Source of the DNA: Atribacterota bacterium
Lineage (GTDB): Bacteria > Atribacterota > Phoenicimicrobiia > Phoenicimicrobiales > Stramentimicrobiaceae
NCBI GenBank assembly: GCA_040767965.1
Contig: JAXGNR010000011.1
Location: 1 to 62,239, forward strand
DNA: 62,239 nt
Direction of reading: 5' to 3'
Under the pieces are notes generated by a model that saw only the letters and a list, made by a program, of their open reading frames with translations, was not told where the DNA came from and searched no databases. Below are positions 1 to 62,239 of this stretch, one piece after another. The first letter of the stretch is position 1; each line of letters opens with the position of its first letter. The translations under genes and the position numbers were made by a program.

Positions 1-570
1 AAAGATTATCAACAGTATAACACAATATTCCAGGATATAAACAAAGCCATTATGGAAAAAAGGCAGATAAAGATTACTTATTATTCCATTAGTAATGATG
101 AGATAACAAAACGAAACCTTGATCCCATTCACCTGATGTTTCGTGGTGGATTTTGGTATCTGATTGCTTTTTGTCATTTTCGTAATGAAATAAAGATGTT
201 TCGTATTGACCGGATTAATGACTTACAATTGACTGACAAAATCTTTCAGATTCCAGCTGATTTTTCTCTCGCATCTTATATGGGCAAAAGCTGGCAGGTA
301 GTCCGGGGAGAAGGAAAAACTTATCAGGTAGAGATAAAAATATTTCCACCTGCATCGCGCTGGGTCAAAGAAGAGATTCACCATCCTACACAGCAAATCA
401 AATCTCTGGAAAATGGGACAATTCTATTTACGGCAGAAGTTAGTAGCCTTTCAGAAATCAAAAGATGGGTATTGCAGATGGGAAGCTGCACAGAGGTGAT
501 TGCTCCAGAAGAATTAAAGAAAGAGGTCATTAAAGAGATTGAAGGAATGGGAAGGAGGTATGGAAAATAA
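1..570 (+). CDS. WYL-domain transcriptional regulator (WYL + WCX), 5'-truncated by window edge
   Basis: Frame open from base 1. IKITYYS..RNLDPIHL..WYLIAFCHFRNEIKMFRIDRI is the WYL signature; C-terminal WVLQMG..EVIAPEELK is WCX-like. Confidence 0.9.
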   Translation, partial: KDYQQYNTIFQDINKAIMEKRQIKITYYSISNDEITKRNLDPIHLMFRGGFWYLIAFCHFRNEIKMFRIDRINDLQLTDKIFQIPADFSLASYMGKSWQVVRGEGKTYQVEIKIFPPASRWVKEEIHHPTQQIKSLENGTILFTAEVSSLSEIKRWVLQMGSCTEVIAPEELKKEVIKEIEGMGRRYGK

Positions 571-619
571 AAAAGAGTTCTTTGTTTATGGTTTTTTGTA
601 AATTATTTAGGAGGTTTTA

Positions 620-2074
620 ATGGAAAAAGAAAAATGGATTAATGAAATTCACCGGATTTATGCAAAAAGAAAGGTGGATTTATCGTCATACTCATCAAGA
701 GCTCCACACAGAAGAATAGAAGGGCAATTTGGAAGCAGCAGAGCGGTTAAGGGATATGAACATGTAATCGTATATCTGCAACTGAGTCCCAGGATAGATT
801 TTGGAAAAGTTAGACATTTTTTGAGATATCGTCTATTGCAATGGGTAAAAAAGAATTGGGATTATCCCGAAAAATTAGATGTTTTCTTTTTTAATAATGA
901 AGAAGGGAAATTAATTCATAATACCAAATGCTGGACAAGACTATCTGCCCCGATTGTATCATTGGTAGATTTTATTGATAATACAGTCAAAAGTAAAAAT
1001 CCTGGAAATGTTCGAAGATTACATGAATTATATCCCAAAACAACTTTTTCTAATCTATATAGAGATGGACAACATCCTAATAGCAGAGATTTGCTTATAT
1101 TTATATCTGATTATGAGGGTTTTGATGTTGATGAAAAGTTAAAAGAATCATTGAATAGAAAACTAAGAAGAATAATTTGGGTAAAAATGGAAAAAGAAAA
1201 TGAAGTATTCGTTAAAACAAGAAAAATACCATTTTTGGAAAATAATTTTGAAGAAATAAAAAATGAAATTAACGAAGAAGATATTAATAATATAGATAAT
1301 GCGAATACCTCATCAAAAAAATATTTAGATAAATCTGATTTTTATTTATTTTTCAGGATAGAAGACTTGTCGCATATTAATTTAGAAAAACCTATGGAGA
1401 TATCAGGAAATATATTAACTATTGTTGATGATCTCAGAAATCCTTTCAGCAGAATTAGAAATATGGGAGAAACATTTTTTATCCCTACCGATAGAATAAT
1501 AGATCTAAAAAACAAGCTGATTAAACTTGGCATATATCAAATAGAAAAGGAATATTCATCTATTTCTTTTGATGGAAATAGATGGGAATTGATAGTAAGA
1601 ATTAATGGAAGAGAAATTCCTTCAAAAGGTCATAATAATTATCCTCCAAATTGGAGTCAAATTGTTAAGGCGATTGAAGACTGTGTGAAATATAAAAATC
1701 GTCTAAATACAAACAGAATGAAGTTGGTAAATAAAAATAAACAGAAAGGGGTAAGTATTAAAAAGTTAAAGAAGAATAATAATTTATTCAATTATTTAGA
1801 AAAATATCCTCCAGAATGGTGGAAAAATCTTAAAAATGATAAAGAAATAATTATTGAAATTAGAAGCGATAAATCTAAATCATACATAGATTGTTATTAT
1901 AATGGTGGGTGTATTTTAGGTAGACTAGATTGTGATAGAAAAGGTAATCTTAAGGGTACACTACATTATAAGTATATACCCATAAAGTTAAATAGCAATG
2001 GTGATTATGTTAATTATAATTTTAATAATCAGCAGATTGATTTAAATCATATAAACCTAATATACCAAAATTAA
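620..2074 (+). CDS. Composite hypothetical protein: N-terminal VWA-like segment, middle unknown domain, C-terminal start of a nuclease-like protein
   Basis: 484-aa ORF with GGAGG RBS; LLIFISDYEG..RRIIWV is reminiscent of VWA-like domains; the last ~100 aa appear to continue in another frame into 2110-2682. Confidence 0.5.
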   Translation: MEKEKWINEIHRIYAKRKVDLSSYSSRAPHRRIEGQFGSSRAVKGYEHVIVYLQLSPRIDFGKVRHFLRYRLLQWVKKNWDYPEKLDVFFFNNEEGKLIHNTKCWTRLSAPIVSLVDFIDNTVKSKNPGNVRRLHELYPKTTFSNLYRDGQHPNSRDLLIFISDYEGFDVDEKLKESLNRKLRRIIWVKMEKENEVFVKTRKIPFLENNFEEIKNEINEEDINNIDNANTSSKKYLDKSDFYLFFRIEDLSHINLEKPMEISGNILTIVDDLRNPFSRIRNMGETFFIPTDRIIDLKNKLIKLGIYQIEKEYSSISFDGNRWELIVRINGREIPSKGHNNYPPNWSQIVKAIEDCVKYKNRLNTNRMKLVNKNKQKGVSIKKLKKNNNLFNYLEKYPPEWWKNLKNDKEIIIEIRSDKSKSYIDCYYNGGCILGRLDCDRKGNLKGTLHYKYIPIKLNSNGDYVNYNFNNQQIDLNHINLIYQN

Positions 2075-2109
2075 ATAATTTTGATGAAAAATGCAATTTC
2101 ATTAATTAA

Positions 2110-2682
2110 AAACAAATTGAAAATTATTATCCAAAATATTCAGAAAAATGGTTCCAATATCAATTCATTCAAAAGGATTCCTGTTTTATTGATTCTGAAT
2201 TCCAATTTAATAAATTTAGAGGCAATAATTTAAGGATAGATTTGGTAAGAATTGATCCATCTGTAAAAAAAATCATTTTTATTGAATTGAAAGAATTTGG
2301 TAATAAAGAATTATTCAATAATAAAAATACTAGAAATAACAAGGGAAAAAATATTGAAAATCAATTAAGTCTATATGGAAATTTTATCAGTAAAAATAAA
2401 GATGATATTTTAGAATACTATAAAGATTTGTTCGAAGTTAAAAAGAAATTAGAATTGCTTTCCCCTGAAACCCTGAAGATAGATTTAGATGATTACATGG
2501 TTGCTGAAAAACCATTGCTAATTATTGCGGGTTGCACCCAAAAATGGATTGATAATAACGCGGAAGATATTAACAATAGAATTGAAAGTTTTGCTTTAGG
2601 GTGTTTGTATTTTGGAGAGCCAAATAAAAATAGCAATATAACTGTAAAAGGGAAGAACAGGCGGCTTTTTAAAAGAATATAA
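2110..2682 (+). pseudogene. C-terminal part of a frameshifted PD-(D/E)xK nuclease-like gene
   Basis: Frame open from 2110 with no good start: SEKWFQY..IDSEFQF..RIDLV..IIFIELK..IENQLSLY (D..ExK..Q..Y pattern). Confidence 0.55.
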
Positions 2683-2784
2683 ATAAGATCTTTAAAAAAG
2701 TAGATTGGCAAATAATAATAAATTAAATAAAATACTATAGAATTTATCTTAATAAATTTCAATAAAAGAGGATTGTATTAAAAA

Positions 2785-3734
2785 ATGTATGGTTTAAAAG
2801 ATTTAAAAGAAAAAATAAATATTACTAAAACTACTGTAGAATGTCCGGTTAAGGATTGTGATGTGATAGTGGAAAGACAGAGAAAATCATTCAAAAGGGA
2901 AGAAAGGTTTTATTGTCCCAAACATAAAATCTATATATCTCCTTCAACTTTTTGAATATCAAAATGAATCAGATAATTTTCTATGGAAAAACCGGGATGA
3001 TATGGAATTGTTGAAGAAAATAAAGACTGTCAAGAGAGAAAGTAGGATGGCAAGAGATAACAGTGAAGATTCTTTATCATGGAATGTTTTTCGTTTTTAG
3101 AAAAAGAGCAGTTGCTTGAAAAAGTTATGGAAGCAACTTTAGGTGTTCCTATTAAATCGCCTGAAATAATCTATTGGTCCCATGAAACAGAAGGGATGAA
3201 ACTATTACCAACCTGAAATGACGCAGAGAAGTTGTTTTAGTATAAAGATGTATGGGGATCCAGCCAGATGTTATTGCTCAAAACTGAGAATGCTTATTAT
3301 CGAAGCGTCAATAGCAGCACAAACAGCACCCACTAACCTGGATGATGCCAAAAAATATGAAGAGAGGGATAAAGATTTTTACTCTCAAATTTTTAAATCT
3401 GACTTTAATACTGTTGCTGTTCAGGAGAAGAAATATGAATTACTGAGGTTCTGGTTGCTGGGTAACTGGATTGCCAAAGAAAAATTTAGATTTTTATATT
3501 ATCGATTTGGTTTTAGAAGAGAAGGAGCAGGATATTGAAAGTACCTTTGGTCAATTGATTAAGCAGGACAAAAATAAAAGATTTATTCGCATTACCTGGG
3601 AAGATATCTATGAACAGATATTAAATCATGGTACATCTTTAAATGATAGTAACAAGATAATAGAATATTTTAAAAACAAGACGATTGGATATAATGGATA
3701 TGGAAAATTACAAAAGGCCTTTTCAATAGTTTAG
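2785..3734 (+). pseudogene. Multiply frameshifted restriction-endonuclease-like gene with N-terminal Cys/His Zn-finger
   Basis: MYGLKDLK..ECPVKDC..YCPKH..SPSTF, shift at T-run ~2950, ..RDNSEDSLSWNVFRF, shift ~3095; later fragments YELLRFWLLG and RITWEDIY in other frames. Confidence 0.6.
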
Positions 3735-3781
3735 TTCAATACATTTTTTTTGAAATAACTGTAAGAATTAGGAGTAATATT

Positions 3782-3940
3782 ATGTCTGAAAAAAAAGATT
3801 TAGAGCCAAATGATAGGGAAATAGATATTATTGCAGGCGCTATAATTCCAACAAAAAAAGAATTAAAAGAAATGAGAGAAAAATTCAAAGATGATAAAGA
3901 GGTACTAGCAGCCTTAGAGGATGCAGAGACTGTAGATTAG
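3782..3940 (+). CDS. Small hypothetical protein (52 aa)
   Basis: AGGAG RBS; MSEKKDLEPNDREIDIIAGAIIPTKKELKEMREKF..; below the ORF-track cut-off. Confidence 0.55.
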   Translation: MSEKKDLEPNDREIDIIAGAIIPTKKELKEMREKFKDDKEVLAALEDAETVD

Positions 3941-3951
3941 GTTAATCTGTA

Positions 3952-3985
3952 AAAGATATGGGTAACCTGTTTTATATTTGATATA
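3952..3985 (+). repeat. Degenerate copy of array repeat (TTTGACAT type)
   Basis: AAAGATATGGGTAACCTGTTTTATATTTGATATA resembles AAAGACATGGGGGCCAGGTCTTCACATTTGACATA at 20273-20307 at both ends; core is decayed. Confidence 0.4.
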
Positions 3986-4015
3986 ATTTACAATCTTAAA
4001 ATGGAGGTTAATAAA

Positions 4016-4177
4016 ATGAATTATGGAGAAGAAAAAATGTTTTTATTAGAAGAGCTTAAAAAAATTGATAAACAAATTTCAGAATTAGGGTATAGTGAAA
4101 ACTATTTGGAGACCCAACAAGATCTATGGGCATTAAGGCAAGACATAAAAGAAAATCTTAAAGATTTTGAAGTTTAG
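4016..4177 (+). CDS. Small helical hypothetical protein (53 aa)
   Basis: GGAGG RBS; MNYGEEKMFLLEELKKIDKQISELGY.. Confidence 0.55.
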   Translation: MNYGEEKMFLLEELKKIDKQISELGYSENYLETQQDLWALRQDIKENLKDFEV

Positions 4178-4190
4178 GAAAATCAAACGC

Positions 4191-4212
4191 CCAGTTTTTC
4201 TTGTTTGATATA
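4191..4212 (+). repeat. Degenerate array repeat preceding nucleosidase fragment 1
   Basis: CCAGTTTTTCTTGTTTGATATA vs CCAGGTCTTCACATTTGACATA (16/22), at almost the same distance from the TTG start as in the other two copies. Confidence 0.5.
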
Positions 4213-4243
4213 TTGTAAAAATTGAATCTAAGAAGAGATCATT

Positions 4244-4373
4244 TTGAATAATTCAAAAACTAAAATTGTACTCATTTGTCCACTGGATGATGATTACGAT
4301 GCCAGTAAAGAATTACTGGGTTTGCATAATGAATCAGAAGTATCAGGACGAATTGTTTCAGGAAGAAAGACAT
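4244..4373 (+). pseudogene. 5' fragment (copy 1) of MTA/SAH nucleosidase gene, cut at array repeat
   Basis: ICPLDDDYDASKELLGLHNESEVSGRIVS matches the N-terminus of 16797..17528; homology stops just before GGGGTCAAG at 4374. Confidence 0.85.
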
Positions 4374-4440
4374 GGGGTCAAGTCTTGAATTATCAGTTTT
4401 TACTTAAAAATATAAAGCAAACAGAAAACAGTTCTCTGCA
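4374..4440 (+). repeat. Array repeat GGGGTCAAGTCTTGAATTATCAG plus tail
   Basis: 57/67 nt identical, ungapped, to 11407-11473. Confidence 0.9.
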
Positions 4441-4599
4441 TCACTGCTTATAAAAATTTCATAGGAGTTTAACATGGATAAAGTAAGTTTTAACGGGAAA
4501 ATATTTACTTATTTTGAATATGCCAAAGAGTGCGATTTTGAAAAAGATGTAAAAATATTTAAAAATAACAACAAAAAGATAGAATAGTAGAGTTTTTAT

Positions 4600-5136
4600 T
4601 AACCCGTTAGGGCAGAAAACCATGGGCTTGCCCATGGATGAATGAGCAGGCGGCGATATGATAAAATGATAACATGCAAACAAGACTTTCAGGGCACAGC
4701 GCCTATCGTACGGAGTATCATATCGTCTGGATACCTAAATATCGCCGCCGTATCCTAAATCCTGGATTACGTGGATACCTAAGAAAACTTTTTCCTAAGA
4801 TACTCAGGAGCATTCCAGGTTGTGAAATAATAGAATATAACATACAGGTTGATCATATCCATATGATTATGATTATACCGCCAAAATACAGTGTTGCTGA
4901 TGTAATTGGACAGATCAAATCACAGTCGGCCAGTAGACTAAGGAAAAAGTTTTCCTGGCTGTCTAAGGTATACTGGAAAGAGAATATCGTCTGGTCACCG
5001 GGCTACTTTGTCTCAACAGTTGGCATTGATGAGAAAAGTATCATCAAGTATGTCCAATTTCAAGAAAGCCAGGATTTAGGTCAAGCGAAGCTTGAAGGTT
5101 TTTAAAAGTACCACGGGCTTGCCCGTGGATATCTAT
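4600..5136 (+). mobile_element. IS200/IS605-family element (tnpA only); ends approximate
   Basis: Subterminal hairpins CCATGGGCTTGCCCATGG (4620-4637) and CCACGGGCTTGCCCGTGG (5111-5128) flank a Y1 transposase. Confidence 0.85.
4674..5105 (+). CDS. tnpA: IS200/IS605 HUH (Y1) transposase
   Basis: YHIVWIPKYRR, DHIH (HUH), WSPGYFVSTVG, YVQFQ catalytic Tyr motif. Confidence 0.95.
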   Translation: MQTRLSGHSAYRTEYHIVWIPKYRRRILNPGLRGYLRKLFPKILRSIPGCEIIEYNIQVDHIHMIMIIPPKYSVADVIGQIKSQSASRLRKKFSWLSKVYWKENIVWSPGYFVSTVGIDEKSIIKYVQFQESQDLGQAKLEGF

Positions 5137-5212
5137 TAATAAATAATGAGGTTTCATATAATAGGATAGGAATAAAAAATAAATTATTTGATAAACCAAA
5201 AAGGAGTGGAAT

Positions 5213-5260
5213 ATGAAAGATGCACAAAAGCAAATAAAGGGGTCAAATCTTTATTATTGA
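5213..5260 (+). pseudogene. Gene-start stub (MKDAQKQIK) running into array repeat
   Basis: AAGGAG RBS + ATG; frame enters GGGGTCAAATC at 5239 and stops at TGA 5258. Confidence 0.35.
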
Positions 5261-5303
5261 CAATATAAAGAAAAGAAAGAACTCAGGTCTTGAATTATCA
5301 GTT
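5239..5303 (+). repeat. Two tandem array-repeat half-sites
   Basis: GGGGTCAAATCTTTATTATTGACA (5239-5262) and TCAGGTCTTGAATTATCAGTT (5283-5303). Confidence 0.8.
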
Positions 5304-5455
5304 GTTTTGTTTAAAAGGAAGACTCTTCCTATTTGATTCAGACAAAAAGCTTAAATATTAAGGATTTTAATATGAATGAAAAAGAATGGATGAAAATAGT
5401 TAGATATATTTAAATAATATAAAACTTTATTTATTTTATTAAAAGGAGTGCAATC

Positions 5456-5697
5456 ATGATACCAGATTTTCAGAGTATTATGCTTCCCTTGCTTAAAATA
5501 GCAGGTGACAAGAAAGAACATACCTTGCAGGAAATAAGAGAATCCTTGGCTGATTATTTTCAATTGACTGATGAAGATAAGTCAAAGCTTTTATCTAAGA
5601 CCAGGCACCCAGTATTTGGTAATAGGGTTGGATGGGCTAGAACATATTTAAAAAAAGTCGGACTTTTAGAATATACTTCAAAAGAAGAAGGAAGAGA
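5456..5697 (+). pseudogene. mrr: Mrr restriction endonuclease N-terminal (winged-helix) fragment, cut at repeat hairpin
   Basis: MIPDFQSIMLPLL..NRVGWARTYLKKVGLLE is the Mrr N-terminal domain; no catalytic domain follows and the ORF tail is translated repeat. Confidence 0.8.
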
Positions 5698-5748
5698 GGG
5701 TCATGTCTTGAATTATAATTTTTATCTGATATTTCAAGAACTGACCCC
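5698..5748. repeat. Complete REP-like hairpin form of array repeat
   Basis: GGGTCATGTCTTGAA-N20-TTCAAGAACTGACCCC: arms are inverted copies of the repeat core. Confidence 0.9.
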
Positions 5749-5769
5749 AAAGACAAAGAGGAATACATT

Positions 5770-8139
5770 TTGTTAAAAAAAATTATTTCAATAAAAAACA
5801 TTGGTGTGCTAAAAGATTGTTACTTTAATTGCAAAGATAATTTTGATAAGGTAAACATTATTTATGGATATAACGGTGAAGGAAAGAGTACTGTTTGTGC
5901 AATTATAAGGTCTTGTATAGAGGGGAAACTATCTTTAATTACTGAGAGAAAAAGTTACTATTGTAAAAGCAATGATGAAATAAGTTGTGATATTTTATGT
6001 CGGGAAAATAGTAACAATTGTTCCTATAAATTTCAAAATGATTCTTGGAATGATAATCTGAAAAATACCATTATCTATGATTCCTATTTTATTGATAACT
6101 GTATACATACTGGATTAAACATTCACTCTGACCACCAAAAAGGGTTATATGAATTTGCCATAGGCGAAGAAGGAGTGTTTCTAAGTAAAAGAATTGAGGA
6201 AATAAAAATAGCCAATAAAAAACTTTTTAGTAAATTAGATAACAAGAAAGTAGTCATAAGAGCTTTAGCTAAAAATAAGTTTTCAATTGAAGAATATATA
6301 TTATTGAAAAAAGAACCTGAAATTGATGCCAAAATAGAAATAATTGAGAGAAAAATTGGAACAGCAAAGGTAAATGATGAAATAAAGAAAAAAGAAAAGC
6401 TATACGAAATTGACAGAATTAATACTTCTATTGATTTTAAAGAATTGAAGACTTTATTAGAAAAAACAATCAAAAATGTTTCTACAGATTCCTCTGAAAA
6501 AGCCAAAAAGTATTTAGACAAATTAAACAATACAATGGAAGGTAATGCAGAAGAATGGCTGCAACAAGGTCTCAATAATTATGAGTCATTAACAGATAAT
6601 AAATGTCCTTTTTGTCAAAAAGAATTGTTTCCTGATGATGAAATAATAATTATATATAATAATTATTTCAATCGGGAATTTAAAAATTATAAGATAGGTT
6701 TAACAGATTTTTCAAATAGGTTGGGCATGTATTCTATAGATATAGAAATTCAAAAGATTGAGAACATTGCTAATAATAATAATTCATTAATGGAATTTTG
6801 GAAAAATCATTTAGAAGTAAAAGAGTATCCCTTTATTGATTTTAAAGATTCTGAGGAAAATACTAAGAAAGATGCCAAGAAAAATCTTAAGAAAAAAATA
6901 AAAGAAGATTACCTCAATATAAAATTAACAATGGAAAATAAATTAAAAAAAATACTTGATTCGGTGAAAACGAATTCTATAGATGATTTCTTAAAAAGTT
7001 TAGAAGAAATAAATAATAAAATATATGAATACAATATCATTTGTAAAAATATAAATAATAAAATATATGAATTAAAAAATAAACAACCTAATTTAGTGAA
7101 TCTGAAAAATGAAAAAGAATCTCTGGAGATTAAGAAAGAAAGATTTGAAGAAAAAAATGAAAATTATTGTAGAATTTATGATTTAATTAACAAAAAAATT
7201 AAAAGAAATCAGGAACAGGTTACTGAATTAAGTGAAAAATTAAAAAAAGATATTAATTCTAAAATAGAAATATATGGTGAATCAGTAAATGGATATCTAG
7301 AAAAATTTGGATTACCATTTAAAATTGTTAATGCTAAATCTAAATATAAAGGGACAAGCATAGAACCTTACCTTGATTATTACCTTCAAGTTAAAGAAAA
7401 TAAAATAAATCCTTTACAAAAAGCACGATATGTCTTAAGCGATGGTGATAAAAATTCCCTTGCCTTATCCTTCTTTTTTGCCAGATTAGATGTAGAACAG
7501 GATATTAAAGATAAAGTAGTTATTTTGGATGACCCGGTTTCCAGTTTAGACAGAAATCGTAGAATGAGGACAATTGAATGTATAAAAGATTTTTCCAGTA
7601 GATGTTCACAAATAATTGTTTTAACACACTATGATATATTCGCATTTAAACTATATGAAGACCTTTCTGAAACACTTAAAAATATCAAAACATTCCAAAT
7701 AAAAAATTCAAAAATTAATAATTGGGATATTGCTGAAGAAAGCAAACATCAATATTTTCAAGATATTGATAAATTGGAAAAATTCTGTGAGAAAATCGAA
7801 ATATTAAATAATAGAGACGCTGAATATTTAATTAGGAAAGTGCTTGAAAATGCATTGAAATTCAGATATTTCCAACATTTTAAAAATTTGGGAAGTAAAT
7901 GTTGGTTAAGGCCAATGATAGAAGAATTAAAAAAAATTAGTCAAACAGACCCTGCATTCAAATTTAGAAACCCAGATACTAATAGAGTTTTTAATGAGCT
8001 AGATAATCTTTGTGATTTTTCAAATACATTCCACCATGCAAATTCAGATAGACCTTATAGGGATATAAATACCTATGACGAACCAGAGATTAGAAATTAT
8101 GCTCAATCCACTTTAGAACTAGTATTTAACGATTTATAG
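5770..8139 (+). CDS. Rad50/SMC-like ABC ATPase with zinc hook, RloC-like anticodon nuclease candidate
   Basis: Walker A GYNGEGKST, zinc hook CPFC, coiled coils, signature LSDGDK, Walker B ILDDPVSSLD, LTH switch; C-terminal helical domain IRKVLE..NTFHH (HEPN-like). Confidence 0.8.
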   Translation: MLKKIISIKNIGVLKDCYFNCKDNFDKVNIIYGYNGEGKSTVCAIIRSCIEGKLSLITERKSYYCKSNDEISCDILCRENSNNCSYKFQNDSWNDNLKNTIIYDSYFIDNCIHTGLNIHSDHQKGLYEFAIGEEGVFLSKRIEEIKIANKKLFSKLDNKKVVIRALAKNKFSIEEYILLKKEPEIDAKIEIIERKIGTAKVNDEIKKKEKLYEIDRINTSIDFKELKTLLEKTIKNVSTDSSEKAKKYLDKLNNTMEGNAEEWLQQGLNNYESLTDNKCPFCQKELFPDDEIIIIYNNYFNREFKNYKIGLTDFSNRLGMYSIDIEIQKIENIANNNNSLMEFWKNHLEVKEYPFIDFKDSEENTKKDAKKNLKKKIKEDYLNIKLTMENKLKKILDSVKTNSIDDFLKSLEEINNKIYEYNIICKNINNKIYELKNKQPNLVNLKNEKESLEIKKERFEEKNENYCRIYDLINKKIKRNQEQVTELSEKLKKDINSKIEIYGESVNGYLEKFGLPFKIVNAKSKYKGTSIEPYLDYYLQVKENKINPLQKARYVLSDGDKNSLALSFFFARLDVEQDIKDKVVILDDPVSSLDRNRRMRTIECIKDFSSRCSQIIVLTHYDIFAFKLYEDLSETLKNIKTFQIKNSKINNWDIAEESKHQYFQDIDKLEKFCEKIEILNNRDAEYLIRKVLENALKFRYFQHFKNLGSKCWLRPMIEELKKISQTDPAFKFRNPDTNRVFNELDNLCDFSNTFHHANSDRPYRDINTYDEPEIRNYAQSTLELVFNDL

Positions 8140-8252
8140 AAAGATTTTTCTCATTATTTTAACCTGTATATTCTTAATTGATTAAATAAAGTAATATTTT
8201 TTCATTTAAATATAAAAAAAATAAAGAAAGCAAAGAGGTATTTTTTTATATT

Positions 8253-8540
8253 ATGGAATTTTTTAGAACCATTAAAGAGAACTTTATTCTATTACTAGGT
8301 AGCGGTTTATTTACCTATGGTTTATTCAATTTTGCTAGTTCTAAGCACAAAGGAATTGATATACCTATTCTTTTAAAATTTAAAGAGATGTCCAATGGGG
8401 TATCTGAAATCAGAACATTCCCGGTAGCTACTTATTATTACTATGATTTTCCAAACAAACTCTTATTAACTGTAGGTGCCATCCTAATTGTAATCGGAAT
8501 ATTAATGATAATTGGAAAAAAGCATACTGAAAAAGGATAG
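8253..8540 (+). CDS. Small two-TM membrane protein
   Basis: Two hydrophobic segments, 95 aa. Confidence 0.6.
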   Translation: MEFFRTIKENFILLLGSGLFTYGLFNFASSKHKGIDIPILLKFKEMSNGVSEIRTFPVATYYYYDFPNKLLLTVGAILIVIGILMIIGKKHTEKG

Positions 8541-8587
8541 AAGAATAATTTTTTATAAATAAAATTGAATATATAGGGGTTTTATAA

Positions 8588-9838
8588 ATGAAAAGACTTA
8601 AAATAAATTTATTTGTATTAATTGCATGTTTTACCATCTTCTCGTTTACCTGTTATTGCAATGAAACCGTCACTCCACAACAAGATGAAGCCATAGAATG
8701 GCTAGAAAAAGCAAAAAATATAGAAGGTTTCGATAATCTGGAATTAAAGATTGAATATTGCACCAAAGCAATAGAAATAGACCCTGGATTTGCTAATGCT
8801 TATTACTATCGCGGTGGAGCTTTTTATAATATGGAAGAATATTTAGAGGCAATCGATGATTTTAATAAGGCAATTGAATTAGACCCAGAGTTAGTTGATG
8901 CTTATGATAATCGAGGATCTGTTTATATTCAATTGGGGGAATATCAGAAAGCTATCGATGATTGCACAAAGGCGCTAGAGCTAGACCCCGACAAAGTAGA
9001 TGCTCACAATCATCGTGGAATCGCATTTAGCTGCCAGGAAGAATATCAAGAAGCAATCAATGATTTTACTAAGGCAATTGGAATAGACTCGGAAGATTTT
9101 TGGGCATATAGAAACCGCGGGATTGCTTATTATGAAAAGGGCGAATATCAGAAGGCAATCGATGATTGCACAAAGGCTTTAGAGCTAGAGCCGGGTTTGC
9201 CTTATGCTTTTTATTATCGAGGACTTTCATATAACATCCAGGATAATCACAGAGAAGCTATTGATGACTTTTCAAAAACAATTAGTCTTGAACCAAAACT
9301 AATCGAGGCTTATCGTCATCGTGGCATTGCATTTTATTACCAGGAAGAATATCAAAAAGCAATCGATGATTTTACTAAGTTTCTAGAAAATAGACCAGAA
9401 ACATTAGAGATTTATTTTTACCGTGGTAACTCATTCTATCACAAGAAAGAATACAGTATGGCAATCAATGACTTTAATAGAGGCATAGAACTTATGCCGG
9501 ATATATTTAGAGGTGTAGAAATAGTACCAAAAATAATAGAATCTTACCAAAATCGTGGGATTGATTATTATGAAAAAGGGGAATATCAAAAAGCAATCGA
9601 TGACTTTACAAATGCATTAGAGTTAGACTCGGGATTGCCTTATGCTTTTTATTATCGAGGACTTTCGTATTCACTACTTCAAGAATATTCTACAACTGCC
9701 TGTGGAAATTTGTACCAAGCAGGAATGATATTTCTTGAACAAAACAATAAGAACCAAGCTCTAATATGTGTTGATGAAATTAAAAAAATTGATTCTTCAT
9801 CACCGCTTATTAATAAGCTAATTGACGAAATATTTTAG
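8588..9838 (+). CDS. Exported tetratricopeptide-repeat protein
   Basis: Signal-peptide-like N-terminus and ~9 repeats AYxxRGxxYxxxxEYQKAIDDxTKAxELDP. Confidence 0.9.
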   Translation: MKRLKINLFVLIACFTIFSFTCYCNETVTPQQDEAIEWLEKAKNIEGFDNLELKIEYCTKAIEIDPGFANAYYYRGGAFYNMEEYLEAIDDFNKAIELDPELVDAYDNRGSVYIQLGEYQKAIDDCTKALELDPDKVDAHNHRGIAFSCQEEYQEAINDFTKAIGIDSEDFWAYRNRGIAYYEKGEYQKAIDDCTKALELEPGLPYAFYYRGLSYNIQDNHREAIDDFSKTISLEPKLIEAYRHRGIAFYYQEEYQKAIDDFTKFLENRPETLEIYFYRGNSFYHKKEYSMAINDFNRGIELMPDIFRGVEIVPKIIESYQNRGIDYYEKGEYQKAIDDFTNALELDSGLPYAFYYRGLSYSLLQEYSTTACGNLYQAGMIFLEQNNKNQALICVDEIKKIDSSSPLINKLIDEIF

Positions 9839-9895
9839 AAAAAACAAAAAATAACTTTTTAGTATTTTACCATTTTAATATTTGTAGAGGTAAAT

Positions 9896-11386
9896 ATGAA
9901 CAAAGAAAATATGAACTCTAACAAATGCCCCATTTGCGGAAGACCGACCCACAAAACTTCAAAATATTGTATATTCCATGCACCTTTAGAAGAAAAGACT
10001 GAAGAAGAATTCAAAGAAGCATTAGGGCGTTATATTGATAAGATTATAACAGCATCAAAAATCTTTAATTTTGAAAAATTTATATTTATTGGTGAGTTAA
10101 ATTTTTCAAGAGATTTCAATGTAAAAAAAATACATAAAAATCATTTTAATAAGGCTGAATTTTATAATGGCAAAGTAAGTTTTAGTAATATAGTTTTCAG
10201 TAAAAGAACAGTATTTATTAATTGTATATTCGGAGATGAAATAAATTTTTCCGGTAGTCATTTTAAGGAAGCACTAAATATTTACAATACAAATTTTATA
10301 GGTAATGTAAGTTTTAATGAAGTTGAATTCAATACTTTAGAGATAAAGGGTACTACTTTTCAAGGAGGAAATAATAATTTTCAGAAAGCCAGATTCAATA
10401 ATGATTTGACAATTGAATCATGTAATATTAATCATAGCATTAGTTTTAATGAAGCATTATTTTATGGCAACGTCAAAATGGGAGGCAAAGATTTTAATCA
10501 CACTATTTTCAATTTTGATGGGGCAGACATTAATTATAATTTTGAGTTATTTTTTAATTCAAAGGAATTAATACAAATATATCTTACTAAAATAACTATA
10601 AATCCAAATTTTACAAAAATTATTATATCTACAAATAATTCTGGTATCTATTTTAATAATGCAATTTTAGAAAAAACAAGGATGATTTTTGAATTATATA
10701 ATAATTCTTTTTTAGATTTTCATTTGGCCAACCTGAAAGACACAAATTTAAAATATGAACAAATAAAGAAATTTATTGTTCAGGAACAAAGAAAAAATTA
10801 TGAACAAGCTGGTGAAGTATATTTAACCTTAAAGAATAATTTTCATCGTATTGGAAGATATGATGATGAAAGTGAATGTTACAAGAAAGAAATGGATATG
10901 AAAAGAGCATCTAACTGGATTTATAACATGAAATACAATAAACATAATTTAAAAGAATGGATATTAAGTGGTCATTTTTGGAAATGGCTTTCTTCTGCTT
11001 TTTATAATGTTCTTTACGGTTACGGAGAAAGGCCTTGGAATGTAGTTTTATCAGCATTAATAATAATTTTAGGATTTGCATTATTTTTTAATAATATTGG
11101 AATTGGAAATCCTGAAATAATTGAAATAAAAGAACTAATCATTAATGATAAGAATGTACCTTCAATATTAAATTTATCAATAAAAGGAATATTGAAAAAT
11201 AATATAATAAGAAATTTTACGGATAGTCTTTATTTTAGCTTAATTACCTTTACTACTTTAGGGTATGGAGACTTAAGACCACTTGAAGGGATAGGAAGAA
11301 TCTTAGCTGGTTCAGAAGCTTTTATCGGTGCGTTCATGATGGCATTGTTTGTCTATACATTTGCTAGACGAACAGGAGGAAGATAA
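9896..11386 (+). CDS. Pentapeptide-repeat protein with C-terminal two-TM ion-channel domain
   Basis: N-terminal CPIC..CIFH, F-rich beta-helix repeats, YGYGERPW, pore motif YFSLITFTTLGYGD. Confidence 0.85.
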   Translation: MNKENMNSNKCPICGRPTHKTSKYCIFHAPLEEKTEEEFKEALGRYIDKIITASKIFNFEKFIFIGELNFSRDFNVKKIHKNHFNKAEFYNGKVSFSNIVFSKRTVFINCIFGDEINFSGSHFKEALNIYNTNFIGNVSFNEVEFNTLEIKGTTFQGGNNNFQKARFNNDLTIESCNINHSISFNEALFYGNVKMGGKDFNHTIFNFDGADINYNFELFFNSKELIQIYLTKITINPNFTKIIISTNNSGIYFNNAILEKTRMIFELYNNSFLDFHLANLKDTNLKYEQIKKFIVQEQRKNYEQAGEVYLTLKNNFHRIGRYDDESECYKKEMDMKRASNWIYNMKYNKHNLKEWILSGHFWKWLSSAFYNVLYGYGERPWNVVLSALIIILGFALFFNNIGIGNPEIIEIKELIINDKNVPSILNLSIKGILKNNIIRNFTDSLYFSLITFTTLGYGDLRPLEGIGRILAGSEAFIGAFMMALFVYTFARRTGGR

Positions 11387-11406
11387 TTGATTTATAAAAA
11401 GAGATT

Positions 11407-11473
11407 GGGGTCAAGCCTTGAATTACCAGTTTTTACCTAAAAAAGTAAAACAAACAGGAGACAGTTTTCTGTA
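11407..11473 (+). repeat. Array repeat plus tail
   Basis: GGGGTCAAGCCTTGAATTACCAGTTTTTAC.., 57/67 to 4374-4440; 20 nt after the upstream stop codon. Confidence 0.9.
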
Positions 11474-11547
11474 AAAAATATAGTATACGGTTCCCTATTT
11501 GATTGCTTTACCTACCCGAGAGTCAATATAAACAGGAAGTGATAAAA

Positions 11548-13002
11548 ATGAAATTTCTAACAAAATCTTTATATTTAGCCGGATTAAAATGCCCGAAATA
11601 TTTATGGTATGCCTCTAGAAATCAATTACCGGAAATATCTTTGTATGATCAGCACAAATTTTCACAAGGAAGAGAATTTGAAAAATATGTCAAAAAATTA
11701 TTTCCAGAAGGTAAAGATCTAGGATTCTTAACCAAGAGGGAAAATATAAATGAAACGCTAAATCTTATGAACAAGGGAGAGACGATTTTTGAAGCAGCTA
11801 TGATTTATAAAAATCTTCTTTTCAAGGGTGATATACTTCAACCTAATCCATATGGGTGGGATTTATATGAGATAAAAGCTTCAACTGAAGTTAAAGATGA
11901 ACATATTCCTGATTTAGCTTTTCAGAAATACATCTGCAACAAAAATGGATTTGATATAACACAATGCATTATCAAATACCTTGATAAGAATTATCAGAAA
12001 GATAATTCTATTGATCCAAGCGGCTTAATAATACAAGAAGATGTAACTGATAGGGTAGAAAAAATTAATGATATTGAAGGCAATATAAATGCCTTTTTAA
12101 ATGTTATAGAATTAAGCAAACCACCAGAGTCTTTACTATCCCAAAATTGCAATAAACCACATGAATGCCCACTAAAAGAATTTTGCAGAAGTTATCTTCC
12201 TGAATATCATATCTTTCAACTATCTAATTGGAGAACATATTGGAAATTATTTGAAAAAGGAATTTTAGATATAATGGATATTCCAGATGAAGAAAAATTG
12301 TCATTAAAAGATCAAATAATCAAAGAGTCTATTGCTAAAAAAAAGATTAAGGTAGAAGTAGAAAAAATAACTGAATTCTTATCAACATTAAATTATCCGA
12401 TTTATTATTTAGATTTCGAAACATTTGATACAGCAGTACCAATTTATAATATAAGTAGACCATATCAGAAGATTCCTTTTCAATACTCACTCCATATTCA
12501 GGGGGAAAATGGTGATCTATCACATATTGAATTCCTTGCTGAGGGCAATGGTGACCCAAGATTAGAGCTATTGAATAGGTTGAAAAATGAGATTGGAAGA
12601 ATAGGGAGTATTGTGGTTTACAACAAGGTCTTTGAAAAAACAATACTAAAAGAATTAGCTAGAGATTTTCCAGAATATATGGATTTTATACAAGGGTTAC
12701 TTGATAGAATTGTTGATTTAGCTGATCCATTTAGAAATTTTAGTTATTATAATCCTGTACAAAAGGGAAGTTATTCGATAAAAGCTGTTTTGCCTGCAGT
12801 CACAGGAATAGGATATACAGATTTAGAGATAAGTAATGGAACTGATGCCAGCATGAAATACTTCTATAGCCACATAAAGAAGGACTTAGAAGATGATAAA
12901 GAAGAAATCAGAAATAATTTACTGAAGTATTGTTGCCTAGATACCGAAGGAATGGTTTGGATAGTCCATCAATTAAAGGAAATATCTAAAAAAAGTAAAT
13001 AG
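11548..13002 (+). CDS. DUF2779-type protein (Cas4/RecB-like nuclease + RNase H-like domain)
   Basis: KCPKYLW, D..EIKAST, CNKPHECPLKEFC Cys cluster, LDFET..PYQKIPFQYSLH, SYSIKAVLP, YCCLDT; ATG 11548 preferred over TTG 11503. Confidence 0.8.
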   Translation: MKFLTKSLYLAGLKCPKYLWYASRNQLPEISLYDQHKFSQGREFEKYVKKLFPEGKDLGFLTKRENINETLNLMNKGETIFEAAMIYKNLLFKGDILQPNPYGWDLYEIKASTEVKDEHIPDLAFQKYICNKNGFDITQCIIKYLDKNYQKDNSIDPSGLIIQEDVTDRVEKINDIEGNINAFLNVIELSKPPESLLSQNCNKPHECPLKEFCRSYLPEYHIFQLSNWRTYWKLFEKGILDIMDIPDEEKLSLKDQIIKESIAKKKIKVEVEKITEFLSTLNYPIYYLDFETFDTAVPIYNISRPYQKIPFQYSLHIQGENGDLSHIEFLAEGNGDPRLELLNRLKNEIGRIGSIVVYNKVFEKTILKELARDFPEYMDFIQGLLDRIVDLADPFRNFSYYNPVQKGSYSIKAVLPAVTGIGYTDLEISNGTDASMKYFYSHIKKDLEDDKEEIRNNLLKYCCLDTEGMVWIVHQLKEISKKSK

Positions 13003-13169
13003 CAATTGGAATATTAAGAAGAGAGTAAATTATGAAATTTTCTGATTTTACATTTTTAATTTGTTTTGGCTGAGAGACACAGGGGAATAATGAATATAGT
13101 TAATTAAAAGAATATTTATTAAAATTTTAAGTATATAATGATTCTATTGAAAGGAGTTAAAATAGATAG

Positions 13170-13940
13170 ATGGTAAATGGTAAATTCATAGAGGATTGGA
13201 ATAAAAAAGATATACTTTATGCAAAAAGCAGAGGTGGAGTTTTTGTTGTTTCTAATCCTTTGGATAATCTTGTATATCCGGATTATATTAAGTAGCCAAC
13301 ACCTGAAATTGTGCAAAAACTTTATAAAAGCAGACAAATACGAGCATTTGATGGAAATCAATCTTCCATATGCACATCAGGTCTTGGATATTATTGTGAT
13401 TTGCAATCTTTACATAGTGAAGACGCAATAACTTGGTCAATTTTTGGACCTTTGTGCTATTCAAACTTATTGGTTAGAGAGAAGTGGGTTTCTCAATTTT
13501 TGGAATTGTTAGGAATTAAAAAAGCGAAACCAACAAATTCAAATATTTTTTTATGGAGAAGAATTCCTCATCCAGATACACTTGTTTCAGGTGGACCCGA
13601 AATTGATTTTGGAATTTTAACAGACAATACATTGATTTTTGGTGAAGCTAAATGGATGTCAAGAATTGGAAACAAACAAGGTAAAAAAAGGGATAAGGAT
13701 CAAATTCAATTACGACTAGAATTCTTAGATAAATATGGGAAAACTACATTTCCCTCAGTGGACATTTTTTTAGTTGTAGGAGTAGGTTTATCAAAAGATG
13801 CGTTTAATGACAGCAAGTCATTAATATTTGGTGCACGGCTTATTTCTACAACTTGGCTAGATATTTGTTCTATCAAAGAACACCCTCATTATAATGAGAT
13901 CCAAAGGTATTATAAGTGGAAGCTCAAACACACTCTTTAG
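13170..13940 (+). pseudogene. PD-(D/E)xK nuclease-like gene with in-frame stop
   Basis: ATG 13170 reads in frame to TAG 13293-13295, then continues PTPEIVQKLY..SEDAITW..PEIDFG..IFGEAK..DQIQ. Confidence 0.7.
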
Positions 13941-13950
13941 TGATAATCTA

Positions 13951-13995
13951 GGAAGAAATCAGGGGATAGTTAGTGTTTTGCATTATCAGTTTTAC
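13951..13995 (+). repeat. Degenerate array repeat
   Basis: GGAAGAAATCAGGGG..TTTTGCATTATCAGTTTTAC, 10 nt after a stop codon. Confidence 0.55.
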
Positions 13996-14154
13996 TCGAT
14001 CAAAAAGGAGGTAAAAGTTTTTCGACTTTAATATATAAAAAGAAAGTCTACTAAAAAGAGTATTTTGTCTAAAAATAATAAGTTTAAAAACCAAGATAAT
14101 AGTTGAACAAACAGTTTTGTAGAATATTAAGATTTTGTTAGGAGAGGATTTATT

Positions 14155-15189
14155 ATGGCTACAAGAATAAAGACATGGGAAATTGTTGATGATGAATTAA
14201 AAGAAACAGTAGAATCAATGCCAGAGGCAGCCAGGAAAGAAAAAGAGCATTTAGAAAAATGGATTAAAACAAATCCAAAAATATTGGGTGAAGACATATT
14301 GATTATAGGTGAACAAGTCTATACTAAATCAGGTCCATTAGATTTTTTAGGAATTGATAATTCTGGAAATGTTGTAATTGTAGAATTAAAAAGAGATCGA
14401 TTGCCTAGAGAAGTGCTAACACAAGCGATAGATTATGCTTCAGATGTAGCCACCTGGGGCATTGATAGGCTTAATGAGGTTTGTTTGGAATATAGAGAAC
14501 AGGCACTTGAGGATTATATTTCAGAAAAGTTTGAAGGAGTTGAGTTGGAAGACCTTGTTATTAATAAAGCCCAAAGACTTTTATTAGTTGGATTTTCAAT
14601 TGAAGAACCTCTCAGCCGTATGATTGAGTGGTTATCTTCAAATTATGACCTGGGTGTCAATGCTATTATTTTAAATTATATAAAGACTTCATCTGGTGAT
14701 GAATTATTGTCGAAAACAGTCATAATACCTGAAGAAGTTGAAAAAGCAAAATCAAACAAGAAAAAATTCAAAATTTTAATGTCTGATGAACCCGGAACCT
14801 ATTCTGATGAGGAATTAAAAGACTTGCTGATAAAATATTTTTCTAAAGAACTATATTCAGTAAGCAGAATAAAGAATGTTGTTCTACCTTATTTGTTGAA
14901 AAATAAAATTGCAACAAGGGAGGAACTCAAAAAAGAATTTGTGAGAACAAATGCAGCAGATGATAAAAGCCAAGCAGGATATTTCTTGTCATTAATTTCG
15001 AACCAATTAGGGCAACAGAAAAAAGATTATTTAAGACAAATAATAAGTTATGAGTATCCTAATTATTCTTGGGAAAAGGATAATTTTAGATTAAAAGAGG
15101 AATATCGAGAAATGGTTGAGAATATCTTAAAAGAATTAGAAATGTTAGAAGCAGAGAAAGAAAATAAATTGGAAGAAGAAAACTTATAG
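14155..15189 (+). CDS. NucS/DUF91-like endonuclease domain protein
   Basis: EKWIKTNP..IIGEQV..LDFLGID..VIVELKR..QAIDYAS. Confidence 0.8.
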   Translation: MATRIKTWEIVDDELKETVESMPEAARKEKEHLEKWIKTNPKILGEDILIIGEQVYTKSGPLDFLGIDNSGNVVIVELKRDRLPREVLTQAIDYASDVATWGIDRLNEVCLEYREQALEDYISEKFEGVELEDLVINKAQRLLLVGFSIEEPLSRMIEWLSSNYDLGVNAIILNYIKTSSGDELLSKTVIIPEEVEKAKSNKKKFKILMSDEPGTYSDEELKDLLIKYFSKELYSVSRIKNVVLPYLLKNKIATREELKKEFVRTNAADDKSQAGYFLSLISNQLGQQKKDYLRQIISYEYPNYSWEKDNFRLKEEYREMVENILKELEMLEAEKENKLEEENL

Positions 15190-15220
15190 TTATTAATTAA
15201 AACAGCTTGGAGAATTTTTT

Positions 15221-16033
15221 ATGAGAGTCGTATCCTGGAATTGCAAAGGCGCTACCAAAGAGAATAAAATATGGAATTACCTGCAAAACTTATCTCCTGA
15301 TATTTTGCTACTTCAGGAAGTAACTTCATTTCCTCTTTGGATAGAGGAAAATTATTCTTTTAATTACAAAAAGTCTATTACAAAAAATTATAATAAGCAG
15401 AAATTTGGTAATTTATTAGCTTATAAAGGTAAATACATAAAAGAGTGTAATTTAACGGTAGATTTAATGTGGGTAAATGATGAGATTAAAAAATTTAAAG
15501 GGAATATGAGTACAAGCGTAATAAATTTTAAGGGTATCATATTAAATTTAATTTGTATTTATAGTCCTGCCTGGCATTTAAACAAGAGTTTATTAAAACA
15601 AGAAAATATAGATTCTGTTAAATTGTCGCAGAGTAAGAATTTATGGCTTGCAGATTTATTGTGGTTTGCTCTGAAAAGTAATGTTAAATCTGAATCTTAT
15701 TATATTGTTGGAGGAGATTATAATCTTTCAGTAACATTTGATTCCTGGCAAAAGAAGCCCAGGGGGAATCAAGAATATTTAGATAGGATGAAAAATATTG
15801 GTTTTATTGAATGTTTGAAAGAATTTAATTGCAAACTGGTTCCTACATTTAAAAATTCAAGTAATGGGAAAATAATCCATCAAATGGATCATTTATTTGT
15901 TATACAGAGTTTATATTCGAAGTTGAATAACTGTCATCTTGGTGATGCCGATGTTATTTTTAAGAATAACTTAAGTGATCATTTGCCCATTATTGCTGAT
16001 TTTGATTTAGATAGACTAATAAAATTTCTTTAA
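15221..16033 (+). CDS. Endonuclease/exonuclease/phosphatase (EEP) family protein
   Basis: SWN, LLQE, GGDYN, MDHLF, SDHLP motifs. Confidence 0.9.
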   Translation: MRVVSWNCKGATKENKIWNYLQNLSPDILLLQEVTSFPLWIEENYSFNYKKSITKNYNKQKFGNLLAYKGKYIKECNLTVDLMWVNDEIKKFKGNMSTSVINFKGIILNLICIYSPAWHLNKSLLKQENIDSVKLSQSKNLWLADLLWFALKSNVKSESYYIVGGDYNLSVTFDSWQKKPRGNQEYLDRMKNIGFIECLKEFNCKLVPTFKNSSNGKIIHQMDHLFVIQSLYSKLNNCHLGDADVIFKNNLSDHLPIIADFDLDRLIKFL

Positions 16034-16037
16034 ATAA

Positions 16038-16071
16038 GGAAGAAAAGGGGTCAGGTCTTCTCATTTGACAT
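16038..16071 (+). repeat. Array repeat (TTTGACAT type)
   Basis: GGAAGAAAAGGGGTCAGGTCTTCTCATTTGACAT, 4 nt after the EEP stop. Confidence 0.9.
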
Positions 16072-16282
16072 ATAGACAATAAAAATATCTATATTAGGAA
16101 ATAAATCAATAAAGCCAACAAAGAAATATATGGTCTGTTGTTGATTTTAAAACTTTAAAGCTGTAATACAAAAAAAATAATCAATATAGTCATAATATTG
16201 TTAGTAGTACTTTTATTTGAATGAATATAATTATTAGTCTTAGAAGGAGGTATTGATGAAATTATTTAGAGAGGATGCAAAG

Positions 16283-16715
16283 TTGAAAAAGAAGAATTAT
16301 ATTGTAATTTTATCATTGATTTCAATCCTATTATTTGCAGGTTGTAGTGCAGGAAATCCAACCACTCCAGGAATATCAACCAATGAGGAAGTGAAAATAA
16401 AAAGCGTTATAAATGAATTTTTTAGCTATAAATAATCAAAACTGGAATAAAGCAAGGAATTATTGTGTTAATGCCGGAACAAGATATTATGCTACAAGTC
16501 AAATGGAAAGTCTAGTGAATTCATACTATTCTTATTGCTATGTAGTCACTGTTAATTTTATACCTGATATTATTAATATTTCTGTAACTGGAAATTACGC
16601 CCAGGTATATATGTATTATTATGGGACAGTATCGGCATGTGGTTATTTTTATTCTGATGGATATTATACTACTTACACATTACAGAAAGTTGGTAATAGT
16701 TGGAAAATAAATTAA
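16283..16715 (+). pseudogene. Lipoprotein gene, frameshifted at T-run 16418-16423
   Basis: Lipobox LFAGC; ..VINEFF then LAINNQNWNKA..LQKVGNSWKI in another frame (NTF2-like ending). Confidence 0.65.
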
Positions 16716-16738
16716 AGTAATGAGAAAATAGTAATACT

Positions 16739-16763
16739 GTGGTAAGGTCTCAATGTTTGCCAT
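16739..16763 (+). repeat. Diverged array repeat in front of intact nucleosidase
   Basis: 16739-16799 aligns without gaps to 20282-20342 from repeat to TTG start. Confidence 0.75.
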
Positions 16764-16796
16764 AAAACACAACATATAATTTAATAAGAGGTTATT

Positions 16797-17528
16797 TTGA
16801 ATAAAGCAAAAATCAAAGTTGGAATCATTTGTCCACTTGATGATGAGTACAATGCCTGTAAAGAAATAATGGGTTTGAAAAATGAATCAGAATTATCAGG
16901 CCGAATTGTTTCAGAAAAAAAAGAGGATAACATAGAGGTTTATGCAATTAAGGCAGGAGTTGGTAAAATCAATTGCAGTTCTGCTACACAATTAGTTATT
17001 GATAAGTTTCATACTAATTTTGTTATTGATGCCGGCGTTGCCGGATCTCTAATTAAAGATTTGGATATTTTTGATATCGTTTGTGCTGAACATTGTTATG
17101 AATATGACCCATGTTCTGGTAAGGAATTGGGGAAAATACCTTCCGGGGATGATGAATCTCATACAGTGATAAGTGATCCTTTCTATAAAGAAGCTTTTCT
17201 GGAATTTTCCAACCATATCCAAGACACAATGACAATTAATATCAGGATTGGTAATGTTGTCTGTGGTGAAAAGGATGTTAAAAACCGGCAATTAAGGCAA
17301 GAATTACACGAAAATTTTAATGGACTTGTTTGCAACTGGGAAACATCTGCTGTTTTAAGTGTTGCAAACTTAAATAAAGTAAAAGCTTTTTCATTCCGGG
17401 TCATTTCTGATTTAGCTGATGAAAATATGGATGATTCTTTTGATACAAATTGTAAGCCAGCACTTCAGAAGATGTTCCCGGTATTAAAGGAATTTATCTT
17501 TGGAGGCTGGATACAGAAGTTTTGTTAA
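16797..17528 (+). CDS. 5'-methylthioadenosine/S-adenosylhomocysteine nucleosidase family (PNP_UDP fold)
   Basis: GVGKIN, AGVAGSL, WETSAV (MExAA-like), FRVISDLA. Confidence 0.88.
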   Translation: MNKAKIKVGIICPLDDEYNACKEIMGLKNESELSGRIVSEKKEDNIEVYAIKAGVGKINCSSATQLVIDKFHTNFVIDAGVAGSLIKDLDIFDIVCAEHCYEYDPCSGKELGKIPSGDDESHTVISDPFYKEAFLEFSNHIQDTMTINIRIGNVVCGEKDVKNRQLRQELHENFNGLVCNWETSAVLSVANLNKVKAFSFRVISDLADENMDDSFDTNCKPALQKMFPVLKEFIFGGWIQKFC

Positions 17529-17617
17529 GAAAGAAGCTAAAGCCACAAATTTTTAATATTAACTGTTGTTTTTTTGATAATGTTTCTTAAGATAGTATTT
17601 ATAAATTGGGGGTTTAA

Positions 17618-18268
17618 ATGAAATTTTATTTATTTTCTACAATTGAACTTGAAATTCCTGATCCTGTCTCTCTAGTTGAATGCTATTGTTACCAGAGTGA
17701 TTTTTATTCCAAGTATGATGTGATAGGAAATCGTAAAATTGAAGATGTAAATAAGATTGGAGCAAGACTAACAAGTGATGTAATTTCAAAATGTAGGGTT
17801 GTAGTTGAAAACACCATGGGATTAGATATATTTCAGAATACACTTGCTCAATTTTTGGATTTAGACAGACAGGAAAGAGAAAAACAGATCAAAGAATTAA
17901 ATGGTGTAGTTTTTCAAAAACTCTTTAAAATTAATGGAATCCGTTTTTCTACTGCAACAAAGATTCTGCATACAATTTACCCTGAGATTATTCCGATGAT
18001 TGATAATCCACTACAAAGAAAATACAAAAAAGAAATCAATCATTCCTGGACTTATAAAAATGCTGATGAAATTTTAATAGATTTTTATAATAATTTGGAA
18101 AATGAGGATATTAGAAAAAATTTAAATGAGCTTTCTACTGAGCTAATCAAAATCAATCTTAAGCATCTTACTAAAATTAGAATCTTTGATATTCTCTGGC
18201 GGTCTTATCTGAAAGCAGAAAGATTGAAGAATTTAAGGAATATTAATTGGACCTCGATTTTGTATTGA
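17618..18268 (+). CDS. DUF6308-like (helix-hairpin-helix) hypothetical protein
   Basis: GIRFSTATKILHTIYPEIIPMIDN..TKIRIFDILW. Confidence 0.55.
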   Translation: MKFYLFSTIELEIPDPVSLVECYCYQSDFYSKYDVIGNRKIEDVNKIGARLTSDVISKCRVVVENTMGLDIFQNTLAQFLDLDRQEREKQIKELNGVVFQKLFKINGIRFSTATKILHTIYPEIIPMIDNPLQRKYKKEINHSWTYKNADEILIDFYNNLENEDIRKNLNELSTELIKINLKHLTKIRIFDILWRSYLKAERLKNLRNINWTSILY

Positions 18269-18314
18269 TAATCGTTACCAGAGTGATATTTATTATATAT
18301 ATTAGTTAATTAAT

Positions 18315-18378
18315 TTGACATTGTCCAATTAAAGCATTAATATATTTACAATAATATAATATTACAATAATTGGAGAA
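18315..18378 (+). promoter_or_regulatory. abiE promoter with long inverted-repeat operator
   Basis: TTGACA 18315-18320; 26-bp arms 18321-18346 and 18353-18378 match 20/26 as inverted repeat. Confidence 0.7.
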
Positions 18379-18384
18379 TAACCA

Positions 18385-19227
18385 ATGAATGCAAGAAATA
18401 ATAGTAAGCATACTAGAAAAGGTATAGAAATGATCAGGAAGCTTTCTGAAGAAGGGAAACAAATATTTACTGTTAGTGATGCTAAAAAGATTGCTCCCTT
18501 TTGTGAGATATCAGAGCAGTATGTCAATGAAGCCTTGTATTACCTTGCAAAAGATGGTTGGATAAAAAGACTTAAAAGAGGCTTATACTTGATTTCTTCA
18601 TCCTTTCCAGGAATAGTGCCAGCACATGAATTTGAAATTGCCATGTTTTTAGTAGAACCTGCTGCTATAAGCCATTGGTCTGCTCTTCATTTTCATGGCA
18701 TGACAGAACAAATACCAAATAAAGTCTATATAACAACTTCAGGTAATATTTCAGCTGAGAGAAAAATAAATTCACAAAACAATAATTTAAAGGGCTTCAG
18801 CAGAAAGATAAATAATATTATATATGTTTTTATTAAGGTCAAACCGGAAAGATTTTTTGGTGTTAAAGAATATTGGGTTGGCGAGAAAAAAGTTACCATC
18901 ACTAACCCGGAAAGAACGTTGATAGACGGTTTGGTATCTCCAGGATATTTTGGAGGATGGGCTGAAATATATAATGCTTTTGAATTACATGTCTCAAGAG
19001 TTAATATAAATAAACTAATCAGTTATGCTATGAGGCTTGATGCATCTGTAGTGAAAAGATTAGGATGGATATTAGAAAAAAATGGATTTGAAGAAAAAAA
19101 ACTGCAAAAGTTGATAGCTTTTCCTATCAAAGGGTACCGTATCCTTGATTCTAGCGGCTTTCAAACGGGGCCTTATAATAAAAAATGGATGATTCGAGAA
19201 AACATTTCAGTAAAGGGAATGAAATGA
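18385..19227 (+). CDS. abiEi: Type IV TA antitoxin AbiEi family
   Basis: N-terminal wHTH (GWIKRLKRGLY), ISHWSALHFHGMTEQIP, TNPERTLID, KRLGWILE. Confidence 0.88.
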   Translation: MNARNNSKHTRKGIEMIRKLSEEGKQIFTVSDAKKIAPFCEISEQYVNEALYYLAKDGWIKRLKRGLYLISSSFPGIVPAHEFEIAMFLVEPAAISHWSALHFHGMTEQIPNKVYITTSGNISAERKINSQNNNLKGFSRKINNIIYVFIKVKPERFFGVKEYWVGEKKVTITNPERTLIDGLVSPGYFGGWAEIYNAFELHVSRVNINKLISYAMRLDASVVKRLGWILEKNGFEEKKLQKLIAFPIKGYRILDSSGFQTGPYNKKWMIRENISVKGMK

Positions 19228-20088
19228 AACCAATTAGAAAAAGACTAGAGGAAGCAAGAAAAGAAACTGGCTTACCATGGGAAATAATTGAAAAGGATTA
19301 TATTCTTTCTTGGATTTTAGCTGGTATTGCTACCAACAAAGCATTAAAAAACGAATTGATATTTAAAGGAGGAACTGCATTAAAAAAGTGTTATTTTGGA
19401 GATTATAGGTTTTCAGAGGACCTTGACTTTAGTTTAAAAAAATAATATTTCAGGGGAAAATATTCTAGAACAAGAGATTAAAAGGTCTTGTAAGGTTGCT
19501 GTAGATTTGGTTCAGAAGTTTTCACCTCTTGAGTTGAAAATTGAAAAATATACGGAAAAGCAAAGTCATCCAGATAAACAAGAAGCATTTACTGTTAGAG
19601 GTAAATTCCCCTGGCACAGAGATTTTTTTTCGAAAGCCAAGATCGAAATTACAACTAATGAACCAATTATAATGGAACCCAAAAAAAGAAATATTATTCA
19701 TGGTTATCAAGAGGATCTATCAAAAGAATTATCCGTTTATTCACTTGAAGAAATTATATCTGAAAAATTAAGAGCAATATTACAACATTTAAAGAAATTA
19801 GAACAAAGAGGTTGGACAAGATCACGAGCAAGGGATTATTATGATTTATGGAGAATCTTTAATGCTTATAATAAAGATTTAAATTTGAATAACATACCAT
19901 CAGTCTTTCTAAAAAAATGTGAAGTTAAAGATATTAATTTTTCAGGGGCAGATGCTTTTTTTGATGAGAGATTATTGACATATATTGCTGATACTTGGAA
20001 TCAATGGTTAGGTCCTTTGGTTCCAGATCTGCCAGAGTTTCAGTTAGTAATAGATGATTTAAGAGAAAAGATCTACCAGTTATTTTAA
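19224..20088 (+). pseudogene. abiEii: AbiEii nucleotidyltransferase toxin, frameshifted at A7 run 19436-19442
   Basis: ATGA overlap with abiEi; EKDY, FKGGTALKK, RFSEDLDF, then EKLRA and RARDYYDLW in the next frame. Confidence 0.85.
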
Positions 20089-20269
20089 TTAAGAATATAT
20101 TTATTTTTTCCAATATCTATATAGATATTCCCAATAATACAGATAAAAATTAGCATAAGTGGAGACAGGTATTTTCAGAATTATTTTTTTATAGTCTGAT
20201 GATTCTTACTGACTATTACAAAAAAGCCTAAAATTGATGCAAGCTAAAACATCTATATAATTGGCGAAT

Positions 20270-20306
20270 AAGAAAGACATGGGGGCCAGGTCTTCACATT
20301 TGACAT
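20270..20306 (+). repeat. Array repeat (TTTGACAT type)
   Basis: AAGAAAGACATGGGGGCCAGGTCTTCACATTTGACAT; first 15 nt identical to 4363-4377. Confidence 0.88.
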
Positions 20307-20339
20307 AAAATACAAAATAGAAAACAATAAGAGGTCATC

Positions 20340-20513
20340 TTGAACAATCAAAAATTTAAAATTGTAATCATTTGTCCCCTTGATGATGAATATTATGCTT
20401 GTAAAGAAATACTGGGTTTGCAGAATGAATCAGAAGTAGCAGGACGAATTGTTTCAGAAAGAAAAAAGGATAATGTAAAAGTAGTTACAATTAAATCAAG
20501 AGTTGATAAAATA
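20340..20513 (+). pseudogene. 5' fragment (copy 3) of MTA/SAH nucleosidase gene
   Basis: 58 codons colinear with 16797..; followed by TTTGACAT and GGGTCAGATATTG (20543) repeat remnants. Confidence 0.85.
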
Positions 20514-20680
20514 TTTGACATTGGCTTTTTAGGTCAGTCAATGGGTCAGATATTGTCTTGAAATACAAACCTTACCCTTTATTCGTAAATCATCTTCCCA
20601 TCCTTCAATTGTTTCTTGATTCTCTGTACCCATTTTAACGACTCCTGTCTGGGCAGGGCGTCTTTGGTCACATTATTGCA

Positions 20681-20910
20681 TAGTATTTAGCCGTTAGTAT
20701 TTGGTATTTAGTGTAAAAACTGTAAGAGAATGAAATGATGGAACGTTGGAATTATGCAATAGTGGAAGATTGGAAATCAAGAAAAGACAACATTTAAAAT
20801 ATTTATTCACATTTTTACATTCTTCCAATATTCCATTGTGCTAGGCTATACAGCTTTGAGTAAAAAATTATTTTCTCTTTTTCTAAAAACTAAAAACAGA
20901 AAACTAAAAA
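20681..20910. repeat. Nested inverted short-period repeats (7-mer outer, 8-mer inner)
   Basis: TAGTATT-type x4 (20681-20708) opposed by CTAAAAA-type x4 (20883-20910); TGGAAnnn-type x6 (20731-20778) opposed by TTCCA-type units (~20805-20844). Confidence 0.6.
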
Positions 20911-20968
20911 CCTCTCCCCCAGGAGATATCAGGAGAGATTTGTTTTATTCATCTTAGTATTATTCATA

Positions 20969-21025
20969 TTACCTCAGGTAAGTACCCCTGGGGAAGAAAT
21001 GTAAGTAGGTTGTTACCTGAGGTAA
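20969..21025. repeat. Pair of 13-bp near-palindromes
   Basis: TTACCTCAGGTAA (20969-20981) and TTACCTGAGGTAA (21013-21025) are exact reverse complements, both followed by GTA. Confidence 0.7.
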
Positions 21026-21135
21026 GTAGGGTAAAAAGATAAAAAGTTGAAATTGACTATTATAAAAAGTTAGAATATTCATATTGGGAATTCCATAATT
21101 ATATAAAATGTAAATGGCAATAAAGAGGTGCTTCA

Positions 21136-21921
21136 ATGAAAAAACCAAAATCATCTATAGAGGATTTAAAGGATATTTTTGAAAAAAACATTAAGGCAAG
21201 ACATATCACCGAACCGCTCTATTCTTTTGATTCATCAGCTGATGCCCAGCAAGTTAAGAAAATTATGTATGAAAAAGATTATGATGTTATAGGAATAAGA
21301 GATGGTGGAATAATCCAAGGTTATGCTGTAAGAGGTGATTTGGATAAAGGTCAGCTTGGCATTTATTTCAGGAATTTTAACGAACAGGAAATTTTACCCG
21401 ATAATGCAACAGTTGATGAAGTATTTGACAAGATAAAGATTTATGACCACATTTTTATTACAGCATTTGATAGGGTATCCGGAATTATAAGTCCTGGAGA
21501 TTTAGAAAAAATACCTGTTAGAATGTGGCTGTTTTCTCTTGTTTCTCTAATTGAGATGCAGATGCTTCGAATTATTAGAAATAAGTTCCCCGGAAATAGC
21601 TGGAAAAAGTTTATTTCTTCAGAAGAAAGGTTAAGTGACGCAGAGGAAATATTTAAAGAGCTTAGAAATAAGAACAAAGCGATTGAGTTGGTAGATTGTT
21701 TACAGTTTTGTGATAAGCGTGACATTATTTTGGAGAATCCAGATATTTTAAAACAACTTAAATACAGTAAGAATAAATTTGATGAGTTACTCAAAGATCT
21801 TGAAAACTTAAGAAACAATTTGGCTCATGCTCAAAGCATAATTACTTATCAATGGCCAAAGGCGATTACTTTATCGAAAACAGCGGAAAAACTTCTTACC
21901 AGGTTCGAAGCAATTAATTAA
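21136..21921 (+). CDS. CBS-pair-like + HEPN (Swt1-like) protein
   Basis: IKARHITEPL..YDVIGI..VSGIISPGDL (CBS-like), LIEMQM..LRNNLAH (HEPN RxxxxH). Confidence 0.65.
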   Translation: MKKPKSSIEDLKDIFEKNIKARHITEPLYSFDSSADAQQVKKIMYEKDYDVIGIRDGGIIQGYAVRGDLDKGQLGIYFRNFNEQEILPDNATVDEVFDKIKIYDHIFITAFDRVSGIISPGDLEKIPVRMWLFSLVSLIEMQMLRIIRNKFPGNSWKKFISSEERLSDAEEIFKELRNKNKAIELVDCLQFCDKRDIILENPDILKQLKYSKNKFDELLKDLENLRNNLAHAQSIITYQWPKAITLSKTAEKLLTRFEAIN

Positions 21922-21983
21922 AAATCAAATAGTTTTTAATCTATGTAAAAATAAAAAGCAGCAATATTGAAAAGGGGGACAGG

Positions 21984-22259
21984 TTGAAAAAATATATTAC
22001 TGAATATCTAAAAGCAGCTCATAAACATTCTATCTTTCATAAAAAGGAAATTATGGAAAGTGAGTTATGTGGCTGCTTTAATTGTTTACGCACATTTACT
22101 CCGGATGAAATTTTCTATTGGGTTGATGAGGAGAATCCAAAGAGTTCTACCGCTATGTGTCCTTATTGTAACATTGATGCTGTTATCGGCTCTAAATCCG
22201 GTTTCCCTGTTGATGACCAGGATTTTTTGGAGGAGATGCAAAGACATTGGTTTGGATGA
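21984..22259 (+). CDS. Small Cys-rich Zn-binding hypothetical protein
   Basis: AHKHS..CGCFNC..TAMCPYCNIDAVIG. Confidence 0.75.
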   Translation: MKKYITEYLKAAHKHSIFHKKEIMESELCGCFNCLRTFTPDEIFYWVDEENPKSSTAMCPYCNIDAVIGSKSGFPVDDQDFLEEMQRHWFG

Positions 22260-22439
22260 TGAGCTGCTCCCAAAAACAAAAGATTTAACATAATATGCCA
22301 TTCTTTAAACAAAATACAGAGCAGGATTTGGGGTTTTATATTTTCAACAAAGATCAGGTATTTGCTGAGAACTTTTTGTAATAATAAAACAAAATTAAAA
22401 TATAGAAGGGTATTTATTTTAATTTAAAAATGTTAGGAC

Positions 22440-22468
22440 TTGACATTTAAATCATAACATCTTATAAT
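22440..22468 (+). promoter_or_regulatory. Consensus sigma70 promoter for DGQHR-ARPP-1 pair
   Basis: TTGACA-17 nt-TATAAT exact match; AGGAGG RBS downstream. Confidence 0.85.
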
Positions 22469-22495
22469 TTTATTACACAATCAGGAGGTAGTAAA

Positions 22496-23812
22496 ATGGG
22501 ACTAAAAATTACAGGAGTTAAATTTATTCAGCATGATACTCATTTTATCATTGGGTATGCCAAGGCGGGGGATATCTTAAGACAAATCAGGGTTGATGAA
22601 TGGAGTATTGCCAATCCTAAAGGATACCAGCGTAGGGCAATTGAGAGAAGGGCAAGAGAATTTGGTAATTTTATTGCCAATAACGGTATTTCCCCCAGTG
22701 CAGTCTTATTAAATATTAGAGATATAGATATAAATGATATACATAAAATCAATGAAAATGAATTTGAGGTTCCTGCTGGTATAAATTTGTGGATAGTTGA
22801 CGGACAGCATAGATTAAAGGGCTTAGAACTTGCCAGCATGAAATATCCTGATGTTTTAGAAATAAATATCCCAGTTATTATATTAAATTTACAATCAGCC
22901 GATCCGGATTTAACCAGAAAACAAGAAGCTACCCAATTCCTTATCATTAATAAAACCCAGAAAGGTGTTCGTTCTGATTTGGCTGAACGTATTTTAGCCC
23001 AGGAAGAAGTAAAGAAGGAACAGCATGAAAATCTGGATATACCAACTTTTTTAAGAAGAAATAGTAAATTAGAAATTGATCAGAATGAAGTAATCAAAGA
23101 AAAATCAGAATACCTGTATAACAAATCTTATAATATGTCGATGCCGCCCATTTATAAAGACAATCTTAAAGCAATCGATAAAGAATCATCTCACATCAAT
23201 TTCAACCAAAGTGTCCTTCCAAGTAATCTCAGAAGAGAATTGCGCTGGAAACCCCGGGCTGTGTATATTGCTGATTTACTTAATAATCGACTGGATTCTC
23301 CACTACAGGGTAAAATGAAATTACCCAATAGCCGTCCCAGGGGTACTACCTTCAGCCAGGTTTCCATGGTCGGTTCACTGAAAAATGTTTTGAGTACAGC
23401 ACCCTTTTCAAGTTTGTCCGAGGATGAGATAGCTTCTGTCCTTATCAACATGTGGAAAGCAGTCAAAGAGCTTTGCCCGGAGCCCTTCCAGGAAGTGGAA
23501 AGAAAACAAAGGGCGGATGATTATGTTTTGTTAAAGACTACTGGAATATTTGTCATACCAAAAATATTGATTGGTATAAACTCCTATATGCCCCATGATA
23601 ATGAACGTCATATTTATACTATGGAGGTTTTCGAGAGTTTCCTGTCCCGTGCTGGTCGGTTGATGGAAGCAGGCTTCTGGCGTTCAGCTGGACCTGGTAC
23701 TGCTGGCTCCTATGGTACAGGCCAGAAGAGTTTTTCTTATATTGCTCAGCAGATTATAAAACGAATTATCACGAAGGGAGATGATCGAGGAAAGCAAAAT
23801 GTAATTTTGTAA
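22496..23812 (+). CDS. DGQHR-domain (DndB/ParB-like) protein
   Basis: GYQR, WIVDGQHRL, QFLIINKTQKGV. Confidence 0.88.
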   Translation: MGLKITGVKFIQHDTHFIIGYAKAGDILRQIRVDEWSIANPKGYQRRAIERRAREFGNFIANNGISPSAVLLNIRDIDINDIHKINENEFEVPAGINLWIVDGQHRLKGLELASMKYPDVLEINIPVIILNLQSADPDLTRKQEATQFLIINKTQKGVRSDLAERILAQEEVKKEQHENLDIPTFLRRNSKLEIDQNEVIKEKSEYLYNKSYNMSMPPIYKDNLKAIDKESSHINFNQSVLPSNLRRELRWKPRAVYIADLLNNRLDSPLQGKMKLPNSRPRGTTFSQVSMVGSLKNVLSTAPFSSLSEDEIASVLINMWKAVKELCPEPFQEVERKQRADDYVLLKTTGIFVIPKILIGINSYMPHDNERHIYTMEVFESFLSRAGRLMEAGFWRSAGPGTAGSYGTGQKSFSYIAQQIIKRIITKGDDRGKQNVIL

Positions 23813-23828
23813 TCTATTTAGTTAGGAA

Positions 23829-24824
23829 GTGAAAAAAATGGAAAAGATAATAAGTGATTTTATCTCACAAATACACTTTGGAGAAGTGCAGAGTTATCAG
23901 AATATGCAGGTAATTCCTTTGTACTCAGATATCAAAGAAAACTTGCTTTATCTGACCTTAAAGGAAGCCCTGGAGAAGAGATTGCTGGTTATCCAGGAAG
24001 TAAGTACAGGGGGCTCGGTACCTGAATTAAAAGTAATCAATCACTCTGATACCCGGGTATTGTTAGTAGACGGAGAGGAATTATCAGGAGCCAAGCAAAA
24101 TAGAGTATTGAATACCACCATTCTGGTAAAAGGGAAATCAGAGCTGAATATACCGGTCAGCTGCACCGAACAGGGACGATGGTCCTACCAGACAGATAGT
24201 TTTTATGATTCAGATATTATTTCTCCAACTTTTTTAAGAGCCAAAAAGGCATCTTCGGTCAATATTTCCTTGAAACAGGACAGAGGTTATCATTCTGATC
24301 AACAGGAAGTGTGGGAAAATGTTGCTTTCTTACGCAATAGTGCCAGGGTTAATTCTGCTACCGGCGCGATGAAGGATGTTTTTAAGCAAAAGGAAACAAA
24401 TTTAGAGGAATACCTTGAAGCCTTTCAGTGTTTACCTTACCAGAAGGGCATCTTTGTTTTTATTGATGGAGAGATTGCCGGCTGGGATATCCTCTCCCGT
24501 GAATCATCTTTTGCGCTTATTTTTCCGAAACTGGTCAAGAGTTATGCCATGGATGCTTTGTTAAAAGAAGAGAAGAAAGTGGTCACATGCCGGAATCCAA
24601 TAGAAGAAGCCAGGCATTTTTTGGAAGGAATACAAGATTGCAAGGAGGACAAATATCCATCAACAGGTCAGGGATTTGATTATCGCTTTGAAGGAGAAGA
24701 TAAAGTTGGTTCGGCTCTGGTTGTTGAGAATGAGATTATTCATATGGCTTTTTTCAGGACGACCAGGGAAGAAAAAACTGGCAGGATGTCCGGGTATAAG
24801 AGGAGAAGAGGATATCGGATTTGA
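23829..24824 (+). CDS. ARPP-1 / DUF6569 family protein
   Basis: GGSVPELKV..LLVDGEELSGAKQNRVLNTTILV..IPVSCTEQGRW..Q.EVW. Confidence 0.75.
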   Translation: MKKMEKIISDFISQIHFGEVQSYQNMQVIPLYSDIKENLLYLTLKEALEKRLLVIQEVSTGGSVPELKVINHSDTRVLLVDGEELSGAKQNRVLNTTILVKGKSELNIPVSCTEQGRWSYQTDSFYDSDIISPTFLRAKKASSVNISLKQDRGYHSDQQEVWENVAFLRNSARVNSATGAMKDVFKQKETNLEEYLEAFQCLPYQKGIFVFIDGEIAGWDILSRESSFALIFPKLVKSYAMDALLKEEKKVVTCRNPIEEARHFLEGIQDCKEDKYPSTGQGFDYRFEGEDKVGSALVVENEIIHMAFFRTTREEKTGRMSGYKRRRGYRI

Positions 24825-24841
24825 TAGGGTAATTAGTCTTA

Positions 24842-24878
24842 GAGTTAAATCTTAAAATATAAAATTTTAATCTAACTC
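24842..24878. repeat. Decayed hairpin copy of array repeat
   Basis: GAGTTAAATCTTAAAAT..ATTTTAATCTAACTC; differs from GGGTCAAGTCTTGAA mostly by transitions. Confidence 0.45.
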
Positions 24879-24963
24879 ATAGATTTTTACGCTACTGATT
24901 AATTTTTTAATCTCTTTTTATCTGTATCTGAAATTATTATGCTTTTCTGTGGGATAAGTGGAT

Positions 24964-25003
24964 GAGATTGCTTCATTCTGCTGATGCAGAATTCGCAATG
25001 ACA
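24964..25003. repeat. Small palindromic element of GAGATTGCTTC..CGCAATGACA type
   Basis: GAGATTGCTTC-ATTCTGC-TGAT-GCAGAAT-TCGCAATGACA hairpin; a decayed sibling follows at ~25014-25056. Confidence 0.6.
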
Positions 25004-25173
25004 AAGAGAGGAGAGATTTTTTAGTGCCTCTGGCAGGTCTGAACATTAATATGACAATTAATTAAAAATGTCTTTGAGTGAAAAATGAGTAAGAGAAAGA
25101 TAATGAAACAGGGAATGGTTTTTTGTATCATTCAGAAAAAAATAATAAATACTATGGGAGTAAGGGAGGATTA

Positions 25174-25225
25174 GGTGTCAGATACTGAAATATCAGGTAA
25201 TATTTATAATTTTCGACCTGAGCCC
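25174..25225. repeat. Hairpin form of array repeat near right border of array
   Basis: GGTGTCAGATACTGAAATATCAG (17/23 to GGGGTCAAGTCTTGAATTATCAG) .. TTTCGACCTGAGCCC; about the same length as 5698-5748. Confidence 0.65.
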
Positions 25226-25294
25226 ATTAGATTTAAGATTGACCATATGTTTTATTGATAATATAATAAACCATAATAAATCACTAAAATTCAA

Positions 25295-26155
25295 GGTAAT
25301 GGCTAAACTTAATTGCACTAAATTTGCTCTTTGACAATGGAAATCTGTTGATTCAGTAATCTCCTTAATAGGATAACAAGGTTCTCATTACGGTGGTTAA
25401 ATCTCCACTCTACCTCTTTTAGATAGAGAGGAAAATAAGCATTGGAAATACCTCTATAATGATACAGCCAGTGTTTGGCAAAGGACCAGAAACCTTCAAT
25501 GCCATTAATGTGATCTCTGCCTTTGGGGACACCCTTGTCTTTTAATACAACCACATGATTACCTCTAACAGGCAGGAATGCATAGGCAAACCAGTCATCT
25601 GTGTAGTATAAACTCCCAGCCTTGGTATATTTGTTAATATAAGGCTGCATAGTTTCTTTAGCACGTGATGTGATAGGAAAAGTAAGGACTTTACCGTTTC
25701 TTTGATAGATACCAAAGACGATATTCTTGCCGGTTGCACCCCAGCCACGTTTTCCAGGTCTTCTGCCACCGAACATAGTTTCATCCATTTCAATCTCACC
25801 AGAGAGTGGTTTTAGTTCTTTGATACAATCACAGTATATTGCTTCTCTAAGCGTCCTAAACCATCTGAGAATTGTTGGTTTACTGTAAGGGATCCGAAAA
25901 CGCAGGCGATAAGCTGGAACACCTAAAGAAAAATAATCAACTAATCTGCCTTTCCAATAAGGTGAAATCCGGGTCTTGCTCCAGAGATTTTTAGATGCCT
26001 TTATGGTTAGTCCGCACTTACTACAACGGATCTGACCGGTGGAAAGAGACCAATATTTTTTACTGCCGCATCGAGGACATGTTTTCATACTCTCTTTATA
26101 CTGATTTATCAACAGTTTTTCAAGGTTCTAAGTGCAAGTTTCTTTTACCATTACC
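25295..26155 (-). mobile_element. IS1595-family insertion sequence
   Basis: Imperfect TIRs GGTAATGGCTAAACTTAATTGCACT / GGTAATGGTAAAAGAAACTTGCACT (19/25); no target-site duplication seen. Confidence 0.85.
25318..26112 (-). CDS. IS1595-family DDE transposase
   Basis: CPRC..CSKC Zn ribbon, EMDETMFGG, YTDD, HINGIEGFWS, YLKEVEWRFN. Confidence 0.92.
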   Translation of the reverse strand: MINQYKESMKTCPRCGSKKYWSLSTGQIRCSKCGLTIKASKNLWSKTRISPYWKGRLVDYFSLGVPAYRLRFRIPYSKPTILRWFRTLREAIYCDCIKELKPLSGEIEMDETMFGGRRPGKRGWGATGKNIVFGIYQRNGKVLTFPITSRAKETMQPYINKYTKAGSLYYTDDWFAYAFLPVRGNHVVVLKDKGVPKGRDHINGIEGFWSFAKHWLYHYRGISNAYFPLYLKEVEWRFNHRNENLVILLRRLLNQQISIVKEQI

Positions 26156-26162
26156 TTATTAT

Positions 26163-26226
26163 ATTCTAACAAAAAATAGATAAGCGATACTTTTCAAATT
26201 GTCATTTATCTATTTTTTGTTAGAAT
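26163..26226. repeat. 64-bp hairpin with perfect 21-bp arms at array/core boundary
   Basis: ATTCTAACAAAAAATAGATAA / TTATCTATTTTTTGTTAGAAT. Confidence 0.8.
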
Positions 26227-26315
26227 GAAACATTTCAATTAAAGCATTGGTTATGTTAAAATTAAAAATGGTTTTAATTTTATAAATAATAATTTTATGT
26301 GTTAGGGGATAATAA

Positions 26316-27548
26316 ATGGTCACTTTTAAAATAAATAATTTATTAAAAATTGTTTTTATTCTTTTTTTATTGAGTTTTTATTTTTTGTTCAATATCTGCG
26401 TTAACAGCCAAGAAAATCAGCAAAGTAATGAAACTTTAATACAAAACGAATCAACTCAGAACAGCCCTGTTTATATAGCTAAATTTTTTGAACCTGGATG
26501 TCATGATTGCGAGAGAGTTGCCAGGTTATTAGAACAAATTATCTTTCAATATCCTCAAATTGAGATAATGGAATTTGATATTTCCAACCCAGAAGGAGTT
26601 GCCCTTGCAGAACAGCTTGGAGAACATTATCAAGTCGCGGAATATGACCGGCTTTTAGTGCCATTAATTTATATTGGAGATGAATATTTTTTAAGAGAAA
26701 AGATTACATATGATAATATCATTGGTACTATTGAAAAAATTAAAAATCAGGAAATGTCTGCACCCTGGGAAAAAATAGAAGAAGACCTATCTTCGGTTCA
26801 AAGTCGATTAATTGAACGCTTTCAGTCCTTTGGCATTGGAGCTATTGCTATAAGTGGCTTGATTGATGGTATTAATCCCTGTGCTTTTGCAACGATTATA
26901 TTTTTTATTTCTTACCTGACATTAGTTAATCGAAAAGGAAAAGAATTGTTGTGGGTAGGAGTCATGTTTACACTGGCAGTTTTTAGCACATATTTTCTAA
27001 TAGGTACCGGGGCTTTAAAAGTAGTTACTACTCTTTCTATTCTTCCTTTGGTAAGAAAAGTATTTATTTATGCCATGGCAATTATTAGCGCAGTTTTAGC
27101 CTTCCTTAGCCTGTCTGATTATCTTAAATTTAAAAAAACCGGTAAAACATCTGAAGCTACCCTGCAATTACCTTCTCGAATAAAGAAAATGATTCATTCT
27201 ACAATCCGAGAAAATGTTAAGACCCGTAATTTTATAATAATGGCAGTTGTTACCGGATTTTTAGTTTCAATTTTAGAATTGGCTTGTACCGGGCAAATTT
27301 ATTTGCCAACACTTATTTTTATTAGTAATGTACCTGAATTAAGAGCTAATGCACTTTTATACTTGCTGGTATACAATCTGATGTTTGTGGTCCCATTAAT
27401 AATAGTGTTTTTATTTACTTATTGGGGGACGAGTTCTCAGAAGTGGGCAGAGATAACCAAGAATAATTTTGGGAAAATGAAGTTAATTATGACTTTTTTA
27501 TTTTTAGGATTAGCTATCTTATTATTAATCACCGGATTAGTTTTTTAG
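26316..27548 (+). CDS. Thioredoxin-like + CcdA/DsbD-type membrane protein
   Basis: Exported CHDC domain, DGINPCAF and LELACTGQIY in TM region. Confidence 0.8.
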   Translation: MVTFKINNLLKIVFILFLLSFYFLFNICVNSQENQQSNETLIQNESTQNSPVYIAKFFEPGCHDCERVARLLEQIIFQYPQIEIMEFDISNPEGVALAEQLGEHYQVAEYDRLLVPLIYIGDEYFLREKITYDNIIGTIEKIKNQEMSAPWEKIEEDLSSVQSRLIERFQSFGIGAIAISGLIDGINPCAFATIIFFISYLTLVNRKGKELLWVGVMFTLAVFSTYFLIGTGALKVVTTLSILPLVRKVFIYAMAIISAVLAFLSLSDYLKFKKTGKTSEATLQLPSRIKKMIHSTIRENVKTRNFIIMAVVTGFLVSILELACTGQIYLPTLIFISNVPELRANALLYLLVYNLMFVVPLIIVFLFTYWGTSSQKWAEITKNNFGKMKLIMTFLFLGLAILLLITGLVF

Positions 27549-27759
27549 TAAAAATGTGATAAAAAGAGAGCTAAAAGATGTTAAGATATTTAAATAGAGT
27601 AACAATATAAAATTTATAGTATATTACTAAAGATAAAAAATTATTATTTGCCTGAAAATATTTATTTCTGTTTAAAAGAGCAATATCATTTGAAAACTAT
27701 TTAAAAAAATTAAAAATAATTTTTTAAAAGTATACTAACCAAAATAGAGGTGAACTGTT

Positions 27760-29070
27760 TTGTTTAAAAGAAATTATACAGTTTTTATTATTGTTCTGTT
27801 GATTTTAATTTGTTTCTTTTCTTTAAATGTAAGTTCATCTTCAGTTTATGTTATTCCGGTAAAGGGACAGATTGAACCGGGATGGTTACTTTTTTTGGAG
27901 CGCTCCCTGGAAGATGCTCAACAAAATTCTGTGATGGCTATTATTCTTGATATTGATACCCCGGGAGGATTTGTTGATACAGCCCAAAAAGCAAAAATAC
28001 TTCTAGATGAATTTCCAGCACCTATTTATGGTTTTATTAATACCAATGCTCTTTCGGCTGGAGCATACCTTTCATTGATTACAGATAGCTTTTATATGAC
28101 CCCAGGGTCATCTATTGGAGCTGCTGAACCAGCCTTCTTAGGTGGAGGACAGATTAACGAGAAAATACTTTCCTTCTGGGAAGCAGAGATGAGAAGTGTT
28201 GCCGAAAGACAGGGAAAAGATCCTGATATAGCAGCAGCTATGGTTCGGAAGGAGATAGCTATTGAAGGTCTGGTTGAAGAAGGAGAATTATTGACTCTAA
28301 CTACAGCTGAAGCTGAAAAAATAAAATTTAGTAATGGTACTGTTTCCTCTATTTTGGAGCTACTGGAATTAAAGAATATTTCATCCGGGAAAATTATTTA
28401 TACATCTCCAACTTTTTGGGAAAATTTAAGTGGATGGATTATTAACCCCATTATAGCTACCCTCCTTTTAATATTTGGGTTTTTCTTTTTAATTGTGGAA
28501 ATCCTGTCTGCTGGTTTTGGTTTTTCCGGATTTTTGAGCTTGCTTTCATTTGGCCTCTATTTCGGAGGTCACTTTTTTATGGGAATTAGTGGATGGCCAG
28601 CAATCTTTTTATTTATTTTTGGAATAATATTTATACTGGTTGAAGCGTTCATGCCGGGCTTTGGAATATTTGGAATTGGTGGATTGGTAGCAGTAATAAT
28701 TGGAATTGTGCTGGCTGCAGCATCCACAAAAATGGGAATTTATATGTTATTGATATCTTTTCTTACTTCAATAATTGCCGGATATATAGTGTTTAAACAC
28801 TTTCAACGTAAAGGAACTCTTAAAAATTTTATACTTTCCAACTCTGCTACCAGAGAAGCTGGTTACAGCTCATCTAAAGATTATGGTTACCTGCTTGGTA
28901 AAAAAGGACAAACTGTTACACCTTTACGCCCTTCAGGTTCTGTTGAAATAGAAGGGGAAAAATATGATACAGTTAGTGATGGGGCTTATATTTCTGCAGG
29001 AAAAGATATTGAAGTAATTAAAGTAGAAGGGTATAGAATTGTAGTTCGAATTATAGATAAAGAAGAATAA
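27760..29070 (+). CDS. nfeD: NfeD family protein (YqeZ-like)
   Basis: DTPGG, ALSAGA, TM block, LRPSG OB-fold end. Confidence 0.88.
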   Translation: MFKRNYTVFIIVLLILICFFSLNVSSSSVYVIPVKGQIEPGWLLFLERSLEDAQQNSVMAIILDIDTPGGFVDTAQKAKILLDEFPAPIYGFINTNALSAGAYLSLITDSFYMTPGSSIGAAEPAFLGGGQINEKILSFWEAEMRSVAERQGKDPDIAAAMVRKEIAIEGLVEEGELLTLTTAEAEKIKFSNGTVSSILELLELKNISSGKIIYTSPTFWENLSGWIINPIIATLLLIFGFFFLIVEILSAGFGFSGFLSLLSFGLYFGGHFFMGISGWPAIFLFIFGIIFILVEAFMPGFGIFGIGGLVAVIIGIVLAAASTKMGIYMLLISFLTSIIAGYIVFKHFQRKGTLKNFILSNSATREAGYSSSKDYGYLLGKKGQTVTPLRPSGSVEIEGEKYDTVSDGAYISAGKDIEVIKVEGYRIVVRIIDKEE

Positions 29071-29092
29071 ATTTTAGAAAGGAAAATAAATT

Positions 29093-30097
29093 ATGATTGA
29101 TATTGGAAGTACTTTACCTTTTTTGTTGTTAGTATTTCTTGTAGTAGTTATTTTTTCTGTTATATTTAGTTTTATTCCTATAAGGCTCTGGATAGCTGCT
29201 ATGGCTTCTGGCGTGCGAGTAGGTTTAGTTACCCTTATTGGAATGAGATTACGAAGAGTTATTCCGGCAAAAGTTGTAGAGCCATTAATAAAAGCAACCA
29301 AAGCGGGGCTAGACCTTAATGTGAATAAATTGGAAGGGCATTACCTGGCTGGGGGAAATGTAGATAATGTAATAAATGCCCTTATTGCTGCCCAGCGCGC
29401 AAATATAGATTTGGGTTTTGAGAGAGCTGCCGCCATCGATCTGGCCGGCAGGGATGTTTTAAAAGCAGTTCAGATGAGTGTTAATCCTAAAGTAATTGAA
29501 ACTCCTGTGGTTGCTGCAGTGGCTAGTGATGGAATTGAAGTAAAAGCCAGAGCCCGGGTTACTGTAAGAGCAAATATTGAACGTTTAGTAGGGGGAGCAG
29601 GAGAAGAAACTATCATTGCTCGAGTTGGTGAAGGAATTGTAACTACGATTGGTTCAGCAGAAACCCATAAAAAAGTTCTGGAAAATCCTGATGATATTTC
29701 TCATACTATTCTTAAAAAAGGACTGGATTCAGGAACTGCATTCGAGATTTTATCAATAGACATTGCAGATGTAGATGTTGGTAAAAACATTGGCGCCAGA
29801 CTGCAAACTGACCAGGCTGAAGCAGATAAGCGAATAGCTCAGGCTAAAGCAGAAGAGAGAAGAGCTATGGCTGTTGCCAGAGAACAGGAAATGAAGGCTT
29901 CTGTCCAGGAAATGAGAGCAAAAGTTGTGGAAGCTGAAGCAGAAATACCAAAAGCTATTTCACAGGCATTACGAGAAGGAAAATTAGGAGTAATGGATTA
30001 TTATAATATGCAAAATATTCAGTCTGATACTCAGATGCGTGGAACAATCTCCAGAATGGGAGTTGATACTGATAAAAAAGACAAACAGGATAAATAG
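29093..30097 (+). CDS. floA: Flotillin-like protein FloA (YqfA)
   Basis: [36 protein letters not shown]. Confidence 0.95.
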
Positions 30098-30146
30098 TAA
30101 TTTATTGTAAAAAGAAAGATGAAAAAACAGAAGGGATTGTTTAATA

Positions 30147-30653
30147 ATGGATTTACTTGTAATTTTATTTATTATAATATCTCTTATTTCTTCGATTACT
30201 AAAAACATAAAAAAACATACCAAAAAAGGACCAATTTTTGATCCCTGGTCTTTTGATGCAGATAGATCAATTGGAACAAATGATAATCAAGAAAAAATTA
30301 CCAGGGGGAAAATACAAGACACAAACAAAATAGAAACTGTTTTATTCGAAAATGCAGAACAAGAAAAGAAAAAAAATGATTCACAGGAAGATTCTGCATT
30401 TATTGATACTTATTTGATTGAAGAGAATAATACTGTTGATGCTATTGACGAACAGATTGAGGATGCTTACCAGGACAAGCCAATGACGAAAACTGTAAAA
30501 AAGAAAAACACAGTAGAGGTTACCGAAAAGGTAGGAAAAGGACTCGAATTTATTTTAAAAAAGGATTTAGCGTCAGGAATATTGATCTCAGAGATCTTGG
30601 GTCCTCCCAGGTCTAAAAGAGGTCATTTTTCAAAAAAATTGATTCATGACTAA
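30147..30653 (+). CDS. YqfB-like single-TM protein
   Basis: N-terminal TM, C-terminal GILISEILGPPRS, position after floA. Confidence 0.65.
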   Translation: MDLLVILFIIISLISSITKNIKKHTKKGPIFDPWSFDADRSIGTNDNQEKITRGKIQDTNKIETVLFENAEQEKKKNDSQEDSAFIDTYLIEENNTVDAIDEQIEDAYQDKPMTKTVKKKNTVEVTEKVGKGLEFILKKDLASGILISEILGPPRSKRGHFSKKLIHD

Positions 30654-30859
30654 TAATTTAAATAATCTGGAATAATTCTATTTTTCTCCCATATTTTTTC
30701 TATTTATCTAATCTGATGGGATAATTTGATAGGTTTTAAAAATAGCAGAATTTTTGGAATTCGAACAATATACTTTAAAAAGATATTTCTTAATTTATAT
30801 TCTAAAAATAGAATTATATTTTACACAGATAGAAATGAATGATTATAGAGGTAATAAAA

Positions 30860-32041
30860 ATGGAAATTAAAAAGAAAATTAGTTTGCTAAAGGATGAGAT
30901 AATTTCTTTAAGAAGAGATTTCCACGCACACCCTGAACTGGGATGGAATGAATTTAAAACATCTGAAAAAATAGTAAAATATCTGGAAAATATTGGGCTA
31001 GATGTGAAAGAAGTAGCAAGACCAGGTGTAGTGGGTTTGTTGAAAGGAAAAAAAGAAGGTCCTACTTTGATGATGAGAGCAGATATGGATGCTCTTCCGA
31101 TTCAAGAAATGAATGAAATCTCTTATAAATCTTTAAATAATGGTGTAATGCATGCTTGTGGTCATGATGGGCACATGGCCATGCAATTGGTAACTGCAAA
31201 GATTCTCAGTGAGTACAAAGAAGAGCTGGAAGGTAATATTAAATTTGTATTTCAGCCTAATGAAGAAACAGCTGAAGGGGCAAAAGAAATGATTAAGGAA
31301 GGTGTTTTGGAAAACCCAAAAGTAGATGCGGCCATAGGAATGCACCTTTGGTCTCAACTGGATAGTGGTTTGGTAGGTTTGAAAACTGGTGCTGTAATGG
31401 CTTCTTTGGCATATTTAAAAGTAAAAGTAACAGGGAAGGGTGGACATACCGGTTACCCTGAACAGGCTATTGACCCTATAATAGCAGCAGCAGATATAGT
31501 TCAAAAAATTCAAATATTACAAACTAGAGAAAAAAGCCAATTAGACCCAACTATAATTGTATTCGGGAAAATAACAGGTGGGTCCAAGAATAATATTATA
31601 CCTGAAAGTGTAGAATTAGAAGGCACCATTAGAAAATTAGAATTAATAGAAAATCAGAGTAACTATAATTTAGAAAAAAGACTGAAAGAACTGCTGTTTT
31701 CTTTTGAACAAAGTCATAGAGTGAGAATAGATTTAGATTTAAATCAAAAAAATAAAATGGTCATGAATGATCATGTTTTAACGGCAAATGTAAAAACAAG
31801 TGTCAGAAAGATTGTAGGTGAGGACAAGATAATTAATTTTGCCTGTACTGCAAGTGAAGACTTTTCTGAATTTTCTTCTCGCTTACCCGCTGTTTTTATA
31901 TTTTTAGGGTGCGGGAAAAAAGAACCTCAAGAACGTGTTTCACATCACAATTGCTACTTTGATATAAATGAAGAAATGCTTCCACTAGGAGTTGAAATTC
32001 AAGTAAGGAGTGCTCTTGATTTTTTTAAAAAAGGCCTTTAA
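30860..32041 (+). CDS. M20D amidohydrolase
   Basis: HPELG, RADMDALP, MHACGHDGH, FQPNEE, SEDF. Confidence 0.92.
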   Translation: MEIKKKISLLKDEIISLRRDFHAHPELGWNEFKTSEKIVKYLENIGLDVKEVARPGVVGLLKGKKEGPTLMMRADMDALPIQEMNEISYKSLNNGVMHACGHDGHMAMQLVTAKILSEYKEELEGNIKFVFQPNEETAEGAKEMIKEGVLENPKVDAAIGMHLWSQLDSGLVGLKTGAVMASLAYLKVKVTGKGGHTGYPEQAIDPIIAAADIVQKIQILQTREKSQLDPTIIVFGKITGGSKNNIIPESVELEGTIRKLELIENQSNYNLEKRLKELLFSFEQSHRVRIDLDLNQKNKMVMNDHVLTANVKTSVRKIVGEDKIINFACTASEDFSEFSSRLPAVFIFLGCGKKEPQERVSHHNCYFDINEEMLPLGVEIQVRSALDFFKKGL

Positions 32042-32080
32042 TTAAAAATAAATGATCCAAGCTGGTTAAAATAATTTAAA

Positions 32081-32851
32081 ATGGCAGAAAATTTAATTAA
32101 AATATCCAATTTAACAAAGACCTACGGAGGGGTGAAGGCCTTAAACTCTTTGGATATGGTAATAGAAAAAAACAAAATTCATGGAATTGTCGGCCCTAAT
32201 GGTGCAGGCAAAACAACTTTGATTAATATTATAACAGGTTTAGAGTGTCCAACCTCTGGTGAAATATTTTTTCAGGGTCAAAAAATAAACAAGGCTCCTC
32301 CTGAAATAATATTTGAAATGGGCATAACCCGAACTTTTCAGGAAGGGAAGATAGTTCCAAATTTAACTGTACTTGAAAATATTATAATCGGATTTTTAAA
32401 AAAGAAAGAACAAGAAAATTATAATATTGTAAGTATATTTTCTGGATTAGCAAAATATTTTCAGCAAAAGCAAAAAGATATAAAAAAAGGTAAAGATTTG
32501 CTTAAAAAGTTTGATTTGCAGTATTTGGCAGATAAATGGGCTGATGATTTAGCCTGGAACGAAATACAATTAGTTCAAATAGTGAGAGCTATTGCTTCAG
32601 ACCCCCTTTTTTTACTCTTAGATGAACCTACTGCCGGTATGAACGAAAAAGAAAAAATAATAATAAAAGAAAAAATGTTTGAAATTAATCGATCTGGAGT
32701 AACTATTCTGCTGGTAAGCCACGATATCCCTTTTATAAAGAGTGTTGTAGATAATTTAACAGTCCTTAATTTTGGAGAAAAAATAAGTGAAGGTCCGGTT
32801 GCACAAGTTCTGGCTGATCCCAAAGTGTGGGAGGTTTATCTTGGATCCTGA
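32081..32851 (+). CDS. Branched-chain amino acid ABC transporter ATPase (LivG-like)
   Basis: GPNGAGKTT, LLLDEPTAG. Confidence 0.9.
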   Translation: MAENLIKISNLTKTYGGVKALNSLDMVIEKNKIHGIVGPNGAGKTTLINIITGLECPTSGEIFFQGQKINKAPPEIIFEMGITRTFQEGKIVPNLTVLENIIIGFLKKKEQENYNIVSIFSGLAKYFQQKQKDIKKGKDLLKKFDLQYLADKWADDLAWNEIQLVQIVRAIASDPLFLLLDEPTAGMNEKEKIIIKEKMFEINRSGVTILLVSHDIPFIKSVVDNLTVLNFGEKISEGPVAQVLADPKVWEVYLGS

Positions 32852-33560
32852 AAGAAGATCTTTGCTAAACATGAAAAATATAGTTGTTCGTTATGGAACA
32901 ATTAATGTTTTAAATAAAATAAATTTGAGCTTAAACAAAGGAGAATTTACTCTTCTTGTTGGATCTAACGGTGCAGGAAAAACAACTTTCTTAAAATCAA
33001 TAATAGGAATAGAAAGAATTTGTGAGGGAAGTATTTTTTATGAAGGAAAGAATATTGCTTCTTGGAAAACCGAGAACATTGTTAAAAAAGGAATACTTCT
33101 AATTCCACAAGATGGAGGAATCTTCAGAACAATGACTGTTGAAGAAAATTTACAACTAGGAGCATATTATTTCTTCAGTCTTTATGAGAAGCAATTAAAT
33201 ATGGTTATAGAATTATTTCCTGTTTTAAAACAAAGATTACAACAGGTAGCGGGTTCTTTAAGCGGCGGAGAGCAAAGAATCCTTGCTTTCGGCAAGGCAT
33301 TAATGTCTAATTCACAAATATTGATGCTTGATGAGCCATCAATAGGGTTATCACCAAAAAATATGTTATTCATTTTTGAAGTTATTCATAAATTAAACCA
33401 ACAAGGATATACTGTTTTGCTGGCTGAACAGAATGTAGTGCAAACTACTAAATATGCAGATGAAATGTATGTTTTAGAAAAAGGAGAAATAGTGCTTGCA
33501 GGAAAAAAATCTGAGATAGAGAATCATCCTAGAATCAAAAAAGCTTATTTGGGAAGCTAG
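32841..33560 (+). CDS. Branched-chain amino acid ABC transporter ATPase (LivF-like)
   Basis: GSNGAGKTT, LSGGEQ, MLDEPS; TTG start after GGAGG. Confidence 0.9.
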   Translation: MDPERRSLLNMKNIVVRYGTINVLNKINLSLNKGEFTLLVGSNGAGKTTFLKSIIGIERICEGSIFYEGKNIASWKTENIVKKGILLIPQDGGIFRTMTVEENLQLGAYYFFSLYEKQLNMVIELFPVLKQRLQQVAGSLSGGEQRILAFGKALMSNSQILMLDEPSIGLSPKNMLFIFEVIHKLNQQGYTVLLAEQNVVQTTKYADEMYVLEKGEIVLAGKKSEIENHPRIKKAYLGS

Positions 33561-33573
33561 CTTAGGAGGTATT

Positions 33574-34452
33574 TTGTTGAATATATATATTGCTCAAACA
33601 ATTAATGGGATAGCTTTAGGCAGTATTTATGTTTTACTGGTAACAGGTTTTAACTTAATGTTTTCAGTTGGAAAAATTATTCATTTTGCATATCCATTTA
33701 TTGTTGTTATTTCTATGTATGTTTGTTGGGGTTTGCTAAAATTAACTAGTAACCTGCTGGTAGCTGTTCTTGGTGCAGTTGTTAGTTCCTTTTTTTTACA
33801 TGTGATTATTGAGCCAATATTTCATCATATCAATACCAGAAAAAAATCTGTCGATATTAATTCCTCTTTTATAATATCAATGGGTATTTCTTTGATATTA
33901 ACTGAAATTATGTCCCAACATATAAATTATGGATTTCCTGTTTCTTTTCCGTTAAACTGGCTGAACAGCTTGCGGTTTTTTGAAATTTTACAAATCAGAG
34001 TCTCCAGTGGTCAATTATATACTTTGTTAACCAGTATTTTTATTACTTTTGGATTGTTTTTTTTAATTAACAAAACGCAAACAGGAAGAACTTTTCGGGC
34101 AATAGCAGAAAATATTACGACAGCCCGCATACAGGGAATACCTATTATTAAAATGAATTTGTTTTTATATGGCTTTGCTGGAATTTTGGGCGGAATAATA
34201 GCAATAATGTTTACTATACTGATAGGTTCAGCATCTCCCTGGCTAGGAGAATATATGGCCTTAAAAGTGCTGGCTTTGGCTATTGTAGCAGGAATAGGTA
34301 ATATGAGAGCAGGTTTGATCTTTGGATTTATTCTAGGAGTTACAGAATCAATGATTATCCATTTTTTCCCGGGATCATGGTCCAATGCCCTTATATTTAT
34401 AATTATGCTGATAGTTGTTTTAATAAAACCACAAGGAGTTTTAAAAATATAA
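33574..34452 (+). CDS. ABC permease (LivH-like)
   Basis: NGIALGSIY, GRTFRAIAEN, KPQG. Confidence 0.88.
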   Translation: MLNIYIAQTINGIALGSIYVLLVTGFNLMFSVGKIIHFAYPFIVVISMYVCWGLLKLTSNLLVAVLGAVVSSFFLHVIIEPIFHHINTRKKSVDINSSFIISMGISLILTEIMSQHINYGFPVSFPLNWLNSLRFFEILQIRVSSGQLYTLLTSIFITFGLFFLINKTQTGRTFRAIAENITTARIQGIPIIKMNLFLYGFAGILGGIIAIMFTILIGSASPWLGEYMALKVLALAIVAGIGNMRAGLIFGFILGVTESMIIHFFPGSWSNALIFIIMLIVVLIKPQGVLKI

Positions 34453-34509
34453 AAGTGTTTCTAGTTTTTAGTCTGTAGAATATAAATCAAAAGTTGGAGT
34501 AAAACAAAA

Positions 34510-35376
34510 TTGGTGCTTTTTTATTATTTTCTGGTTTTTACAGCAATATATATATTGATGGGCTGGTCATTGTATTTACCATATAGAATTGGTCATTTAA
34601 ATTTCTCATCGATATCAATAATGGCATTTTCTGCATATTTTACAGGAGTTGCTTTACGGGAATGGGGCTGGCCATTTTTTTTAACTGTTATAATTTCCAT
34701 GATGTCTGGGTTAATATTAAGTTATATTGTTTCAAAGTTAGTGATAAATGTTTCTGGTTTTACCGTTGTTATTATTGGGCTAACATCAATTTTTATAATA
34801 AGAACAGTAATAGAAAATTGTCATTGGTTAGGTGGTAGTATTGGATTTTTCAATATCCCAATAGTATCCAATTTGGCTATCTGGACTTATGTCATACTTT
34901 TTATTCTGGGATATATATTATTCCTGGTAGAAGATTCTGTAATTTCTAAAAAAGCTTTCGTTCTATTCAGTGATAAAGAATTAGGAGATTGTCTTGGCAT
35001 TCATCGACATGAAATAGCACAGTTTCTACATTCTTTCTCTGGTATTTTAGCTGGTTTGGCAGGTACTTTATATGCTGCTTTAATTGGGGGAATTAATGTA
35101 GATTTTTTTAATTTTAGTATGATTGGCACGTTGATGGCAATACTGTTTGTAGGTGGATATACTTCTATGTGGGGGGTAGTATTTGCAGCTCCCATACTAG
35201 GAGGAATTCCGATTTTTTTACCAGACAAATTGCTAGTTTGGAAACAAATTATTTTTGGCGGGTTATTAATAACCATATTATGTATAAAACCGGAAGGAAT
35301 TATCACCAGAAAACAAGCAGTTAAAATAAAAAACTGGTTTAAATTTATAAATAAAAAAATCTTTGATAAAATATAA
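34510..35376 (+). CDS. ABC permease (LivM-like)
   Basis: Multi-TM, AGLAGTLYA, VGG, KPEGI. Confidence 0.85.
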   Translation: MVLFYYFLVFTAIYILMGWSLYLPYRIGHLNFSSISIMAFSAYFTGVALREWGWPFFLTVIISMMSGLILSYIVSKLVINVSGFTVVIIGLTSIFIIRTVIENCHWLGGSIGFFNIPIVSNLAIWTYVILFILGYILFLVEDSVISKKAFVLFSDKELGDCLGIHRHEIAQFLHSFSGILAGLAGTLYAALIGGINVDFFNFSMIGTLMAILFVGGYTSMWGVVFAAPILGGIPIFLPDKLLVWKQIIFGGLLITILCIKPEGIITRKQAVKIKNWFKFINKKIFDKI

Positions 35377-35424
35377 GCTGACAATCTTGACTTAAAGTTG
35401 TATAATAATAAACTAAATCAGAAA

Positions 35425-35573
35425 CTTCTTCGGGGCAGGGTGAGATAAATTTTGTTTATCAAATTCCCGACCGGTGGTGAATTTATTACTTGTAATAAAA
35501 AGCCCACGAGCTGGTAACAGCTGATCTGGTGAAATTCCAGAGCCGACAGTTAAAGTCTGGATGAAAGAAGAAG
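35425..35573 (+). ncRNA. FMN riboswitch (RFN element)
   Basis: CTTCGGGGCAGGGTG..AATTCCCGACCGGTGGT..AGCCCACGA..GATCTGGTGAAATTCCAGAGCCGACAGTTAAAGTCTGGATGAAAGAAG upstream of a RibU-like gene. Confidence 0.95.
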
Positions 35574-35587
35574 AATGTCTCATTTAC

Positions 35588-35616
35588 AGCCCCGATTTTG
35601 TTCGTGGGCTTTTTTA
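35588..35616 (+). terminator. Riboswitch-controlled intrinsic terminator
   Basis: AGCCC..GGGCT + U-tract; its 3' arm TCGTGGGCTTTTT is also complementary to aptamer AAAAAGCCCACGA (antiterminator). Confidence 0.85.
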
Positions 35617-35707
35617 TTTAAAAAGCCTTTTATATTTCCTAAAAGAATCAAGTTATAAAATATCTGAAAGATAGAAAATATGAGGAATATAGAAAGGATG
35701 TTTTAAT

Positions 35708-36253
35708 ATGAGTGTTAAAAATATATGTCATTTTTCAATTTTTATTGCCTTATCAGTGGTTACCGGATATTTAATACATTTTCCCATTTTACCACAGGCC
35801 CCATTTTTACTGTATGATCCTGGTCATGTTTTTTTACTTATAGCAGCTTTTAAATATGGTCCAAAAGCAGGAATGATGATGGTATTTATCTATGCAACTA
35901 CTTTTGCTTTAATTACAGGGCAGGGAGGACCTTATGGAGCGCTAATGAATTTTCTATCAACCAGTGCTTTTGTTTTAGTTTCTTCTTGTTTCTATACTGA
36001 TCAACATAATAGAAAAGGTGCGATCCTCGGGCTTATTTTAGGTACTTTAGCTATGACCATTATAATGATCCCGGCAAATTTAATTATCACACCTTTGTAT
36101 TTAGGAGTTAGCAGAGATATAGTGAGTCAACTTTTATTGCCGGCAATAATTCCTTTTAATTTGTTGAAAGGTTTGATTAGTAGTGTTTTAACCTTACTAA
36201 TATATAAAAAGATTTCAACTTTCTTAAATCAAGGAGAAGTTATAACAAGATAA
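35708..36253 (+). CDS. ribU: ECF transporter S component, riboflavin
   Basis: PFLLYDP, GP..G, IIPFNLLKG; FMN riboswitch upstream. Confidence 0.85.
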   Translation: MSVKNICHFSIFIALSVVTGYLIHFPILPQAPFLLYDPGHVFLLIAAFKYGPKAGMMMVFIYATTFALITGQGGPYGALMNFLSTSAFVLVSSCFYTDQHNRKGAILGLILGTLAMTIIMIPANLIITPLYLGVSRDIVSQLLLPAIIPFNLLKGLISSVLTLLIYKKISTFLNQGEVITR

Positions 36254-36332
36254 TTGTTATCCATGATTCCAAATTGATTTTTAGATTTTTAATTATTGTA
36301 TAATAGATAGAGAAAACAGAAAGGAAATAAAT

Positions 36333-37517
36333 ATGGGTTGTGGAAAAAAATTTACTTTAGTTTTTTATAAAAGTATATTAATTGTGCTGTTAATAACATT
36401 ATTTACCATTTCTGCAGTTTGCTCTCAAGATGATAACAATGTTTGGAAAATCGACTTTTTAAATAGCTTAACCGGCTCTATTGCCAGCATAGGGAATTAT
36501 ATGTCTTGGAGTGCTCAAAGAGCTGCTCGAGAAATAAATGAATCAGGCGGGATAAACGGGAAACCGCTGATTGTTATGGAGCACGATACCGGAGATTCAC
36601 CTGAAAAAGCTATCTCGGAGATGGCAAAAATAATTGATAAATCACTTGTAGTTTTAGGTCCAGTTCCAGAAGTAGGTATTCAGGCAGCTATGCCATTAGC
36701 AGTGAGCAGAGGTTTATTCTGTATGACTGCCTCAACCAGTTATGAAATTGCAGTTAATTATTTTCCTTGGTCTTTATCATGGTTTCCTCCGACAGAAGAG
36801 GTTCTCCCAGGAGTAACGCAGACTTGGGCTGAAATAAATAAACCTCTTAAAACAATAGTTCAGTTTATTGAGAAACAGGCTGTTTGGCCACAAATGGCAC
36901 AATTCCATGCTTTAGGATTAAAGGCTGCAGGGATAGAAGAAGTAGAAGAAGTAGAAGTACCCAGAGATGCTATTATGTTTGATTCTCTTGCTGTCAAGGC
37001 ATTGGCAAGAAAGCCGGATGGCTTTATTCTTAATTGTAATCCTGAAAAAGCAGCTAAAATAATTATTGCATTACAAAGACAGGGATGGAACAATATGTCT
37101 AAAATATTGATTTTTAGCAGTGCAGATGATACTTCGTTATATACCACTGCCGGACAGTATTTGGATGGTTGTTTTATATACAATTATATTGATCCCAATA
37201 GTGAAAACAAAAGATGGATTTCGTTTAGAGAAGATTATAAAAAAGATCATGGAGGACTGGAGCCAAGCTCTTTATCGACCATTTACTATGACTGTATATA
37301 TATGATTAAAGAGGCCATCGAGGACTCTGAAATAACAGGGAGCATTGAAAATCTAGCTGAAGAAAGAATAAAGATTAGAGATTATTGCCGGAACATAAGA
37401 TCTTTCCAGGGTATTCAGCAAAATTGGGATATGTTTGATGGTGTTCCTGCTAAAAAAGGTGCATTTTTATTTACAATTCAAGATAGTCAGAAAATTTTTG
37501 TGACACAAACAAATTAG
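36333..37517 (+). CDS. Branched-chain amino acid ABC substrate-binding protein
   Basis: Signal peptide, SLTG, EINESGGINGK. Confidence 0.85.
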   Translation: MGCGKKFTLVFYKSILIVLLITLFTISAVCSQDDNNVWKIDFLNSLTGSIASIGNYMSWSAQRAAREINESGGINGKPLIVMEHDTGDSPEKAISEMAKIIDKSLVVLGPVPEVGIQAAMPLAVSRGLFCMTASTSYEIAVNYFPWSLSWFPPTEEVLPGVTQTWAEINKPLKTIVQFIEKQAVWPQMAQFHALGLKAAGIEEVEEVEVPRDAIMFDSLAVKALARKPDGFILNCNPEKAAKIIIALQRQGWNNMSKILIFSSADDTSLYTTAGQYLDGCFIYNYIDPNSENKRWISFREDYKKDHGGLEPSSLSTIYYDCIYMIKEAIEDSEITGSIENLAEERIKIRDYCRNIRSFQGIQQNWDMFDGVPAKKGAFLFTIQDSQKIFVTQTN

Positions 37518-37551
37518 GTGATTGGAAGAAAAAAGGAAATAAAAAATAATT

Positions 37552-38514
37552 ATGAAAAATTCAATTTGCGATGTAGATGGAATACAGGTTGGACATGCTC
37601 AAAATCTGGAGGCTGGCACTGGGTGTACAGTGGTAATAGCGCAAAAAGGTGCTATTGCTGGTGTAGATGTGCGAGGAGGAGCCCCGGGAACAAGAGAAAC
37701 TGACTTGTTAGACCCGGTCAATTTAGTACAAAAAGTGCATGCCATATATCTTGGTGGAGGTAGTGCCTTTGGTCTGGACGGTGCCGCAGGAGTAATGCAA
37801 TATTTAGAAGAACAGAGCATTGGCCTTGATGCAGGCAATGTCAAAGTACCGATTGTTTCAGGTGCAGTAATTTTTGATTTAGATATAGGCAATGCCTCCG
37901 TAAGACCTGATAAAAATATGGGTTATCAAGCCTGTTTGGACAGTATTAATAGTAAGCACAATACAGTAGAAGGCTGCATTGGGGCTGGGACCGGGGCTAC
38001 TGTTGGTAAATATTTTGGAATTTCTCGTTGTATGAAAGGTGGAATAGGAACCGCTAGTCTGAAGATTGATGAGTTAATAATTGGTGCTTTGGTAGTGGTT
38101 AATGCTTTTGGGGATATAATTAATCCTCAGACTAATGAAATTTTAGCAGGAACCTTAAATGAAGAGAAAAATAAATGTATAAACACAGATTCTTTGCTAA
38201 TTAATTCTACCATCATACAAAATAATTCTTTTTTTAAAAATACTGTTCTAGGCGTAGTTGCTACTAATGCTGACCTGAGCAAGTCTGAGGCAAAACGTTT
38301 ATCCATATCTGCCCATGATGGATTTGCTAGATGTATATCTCCTTCTCATACTCTATACGATGGGGATACAATATTTTCATTAGCTACCGGTAAAGTCAAA
38401 ACTGATAGTACTATCTTAAATGCTTTAAGCGCACAGGTAATTTCCATTGCCATTCAAAGAGCTGTTTTACAAGCCACTACCATGTTTGGTATTCTAAGTA
38501 ATAAAGATCTTTAA
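37552..38514 (+). CDS. P1/S58 (DmpA-like) peptidase
   Basis: DVRGGAPGTRETDLL, GGSAFGL, GAGTGA, HTLYDGDTIF. Confidence 0.92.
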   Translation: MKNSICDVDGIQVGHAQNLEAGTGCTVVIAQKGAIAGVDVRGGAPGTRETDLLDPVNLVQKVHAIYLGGGSAFGLDGAAGVMQYLEEQSIGLDAGNVKVPIVSGAVIFDLDIGNASVRPDKNMGYQACLDSINSKHNTVEGCIGAGTGATVGKYFGISRCMKGGIGTASLKIDELIIGALVVVNAFGDIINPQTNEILAGTLNEEKNKCINTDSLLINSTIIQNNSFFKNTVLGVVATNADLSKSEAKRLSISAHDGFARCISPSHTLYDGDTIFSLATGKVKTDSTILNALSAQVISIAIQRAVLQATTMFGILSNKDL

Positions 38515-38821
38515 AGTATTTTAATTTAATAATAAGTTATATATTAAATATGTAAAGTGTAAAAATATAATAGTAAAAATAAATATAATACCTACAATCT
38601 TTAAAAGACAGTAAATACATTATTATACTCATTAAACTGATTGTAGATTTAATGTTATAATTATTCTAACTTTTTAAAACTAAAGTGGTTTAGGAATTTT
38701 CTATTTTAATTTTAATATAATAAAGGTGACCCTATTTTTAAGTTAGACTTTTCCTGGCAAGATTAAGTATTTCAAATTTGTTTTATAAGCAGAATCAAAA
38801 GAGAAAGAAAGGTGGATTTCA

Positions 38822-41587
38822 ATGAATCCTTTAAAAGATCCAAAGATAAAAATGTGGACAATAAGCGGATTAGCTCTCTTTTTTATCCTTCTTATTGCTT
38901 TTATCGGCCGGTTTTATATTCCTATGGTTTGGCTATCATCAGTAAATTATCTTTCAGTTTTCTGGAAAATAATAACTGCTCAATTTTGGGTAGGAATATT
39001 TTTTGCGGCATTATTTTTTGTATTGAGTTTTATAAATTTTAATTATGTCCGACATTATGCACCTCCAATAGAGGTTGAAGAATTACCGGAAAATGGCGAA
39101 AGACCGGAAATGCAGATATATAGAACACTGCAGAGTTTTAAAATCAGCAAGCGGATAGTAATCGGATTATCAGTAATCTTATCTATATTAATGGGTATTT
39201 CAGAATCAGTAAACTGGGAAAAGATATTGATTTATCTGAATCGAGTTCCTTTTGGAATAAATGACCCTGTATTCGGACAGGATATTGGTTTTTACCTTTT
39301 TAGCTTGCCATTCTTTGAGTACTTACGTAATTGGTTAAGTTTTGCAATAGGATTGATTCTGGTGATTGTTCTTGTTGTTTATGTAACCAAAAGAGCAGTA
39401 CGTTTTGAAAATCGAAAACTAATGGTTGACCCACCCGTAAAATTGCATCTTTCTCTATTGTTTGGTGCTTACTTATTAATACAAGCAGCATCTTTCTGGA
39501 TTAGTGCCAGAAAACTTTTATATTCTTCCCAGGGTCTTATCTATGGAGCAGGATATACAGATATCCATGTTAACCTTTTAGCAATAAGAATTTCCACACT
39601 GCTTTGTATAGTTGCAGCGATTGTGTTTTTTATTACTGCTAAAAGTCAAAATGTTAATTTACCAATAATGAGTGTTGCAGCTGTCTTTGTTGTATATATT
39701 GTGTTAGGTGGCTTACTTCCGGGAATTTTTCAGAGAGTGTTTGTTTCACCTAATGAATTAGCCCGAGAAAGACCTTATCTTGCCAATAATATTGAGATGA
39801 CCAGAAAGGCTTATGGTTTGGATAGAATAGTGGAGAAGGATTTTCCAATTGAAGAAAGAATCAGCTATGCAGAGATACAAAATAATCCGGAAACAATAAG
39901 TAATGTCCGTTTATGGGACTGGAGACCAATCCAGCAGACTTTTAACCAGATACAATCAATCAGATTATATTATGAATTTTTTGGAGTTGATGTTGATCGT
40001 TACCATTTGAATGGGGATTATCAGCAGGTGATGATTGCTGCTCGTGAATTAGACAGTAATCGTCTTGCCCAGGAAGCCCAAACCTGGGTAAATCAAAGGC
40101 TGACTTTTACCCATGGATATGGTGCAGTTTTAAGTCCGGTAAGTATGGTAGAAAGTGATGGATTGCCACATCTTTCTATCAAGGATATTCCGCCAATATC
40201 TTCAGTTGGTTTGAATATCAGCAGACCTGAGATTTATTATGGAGAAAAAACAGAAGAATATGTTATTGTGAATACTGATAACAGGGAATTTAATTATCCC
40301 CTTGGCGATGAAAATGTTTATACTCATTATGAAGGTAACGGGGGAGTTCCTATTTCTTCATTATGGCGCCGATTAATGTTTGCTATTCACTTTGGAGATG
40401 TAAATATAATATTAACTGGAAGCATCAATCAGGATAGTCGTATAATGCTGCATCGCAATGTTATTGATCGCACTAAACAAATTGCACCATTCTTAGTTTA
40501 TGACAGCGATCCTTATATAGTAATTGCAGATGATGGGAAATTGTACTGGATACAGGATGCTTATACTATTTCAACTAATTTCCCTTATTCCAAACCATAT
40601 AGTCGGATGTTTAACTATATTCGCAATTCAGTAAAAGTGGTAGTCGATGCCTATAATGGTGATGTAGATTTTTATATTGTTGACCAGGAAGACACTATTA
40701 TTCAGGTTTATGATAAAATTTTCCCTGATTTGTTTAAACCAATTAGTGAGATGCCTGAAGACCTTCATAGTCATATTCGCTATCCAGAAGATTTGTTCAG
40801 AGTTCAAACGGAAATGTATTCAGATTATCATATGCAGAATCCTGATGTTTTCTATAACAAAGAAGATTACTGGACTGTTCCCAAAGAACTTTATCGAGGG
40901 GAAGAGATAACAATGGAACCATATTATTTGATTACAAAATTACCGGATTTTGAAAAAGAGGAATTTATATTGATTACTCCCTATACTCCTGTTAATAAGA
41001 ATAATATGATTGCCTGGTTAGCTGCCAGAAATGATGACGAAAAATATGGAGAATTACTAGTTTATAAATTCCCCAAGGATAAACTTATTTATGGACCTAT
41101 GCAGGTTGAAGCATTGATTGATCAGGATTCCGAAATTTCTCAGCAGATTACCCTGTGGAGTCAAAGTGGTTCATCTGTTATAAGAGGTAATTTACTGGTA
41201 ATTCCAATTGAAGATTCTGTTTTCTATGTTGAACCACTTTATTTAAGGGCAGAACAGGGTGAGATCCCTCAATTAAGAAGGGTTATTGTATCTGATGGTT
41301 CTGAAGTTGCCATGGCTGTGGATCTGGAGACTGCCATAAGATTGCTATTTGATGAAACTATCAGAGAGATCGAAAAAGAGATTGGTCCAGATATTATCCT
41401 GCAAGAGGGTACTACTCTTAATAGTCTGATTGAAAATGCCAATAAATATTATAGCGATGCTACTAATGCTGCTCAACAGGGTGATTGGGCAGAATATGGT
41501 AAAAGCTTGGAAGGTTTAAAAAATGTTTTAGAATCTTTACAGAAATTTACCGAACAGGATACAATAGAAGGATTAATTGAAGAATAA
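38822..41587 (+). CDS. UPF0182 family membrane protein
   Basis: DPVFGQDIGFY, RLWD, DVDRY, THGYG, NYIRNSVK, GNLLVIP. Confidence 0.93.
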   Translation: MNPLKDPKIKMWTISGLALFFILLIAFIGRFYIPMVWLSSVNYLSVFWKIITAQFWVGIFFAALFFVLSFINFNYVRHYAPPIEVEELPENGERPEMQIYRTLQSFKISKRIVIGLSVILSILMGISESVNWEKILIYLNRVPFGINDPVFGQDIGFYLFSLPFFEYLRNWLSFAIGLILVIVLVVYVTKRAVRFENRKLMVDPPVKLHLSLLFGAYLLIQAASFWISARKLLYSSQGLIYGAGYTDIHVNLLAIRISTLLCIVAAIVFFITAKSQNVNLPIMSVAAVFVVYIVLGGLLPGIFQRVFVSPNELARERPYLANNIEMTRKAYGLDRIVEKDFPIEERISYAEIQNNPETISNVRLWDWRPIQQTFNQIQSIRLYYEFFGVDVDRYHLNGDYQQVMIAARELDSNRLAQEAQTWVNQRLTFTHGYGAVLSPVSMVESDGLPHLSIKDIPPISSVGLNISRPEIYYGEKTEEYVIVNTDNREFNYPLGDENVYTHYEGNGGVPISSLWRRLMFAIHFGDVNIILTGSINQDSRIMLHRNVIDRTKQIAPFLVYDSDPYIVIADDGKLYWIQDAYTISTNFPYSKPYSRMFNYIRNSVKVVVDAYNGDVDFYIVDQEDTIIQVYDKIFPDLFKPISEMPEDLHSHIRYPEDLFRVQTEMYSDYHMQNPDVFYNKEDYWTVPKELYRGEEITMEPYYLITKLPDFEKEEFILITPYTPVNKNNMIAWLAARNDDEKYGELLVYKFPKDKLIYGPMQVEALIDQDSEISQQITLWSQSGSSVIRGNLLVIPIEDSVFYVEPLYLRAEQGEIPQLRRVIVSDGSEVAMAVDLETAIRLLFDETIREIEKEIGPDIILQEGTTLNSLIENANKYYSDATNAAQQGDWAEYGKSLEGLKNVLESLQKFTEQDTIEGLIEE

Positions 41588-41608
41588 TTATTAGATAAAA
41601 ATAATCAA

Positions 41609-41656
41609 AACAATACTTTTAGATCTGATGTTTAAATTGGATCTAAAAGTATTGTT
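41609..41656. terminator. Hairpin between convergent genes
   Basis: AACAATACTTTTAGATC / GATCTAAAAGTATTGTT perfect 17-bp arms. Confidence 0.7.
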
Positions 41657-41724
41657 ATATTTGTTGTTTATATTTATTTGATAAAAAAGAAAAGAAAATA
41701 TTTTAAATAGTAGTAGTATGTTAT

Positions 41725-42213
41725 TTATTTTAACTCAATAATATCAGCAGCTAGAGTATTTAAACTCAAAATAGCTATACTGCTGGCGCCTGTTACCCAT
41801 CCTCCGCATTCACCAGGATTGATAACTATTGTATTGCCTTCCCTGTGAAGATCTTTTTTATGAGTATGGCCATAAATAATTATGTCAAATTCCTGGCTCT
41901 TAGCTAATTCTGCAATAATGTCATTTTTATGAAACATTATAATTTTTTTCCCGGTGACGTTAGTTTTATAAGGCTCTGGGAATATTGGACCTATTTGTTG
42001 AAATTGATTTTTTAGAAATAAACGATCCCCATCATTGTTACCAAATACGCCTGCAAAAGGGCAGCTTATTCTTTTTATTTCATTTATGGTAAAAGGAGAC
42101 ACAAAATCTCCAGCGTGAAATAATAAATCAATTTTTTTATCATTAAAGATATCAATGGCTTTTCTGATAGCAGGTAAATTATCATGAGTGTCTGCGATAA
42201 TGCCTATTTTCAT
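41725..42213 (-). CDS. Metallophosphoesterase (MJ0936/YfcE family)
   Basis: DTHDN, HAGD, GNND, GHTH, NPG. Confidence 0.92.
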   Translation of the reverse strand: MKIGIIADTHDNLPAIRKAIDIFNDKKIDLLFHAGDFVSPFTINEIKRISCPFAGVFGNNDGDRLFLKNQFQQIGPIFPEPYKTNVTGKKIIMFHKNDIIAELAKSQEFDIIIYGHTHKKDLHREGNTIVINPGECGGWVTGASSIAILSLNTLAADIIELK

Positions 42214-42561
42214 AACTAATCAACCTCCATGGGTTTTTTATAAAAGTGATATTCTGACTTACTGAAAATTTAAAGAATGAGTTAAAAAACCAGCTGTTTC
42301 AGGCGGGAAGGAGAATTCGGCTATTTGTCAGATTCGTTTTTATATAAATAGCTGACTTATCTGCAATTTTAAATAAAAGTGTTATTAAATATAATTAGAA
42401 AATCTAAATAGAACAGCTAGGCTTGACTAATTATTTATTCTATAATAGATTAATAGCTAAGTAAAGATAAAGCTCTCTGATAACAAAGAGAAAATTACTT
42501 TTAAGAACTCTCAAGACAGGTATTAAACTTAAAAAATATTAATATAGGAGAAATAAATATA

Positions 42562-43737
42562 ATGAATATTAAAGAAGAAGCTTTAAAATTACATGCCGAA
42601 AATAAAGGTAAAATAGAAGTTGTCGGCAAAACAGAGATCAAAAATATGCATGATCTTGCTGTTGTATACACACCTGGAGTAGCAGAACCGTGTCGGAAAA
42701 TACATGAAGACAAATCACGCGTATATGAATATACAACTAAAGGTAATATGGTGGCAGTAGTTACTGATGGTTCAGCGGTATTGGGATTAGGGAATATTGG
42801 ACCGGAAGCAGCTTTGCCGGTAATGGAAGGAAAAGCTGTCTTGTTTAAATATTTTGCAGGAGTTGATGCTTTTCCAATTTGTATAAACAGCAATGACCCT
42901 GAAGAAATTATCAGAACAGTTCAATTAATCTCCCCTTCTCTGGGAGGTATTAATCTGGAAGATATAAGCGCTCCCAGATGTTTTGAAATTGAACGTAGAC
43001 TAAAAGAATCTCTGGATATTCCTGTATTTCATGATGATCAACATGGTACTGCAGTGGTAACTCTTGCAGGTCTTATTAATGCCTTAAAAGTAGTGAATAA
43101 AAAAATTGAAGACATAAAAATTATTGTCAATGGAGCAGGAGCAGCAGCTATTGCAATTACTAAATTCTTTTTTTCAGCCGGTGCTCAAGATATCACTATT
43201 TGTGATTCAAAGGGGGCTATCTATGAAGGCAGAACAGAAAATATGAATTCTGTAAAAGAAGAAATTGCCCAGCAAACCAATAAGAATAAAGTAAAAGGAA
43301 CACTAATTGATGTTATTGAAAATGCTGATGTTTTTATAGGGGTATCTGCGGCAGGAGCTTTAACTCCTGAAATGGTGCAAAAAATGGCCTCTGATTCAAT
43401 TATTTTTGCCATGGCAAATCCGGAACCTGAAATTTTGCCTGATGCCGCTAAAAAGGCTGGTGCACGTATTGTCGCCACAGGTCGTTCTGATTTTCCAAAC
43501 CAGGTCAACAATTGTTTAGGTTTCCCGGCTTTATTCAAAGGAGCTTTACAGGTAAGAGCAAGTGAAATTACTGAAGGTATGAAACTGGCTGCTGCCAATG
43601 CTATAGCAACAATTATACCTGATAATGAGTTAAATGAAGAAAACATTATCCCTAATGTATTCCATCCTGATGTGATGAAAGTTGAAGCAGATGCAGTTTC
43701 CCAGGCAGCTATTAAGGATAAAGTGGCGCGAATTTAG
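42562..43737 (+). CDS. NAD(P)-dependent malic enzyme
   Basis: [36 protein letters not shown]. Confidence 0.95.
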
Positions 43738-43785
43738 CTTTTTAACTGGAAAAGTTAAATAAATAAGATATGGGGGATAATTATT

Positions 43786-45081
43786 TTGGAAAATAATAAT
43801 AAAAAATTAGAATTTAAATTAAAATATGGAAATGAAAAAATTGAATTTAAACTTGATCAGGAAAATGTGATTGATGTTTTAGCCGGTAATAAAGTAGAGC
43901 CATTACAGGACCCTTTAGAAGAATTAAAAAAACTATTGGAAAACCCTATTGGATCTCTTTCATTGCAGAAAGAAATTGAAAGTAAAAAAGCTGAAAAAGT
44001 CTTAATTGTAGTTAATGATATTACCAGGCCAACTCCTTATGATATCATTTTACCTCCATTGCTTGAAAAACTTGCTGAAATAGGGTTAAAAAAGGAAAAC
44101 ATTATCTTTATAGTTGCAACAGGTTCACACCGCGGTAATACCGAAGAAGAAAACCGGGCAATTTTCGGACCAGAAATAGTCTCATCGTATAAATTTATAA
44201 ACCATTGTTGTGATGAAGAGGGTTTTTTGGATTTCGGAAATTTAAAAAGCGGTAATCACTTATCAGTAAATCCCATCATTAAAGAAGTAGACTTTGTCAT
44301 TACTACAGGAGTGATTGTGCCTCATTATATTGCTGGATTTTCTGGTGGCAGAAAATCAATCTTACCAGGAATTTGTGCCAGAAAGACCATTGAAAATAAT
44401 CATGCCAATATGGTGCACCCAAGGGCTTTCAAAGGTAATCTGGATGATAACCCGGTCCATAATGAAATGCTAGAAGCAGCTGAAAAGGTTGGTGTAGATT
44501 TTATCATAAATGTAGTTACCGATCAGAATGGAGATATTATCGGCATTGTTGCAGGAGATTTAAAAGAATCCTGGAAAAAGGGACTAGATATTTGTCAGCA
44601 TGCACATTTTTGTCCCATTAGAAAAAAAGCAGATGTAGTAATAGTAAGTGCAGGTGGATATCCAAAAGATATCAATATGTATCAATCTCAAAAGGCTTTG
44701 GATAATGCTTATGAGGCTGTAAAAAAAGATGGAACCATTGTTCTTATTGCAGATTGCGAGAATGGACTGGGAAGTGATATTTTTGCAGAATGGATGGAAA
44801 GCGCAACATCTATTGCAGATATTGAAAATCGGCTAAAAAAGAAATTTATTCTGGGAGGACATAAGGCATATGCTATTGCTCGTGTCGCTAAAGAAGTAGA
44901 TATCCTGCTTGTTTCTTCATTAAGCGAAAAACAAACAGAAAAATTATTCATGAAATATTGCACAGATATTAATGATGCAATAAACTATATTCAAAAAAAA
45001 CATGGTCAGGATTTCTCTTCTTATATCATGCCTTCTGGAGGTGCATTAGTGCCTTTTGTAATATCAGGTAAAAAAGAATAA
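43786..45081 (+). CDS. LarA-family nickel-pincer 2-hydroxyacid racemase
   Basis: NDITRPTP, ATGSHR, PHYIAGFSGGRKSILPG, GGYPKDINMYQ, GGHK. Confidence 0.9.
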   Translation: MENNNKKLEFKLKYGNEKIEFKLDQENVIDVLAGNKVEPLQDPLEELKKLLENPIGSLSLQKEIESKKAEKVLIVVNDITRPTPYDIILPPLLEKLAEIGLKKENIIFIVATGSHRGNTEEENRAIFGPEIVSSYKFINHCCDEEGFLDFGNLKSGNHLSVNPIIKEVDFVITTGVIVPHYIAGFSGGRKSILPGICARKTIENNHANMVHPRAFKGNLDDNPVHNEMLEAAEKVGVDFIINVVTDQNGDIIGIVAGDLKESWKKGLDICQHAHFCPIRKKADVVIVSAGGYPKDINMYQSQKALDNAYEAVKKDGTIVLIADCENGLGSDIFAEWMESATSIADIENRLKKKFILGGHKAYAIARVAKEVDILLVSSLSEKQTEKLFMKYCTDINDAINYIQKKHGQDFSSYIMPSGGALVPFVISGKKE

Positions 45082-45107
45082 ACTAAATAAACTAAAAAAA
45101 ACGGAGT

Positions 45108-46394
45108 GTGCTAAAATTGCATCCTATATATCAAATATTAGCTAAAGTTAGCAACAAAAATAAGGTTTTACCAGGTGATTTTATTACTGTACCAGTGGAT
45201 TTTGCTTTTGTAAATGATTTATATTTACAGGTTATTCTATCTTTCAGGGAAATTGGGGCAAGCAAAGTTTGGGATCCTTCAAAAATTGGATTTGTAATGG
45301 ATCATTATGCTCCTTCTCCCACAATTCAAGCTGCTGCCAATCAAAAAGAAATGCGGGATTTTGTATATGAACAAAATATTCAGCATTTGTTTGATGTTAA
45401 TAAAGGGGTTTGTCATCAGGTAGTTCCTGAAGCCGGACTGGTGTTTCCGGGAATGATATTGGTAGGGACAGATTCTCATACCACTACCCATGGAGCTTAT
45501 GGTTGTTTTTCTACTGGTGTAGGAGCAACAGATATGGCTGGAATTTTATATACCGGTGAAATGTGGATCAAAGTACCTGAGATTATGAAAGTTAATATTA
45601 GTGGTTTACCAAAAGAGAGAGTTATGGCTAAAGATATTATGTTATACATTATTGCTAATCTGGGTACTGATGCTGCCTTATATAGAACAGTTCATTATAC
45701 CGGGGATACTGTTGATAAACTGGATCTTGATGAGAGATTGGTTTTATGTAATATGTCAGTTGAAATGGGTGCTAAATCAACATATATTCATCCAGATGAA
45801 AAAGTTTTTGATTTTTTAAAAGGCTATGGTTCCAGATTGGATAATTTTTCAGAAATATTCTCTGAAAATAACAAATTAGATATAAAGGAAGAAGAATTTT
45901 TTTCAGTTAATGATTTTAATATATCAGACATATCTCCTCAAGTAGCTCTTCCCCATCAAGTAGACAATGTTGTATCTGTTGAAAAGGCTGAAGGCATAGA
46001 TATTGATCAGGTGCTAATAGGAACGTGTACAGGTGGAAGAATAAACGATATTAAAGTTACAGCTGAATTTTTGAAAGGCCGAAAAATATCTTCTCGAACC
46101 AGATTGTTAATTGTTCCAGCGTCAGATTTAATTTTGAGAAAATGTATTGAACTAGGTTATATTCAAACATTGCTTTCTGCCGGAGCAACTATAGTAACTC
46201 CATCTTGCGGACCTTGTTTGGGAGCGCATGAAGGAATTATTGCTTCTGGAGAAACATGTATTTCAACATCCAGCAGAAATTTTCCAGGAAGAATGGGAAG
46301 CAAAGAAGCAGATATTTATCTATCTTCTCCAGCCACTGCTGCTGCAAGTGCAATTACTGGAAAGATAACTGATCCGAGAAAGATAGATTTTTAA
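45108..46394 (+). CDS. LeuC/homoaconitase-family hydro-lyase large subunit
   Basis: GVCHQ, DSHT, GTCTGGR, CGPCLG, RNFPGRMG. Confidence 0.9.
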   Translation: MLKLHPIYQILAKVSNKNKVLPGDFITVPVDFAFVNDLYLQVILSFREIGASKVWDPSKIGFVMDHYAPSPTIQAAANQKEMRDFVYEQNIQHLFDVNKGVCHQVVPEAGLVFPGMILVGTDSHTTTHGAYGCFSTGVGATDMAGILYTGEMWIKVPEIMKVNISGLPKERVMAKDIMLYIIANLGTDAALYRTVHYTGDTVDKLDLDERLVLCNMSVEMGAKSTYIHPDEKVFDFLKGYGSRLDNFSEIFSENNKLDIKEEEFFSVNDFNISDISPQVALPHQVDNVVSVEKAEGIDIDQVLIGTCTGGRINDIKVTAEFLKGRKISSRTRLLIVPASDLILRKCIELGYIQTLLSAGATIVTPSCGPCLGAHEGIIASGETCISTSSRNFPGRMGSKEADIYLSSPATAAASAITGKITDPRKIDF

Positions 46395-46440
46395 AAAAGA
46401 TAATTACATTTACAATTACAAATATTAAAAAGAATACAGG

Positions 46441-46983
46441 ATGGAGAGTCATATGAATTTATCGACAACAGAAATTACTGGCAAGGCATATATCTTTGGA
46501 GATGATATCGATACAGACCAAATATATCCTGGTAGATATCTTTATTTAACATTACCTATTGAAATGGCCAGGCATGCAATGGAAGATGCTGATCCCAATT
46601 TTTATGAAAAAATAAAAGATGATGGTGGAATAATTATTGCTGGAAAAAATTTTGGTTGTGGTTCCAGCAGAGAACATGCTGCTCGAGTGCTGCTAAGTGC
46701 TGGCATTAAAGCTGTGATTGCCAGTTCTTTTGCCCGTATATTTTTTAGAAATGCTATTAATGTTGGTTTGCCTATTTTCCAGGTTTCTAATTTTTATAAA
46801 AAAATTACCGAAAGGGAAATGTTGAAAATTAATATTTCCCAGGGAATAATTACAACTCAAAAGGATAATAAAGATTATAAAGTCGAAAATAAAATGCCTG
46901 GAGAAATTATCAGCTTAATTCAAAGCGGTGGTTTGATTCCTTTTTTAAAAAAATATGGCACTAATGCATTTCACATAAAATAA
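46441..46983 (+). CDS. LeuD-family small subunit
   Basis: DTDQIYPGRYL, NFGCGSSREHA, FARIFFRNAIN. Confidence 0.92.
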   Translation: MESHMNLSTTEITGKAYIFGDDIDTDQIYPGRYLYLTLPIEMARHAMEDADPNFYEKIKDDGGIIIAGKNFGCGSSREHAARVLLSAGIKAVIASSFARIFFRNAINVGLPIFQVSNFYKKITEREMLKINISQGIITTQKDNKDYKVENKMPGEIISLIQSGGLIPFLKKYGTNAFHIK

Positions 46984-47031
46984 AGCAGATTTATATCCTT
47001 TTAATCGATTTTACATTTTAAAGGAGTTAAT

Positions 47032-47430
47032 ATGATAAAGAAAATAGACCATATTGGTATGGCAGTTCAGGATATTGAAAAAATATTAAAAGCTTTTTCC
47101 AAAGCTTTACAGATACCAGTACCTGAAATAAAAGATAACAAAGAAATGAAAATAAAATCTGCCATGATAGAATTGGATGGCGTTGGAATAGAAATATTAC
47201 AGGCTTATGGTGAATCCGGCAGATTAGTAGATTATGTAAAAAAGAATGGCAATGGCATACATCACATTTGTTTTCAAACTGATAATGTTGAACAGGATAT
47301 GAATGAATTAGAAGATTCTGGTTTTTCTTTCAGTCTGGCAAAACCTATTATTGGAGTCAGAGGTAAAAGGTGTATCACAACAACAGATGAAGCACTGGAA
47401 GGAATTCCTTTCGAGATATCTGAACCATGA
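47032..47430 (+). CDS. VOC family protein (methylmalonyl-CoA epimerase-like)
   Basis: IDHIGMAV, IEIL, GIHHICF, FEISE. Confidence 0.8.
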   Translation: MIKKIDHIGMAVQDIEKILKAFSKALQIPVPEIKDNKEMKIKSAMIELDGVGIEILQAYGESGRLVDYVKKNGNGIHHICFQTDNVEQDMNELEDSGFSFSLAKPIIGVRGKRCITTTDEALEGIPFEISEP

Positions 47431-47434
47431 GGAA

Positions 47435-47481
47435 ATAAATAAACCCTATCTTTTTTAAAATAAAGAACAGGGTTTATTTAT
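47435..47481. terminator. Hairpin between convergent genes
   Basis: ATAAATAAACCCT / AGGGTTTATTTAT. Confidence 0.6.
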
Positions 47482-47488
47482 TAACTGT

Positions 47489-47959
47489 TTATAATTTTAA
47501 TTTTGTTTTTATCTCAGGTGATTTCATCATAGAAACAATTCTTTGCATTGATGACAATATTAATGTTTGTTCCCATTCTTCTAGTCCATCAAACTGATTT
47601 ATGAAGCTTTCTTTTAACAGGGAAGGGTTTTTTGATATTATTGATCTGCCTTTTTCGGAAATGTGGATATACACTCTTCTTTTGTCAAAATTACTTCTTT
47701 GTCTAACGATAAGGTTTTTTTCCTCTAGACGATCTAGAATATCAGTAACGGTAGCCTGACTTAAACTTACTTTTTTTGCTAATTTGCCAGTCGGTATTTC
47801 TTCTACCTCTGAAAGTTCTTTTAAAATAGACAATTGCGGGCTGCTTAATCCATAATATTTGTGTAAATATTTTGAATGTACATCCATCGCCCTGACAATT
47901 TGTCTTAGGGTTGAATATACTTCCTGGCTCCTTGATAAACGTTCATCCAATTTAAACAC
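47489..47959 (-). CDS. MarR family regulator
   Basis: GLSSPQL, LSQATVTDILDRLE, DKRRV. Confidence 0.9.
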   Translation of the reverse strand: MFKLDERLSRSQEVYSTLRQIVRAMDVHSKYLHKYYGLSSPQLSILKELSEVEEIPTGKLAKKVSLSQATVTDILDRLEEKNLIVRQRSNFDKRRVYIHISEKGRSIISKNPSLLKESFINQFDGLEEWEQTLILSSMQRIVSMMKSPEIKTKLKL

Positions 47960-48118
47960 CTCTAATATTAGATAAATTGTTTATAATACTAATATATCGT
48001 ATACAAAATAAAAAGTCAAATTTTCCTGTTGACAATTACCATGCAAATCATACTGGATCAAGAATTTATTTGTATTATAATAAAAAATATACAAGAAAAT
48101 ACTTACTTTTGTAATTCC

Positions 48119-48147
48119 TTGACATCAACTATAGCTTTTGTTAACAT
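48119..48147 (+). promoter_or_regulatory. Putative sigma70 promoter
   Basis: TTGACA-17 nt-TAACAT. Confidence 0.55.
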
Positions 48148-48201
48148 TTTAACAGTCTTATAATATATAATAAATATATATAATATTTAAGGAGATATAA
48201 T

Positions 48202-49179
48202 ATGAAGAAGAAGATTTTGATTCCTTTCTGGATCCCGCAAGAAGTAGCCGAACAAGTAGACGATCAGTTCGAATTGGTTTATCCCACCGAAAAAGATACC
48301 ACTATGAATTTAGAGAAAGTCAAAGAAATACTGCCTTCAGTAGAAGGTATATTAGCCCTCGCAGAACCAATGAACAAAGAAATGATTGATTTAGGCGGAA
48401 AATTAAAAACAATCGGCAGACTCGGCGTTGGTTATGACAATGTAGACATTAAATATGCCGCCAGTAAAGGGATTGGAGTAATCAACACACCGGTTGCTGT
48501 TCAACATCCTACCGCAGAACTTACAGTTGCTATTATGATGGCTGTGGCTAGATGTGTGGTAAGTTTAGATAAACAAATTCGCTCTGCGAAGAAAATGGGT
48601 CGTCAACCCGTTTTTGATAAAAAAGCAGCTACTCTTTATGGGAAAACCCTTGGAATTATTGGATTTGGTAGAATTGGAAAAGCAGTAGCTGCCAAATGCA
48701 ATGGCTTGGGTATGAAAATTGTTTATTCTGACATTATTGCTGCCCCTGAAGATTTTGAAAAATCTGTAAATGCTACTAAACTATCTACTGAAGAACTCTT
48801 AAAAAAAGCTGATTTTGTTACAGTCCACTGCCCGTATTTGCCGGAAAATCATCACCTGATCAATGCCAAGACCTTATCTTTAATGAAACCTTCTGCTTAT
48901 TTGGTGAATGCTTCCAGAGGTAAAATGGTAGATGAACAGGCTCTGGTAGATGCCCTAAAAGCAGGTACTATTGCCGGTGCAGCCTTGGATGTTTATGAAT
49001 TTGAGCCAGAAGTAAACCAGGAACTGCTGTCTTTAGATAACGTTGTCCTTACTCCTCATGTAGGTACCTGGAGTTATGATGCTCGCGTAGAGATGGCCTT
49101 TGAGGCACTAGAAGGCATGATAAAATATTTAAATGGTGAAATTCCTTTAAATTGTGTAAATAAAGAGGACTTGAAATAA
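48202..49179 (+). CDS. D-2-hydroxyacid dehydrogenase (glyoxylate reductase-like)
   Basis: GVGYDN, GFGRIG, NASRG, LDVYEFEP, TPHVG. Confidence 0.9.
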   Translation: MKKKILIPFWIPQEVAEQVDDQFELVYPTEKDTTMNLEKVKEILPSVEGILALAEPMNKEMIDLGGKLKTIGRLGVGYDNVDIKYAASKGIGVINTPVAVQHPTAELTVAIMMAVARCVVSLDKQIRSAKKMGRQPVFDKKAATLYGKTLGIIGFGRIGKAVAAKCNGLGMKIVYSDIIAAPEDFEKSVNATKLSTEELLKKADFVTVHCPYLPENHHLINAKTLSLMKPSAYLVNASRGKMVDEQALVDALKAGTIAGAALDVYEFEPEVNQELLSLDNVVLTPHVGTWSYDARVEMAFEALEGMIKYLNGEIPLNCVNKEDLK

Positions 49180-49279
49180 ATCTGTAATCTGTAAAAATGA
49201 CTAAAAAATTGAAAATAATTTTAAAAATTTTCAATAATCCAAAAATAAAATAATATCCAAAAGAGAGAGGATTAACAAA

Positions 49280-50077
49280 ATGAAAGAAAATAAAATCAGA
49301 GAATTGCTGAATGCAGGAAAACCTACCATAGGCACTCGTATTGTAAGCCAATGGCCTTATATGGTTGAACATGTTGGAGCTAGCGGTAATTTTGACTACA
49401 TAGAATTTTTAGCAGAATATGCCCCTTTTACCCAATATGATTTAGAAAATATTGCCAGAGCATGTGAATTATCAAATATGGGCTCTATGATAAAAGTTGA
49501 TTTCCAGAATCGCGCATTTGTTGCTCAAAAAGCTGTGGCTTCTGGTTTCCAGGCAATTCTGTTCACTGATCATGCAACCCCGGAAGAATTTCGCGAATCA
49601 ATCAGAATGATAAAACCACATGAACCAGTAAGCGGAGGAAGATTTGGTTATCCAAATCGTCGTTATATTGGTAATCAGCCTTATATACCACAAAAAGATC
49701 ATATAAAAAGATTAAATGATATTGTAATTTGCTTTATGATTGAGAAAAAGGAAACTATGGATAAAATTGAAGAAATATGCTCAATTCCAGGAATTGATAT
49801 GCTACAATTTGGTCCTTCAGATTATTCCATGAGTATGGGCATGAATAAAGCTGAATCAGATGAAGAATGCAAGGCTGCACAAAAGAAGATGATTGAAGTA
49901 GCTTTAAAAAATGGGATTCACCCAAGATGTGAAGTTTTTGGTGATCCTGATCAAGTGAAATACTATTTAGATCTTGGCGTAAGAGATGTATGTTTTGGAG
50001 ATGAAGTAAATACCTTTAACACTTTTGTACGCAAAGACGGTAGTTACATGCGTGGTTTGATTGATGGTTTAAAATAA
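49280..50077 (+). CDS. HpcH/HpaI (GarL-like) aldolase
   Basis: FDYIEFLAEY, MIE, FGPSDYS. Confidence 0.85.
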   Translation: MKENKIRELLNAGKPTIGTRIVSQWPYMVEHVGASGNFDYIEFLAEYAPFTQYDLENIARACELSNMGSMIKVDFQNRAFVAQKAVASGFQAILFTDHATPEEFRESIRMIKPHEPVSGGRFGYPNRRYIGNQPYIPQKDHIKRLNDIVICFMIEKKETMDKIEEICSIPGIDMLQFGPSDYSMSMGMNKAESDEECKAAQKKMIEVALKNGIHPRCEVFGDPDQVKYYLDLGVRDVCFGDEVNTFNTFVRKDGSYMRGLIDGLK

Positions 50078-50131
50078 AATAATCTAACTAAATAAATATT
50101 TGAATTAATTTAAATATTGAGATATAATTTT

Positions 50132-50167
50132 AGACTGAGATAAAAATAATTATTTTTATCTCAGTCT
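50132..50167. terminator. Perfect 36-bp palindrome after aldolase (terminator-like)
   Basis: AGACTGAGATAAAAATAA|TTATTTTTATCTCAGTCT. Confidence 0.6.
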
Positions 50168-50323
50168 TTAGTAATAAGTAAAATAAAAAAGTATTCTACA
50201 CAAAATACTAACAGTCATTATAAATTTTAAATATAAAAATGCTATTTTTAATGTATTGCGCACTAATTGTGTGTATATTTGACAAAAATTTGATAAAAAA
50301 CTAGAAACAGGAGAGAAGTAATT

Positions 50324-51289
50324 ATGAAAATTGTAGTTTTAGACGGCTATACATTAAACCCGGGTGACCTTGACTGGGATGGCTTGAAGGCTTTCGGAGA
50401 TGTAAAAATCTATGATCGGACTTCATTAACAGACGAAAAAGAAATAATCTCCCGTATTGGAGATGCAGAAGTAGTTTTTACAAATAAAACACCTATCAGA
50501 GAAAACACTTTAAATGCCTGTCCAAATATTAAGTTTATTGGCGTATTGGCTACTGGGTTTGATGTTGTTGATGTTGGACTTGCTAAACAAAAAGGGATTC
50601 CTGTTACCAATATACCCACTTATGGAACTGCTTCAGTTGGTCAATTTGCCATTGCTTTATTGTTAGAAATTTGTCATCATGTTGCCCATCACAGCCAGGC
50701 AGTTCATGAAGGTCGCTGGGAATCTAACCCTGATTGGTGTTTCTGGGATTACCCATTGATTGAACTTGATGGAAAGACAATGGGAATTATTGGATTTGGT
50801 AGAATTGGTCAGAAAACCGGTACTATAGCAAAAGCTCTAGGAATGAAGATACTGGCTTATGACACATTCCAGAACGATACAGGAAGAGAGCTTGGAACAT
50901 ATGTAGAACTAGATGAATTGCTTGCAAAATCTGATGTAATTGCTCTGCATTGTCCATTATTGCCTTCCACCAAAGGAATAATTAATAAAGAAAATATTGC
51001 TAAAATGAAAGATGGAGTTATAATACTCAATAATAGCCGTGGTCCTTTAGTAGTTGAACAGGATTTAACTGATGCTTTAAACAATGATAAAGTTTATTTT
51101 GCAGGTTTGGATGTAGTAAGTTCAGAACCAATCAAAGGAGACAATCCTTTATTAAAAGCAAAAAACTGCTTCATTACACCTCATATTTCCTGGGCTCCAA
51201 AAGAAAGCAGAAAGAGATTAATGGATATTGCTGTTAACAATTTAGCTAAATTTGTTGAAGGCAATCCAATTAATGTTATAAATAAATAG
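50324..51289 (+). CDS. D-2-hydroxyacid dehydrogenase (glycerate dehydrogenase/hydroxypyruvate reductase-like)
   Basis: LDGYTLNPGDL, TNKT, GFGRIG, NNSRG, TPHISW. Confidence 0.9.
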   Translation: MKIVVLDGYTLNPGDLDWDGLKAFGDVKIYDRTSLTDEKEIISRIGDAEVVFTNKTPIRENTLNACPNIKFIGVLATGFDVVDVGLAKQKGIPVTNIPTYGTASVGQFAIALLLEICHHVAHHSQAVHEGRWESNPDWCFWDYPLIELDGKTMGIIGFGRIGQKTGTIAKALGMKILAYDTFQNDTGRELGTYVELDELLAKSDVIALHCPLLPSTKGIINKENIAKMKDGVIILNNSRGPLVVEQDLTDALNNDKVYFAGLDVVSSEPIKGDNPLLKAKNCFITPHISWAPKESRKRLMDIAVNNLAKFVEGNPINVINK

Positions 51290-51308
51290 TTTAAAAAAAT
51301 AAATAAGA

Positions 51309-51357
51309 TATAAAAATAAAAGCACAACAATATTTATGTTGTGCTTTTATTTTTATA
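51309..51357. terminator. Bidirectional terminator hairpin
   Basis: Perfect 21-bp arms TATAAAAATAAAAGCACAACA / TGTTGTGCTTTTATTTTTATA between convergent genes. Confidence 0.8.
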
Positions 51358-51373
51358 ATTATGTATTTATAAA

Positions 51374-52636
51374 TTAGTTATACTTTTGTTTCAAAACAGA
51401 TCCCATATATTGTGTTTTGTTTTTTTCTTCTATTTGAAGGAATCTATTATAAATACCAGTTGATGGGTAACCAGGCACACATCCTGCTTTGATTTCCGTA
51501 GCTCCTATGGCAATTGAAAAATCAGCTAAAAATAGTTCATTGGTACTTTTGCTTCTAATAGAAGAAATCATATCAATATTAAGTTTTTTAGCCAGTTTTG
51601 CTATTTCTAATAATTCAGAAATTGTACCTATTTGATTAGGTTTTAAGAGGACGCTATTAATTAATTTCATATCAGCAGCTTTTTGCAATCTGGTTTTATT
51701 GGAAGCAATCATATCATCCCCAACAATTTGCATATTATCAAAAGTTTTAGAAAGCTGTTGATAATTATCCAGATCATCTTCATGGAAAGGATCTTCTAAA
51801 TATAGAAAAGGATAGTTTTCAAGAATTTCTCTGTAATAACTAATAATTTCTTCTTTGGGTATCTCAATTTGATCTATTTGATATATATTTTTGGATTCAT
51901 CAAAGCATTCTGTAGCTGCAGCATCCAGGCCCAGTTTGTATCTATCTTCATAACCACACAGCCTGGTTGCTTGCAGCATACAATCTAATGCCTCTCTTGT
52001 TTTACTCATTTGTGGGACAAAGGTAATTCCTGGTGCTACCAGATGTTTTTCTTTTAATAAATCATATAATTTATAATAAATTTCAATTCCGCTTTCTAGG
52101 GCTTCTGAAAAAGAATCGAAATCAACCGGGATTAAGCAAAAATCCTCTAATTGCAATAGATTGGAAAATCCAATTCCACCATGGATCATTACAAAAACAG
52201 GGGCAGGGATAGAGATATCCTGATTTTCTTTAGATGATAAATGATGATAAAGAGGAATGTCCAAGCTGAGAGCACCAGCTTTTGCTGCTGCCATAGATAC
52301 ACCCAGCATTGAATTTCCTCCTAAATGTGATTTATCAGGAGTACCATCCATTTCTATTAATCTTTCATCTATTAATTTTTGATCTGTAACATTTATTCCT
52401 ATTAATTGAGGAGCTATATTTTCATTGATGATCTGGACTGCTTTTTTATTCCCTTGGCCAAACAATCTATTCCCACCATCAAATAAAGTAACCGCTTCAT
52501 ATTTACCAATTGAAGTGCCAATGTCTACTGCAGCCCGGGCTTTAATATTGTTTTCTGTTTCTATCTCAACTTCCAGGGTTGGTAAGGCCATGACCGATAA
52601 TATTTCCCTTGCTTTAATCTTTTTAATTCTATCCAT
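51374..52636 (-). CDS. Divergent enolase paralogue
   Basis: AREIL..PTLEVE, DGTPDKS.LGGN, LDAAA, LEDP, VGDD, LKPNQIGT; several catalytic motifs altered. Confidence 0.85.
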   Translation of the reverse strand: MDRIKKIKAREILSVMALPTLEVEIETENNIKARAAVDIGTSIGKYEAVTLFDGGNRLFGQGNKKAVQIINENIAPQLIGINVTDQKLIDERLIEMDGTPDKSHLGGNSMLGVSMAAAKAGALSLDIPLYHHLSSKENQDISIPAPVFVMIHGGIGFSNLLQLEDFCLIPVDFDSFSEALESGIEIYYKLYDLLKEKHLVAPGITFVPQMSKTREALDCMLQATRLCGYEDRYKLGLDAAATECFDESKNIYQIDQIEIPKEEIISYYREILENYPFLYLEDPFHEDDLDNYQQLSKTFDNMQIVGDDMIASNKTRLQKAADMKLINSVLLKPNQIGTISELLEIAKLAKKLNIDMISSIRSKSTNELFLADFSIAIGATEIKAGCVPGYPSTGIYNRFLQIEEKNKTQYMGSVLKQKYN

Positions 52637-52679
52637 TTTAGTAATCTCCTAATATAGGTTTAATTATTTTCTCTAAACA

Positions 52680-54065
52680 TTATCTATTTACTAACACTAA
52701 TTTTATGCTTTGAACTGCAACATTTGTCGGGCCAGTTATAACACAATCTTCAAGCTGGTCCAAAACATAAAAAGAATTATTGTTATTTAAAATATTAAAT
52801 ATATCAATCTGCTTTTCTATACACCGTAACATGGTTTTGCCATCAACTATTCCACCTGCAACCTGGGTTGGACCATCAGTTCCTTCAGAATCAATGGCTA
52901 CTGAAGTGATATTTAAACCATTAATTTTGGTTGCCAGGCTTAATACAAATTCCTGGTTTCGGCCACCTTTGCCTTTCTTATTACTTACTATAACAGAGGT
53001 TTCTCCGCCTGCTATAAGTACACAGGGAGGATGAATAGGGTTATTAAAATTAATAACTTCTTTAGCTATACTACCAATAGCTATCCCAACTTCCCGACTT
53101 TCGCCTTCCAGCATAGAGGCTAATATTATTGCATTTAAACCAAGCTCCCTGGCTCGCTGATAAGCTGCCTGGCAGGCTGCGTGTCTGTAACCGACTCTTA
53201 AATTATGTATTTTTAAACCCTGTAAATCCTTTATAGTTTCAACTTTTTCTCCATCTTTTCCTTTCAATAAATATGTCTGAACAGAAATAGGAGTTTTTTC
53301 CCAAATATTATATTTTTGTAAAATAGAAATAGCATCCAAAAAAGTAGTAGGATCTTCCCAGATTAAATCAGGCCAGGGCATTTTATGAAAAACTTCCTTC
53401 TCATTACCGGGCTGGAAATTAATAATAGTAGCCGGGGAAATATATTGTCCTAAAATACCACCTGAAATAGCAGAAACATGCTTTCTTACACAATTTATTT
53501 CTTCTATATTATTTATATTATCAAGCAATAATTCATATAAATTTTGAGTATCTTTTAGAGAAACCCCTTCCACTGGTAAGCATAACAAGGAAGAGGTTCC
53601 ACTTGATCCGATAAAAAATACCAGATCATCTTTTTTTGCCAATTTAGCAATTTTAATAGCCTCTTTAGCTGCAAGAAGACTTCCATCGCTTGGCAATGGA
53701 TGACTTCCTTTGATTAGTCTTAAATTATCAATTGTTTGTGATTCAATATCTTTAACAGCAATAATTCCTTCTGTTAATCTAGCTCCCAATATTTCTTGTA
53801 AGGCAATTGCTGATAATAATGAACCTTTCCCTCCTCCTATTATGAAAATATTATTAATTTTATCAATATCAAAGGAGATATTATTCTCAGCAGTATTCAA
53901 AAATAATTTATTATTTTCAATTTTTACTTTTTCTTTAACTTCATAATAAGGGTTTACTTTGTTTAAAGAATATTCTAAAATGTCGAGGATTATTTTCCGC
54001 CCTTCCTGGTCACCTTTTTCCAATAACTCTTTCTTGTTTATAATTTTAGGGAAAAATCCTTTCAA
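52680..54065 (-). CDS. Glycerate 2-kinase (MOFRL) family, divergent
   Basis: GGGKG, SHPLP, RKHVS, GGET, GGRNQE, GTDGPT. Confidence 0.85.
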   Translation of the reverse strand: MKGFFPKIINKKELLEKGDQEGRKIILDILEYSLNKVNPYYEVKEKVKIENNKLFLNTAENNISFDIDKINNIFIIGGGKGSLLSAIALQEILGARLTEGIIAVKDIESQTIDNLRLIKGSHPLPSDGSLLAAKEAIKIAKLAKKDDLVFFIGSSGTSSLLCLPVEGVSLKDTQNLYELLLDNINNIEEINCVRKHVSAISGGILGQYISPATIINFQPGNEKEVFHKMPWPDLIWEDPTTFLDAISILQKYNIWEKTPISVQTYLLKGKDGEKVETIKDLQGLKIHNLRVGYRHAACQAAYQRARELGLNAIILASMLEGESREVGIAIGSIAKEVINFNNPIHPPCVLIAGGETSVIVSNKKGKGGRNQEFVLSLATKINGLNITSVAIDSEGTDGPTQVAGGIVDGKTMLRCIEKQIDIFNILNNNNSFYVLDQLEDCVITGPTNVAVQSIKLVLVNR

Positions 54066-54276
54066 AATAATCAGTACCTCCTGTCCATAAATTTATATTT
54101 TATAAAAATCAAAAAAATTAGTATAGTTTTTATTAGAGGATGTTACATATTAATTTTTATAATTTAGCAACGTATTAAGTTACTAATGATTAAAAATATT
54201 TTATATTTTTTCATTTTTTAAAAAGCGGCATGTATCATATGCATGGAAATATATTAACATACAAATTAAGTCATTT

Positions 54277-55167
54277 CTATTTTTTAAGCTCGCTTTTAAT
54301 GGTTGATAATGATAAAATTCCAAGAAAAACCAGACTAAAGCCTCCTATCTGATAGAAATCAGGAAGCTCCCTCAATATAAACCAGGCTAAAATTATAGAA
54401 ATAACTGGATAAACTGAAATAATTGCAGTTGCCTTAGAAAGATTTATTCTCTTTATGGATTCATAAAATATATAATAAGTTAGAGCATAAATAACAATTC
54501 CAAAAAAAATTACCATTTTTAAAATACTGGTTTCCTTTAAATAATGAAATTGGTTGGTACCAGCAAAATGACTGATAAGCATTAGAAATGTCCCCCCGTA
54601 TAAAGTTCTTCCTGCTGCAATGAACAAAGGATTAAGATCATTTTTTAAAAGCAATTTTTTACTAAAAAAATGACCTATTTGATAACATAGAGGTGTTCCT
54701 ATTATCAGCAAGTCTCCCCAATTTAATGCCACTGTCCCTTTATAAATAACTAATAAAGTTCCTGTAACTATAATAAGGGTAGAAATAATTTGTTTACAGG
54801 AAATTCTTTCATTTAACAATAAATAGCCAATAAAAAGAGAATAAATTGGTTCAACTTGCAATAAGATAGCAGAATTAATACCACTGGTTAATCTTACTCC
54901 ATAGAAAAATAAGATATTAGATAATGTAGTACCAAAAAAACCAATACAGAGAAGATAGAATAAGTTATTTTTTATTAAAGTTAATAGCTGTTTTTTTTGT
55001 ATTATTATTATAAAAATCAAAGCAAGGGCTGCAATCAGGTTAGTTATGGCTCCAAAAAAAAGAGGATGCAGAAGAGAAACTCCAAATTTACCTAATACTG
55101 GTTGAGCTCCATGCATAAAAACACAAAGCAATACCAACAGAATTCCTTCTTTTTCTTTTTTGTCCAT
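54277..55167 (-). CDS. DMT/EamA transporter
   Basis: Ten-TM duplicated EamA pattern. Confidence 0.88.
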   Translation of the reverse strand: MDKKEKEGILLVLLCVFMHGAQPVLGKFGVSLLHPLFFGAITNLIAALALIFIIIIQKKQLLTLIKNNLFYLLCIGFFGTTLSNILFFYGVRLTSGINSAILLQVEPIYSLFIGYLLLNERISCKQIISTLIIVTGTLLVIYKGTVALNWGDLLIIGTPLCYQIGHFFSKKLLLKNDLNPLFIAAGRTLYGGTFLMLISHFAGTNQFHYLKETSILKMVIFFGIVIYALTYYIFYESIKRINLSKATAIISVYPVISIILAWFILRELPDFYQIGGFSLVFLGILSLSTIKSELKK

Positions 55168-55294
55168 AGTGTTTATCCCTTGAAATATAATATTGCTTAT
55201 GCTTGTTTGTAAGAAATAAAGCTAAATATACTAAAAATATTTAATATGTTATAATAAATAATATACCGACTTTAACTTTAAAGGAAGGGTAGAT

Positions 55295-56623
55295 ATGTTA
55301 TTCTTAAAAAGAATAAAAAACAATTTACCCATATTTTTAGTTACTCTATTCTTTTTTCTGCAAATTATTAATATTGCTGCTGCTCAGGTCCCAGGTGATA
55401 TTTATTTGTTAAGATTAGAAGGTACCATAAATCCGATCACTGCTCAATATATAGTTGATGGTATACAAGAAGCTGAGATAAATCAAGCAGAATGTATAAT
55501 TATTCAAATGGATACACCAGGCGGATTAGATAACTCTATGAGGAGAATTATAAAGGAAATACTTAATTCATCAACCCCTATTGTATTATATGTCTTTCCT
55601 CAAGGAGCCAGAGCTGCTTCAGCAGGGGCTTTTATTATGTTAGCTGCTAATATTGCTGTGATGGCCCCTGGAACCAATATTGGTGCTGCCCACCCGGTTG
55701 CTATAGGGGAAGGCCAAATCGATGAAGAAACCAGGTCAAAAATTGTTAATGACGCAGCAGCTTATATAAAGAGCATTACTAACATCAGAGGTAAAAACGA
55801 AGAACTTGCAGAAAAATTTGTGAGAGAAAGCATTTCAATCACAGAGCAGGAAGCATTAGAAAATAACATTATTGATTTTGTAGCTGTGGATTTGGATCAA
55901 TTATTATTCATGCTGGATGGTGTTAAAACTACAACTAGATCTGGAGAAATAAGACTAAATACTTTAAATAAAGATATTTTTAAATATGAAATGTCTATTA
56001 AGGATTTATTTTTACACGCTCTAACCAACCCGAACATTGCTTACATTCTTCTTTTTTTAGGTATTTATGGAATTCTGGGTGAATTCAGCAGTCCAGGAAC
56101 CTTTTTCCCTGGTATATTTGGAACGATTTGTCTCATTCTTGCTTTTGTGTCTTTCCAGATGATTCCAATCAATATTGCAGGTATATTTCTCATTGTAGTA
56201 GGAATTGTCTTGTTTATTTTTGAAATTTACACACCAACTTTTGGATTGCTTACTATAGGAGGAATTACTTCATTGACCCTGGGTTCTTTTATGCTAACAA
56301 AAGATATGGCTCCATTTTTAAAAATATCCTCTAGTGTGATTATTACCATGGTGATTTTTACCGGCTTATTTTTTTTATTTGCAATAACCAAAGGAATAAA
56401 AATACAATGGAAAAAGCCAATTGCAGGTAAAGAAAATATGATCGATTTAATAGGTATAACAAAAACTGAATTAAATCCAAACGGACAAATCTCAGTACAG
56501 GGAGAAATTTGGCGTGCTGCTACATCTGATAATGAGCCAATTAACAAAGGAGAAAAAGTAAAAATTATTAAAGTCGAGGGATTAACTTTGATAGTTCAAA
56601 AAATAGAGAAAAAGGAGGGATAA
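55295..56623 (+). CDS. nfeD: NfeD family membrane-bound serine protease
   Basis: [28 protein letters not shown]. Confidence 0.9.
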
Positions 56624-56630
56624 AAATAAA

Positions 56631-57428
56631 ATGGATATCATTACCTCATCCAGCTTATATTTAGGAATTATTATAGTCTTAATGCTTATTTTTTCACAGG
56701 CTGTAAAGATAGTCAATGAATACGAAAGAGGTGTTGTTTTTCGGTTAGGAAGAGTTGTAGGTGCAAAGGGCCCAGGCATCATACTATTAATACCTGTTGT
56801 TGATAGAATGGTTAAAGTCAGTTTACGGACTATCAATATGGATGTACCAGCTCAAGAGGTAATAACCAGCGATACTGTACCGATTAAAGTAAATGCTGTT
56901 ATTTATTTTCGAGTGATTGATCCGGTAAAGGCAGTAATATCAGTTGAGAATTATATTTCTGCAACATCTCAAATAGCACAGACAACCTTAAGAAGTGTTT
57001 TGGGAGAAAGAGATTTGGATACTTTTTTATCACAAAGGGAAAAAATTAATCAAACATTACAACAGATTGTGGATGAACAAACTGACCCCTGGGGTATAAA
57101 GGTTACTACTGTAGAAACAAAAGATGTAGAGCTGCCAGAGAATATGAGGCGTGCTATGGCTAAACAAGCAGAATCTGAAAGGGAAAGAAGGGCAAAGGTA
57201 ATTCATGCAGAGGGAGAGTTCCAGGCTTCAGAAAAATTGGTACAGGCTGCAAAAAAGATGAGCACTCAGCCATTAGCGTTACAGTTACGCTACTTGCAAA
57301 CCTTAGGGGTTATTGCAGCTGATAAGAATACTACCACAGTCTTTCCGTTTCCTTTAGATTTAGTAAAACCTTTCCTGGATTCACTCACTAATCAAAAAAA
57401 GCAATCCGCTAATCAGAAAGAAGAATAA
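56631..57428 (+). CDS. Stomatin-like (slipin) SPFH protein
   Basis: [40 protein letters not shown]. Confidence 0.95.
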
Positions 57429-57539
57429 TAAATAGTGCAAGTAAAATATGATAGAGGAATAACTAAAAATGATTAATAATTTAATTTTTAGGATTATATA
57501 TTTATAAGAAAAAAATAGAAATGGAAGTATATAAGATAA

Positions 57540-57803
57540 TTATTCACTTATAATCTTATATACTTCATCACCTTCTCTTGTTCTTTCTTCTACTTTAATC
57601 CCAATTGAGTCTCCTGCTGCAGCTGTATCAGCCTGTTTTTTTTCAATTTGAATTGATTCGATTTCTTGTATAAAATCAGTAGTATGTCCTTTAAATTGGA
57701 CCTTGTCCCCAATTCTTATTTCTCCTGACTCAATTTCTATAGCAGCAACCCCTATTTTTGCAAAATAAGCAATTACATAACCAACCAACTTTTTTTCCAT
57801 CAT
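57540..57803 (-). CDS. Small translation-factor-like beta-barrel protein (U32 C-terminal-like)
   Basis: YFAKIGVAAI..GD..GHTTDF.Q...SIQI..GDSIGIK. Confidence 0.7.
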   Translation of the reverse strand: MMEKKLVGYVIAYFAKIGVAAIEIESGEIRIGDKVQFKGHTTDFIQEIESIQIEKKQADTAAAGDSIGIKVEERTREGDEVYKIISE

Positions 57804-57890
57804 ATTTCTCCTTTAATTTAATATCACCAACCTAATCACATAAAATATTGATAAATTACATCTTATCTGAAATTATAAATACTATATTTA

Positions 57891-59339
57891 TTAATATGCT
57901 CTTCCAAAATAAACTAAAGATTTTGAATCTTTTCCACAGTAAATACATTTTCCTTTCGAACTATCATCATCCTTTTCTGAAGCCAGACATCGTATTGTAG
58001 CTTTAGTATCATTTTTAACCTGTTCTTCGCATTCTGAGTTTCCACACCAATAAGTCTTTATAAAACCACGTTTTTGTTCAATAACATCTTTAAAATCATC
58101 GTAACTCTCTGCAAAACGAATATTTTTTTCCAAACGAGATTTGGCACTAAAGTAGAGATTGTTTTGTATATCTTCCAGCCATTTTTTTAAGGTTAAAACC
58201 AGATCATTTTCAGGTATAATGGTTTTTTCCATTTTATCTCTTCTTGCGGCCATTACCTGATTTTTGGCTAAATCCCGAGGACCAATTTCGACCCTGATAG
58301 GGACACCCTTCATTTCCCATTCATTGAATTTCCAGCCAGGTGTATAAGCATCACGATCATCCAGCTCAACCCTGAAATCTTTTGCTAAAATATCTGTCAG
58401 CTCTTTAGCTTTTTTTAACACTTCTTGTTTGCTTTTATCGAAAAGAATGGGAACAATAACAATTTGAATTGGAGCTACTTTGGGAGGTAGTTTTAAACCA
58501 CGTTCATCTCCATGGACCATAATTATTCCCCCCACAAGACGAGTTGAGGTTCCCCATGAGGTAGTCCAGGCATATTGCTCTACCTGGTTTTCATCTAAAA
58601 AACGAATATCAAAGGCTTTTGCAAAATTTTGACCCAGATTATGAGATGTACCAGCTTGTAATATTTTACCATCACCCATCAGGGCTTCCAAAGTATAAGT
58701 ATGCATTGCTCCGGCAAATTTTTCGTTGGCACTTTTTTTCCCAATCAGTACAGGTATTGCTAAATCATTTTCAATATATTCCTGATAGATTCTTAAAATT
58801 TTTAAGGTTTCTTCTTCAGCTTCTTGTTGATTTTTATGAGCAGTGTGGCCTTCCTGCCATAAAAATTCAGTGGTTCTTAGAAAAGGACGAGTAACTTTTT
58901 CCCAGCGAACAATATTAGCCCATTGATTGATTAGTACTGGTAAATCTCTCCAGGAATGAATCCACTTAGAGTATAAACTTCCAATAATAGCCTCAGAAGT
59001 AGGTCTTACCGCCAGACGTTCTTCTAGTTTTTGGTTTCCACCATGTGTGACCCATGCCACTTCAGGCGCAAAACCTTCTACATGTTCAGCCTCTTTTGTT
59101 AAAAGACTTTCCGGAATAAACAAAGGGAAATAGGCATTTTTATGCCCGGTTGCCTTAATTTTTTGGTCTAGACATTGTTGCATATTCTCCCATAAAGAGT
59201 AACCATATGGTTTTATTGCCATACATCCTTTTACCATTGTGTAATCTGCTAAATCAGCCTTTTTTACGACATCAATATACCATTGGGAAAAGTCTGTATC
59301 TTTAGAAGCAATTTCTTTAACAAAATCTCCGTCACTCAT
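57891..59339 (-). CDS. proS: Proline--tRNA ligase (archaeal/eukaryote-like type)
   Basis: EHVEGFAPE, RPTSE, PFLRTTEFLWQEGHT, QAGTSH, C-terminal GRAY. Confidence 0.96.
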   Translation of the reverse strand: MSDGDFVKEIASKDTDFSQWYIDVVKKADLADYTMVKGCMAIKPYGYSLWENMQQCLDQKIKATGHKNAYFPLFIPESLLTKEAEHVEGFAPEVAWVTHGGNQKLEERLAVRPTSEAIIGSLYSKWIHSWRDLPVLINQWANIVRWEKVTRPFLRTTEFLWQEGHTAHKNQQEAEEETLKILRIYQEYIENDLAIPVLIGKKSANEKFAGAMHTYTLEALMGDGKILQAGTSHNLGQNFAKAFDIRFLDENQVEQYAWTTSWGTSTRLVGGIIMVHGDERGLKLPPKVAPIQIVIVPILFDKSKQEVLKKAKELTDILAKDFRVELDDRDAYTPGWKFNEWEMKGVPIRVEIGPRDLAKNQVMAARRDKMEKTIIPENDLVLTLKKWLEDIQNNLYFSAKSRLEKNIRFAESYDDFKDVIEQKRGFIKTYWCGNSECEEQVKNDTKATIRCLASEKDDDSSKGKCIYCGKDSKSLVYFGRAY

Positions 59340-59576
59340 TATTGATATTTCTCCTTAGTTATTTTGCTCAATTTACTTAGATAAAGTATCCTGATGGAAA
59401 ATTTTATCATATTTTTATTTAATTGTCTAAAGCAGGTTGTTTTAAGTGTAATCACTAATAAATTATCGATAGGAATCTCTTTTTTTTATTTTTTTGTAGT
59501 ATAATTTAGCATATGAAAATTGTAAATATAAACAGAAAGAAAAACAAAATTATTAATATATCTGAGGAAATTAAGA

Positions 59577-61403
59577 ATGATTGACAGGATAAAGATTTTT
59601 AAACAAACAGCTGTCTTTTTATATATATTTTCTTTATTTTTAACTATTTTATCAATTTGCATAACAGGTTATTGTCAATCAGAACGTACTTTTCAGATTA
59701 CTGATTATCAGGCACAGGTAGAGATTCTTGAAAACGGAGATGCCAGGGTTAGTGAAATATTTACCTATGAGTTCAGTGGAAATTTTAATGGTATTATCAG
59801 AAGTATCGGGCTTATCGGTTCTGACGGGCTGCAATATTTCCAGGCGTCACAATATCTTCCACAACAAAAAATATTAGACATTACCCGTGAAACGGAAGGT
59901 AATATGGTTACTTTCCGAATTTATGATCAATCCTCCAATGAGAGAAAGTCTTTTTTGCTTGAATATCAGTTGAAGAATGTGGTTACAAAATATAATGATA
60001 TTGCTGAATTCTATTGGAAGTTTTTTGATCAGAGTAACAGTTCTCCTGTTCAGCGTGTTCAGATTGAAGTATCCTTTCCCGGACAGATTTTAAATGCAGA
60101 TGAATTGAAGGTATTTGGTCATGGTCCTTCACAGGGGCAGGTCTCTATTTTAGATAGAGGAGTTGTCCTGTATGAAGTTGAGAGCTTGTCAGCAAACGAA
60201 ATGTTAGAGGCAAGGATTCTCTTTCCTACCAGTATTGTCCCTAATGCCGGCAAGATAGTCAATAAAGATCAATATGCTCAGATTATGCAAGAGGAATTAA
60301 ACTGGGCCAAAAGCTCAGATAGAGAAAATTTATTTATGCTTTTCGGTTTACTATTAATACCGGTTATGATTATTTTAAACATTATTACTGCTATTCGATT
60401 GTACTTTAAATATGACCGTGAATTAAAACCAGAAATTGAATTGGATTATTATCGGGAACTTCCTTCAGATATTACCCCGGCAGTATTGAGCCATTTAATG
60501 AATATCCAGGGAGCAGATACTAAAGATATTATGGCTACATTAATGGATTTAACCAGAAAAAAATATCTGCAGATTGAAGAAATAACAAGCCAGGGGCGGA
60601 TGAAAAAGAAGGATTACAGATTTATCCTATTAAATATGGATGCTGGCTCCCTGAAACAACATGAAATAAATTTAATCAATTGGTTTTTTTATAGTATTGG
60701 CAATGGTGAATCAGTTACTTTAAAAGAGATTGAAAATTATTCTAAATCATCCAGAACCCAAAGTTCATTCCGGCATCAGTACCTGAAATGGCAGGAAGCT
60801 GTAAAAAAAGAATTTAAAAAATATAATTACTTTGGAAAATCAAAAGAAGGATTAAAGGTAGCCTTTAAGACTGTTGTCCTGGAGATTGCCGGATTTTTAG
60901 TGCTGATAATAGGGACAATTCTATTGCGGGTGTCCTGGTTTGTATTGATACCTTTATTGATGACTATTCTAATTACCGGGATGGGATTGATAATCTATGG
61001 TGGATTAATCAGGAAAAAGACCCAGGAGGGTGTAAATGAATATGAAAAATGGTCAGCATTTAAACGATTTTTGTTACATTTTAGTAATATCAAAGACTAT
61101 GAAATACCTTCTTTGGTTATTTGGGAACATTATCTGGTTTATGCCATTTCTCTGGGAGTAGCCGAAAAAGTTATTTCAAAATTACGAGTGGCTCTGGCTG
61201 ACCAGAATATCAATATGAGAAATTCAGCTTTACTGTATCATATGACTGATAGAAATGGACAATTAAATACATCTGTTTTTCGTTCTTTTGATAAAGCTTT
61301 CAACAATTCACTGGTAAGAACCAGTCCCTCTAAAGGGTCGGGAGGAGGATTCTCTTCTGGTGGAGGAAGAGGTGGTGGAGGCGGAGGTGCCGGTGCCTTT
61401 TAA
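59577..61403 (+). CDS. DUF2207 membrane protein
   Basis: Exported N-domain, TM helices, WEHYLVYAISLGV, Gly-rich tail. Confidence 0.9.
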   Translation: MIDRIKIFKQTAVFLYIFSLFLTILSICITGYCQSERTFQITDYQAQVEILENGDARVSEIFTYEFSGNFNGIIRSIGLIGSDGLQYFQASQYLPQQKILDITRETEGNMVTFRIYDQSSNERKSFLLEYQLKNVVTKYNDIAEFYWKFFDQSNSSPVQRVQIEVSFPGQILNADELKVFGHGPSQGQVSILDRGVVLYEVESLSANEMLEARILFPTSIVPNAGKIVNKDQYAQIMQEELNWAKSSDRENLFMLFGLLLIPVMIILNIITAIRLYFKYDRELKPEIELDYYRELPSDITPAVLSHLMNIQGADTKDIMATLMDLTRKKYLQIEEITSQGRMKKKDYRFILLNMDAGSLKQHEINLINWFFYSIGNGESVTLKEIENYSKSSRTQSSFRHQYLKWQEAVKKEFKKYNYFGKSKEGLKVAFKTVVLEIAGFLVLIIGTILLRVSWFVLIPLLMTILITGMGLIIYGGLIRKKTQEGVNEYEKWSAFKRFLLHFSNIKDYEIPSLVIWEHYLVYAISLGVAEKVISKLRVALADQNINMRNSALLYHMTDRNGQLNTSVFRSFDKAFNNSLVRTSPSKGSGGGFSSGGGRGGGGGGAGAF

Positions 61404-61511
61404 TTTTAAAACATATACTTCCAGCGGGGATAATTTTATCATATTATACTTAGTGTGATATTTATTTTAAAAATTAAGAATGAATAAATAAACGAATAAA
61501 GGAGAAGCTAT

Positions 61512-62054
61512 ATGAGTTATATACTAATTTTTCTGGTATTAATTGCACTCTGGGCAGCTGTTACTTATAATAGGCTTGTTGTATTAAGAGGAAGAGTAGA
61601 TAATTCCTGGGCCCAAATTGATGTTCAGTTAAAAAGAAGGTTTGATTTGATTCCTAATCTGGTCAATACAGTTAAAGGATATGCCCAGCATGAAAAGGAA
61701 ACATTGGAAAAAGTAACCGAATCCAGAACAAAATATTTATCTGCTTCAACTCCTGATGAGAAATTGCAGGCAAATTCAGAATTAGCAGGTGCTTTAAGTA
61801 GATTATTTGCAGTTGCAGAGAGTTATCCTGATTTAAAAGCCAGCACTAATTTCCTTGACCTGCAAAACCAATTGAAGGATACAGAAGATAAAATAGGATT
61901 TTCCAGGCAGTTTTACAACGATACTGCTATGAAATATAATATTGATATTGTCAAAGTTCCTGTTTCAATCATCGCCAGTCTCTTTGGTTTTAAAAATCGC
62001 TCTTATTTTCAGGCTGAAGGTGAAAGCAGAGAGAACGTGGAGGTTAAGTTTTAA
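61512..62054 (+). CDS. lemA: LemA family protein
   Basis: QIDVQLKRRFDLIPNLV, ESYPDLKAS. Confidence 0.95.
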   Translation: MSYILIFLVLIALWAAVTYNRLVVLRGRVDNSWAQIDVQLKRRFDLIPNLVNTVKGYAQHEKETLEKVTESRTKYLSASTPDEKLQANSELAGALSRLFAVAESYPDLKASTNFLDLQNQLKDTEDKIGFSRQFYNDTAMKYNIDIVKVPVSIIASLFGFKNRSYFQAEGESRENVEVKF

Positions 62055-62239
62055 CATCATTGGTTGACATAATACGTCAATATATGTAAAAATAGACTAA
62101 ATTTGTTTTTTTATATTTATTTTAAAATAGAGAGTAGATATGCAGTTGATTAGGAAAAATTGTAAAGAATTAAAGGCAAGAAGGATTTTAATTTTCAATA
62201 AAAAATATTTGAGTCGTTCTTGCTTTTTTATTTGTATTT

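Follow-up and report, generated by a model that had tools for sequence, protein, structure and literature searches.

The 62,239-nt stretch of Atribacterota DNA analyzed here (the window) begins with an accessory and defence island (1 to 24824, plus strand; open reading frames, Pfam, NCBIfam and PADLOC) in which the co-orientation described by a first-pass annotation is complete, with 26 of 26 open reading frames or fragments on the plus strand, and the first minus-strand gene is that of an IS1595 transposase (25318 to 26112). The island contains a WYL gene (1 to 570), unknown genes of 484 and 146 aa, a broken 320-aa gene, an AAA_13/PDC-S06 gene (5770 to 8139), genes for a TPR protein, a pentapeptide ion channel and DUF2779, a NucS-like/PDC-S11 gene with an EEP nuclease, a PNP-like nucleosidase gene, a DUF6308-like gene, AbiEi/AbiEii, a CBS protein gene, and DGQHR with ARPP-1. 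The earlier description of a defence array of unrelated genes holds in part: the defence-like content consists of AbiEi/AbiEii, PDC-S06, PDC-S11, DGQHR with ARPP-1, and WYL, and the genes are not all unrelated, one nucleosidase-like gene being present in three copies. The first of these is a PNP_UDP_1 fragment of codons 1 to 44 (4244 to 4375, plus strand) that ends directly at a type-B repeat arm; the gene is intact at this place in metagenome contig L050, and in G012 it ends in the same manner at codon 145, with the remainder missing. The third copy breaks off upstream of a decayed B-like arm, at a distance of about 30 nt. The truncations at B arms are not simple insertions.

All nine GGGGTCA-headed repeats that had been called clear are real and lie where they were reported, forming eight scored loci within 25.3 kb, and the sequence GGGGTCAGGTCTTG with up to two mismatches has six matches in place of the 0.16 expected, a number reached in 0 of 100 shuffles. 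They had been taken for one family; they fall instead into three sequence subtypes and the relic of a fourth (C), the window holding single arms of types A (GGGGTCAGGTCTTCACATTTGACAT), A' (GGGGTCAAATCTTTATTATTGACAAT) and B (GGGGTCARGTCTTGAATTATCAG) together with two double-arm B palindromes. The type-B single arm at 4363 to 4438 (plus strand, head at 4374, 33.9 bits) has a purine-rich 5' extension and a 40-nt tail common to the type-B single arm that precedes the DUF2779 gene (11396 to 11471, plus strand, head at 11407, 25.1 bits), and the two have 66 nt in common at 86% identity (repeat family D10). A single plus-strand locus at 5239 to 5301 combines a type-A' arm (5239 to 5264) with a type-B arm lacking the GGGG head (5279 to 5301), a tandem that recurs in contig L055. 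The type-B palindrome at 5697 to 5748 (no strand assigned; arms of 22.5 and 36.4 bits; fold of -9.9 kcal/mol, z = -2.9) separates the AAA_13 gene from a truncated Mrr_N gene fragment, and the Mrr_N homology in relatives stops just before the palindrome, at 5684. Type-A single arms with the 5' extensions GGAAGAAAA and AAGAAAGACAT occupy 16034 to 16072 (head at 16047, 40.0 bits) and 20270 to 20307 (head at 20282, 41.1 bits), both on the plus strand, the latter being followed by the second nucleosidase gene fragment (20340 to 20513), while the whole nucleosidase gene (16797 to 17528) has a decayed type-A arm (16739 to 16764, plus strand, 22.5 bits) as its leader. The right edge of the island is marked by a decayed type-B palindrome (25174 to 25226, no strand assigned, 14.2 bits, inverted-repeat pair I1), which adjoins the IS1595 transposase gene, is 87% identical to C5:20904-21056 of the same genome, and does not fold better than its shuffles (z = -0.8).

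Of five decayed candidates proposed earlier, those at 4191 and 24842 are borne out by homology and that at 3952 finds no support as a repeat copy. The former two are a decayed type-A arm with its leader before the first nucleosidase gene fragment (4191 to 4243, plus strand; 81% identical to 20286-20464, alignment A1) and the relic of a type-A' arm with the stretch that follows it on contig C5 (24842 to 24922, plus strand; 88% identical to C5:16514-16573, immediately past a TIR-A' copy). Possible decayed type-B arms at 13952 to 14000 (..GGGGATAG..ATTATCAGTTTTAC; candidate 13962) and 20543 to 20566, both on the plus strand and under the score threshold, are assigned by resemblance only; the second lies about 30 nt past the end of homology (20513) of the second nucleosidase fragment, inside its open frame (20340 to 20561). 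Two additional plus-strand relics, both unscored, are likewise assigned by resemblance only. The one at 571 to 600 (GGGGACGGTTCTTTGTTTGA...) resembles a type-C repeat by eye against C5:12875, and it sits at a joint where the window has 2.2 kb absent from G031 (breakpoint 621|2785); the one at 17560 to 17590, a type-A' arm with leader before the DUF6308-like gene, matches A' with leader in G017 and on C5, and an X4 contig has the joint 5262>17569 here.

The repeats are about 27-fold concentrated in this island, as 8 of the 27 scored loci of the 2.33-Mb genome fall inside 1.09% of it (binomial P = 3.6e-10), and there are no matches at all in the 37 kb of the core half (25,301-62,239), as previously noted. 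A further 4 of the 27 lie in a second island at 8-24 kb of C5; half of the loci of this genome belong to two accessory islands, where they stand as single arms of common orientation at the 5' ends of gene modules, and elsewhere the repeats are also found between ordinary genes. The single orientation reported for the window is confirmed for 6 of 6 single-arm loci, all on the plus strand, though these are not independent, the arms at 16739 and 20282 standing in leaders of paralogous genes and those at 4374 and 11407 sharing 66 nt. Such arms run in the direction of the genes, typically immediately upstream of a gene module, and about half of the island junctions have no recognizable copy, in keeping with the earlier remark that some boundaries lack one. 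In relatives, the repeats are mostly palindromic dimers on both strands. In G031, 4 of 9 pattern loci lie in 15.5 kb of contig C10, which carries homologues of the WYL, 320-aa and DUF6308-like genes and is an island homologous to that of the window. This concentration in defence islands is unusual, and reproducible, for a known kind of repeat.

The kind is indeed known, although the sites had been put forward as a candidate new one: the GGGGTCA repeats are arms and palindromes of TIRtron terminal inverted repeats. TIRtrons consist of a single RAYT-like HUH/Y1 gene with a C-terminal HTH (TIRYT, TnpA-Y1 subclass 2.1) between flanking inverted repeats headed by GGGGWSAS (PMC3733652, PMC6006769), and the repeats are described as occurring as singles, dimers and groups (PMC3733652); the TIRYTs of Di Nocera et al. 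(2013) equal subclass 2.1, with its HTH tails, of Quentin et al. (2018; PMC6006769), where they are also tabulated as the RAYT group 1 of Bertels. In relatives, the sequences seen in the window flank TIRYT genes of 283-324 aa, which upholds the earlier suggestion of REP-like substrates of a RAYT-type HUH/Y1 transposase. Its unverified statement on palindromes at RAYT-like genes proves correct as well: inverted repeats headed by GGGGTCAGGTCT... flank Y1 genes, 5 of the 7 loci retrieved from relatives have an inverted pair that brackets the whole Y1 gene, and among 43 related genes of many phyla 20 are flanked by inverted pairs with a GGGG head. The proteins combine Y1_Tnp with Bac_DnaA_C or HTH_23, contain NHYH and Y..LNP motifs, and have the REP-associated tyrosine transposase as their best NCBIfam model (cut-off 80 bits), with type B above the cut-off (91.8 and 86.6 bits) and type A at 46.9 and 66.4 bits; the closest relatives are titled Atribacterota. 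Relatives also carry 60-nt palindromes, internally deleted mini-elements of 0.15-0.25 kb and single arms, and within the order type A is present in 44 and type B in 28 of 52 genomes, with 0 for reversed-pattern controls. The enzyme had been predicted to lie outside the window, and a 66-aa TIRYT-A fragment is found at the end of contig C19 (13304-13501), 40 nt behind a type-A repeat and 97% identical over 66 aa to TIRYT-A of G031. The assembly contains no TIRYT-B gene, and a third TIRYT (C4:184329-185117) has its own GGGGACGG repeats.

The array itself contains a transposase gene that the first-pass annotation lacks, in an IS200/IS605 copy (4588 to 5143, plus strand, extent from homology in relatives; TnpA at 4674 to 5105). 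The notion that the repeats are ends or solo ends of this element draws on a type-B arm 300 nt upstream of the gene and A' and B arms 130-170 nt downstream, all on the same strand, but it is almost certainly wrong, since the element has its own GC-rich end hairpins (4620-4637 and 5111-5128), the homology in relatives extends over about 4588-5143 only and leaves the arms outside, the protein is a typical IS200 TnpA (NF033573, 119 bits against a cut-off of 55; RAYT model, 29 bits against 80), and the arms in relatives flank another protein family. This TnpA is refuted as the enzyme of the GGGGTCA repeats. A different alternative is that the arms are portable promoter or operator boxes, bound for example by the TIRYT HTH or a WYL-type regulator, with no role in rearrangement, joints at arms then meaning only that a gene and its own leader move together. 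Types A and A' contain TTGACA, the distance from the arm to the start codon is 33-55 nt for the nucleosidase gene and TIRYT-A (about 40 nt for the type-A arm of the latter), every single arm runs in the gene direction, and the arm before a 166-aa and DUF262 gene pair is syntenic in G031 and G015, which belong to two families. In the nucleosidase leaders, moreover, the 3' part of the arm (ATTTGACAT) is conserved and the GGGGTCAGG head decays, ATTTGA(C/T)AT outlasting the decayed head among 10 leaders of this gene (G000, the genome of the window, and family-f1 relatives), and the conserved 3' part of the 16739 arm is also found before the gene in relatives. These features suggest that arms may act as promoters, but as a full account the regulatory one is unlikely, for type B has no -35-like box and yet marks truncation points, truncated genes have arms directly behind their stop codons, three places in G031 carry identical dimers whose flanks are identical too, which points to recent copying, and a consensus promoter scan gives no excess (108 against 100 +/- 10.8 in shuffles).

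The cassette platform originally proposed is an integron-like system that captures and shuffles defence genes; in the form weighed here, the Y1 transposase would use two co-oriented arms as left and right ends, and genes between them would leave as a single-stranded circle and re-insert at another arm. A 3.5-kb block of nucleosidase, DUF6308-like, AbiEi and split AbiEii genes (16768 to 20266, plus strand) has a copy at C5:12947-16445 that is 96.4% identical over 3500 nt; in each copy both ends abut arms, the joints falling exactly at repeat starts, and the AbiE genes of the two copies are followed by arms of different subtype. At five joints homology ends at the start of a repeat unit (4368, 11406, 16034, 16745-16768 and 20266-20274): that to contig L055 begins at 11406 and at 16034, that to relatives begins at 16745-16768 in nine alignments with eight comparators, and that to C5, G017 and L059 ends or begins at 20266-20274. 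Modules starting with an arm in gene direction (A/nucleosidase, A'/DUF6308-like, B/DUF2779, and A before the 166-aa and DUF262 pair in G031 and G015), a module order that varies between genomes, and a G007 nucleosidase gene between co-oriented arms (A' and A upstream, B downstream) would all suit such a platform, as would the excision of single-strand circles between two same-strand ends described for IS200/IS605 TnpA, a relative of TIRYT (PMC3333891). We nevertheless regard it as quite improbable. Of 21 high-identity breakpoints, only 5 are found within 30 nt of the start of a scored repeat (P about 0.08 against an intergenic null); for the most recurrent one (17528, seven comparators) the window holds no scored arm, and about half of the junctions have no copy. 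TIRYT genes are flanked by inverted rather than direct arms, single arms barely beat shuffles in folding in 3 of 4 cases tested, and arms also occur between ordinary genes. Neither an excision circle nor a clean pair of filled and empty sites was found, and further paralogous copies explain equally well the 'goes back' joints seen in metagenome contigs.

What we consider the probable explanation is that the repeats are TIRtron leftovers, spread by the enzyme, tolerated in the island and serving as passive joints, with no dedicated capture apparatus. By analogy with IS200/IS605 TnpA and E. coli TnpA-REP, the enzyme would cut and rejoin one DNA strand at the repeat sequences, by which non-autonomous copies could spread and single arms be left behind, and such insertions would be tolerated in accessory islands. 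If the TTGACA of the arm serves as a -35 box, the common orientation would reflect promoter selection, strand-specific insertion into leading-strand single-stranded DNA, or both. Being short and shared, the repeats, together with the purine-rich extensions at their 5' side, would provide joints for duplication, deletion and module exchange without forming an integron-like apparatus. Joints made by the enzyme and joints made by recombination at short repeats may each account for the data. With TIRYT-A a fragment and no TIRYT-B gene, present activity of either family in this genome is putative. Enrichment, co-orientation and joints at repeat starts are equally expected from an active cassette mechanism.

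Compared with published TIRtrons, the present system is similar in its Y1 gene with NHYH, Y..LNP and a Bac_DnaA_C or HTH_23 tail (PMC3733652, PMC6006769), in flanking inverted repeats with the GGGGWSAS head (here GGGGTCAG; PMC3733652), and in having extra copies as singles, dimers and groups and few gene copies per genome. It differs in that Quentin et al. (PMC6006769) found no REP-like sequences for subclass 2.1, whereas here there are order-wide families, 60-nt palindromes and mini-elements, and in its two-island, co-oriented distribution 5' of modules, which is not in the portions of the TIRtron and subclass 2.1 descriptions cited here. The REP/REPIN-RAYT systems (E. coli TnpA-REP with BIMEs, Pseudomonas REPINs) likewise have short, palindromic, non-autonomous intergenic repeats that are tied to and flank a single-copy HUH/Y1 gene, with singlets arising from decayed doublets and movement thought to proceed as single-stranded DNA, but the arms here are of TIRtron type without the 5' GT[AG]G foot, a single arm is not itself a hairpin, copies number tens rather than hundreds, and the enzyme has an added HTH domain. 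Integron arrays (IntI, attI, attC) share the long co-oriented run of accessory genes that are unrelated to one another, many of their boundaries being marked by a recurring site; here, however, the assembly has no IntI-type integrase (best match 78 bits against a cut-off of 265), the enzyme family is HUH/Y1 rather than tyrosine recombinase, most sites stand at the 5' end of modules, possibly with a promoter box inside them, a single arm is no folded palindrome, and many boundaries have no site. Finally, IS200/IS605 elements and their hairpin-ended derivatives (PATEs) have a related catalytic domain, a strand-specific single-strand mechanism and same-strand ends, and one genuine copy resides in the array, but the GGGGTCA arms are not its ends and belong with another protein, the longer RAYT-type enzyme.

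Several lines of evidence give good support to the view that the GGGGTCA repeats punctuating the left 25 kb of the window are TIRtron-derived, REP-like elements. TIRtrons are tyrosine-transposase genes located between inverted repeats that share a GGGGWSAS motif, and the text describing them also records extra single, dimeric, or grouped copies of these repeats in some genomes (PMC3733652). The corresponding enzymes, TIRYT, form TnpA-Y1 subclass 2.1 and possess HTH tails; the text of the paper defining that subclass reports no associated repeats (PMC6006769). Position weight matrices trained on repeat copies from outside the window scored eight loci in 1-25,300 and none in 25,301-62,239, in keeping with the first-pass annotation, which had noticed no copies in the core half. 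The entire 2.33-Mb assembly contains 27 repeat loci, eight of which fall within 1.09% of the genome (binomial P = 3.6e-10), and the pattern GGGGTCAGGTCTTG with up to two mismatches gave six matches against 0.16 expected, a number reached by none of 100 shuffles.

The copies belong to three subtypes in the window. Type A (GGGGTCAGGTCTTCACATTTGACAT) is represented by single arms on the plus strand at 16047 and 20282 and in decayed form at 16739, type A' by a single plus-strand arm at 5239, and type B (GGGGTCARGTCTTGAATTATCAG) by plus-strand arms at 4374, 5279, and 11407 and by two palindromes, one full (5697-5748) and one decayed (25174). The six loci with single arms all share the plus strand, though they are not independent events. 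The head motif of the TIRtron/TIRYT family is present in these repeats: GGGGWSAS is matched by GGGGTCAG, present at 16047 and on the far arm of the 5697-5748 palindrome, while the GGGGTCAA head (4374, 5239, and 11407) deviates at the last letter and the GGGGCCAG head (20282) at the fifth. Each of the nine copies that the first-pass annotation had called clear is present where it placed them; its decayed candidates fared unevenly, with 4191 and 24842 backed by homology, 13962 and 20543 by resemblance only, and 3952 finding no support. Its remark that some gene boundaries lack a copy also holds, since about half of the junctions have no recognizable repeat.

Across the same order, 44 of 52 genomes contain type A and 28 contain type B, and reversed-pattern controls gave no hits. 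The commonest form in the order is a pair on opposite strands 35-60 nt apart, giving 60-nt palindromes, one of which, in the related genome G031, folds with -32.9 kcal/mol (z = -10.8). Other repeats form inverted pairs 0.9-1.0 kb apart, and in five of seven fetched loci such a pair brackets one whole gene, encoding a protein of 283-324 aa that begins M(A/S)RPLRI. In four of four such proteins scanned for domains, Y1_Tnp is combined with Bac_DnaA_C (type A) or HTH_23 (type B). The enzymes exhibit the motifs NHYH plus YLHLNP or YIALNP and score higher with the REP-associated tyrosine transposase model than with the IS200 model. With NF047646 (cut-off 80 bits), the type-B enzymes score 91.8 and 86.6 bits, and the type-A enzymes 46.9 and 66.4 bits, which is still their best Y1 model. 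Internally deleted mini-elements of 0.15-0.25 kb are found in one family of the order (f2). Related genes from many phyla are flanked by the GGGGTCAGGTCT head as well, in 20 of 43 loci, with MAG titles including Dadabacteria, Nitrospirae, Aminicenantes, Uhrbacteria, and delta- and beta-proteobacteria, and the closest relatives are titled Atribacterota. This kind of repeat is already known, and what we describe is a new representative from a little-studied phylum.

Within the window's own assembly, a fragment of TIRYT-A, the putative enzyme of the type-A repeats, lies at the end of contig C19 (13304-13501), 40 nt behind a type-A arm, and only this upstream arm is visible because the contig ends inside the gene. 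Over 66 aa, the fragment shares 97% identity with its counterpart in G031. That genome belongs to another family, and its core DNA is only ~70-76% identical, a disparity that may hint at horizontal transfer or strong constraint. A third TIRYT is encoded on contig C4 together with its own GGGGACGG repeats, and no TIRYT-B was found in the assembly. In G031, identical dimers with identical flanks occur at three places, a possible hint of recent copying. For subclass 2.1, which is the second-largest TnpA-Y1 subclass and for which we know of no function, these elements supply clear, order-wide repeats with a 12-nt head common to elements of distant phyla.

The window repeats differ from those of better-known systems. 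Canonical REP/RAYT elements (REPtrons) have a hairpin REP with a 5' GT[AG]G foot, whereas the repeats here have a GGGG head instead, and three of four single arms fold no better than shuffles (z = -0.2, -0.8, and -1.0, with one at -2.65), unlike a canonical REP hairpin. In the copies at 4365-4387 and 20272-20294, a small stem places GGGGTCA in its loop, with AAGAC of the purine-rich 5' extension paired to GTCTT of the head; z is -2.65 for 20272-20342 and not significant for 4365-4445. The attC site of integrons is an imperfect palindrome (R''/L''-L'/R' boxes) at the 3' end of a cassette, whereas most copies here are partnerless single arms that sit 5' of modules. A search of the whole assembly with TIGR02249 found no IntI integrase, the best match reaching 78 bits (cut-off 265); both matching loci are on contig C4. 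We also considered whether the GGGGTCA repeats could be the ends of an IS200 element, as the gene at 4674-5105 encodes a typical IS200/IS605 TnpA (119 bits with NF033573, cut-off 55; 29 bits with the RAYT model, cut-off 80). These scores, together with the GC-rich end hairpins that this copy has of its own (4620-4637 and 5111-5128) and an extent of homology in relatives, where there are many copies and fragments, limited to ~4588-5143, rule this out, and 4588-5143 is a complete, ordinary IS200/IS605 insertion. Its contig depth in the metagenome runs far exceeds that of the rest of the island, at 831 in run X1 (bin 4567-5233).

As first described, the left 25 kb is a co-oriented array: its 26 ORFs or gene fragments share the plus strand, and an IS1595 transposase gene at 25318-26112 is the first to lie on the minus strand. 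G+C ranges from 25 to 38%, with a positive GC skew between 1 and ~52 kb. The array opens with a partial WYL/WCX regulator (1-570), the N-terminal half of which is on no other contig of the assembly; no contig end in the assembly overlaps the window start, and the DNA upstream is unassembled. The other plus-strand genes include an AAA_13 ATPase (PADLOC candidate PDC-S06, 235 bits), a NucS-like protein (PDC-S11, 144 bits) adjoining an endonuclease/exonuclease/phosphatase protein, AbiEi with a split AbiEii, a DGQHR/DndB-like protein with ARPP-1, a DUF2779 gene, a DUF6308-like gene, a CBS protein, a TPR protein, a pentapeptide ion channel, and lipoprotein fragments. A PNP_UDP_1 nucleosidase-like gene is present three times, once whole and twice as an N-terminal fragment. 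Given this gene list, with PDC-S06, PDC-S11, and AbiEi/AbiEii among its members, the name defence island is fair for part of the content. A 320-aa gene, its family unassigned, is in three pieces at 2785-3734 and whole in G031 (L043:4198-5160, no Pfam match), where the 2.2 kb at 620-2762, comprising two unknown genes between the WYL and 320-aa genes, is absent. The pentapeptide ion-channel gene (9896-11386) has a paralogue with 75% identical DNA on another contig of the assembly (C22:107-1147).

Enrichment of the repeats in accessory islands is real and was seen twice more. Four more loci lie in a second repeat-rich region of the assembly at C5:8-24 kb, and in G031 four of nine loci fall within 15.5 kb of one contig that also bears homologues of the window's WYL, 320-aa, and DUF6308-like genes. 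Elsewhere in the window's assembly, palindromes are found between ordinary genes. In the literature titles and abstracts that we searched, there was no description of defence arrays punctuated by REPs or TIRs; nor did the searched literature describe defence islands with co-oriented single arms where modules start, though the supplements and figures of PMC3733652 and PMC6006769 may list related TIRs.

The arms are sometimes rearrangement joints; the 51 relatives available for comparison include none of the same genus. The segment 16768-20266, containing the nucleosidase, DUF6308-like, AbiEi, and AbiEii genes, is a 3.5-kb duplicate of C5:12947-16445 (96.4% identical); its left end is directly behind the decayed type-A arm at 16739 and its right end is 4 nt ahead of the type-A arm unit at 20282, while a type-A' arm follows the same right end on C5 and in the related genome G017. 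Against the metagenome contig L055 (92-98% identical), homology begins at 11406, the type-B head, and resumes at 16034, the start of a type-A unit, with different genes between. The first nucleosidase fragment, whole in metagenome contig L050, ends in the window at 4368-4374, where a type-B arm starts, and in the related genome G012 the nucleosidase gene stops at codon 145, where it meets a type-B arm. A type-A arm or relic precedes this gene in the window's genome and in relatives of family f1, and its downstream neighbours vary, four of them starting with an A', B, or C arm. An unbiased count gives a link that is suggestive only: five of 21 breakpoint clusters (11 comparators, at least 85% identity) lie within 30 nt of a scored arm, and at least five would do so in about 8% of trials with random intergenic places (P about 0.08), this count being confined to scored arms and one that unscored relics would raise only post hoc. 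The commonest breakpoint, at the end of the nucleosidase gene (17528; seven comparators), is not accompanied by a scored arm in the window. The nucleosidase gene is also truncated at codon 44 in three different contexts, at the purine run GAAAGAAAAGAG; given the likeness of this run to the purine-rich 5' extension of arms, microhomology is as plausible a cause as an enzyme. AbiEii, split in the window (19185-19445 and 19507-20088), is whole on C5 (15364-16266). An internal deletion of the DUF6308-like gene (~17705-18176) is shared by G006, G015, G017, and G049 and by contigs from runs X1, X4, and X9, and resembles a deleted allele that is spreading or a non-autonomous derivative.

The common orientation of arms and genes would best be explained by a putative promoter role of the arm, by presumed strand-specific insertion, or by both. 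The TTGACA of the arm could serve as a putative -35 box, which would orient it in the direction of the gene. The arm ahead of the nucleosidase gene has a conserved 3' part and a decayed head, and the same type-A arm is found ~40 nt ahead of TIRYT-A; a promoter scan gave no excess above shuffles. Strand-specific insertion of single strands is known for IS200/IS605, according to the text of PMC3333891, and by analogy such insertion would likewise produce a common orientation. The concentration in islands, the position at module 5' ends, and some of the joints yield the testable idea that the repeats contribute to island building as mobile promoters and recombination joints, and for annotation they account for the gene fragments and duplications of the region. 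Alternatively, and less likely, a new cassette system uses the repeats as its sites, and a reading of dedicated cassette capture seems to us improbable. In its fullest form, TIRYT would be an HUH-based analogue of the integron, in which co-oriented single arms are the promoter-bearing 5' ends of modules that are excised and re-inserted on one strand, thereby building and reordering defence islands in Atribacterota and perhaps in further phyla with the GGGGTCAGGTCT head, which we likewise consider doubtful. A search for joints in Logan contigs, covering four runs from four studies in which parts of the island are at very uneven depth, recovered many joints that touch repeat units (among them 4424>5236, 5262>17569, 5262>4382, and 4187>17617), some of which lead backward (11472>4452 and 20319>4231). 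The shorter sides of these joints span 20-56 letters, and further paralogous copies in the community explain each equally well; none of the joints in the contigs of the four runs is explicable by a circle alone. The metagenome contigs L050 and L059 have the same flanks without the 4.3-kb block between them (20513-24831). This is not a clean pair of filled and empty sites, because both contigs break the nucleosidase fragment at codon 44, with a type-C relic; our comparisons found no clean pair.

Three minor features of the window may be recorded. The sole match in an Rfam scan of the window was an FMN riboswitch (RF00050) at 35422-35576, with 109 bits. About 425 nt at 20613-21039 are skipped in one X1 contig and reach very high depth (405 in bin 20575-21241), and this small repeated element contains a terminator-like hairpin on the minus strand at 20913-20938. 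Finally, a 97-nt repeat at 24912-25008 is 100% identical to C5:17409-17505 and 98% identical to copies next to MazEF-like genes in L050 and L059, and part of it is 98% identical to C5:20837-20902.

What the first reader, a model, noticed from the sequence alone, without database searches (positions are those of the whole stretch)
4191..20561. One cassette (repeat + leader + nucleosidase 5' end) occurs three times; two copies are truncated at or near the next repeat
Seen: 16739-16799 and 20282-20342 align without gaps from the first base of the repeat through RBS to the TTG start. The copy at 4244 has a decayed repeat at nearly the same offset. Only 16797-17528 is complete. Copy 1 stops after ~41 codons, just before GGGGTCAAG (4374); copy 3 stops after 58 codons, followed by TTTGACAT and GGGTCAG remnants. 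The copies are diverged, so they are unlikely to be an assembly duplication. Inference: the mobile unit begins at the repeat and its far end is imprecise, as expected for one-ended (HUH/rolling-circle-like) capture or repeated insertion into a resident cassette.
Basis: partly seen in the sequence, partly recalled or inferred. Interest (0 to 1): 0.85.

Follow-up and report, generated by a model that had tools for sequence, protein, structure and literature searches.

The report
Transposase-linked repeats bound defence-gene cassettes
The repeat in front of the nucleosidase gene is one arm of a known transposase-associated inverted repeat, and in this uncultured bacterium such arms mark the seams where defence-gene cassettes are swapped, leaving cut-off gene beginnings behind.

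Summary
One intact nucleosidase gene (16797-17528) and two diverged 5' pieces (42 and 58 codons) each follow the same repeat and leader. Homology starts at the repeat. A fourth, intact copy lies on another contig.

The repeat is one arm of the terminal inverted repeat (TIR) of a TIRYT/"TIRtron" element. TIRYT is a RAYT-like Y1 HUH transposase with a DnaA-C-like HTH. The arm starts with the published GGGGWSAS motif. It occurs in 35 of 41 related Atribacterota genomes searched.

In the window, eight solo arms, all on the gene strand, sit between defence cassettes. Comparison with relatives and metagenome contigs shows that units led by a TIR keep a fixed left boundary at the TIR. That boundary often includes a short purine-rich tract. 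The gene upstream is cut at variable points: nucleosidase after codons 42, 58, 145 or 150, Mrr after codon 74.

One contig carries the full nucleosidase in copy 1's exact upstream context. The stubs are therefore truncated residents, not transposed partial copies.

One-ended rolling-circle capture is not supported. The enzyme responsible is not shown.

The parts
4191..4216 (+). decayed TIR arm in front of nucleosidase copy 1
   Evidence: It aligns with the arms of copies 2 and 3. nhmmer does not detect it.
4244..4369 (+). nucleosidase 5' stub, 42 codons (copy 1)
   Evidence: tblastn gives 61.9% identity, E 1.3e-11. L085 carries the full gene in the same upstream context.
4363..4402 (+). purine-rich outer tract plus solo TIR arm (GGGG at 4373) that ends copy 1
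   Evidence: The same 15 nt (tract plus GGGG) stand at 20268-20286.
4373..4438 (+). 66-nt unit (TIR arm plus inner 40 nt), repeated at 11406-11471 at 86% identity
   Evidence: Family D10.
4476..4552 (+). 5' stub of an unnamed gene
   Evidence: L093 holds about 90 codons of the same gene, there cut by the 16034 tract plus TIR.
4587..5143 (+). IS200 copy (tnpA 4674-5105) with its own end hairpins; it is not the partner of the TIR
   Evidence: Pfam Y1_Tnp 2.3e-31. NCBIfam transpos_IS200 119 bits. Hairpins at 4620-4637 and 5111-5128. Extent taken from matches in relatives.
5238..5301 (+). two solo TIR arms (5238-5265 and 5283-5301)
   Evidence: nhmmer.
5456..5684 (+). Mrr restriction-endonuclease 5' stub, about 74 of about 305 codons
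   Evidence: Pfam Mrr_N only. A full-length relative with Mrr_N and Mrr_cat is in G026. Homology to relatives ends at 5684.
5697..5749 (.). TIR dimer (two arms in inverted orientation, hairpin) that ends the Mrr stub
   Evidence: It folds at -9.9 kcal/mol, z -2.76.
11406..11435 (+). solo TIR arm between the ion-channel gene and the DUF2779 gene
16034..16073 (+). purine tract plus solo TIR arm; left boundary of a unit shared with L093
   Evidence: Homology to L093 (95.9%) starts at 16034. Upstream of it L093 has a different, truncated gene.
16739..16766 (+). solo TIR arm in front of the intact nucleosidase
   Evidence: nhmmer 12.7 bits. C5/C11 identity rises from 26% to 91% at its inner edge.
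16797..17528 (+). intact nucleosidase (PNP_UDP_1 superfamily)
   Evidence: Pfam 7.3e-22, 78.3 bits against a cut-off of 25.1. It is below the MTA/SAH nucleosidase equivalog cut-offs.
17541..17566 (+). probable decayed TIR arm behind the nucleosidase (seen by eye only)
   Evidence: G001 and G007 have clear co-oriented arms at this place. The next cassette's boundary at 17569-17572 is seen in G017 and in a contig of run X4.
17618..18268 (+). gene with a weak DUF6308 match; a separate cassette in relatives
   Evidence: Pfam 5.6e-05, below the cut-off. It is found without the nucleosidase in G009, G013, G017 and G037.
18385..20088 (+). AbiEi (18385-19227) and a split AbiEii (19185-19445 plus 19507-20088)
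16768..20266 (+). 3.5 kb block duplicated on contig C5, bounded by TIR arms at both loci
   Evidence: 96.4% identity with sharp edges. The right edge at 20266/7 is followed by an arm in C11, C5 and G017.
20268..20310 (+). purine tract plus solo TIR arm in front of copy 3
   Evidence: nhmmer 18.7 bits.
20340..20513 (+). nucleosidase 5' stub, 58 codons (copy 3)
   Evidence: tblastn gives 65.5% identity, E 1.3e-18.
20508..20532 (+). junction sequence behind copy 3
   Evidence: It is identical behind the 57-codon stub of G010. It also occurs with 1 mismatch at C5:22722, where no nucleosidase sequence was recognised upstream (by eye).

Best explanation
The repeat is one arm of the terminal inverted repeat (TIR) of a TIRYT/TIRtron-type element. 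TIRYT is a RAYT-like Y1 HUH transposase with a C-terminal DnaA-like HTH. The element family is spread through this order of Atribacterota.

In the window's defence island, solo arms lie between gene cassettes and all point the same way as the genes. 'Arm + leader + nucleosidase' is an inherited unit within one clade of this nucleosidase.

The island is rebuilt by recombination events with one fixed end and one variable end. The fixed end is the outer edge of a TIR-led unit, often including 10-15 nt of purine-rich sequence. The variable end falls inside the cassette that lies upstream.

Each event leaves the upstream cassette's own arm, leader and 5' gene piece as a stub. The two short nucleosidase copies are such relics of resident cassettes. 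The intact copy and its twin on contig C5 are cassettes that were exchanged whole.

Shown: the identity of the repeat, the boundaries, and the resident nature of copy 1.

Inferred: that the TIR itself directs the breakpoints. Two routes are possible and are not resolved here. One is cleavage and joining of single-stranded DNA by the TIRYT enzyme. The other is host recombination anchored on the TIR with a microhomology join at the other end.
For: Identity of the repeat:
- In G024, two exact 25-nt arms in inverted orientation flank a 319-aa ORF. The ORF carries Pfam Y1_Tnp (7.3e-12) and Bac_DnaA_C (8.4e-12).
- The arm begins GGGGTCAG, which fits the GGGGWSAS motif of TIRYT repeats (passages of PMC3733652, and PMC6006769).
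- Arms occur in 35 of 41 related genomes, against 0 hits for the reversed control pattern.
- TIRYT-like genes occur in 44 of 52 genomes.
- The window's own genome has the arm followed by the first 66 codons of the cognate gene at a contig end.

Boundaries at arms:
- C5/C11 identity jumps from 26% to 91% at 16764 and falls from 95% to 37% at 20263.
- The right edge at 20266/7 is followed by an arm and then three different cassettes in C11, C5 and G017.
- The nucleosidase is flanked by co-oriented arms in G001 and G007.
- Homology between L093 and the window starts at 16034, behind a different, truncated gene.
- L140 and L099 share only an arm plus 37 nt, in different contexts.

Stubs abutting arms:
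- nucleosidase after codon 42 (window), 58 (G015), 145 (G012) and 150 (L140, directly on a perfect arm);
- Mrr after codon 74;
- a 19-codon stub in L099.

Copy 1 is a resident: L085 matches window 3701-4368 at 89% and carries the full gene.

Stubs decay: they carry stops or lost start codons in G015 and G001.

Enrichment: 8 of the 19 arms scoring 10 bits or more in the 2.33 Mb genome lie within 16 kb of the window.
Against: - No transposition intermediate, empty site or target duplication was seen.
- The flank just outside GGGG has no constant tetranucleotide of the kind IS200/IS605 enzymes require.
- Two junctions show 8-10 nt of microhomology. One joins the purine tract at nucleosidase codons 39-44 to the tract in front of the arm. 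The other is the TTGATAAAAT-like stretch at copy 3. This points to ordinary illegitimate recombination rather than an enzyme.
- The 96% block excludes both flanking arms. Neither a simple 'arm plus cargo' excision nor a 'cargo plus arm' excision fits it.
- The nucleosidase also shows internal deletions shared between genera (codons 44-100 in G001 and G013). A few 3'-only pieces exist (G027:C107, G015:C39:3087-3167). Part of the decay is therefore unrelated to arms.
- Several decayed arms were called by eye only.
- All comparison genomes are metagenome bins or short contigs.
Confidence: 0.6

Rival explanations
1. One-ended HUH or rolling-circle-like capture. The enzyme nicks at the arm and copies or transfers the adjacent DNA for a variable distance. 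Each short copy is then a transposed partial copy placed at a new site.
For: Units share a left boundary at the arm and have variable right ends: 62 nt (L140/L099), 66 nt (4373/11406), and 126-174 nt of gene (window copies). The associated enzyme is an HUH protein.
Against: Copy 1 sits in the same upstream context as a full-length gene in L085, so it was truncated in place. Most stubs end exactly at the outer edge of the next arm. A randomly terminating copy would not be expected to do this. The enzyme is a single-tyrosine Y1 type. From recalled knowledge, such enzymes work by excision and insertion of single strands, whereas rolling-circle transposition belongs to Y2 enzymes such as IS91 and Helitron. 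No such gene was seen among the window ORFs scanned.
Confidence: 0.12
2. The arm in front of the nucleosidase is only an old insertion that became part of the gene's promoter region. The short copies are ordinary pseudogenes. Their nearness to other arms reflects the high density of arms in intergenic DNA of a recombining island.
For: The spacing between arm and start codon is 31-44 nt across genera and contigs. This is like the 26-29 nt in front of the TIRYT gene itself. The arm holds TTGACA and TTCACA hexamers, and a conserved TATAAT follows in intact copies. One promoter-like site, at 20300-20328, was picked up. The distant nucleosidase clade mostly lacks the arm: 58 of 66 have none detected and 8 have an inverted arm at 95 nt. 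Internal deletions occur without arms.
Against: The promoter scan is not above chance in this AT-rich DNA: 110 sites found against 101.7 +/- 9.4 expected. TTGACA lies only 12 nt from TATAAT. At least six stubs of four different genes abut an arm within 0-15 nt. Homology breakpoints between near-identical populations fall at arms. About ten arms in 17 kb give roughly a 2% chance per junction (my estimate).
Confidence: 0.15
3. Assembly or binning artefact: the copies and junctions arise from mis-joined strain variants in a metagenome-assembled genome.
For: The genome is a metagenome bin of 30 contigs with 3.9% contamination. Arms sit at several contig ends. C5 and C11 may come from different strains.
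Against: The copies differ by 16-20%. Equivalent structures occur in independent assemblies: a near-identical copy 2 locus in L093 (99.1% over 16100-16738), copy 1's context in L085, and the copy 3 junction in G010. Contigs from four public runs of four studies cover parts of the region, including 18218-20313 in one piece.
Confidence: 0.03

Closest known systems
TIRtron / TIRYT elements (Di Nocera et al. 2013, PMC3733652; subclass 2.1.2 of TnpA-REP-like Y1 proteins in Quentin et al. 2018, PMC6006769; passages read)
   Same: A Y1 HUH transposase gene is flanked by long inverted repeats that begin with GGGGWSAS. The protein has a C-terminal Bac_DnaA_C-like HTH. The repeats are dispersed as singles, dimers and groups.
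   Different: The passages I read describe repeat families and their flanking of the transposase gene. They do not describe solo arms as seams between gene cassettes or next to truncated genes. No Atribacterota are mentioned in the passages read. The supplements that list the elements could not be opened.
REP / REPIN-RAYT systems (Bertels and Rainey 2011, PMC3116915, abstract seen in listing; NCBIfam NF047646)
   Same: Short repeats are tied to a Y1 transposase gene that they flank in inverted orientation. Dimers form hairpins. From the abstracts seen, the systems are inherited over long times.
   Different: There is no GTAG tag. A single arm does not fold better than shuffles (z 0.35). The protein scores 66.4 bits against the model's cut-off of 80.
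IS200/IS605 insertion sequences
   Same: The catalytic domain is the same. A genuine IS200 lies in the window at 4587-5143.
   Different: IS200 has distinct left and right subterminal hairpins (4620-4637 and 5111-5128) and a 143-aa transposase. Its ends are unrelated to the TIR. From recalled knowledge, the family needs a fixed target tetra- or pentanucleotide. None was seen at arm flanks.
Integron cassette arrays (attC sites, IntI integrase)
   Same: Cassettes are co-oriented and separated by short, partly palindromic sites that all point one way. The same cassette occurs in different orders in related genomes.
   Different: No integron integrase is present: the best TIGR02249 match is 78 bits against a cut-off of 265. 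Most sites are half-sites. Cassettes are often truncated, which integron recombination does not do. The partner enzyme would be an HUH protein, not a tyrosine recombinase.
REP-mediated rearrangements and homology-facilitated illegitimate recombination (recalled from the literature; no paper opened here)
   Same: One end of the event sits on a short shared repeat and the other is a microhomology join. The result is a duplication or replacement with the repeat at the join.
   Different: Here the anchor would be only 25-40 nt. From recall, this is shorter than the anchors used in transformation studies. The pattern also recurs across many cassettes and genera.

Membership tests
TIRtron / TIRYT | Y1 HUH transposase related to RAYTs | tested here: met
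   Pfam Y1_Tnp 7.3e-12, 45.9 bits against a cut-off of 23. An H-Y-H triplet is visible in the translation. NCBIfam REP_Tyr_transpos is the best hit but lies below its cut-off (66.4 against 80).
TIRtron / TIRYT | transposase gene flanked by long inverted repeats | tested here: met
   In G024:C15 the arms are at 4151-4175 (+) and 5164-5188 (-) around the ORF at 4204-5160. Arm pairs about 1 kb apart also occur in G037:C20 and G032:C70, with TIRYT matches between them.
TIRtron / TIRYT | outer end of the repeat fits GGGGWSAS | tested here: met
   The arm starts GGGGTCAG. The motif is taken from PMC3733652 and PMC6006769.
TIRtron / TIRYT | C-terminal HTH (Bac_DnaA_C, HTH_23 or HTH_28) of subclass 2.1.2 | tested here: met
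   Bac_DnaA_C 8.4e-12 at residues 233-294.
TIRtron / TIRYT | cognate transposase present in the window's own genome | tested here: inconclusive
   Only the first 66 codons (64% identity) are present, behind an arm at the end of contig C19. A second gene, 37% identical, has its own different repeat.
TIRtron / TIRYT | enzyme binds and cuts the repeat; the repeat is mobile | not testable with these tools
No excision or circle junction was seen in the contigs laid.
classical REP / RAYT | GTAG (or CGTC) tag, and each unit is itself a hairpin | tested here: not met
   The arm has no GTAG. A single arm from L009 folds no better than shuffles, z 0.35.
integron | IntI integrase | tested here: not met
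   TIGR02249 gives its best match at 78.4 bits against a cut-off of 265 in the whole genome.
integron | attC sites with R''/R' core sites between all cassettes | tested here: not met
   Most sites are single arms with no partner arm: only 5697-5749 is a dimer. By eye the arm holds only 6-of-7 matches to the recalled core consensus, and these lie in the middle of the arm.
IS91 / ISCR / Helitron-type rolling-circle elements | Y2 Rep-type transposase next to the unit | tested here: not met
   None is present among the 30 window ORFs scanned with Pfam. The rest of the genome was not searched for it.
PNP_UDP_1 nucleosidase superfamily (the cassette's gene) | domain match above Pfam's cut-off | tested here: met
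   78.3 bits against 25.1, covering 1-232 of 233 profile positions.
MTA/SAH nucleosidase (housekeeping equivalog) | score above the NCBIfam equivalog cut-off | tested here: not met
   92.7 bits against 169 for NF004079, and 53.4 against 73.8 for TIGR01704. There are weak PADLOC hits to a PN-superfamily effector at 6.3e-07.

The most novel reading that the evidence does not exclude
The TIRYT enzyme and its repeat arms form a single-strand, HUH-driven cassette platform. The enzyme cuts at the outer edge of a co-oriented arm at the replication fork. It then joins that end to another arm or to an upstream 3' end. Arm-led defence and toxin-antitoxin cassettes are thereby excised, inserted and stacked. 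This resembles an integron but uses a different enzyme class, and gene stubs are its by-product. It would give domesticated RAYT/TIRYT transposases a function: building defence islands.
Probability: 0.2. Interest if true: 0.85.

Novelty: new variant of a known kind. Interest (0 to 1): 0.6.

Why it matters
What RAYT- and TIRYT-type transposases and their repeats do for their hosts is an open question. The papers read here describe the repeats but no role in gene exchange. This window, with its relatives, gives concrete and checkable junctions where such repeats coincide with cassette boundaries in a defence island of an uncultured phylum.

If the enzyme makes these joins, it would be a new route for assembling defence islands. 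It would also be testable with oligonucleotides and purified protein. If host recombination makes them, the case still shows how a 25-nt repeat can organise the turnover of defence genes and explains the many gene stubs in these genomes.

For annotation, it identifies ORFs 4244-4453, 5456-5776 and 20340-20561 as relics.

Tried and rejected
- Rfam: the whole window at gathering threshold gave only an FMN riboswitch at 35422-35576. Window 20400-21200 at E up to 1 gave only chance-level hits. The repeat is no known RNA family.
- No tRNA was found in the window, so there is no tRNA-linked island.
- The sigma-70 promoter scan was not above chance and could not decide the promoter idea.
- Integron reading: rejected.
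- I considered a composite element with cargo between inverted arms in G026 (arms at L074 1183 and 5281-5307). I dropped it because the right site is itself a decayed dimer.
- Hairpin between the purine tract and the GTCTT of the arm: two of three solo window arms folded that way, with z -2.57 and -1.39. The complementarity is only 4-5 nt of purine against pyrimidine. I left it as a note.
- Pairwise identities of the first 126 nt of 18 copies gave no resolved grouping. The age of the stubs could not be ordered.
- The full records behind L140 and L099 are not held. I could not look further downstream for the missing 3' part of the nucleosidase.
- Laid contigs were short. Joints with under 30-32 nt on a side are treated only as hints.
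- Literature: searches for 'Atribacteria' with 'RAYT' (3 incidental hits), 'TIRYT/TIRtron' (only the two papers cited), and Atribacterota with defence, mobile elements and repeats found no description of this arrangement.
- The match G019:C39:12902-13072, which starts 18 nt upstream of the arm at 73% identity, was not inspected.

Full report
**Observation**

The window is a whole 62-kb contig (C11) of a 2.33-Mb, 30-contig genome with about 33% G+C. Record titles of close relatives place it in Atribacterota, and all of them are metagenome bins.

The intact gene at 16797-17528 is a PNP_UDP_1 superfamily nucleosidase. tblastn finds its first 58 codons at 20340-20513 and its first 42 at 4244-4369. 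DNA identity among the three is 80-84%.

The 61 nt upstream have 20 of 61, against a background of 17.4 +/- 3.7. A four-way alignment shows homology starting at the repeat and none before it.

A fourth, intact copy lies on contig C5 (91% aa identity). It is part of a 3.5-kb block, C11:16768-20266 = C5:12947-16445, that is 96.4% identical. The block holds the nucleosidase, a DUF6308-like gene, AbiEi and a split AbiEii.

**What the repeat is**

Genome-wide, the 25-nt arm occurs mostly as palindromic dimers. It is present, often letter for letter, in 35 of 41 related genomes from two families. A reversed control pattern gave 0 hits.

In several relatives two arms about 1 kb apart in inverted orientation flank one gene. 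In G024 this is a 319-aa protein with a Y1_Tnp (HUH) domain and a Bac_DnaA_C HTH. Its best NCBIfam hit is the REP-associated tyrosine transposase model, below the cut-off.

Passages of two papers describe exactly this arrangement. It is called TIRYT/TIRtron, the repeats begin with GGGGWSAS, and the proteins carry DnaA-C-like HTH domains (PMC3733652; PMC6006769). The arm here begins GGGGTCAG.

The window's genome has an arm followed by the first 66 codons of the cognate gene at the end of contig C19. It also has a second, different TIRYT with its own repeat family of 14 copies. TIRYT-like genes occur in 44 of 52 genomes of the order.

The IS200 in the window (4587-5143) is a separate element with its own hairpins.

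**The island**

Window 1 to about 26,000 is a defence island. It holds:
- a WYL regulator
- an AAA_13/PDC-S06 ATPase
- a TPR protein
- a pentapeptide ion-channel protein
- a DUF2779/Cas4-like protein
- a PDC-S11 protein
- an EEP-family protein
- AbiE
- DndB-like and ARPP-1 proteins
- an IS1595

Eight solo arms and one dimer lie between 4373 and 20310. All solo arms are on the + strand, as are the genes. That is 8 of the 19 arms scoring 10 bits or more in the whole genome.

In six loci of relatives, 15 of 17 detected arms are co-oriented with an adjacent ORF of 100 aa or more. The exceptions are L044:7939 and L074:1183.

**Boundaries fall at arms**

- The C5/C11 block has sharp edges. Identity goes from 26% to 91% at 16764, the inner edge of the arm. 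It falls from 95% to 37% at 20263, just before the tract and arm.
- The right edge, 20266/7, is the same in C11, C5 and G017. Each time it is followed by an arm and then a different cassette.
- In G001 and G007 the nucleosidase alone is flanked by co-oriented arms. In the window a decayed arm, seen by eye, stands at 17541-17566.
- The next cassette starts at 17569-17572. An arm precedes it in G017 and in a contig of run X4, joint 5262 to 17569.
- L093 is a metagenome contig 99.1% identical over 16100-16738. It shares the window's sequence from 16034, which is the purine tract plus arm. Upstream it has about 90 codons of the gene whose first codons stand at window 4476-4552.
- L140 and L099 share only an arm plus 37 nt (96.8%) in different contexts.

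**Stubs**

Truncated genes abut arms repeatedly:
- nucleosidase after codon 42 (window);
- nucleosidase after codon 58, followed by tract and arm in G015. The window's copy 3 and G010 share one junction that looks like a further deletion of it;
- nucleosidase after codon 145 in G012;
- nucleosidase after codon 150 in L140, directly on a perfect arm;
- Mrr after about 74 of about 305 codons, with the full gene in G026;
- a 19-codon stub in L099;
- 20 nt of the DUF6308-like leader on C5.

L085 matches window 3701-4368 at 89% and then carries the whole nucleosidase. Copy 1 was therefore cut in place. Stubs carry stops or lost starts in relatives, so they are decaying relics.

**Against a tidy mechanism**

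- The nucleosidase occurs in 16 of 52 genomes. It also shows internal deletions shared between genera and a few 3'-only pieces.
- Two junctions show 8-10 nt of microhomology.
- Flanks outside GGGG share no fixed short word.
- The 96% block excludes both arms.
- Among 80 metagenome homologues, the 13 assessable close ones all have the arm or a remnant 31-44 nt upstream: 7 by nhmmer and 6 by eye. Of the 66 distant ones, none has a co-oriented arm and 8 have an inverted arm at 95 nt.

**Verdict**

The repeat belongs to a known kind (TIRYT repeats). Its role as the seam of cassette exchange in a defence island, with a fixed boundary at the arm and stubs upstream, is not described in the papers I could read or find. 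Their supplements were closed.

Noticed in passing
G000 contig C4:184252-185131 and 13 other places; C5:22759: A second repeat family (a self-complementary unit of about 27 nt around GGGGACGGTTC) flanks a second Y1 transposase gene, 37% identical to the first. It has 14 copies in the genome. One lies just behind the sequence that abuts nucleosidase copy 3's junction module on C5.
   Followed up: partly
window 4587-5143: A compact IS200 (tnpA 4674-5105) has near-identical end hairpins at 4620-4637 and 5111-5128. Related copies occur in many genomes of the order.
   Followed up: partly
window 4363-4373, 5680-5696, 11395-11405, 16034-16045, 20268-20281: Solo arms in the array carry a 10-15 nt purine-rich tract on their outer side, which dimers elsewhere lack. 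In two of the three solo window arms folded, it pairs with GTCTT of the arm. It may be part of the recognised site or a target preference.
   Followed up: partly
window 20555-21044: A non-coding stretch is 92-93% identical to pieces in G006 and about 75-91% identical to shorter pieces in at least six other relatives. It has a strong hairpin at 20913-20938. It has no Rfam match and no convincing ORF.
   Followed up: partly
window 17705-18176: An internal deletion of the DUF6308-like gene with the same end points is present in G001, G015 and in contigs of three public runs. The variant is widespread.
   Followed up: partly
window 19185-20088: AbiEii is split into two ORFs (profile positions 1-41 and 100-233), here and on C5. 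It is probably inactive. Contigs of all four runs laid lack one base at 19436.
   Followed up: no
window 9893-10900 vs contig C22:107-1147: A 75% identical paralogue of the pentapeptide ion-channel gene lies on another contig.
   Followed up: no
window 24862-25294 and 25294-26155: Short segments are shared with C5 (16514-16573, 17409-17505, 20837-21056) next to an IS1595 copy that is 90% identical to one on C8. This is another recombination patch at the island's edge.
   Followed up: no
C5:16514-16750 and L044 2990-3180: The left end of a MazEF-like cassette is shared between C5 and G001 without a recognisable arm. Not every cassette seam has the repeat.
   Followed up: partly
window 35422-35576: FMN riboswitch (109 bits).
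   Followed up: no
loci L049, L054, L057, L059: Nucleosidase homologues sit on contigs binned as Halanaerobiales, Nanoarchaeota, Flavobacteriaceae and Eubacteriales. Three of the four (not L057) have a detected arm, upstream of the gene in L049, L054 and L059. This means either horizontal spread or mis-binned Atribacterota contigs.
   Followed up: no
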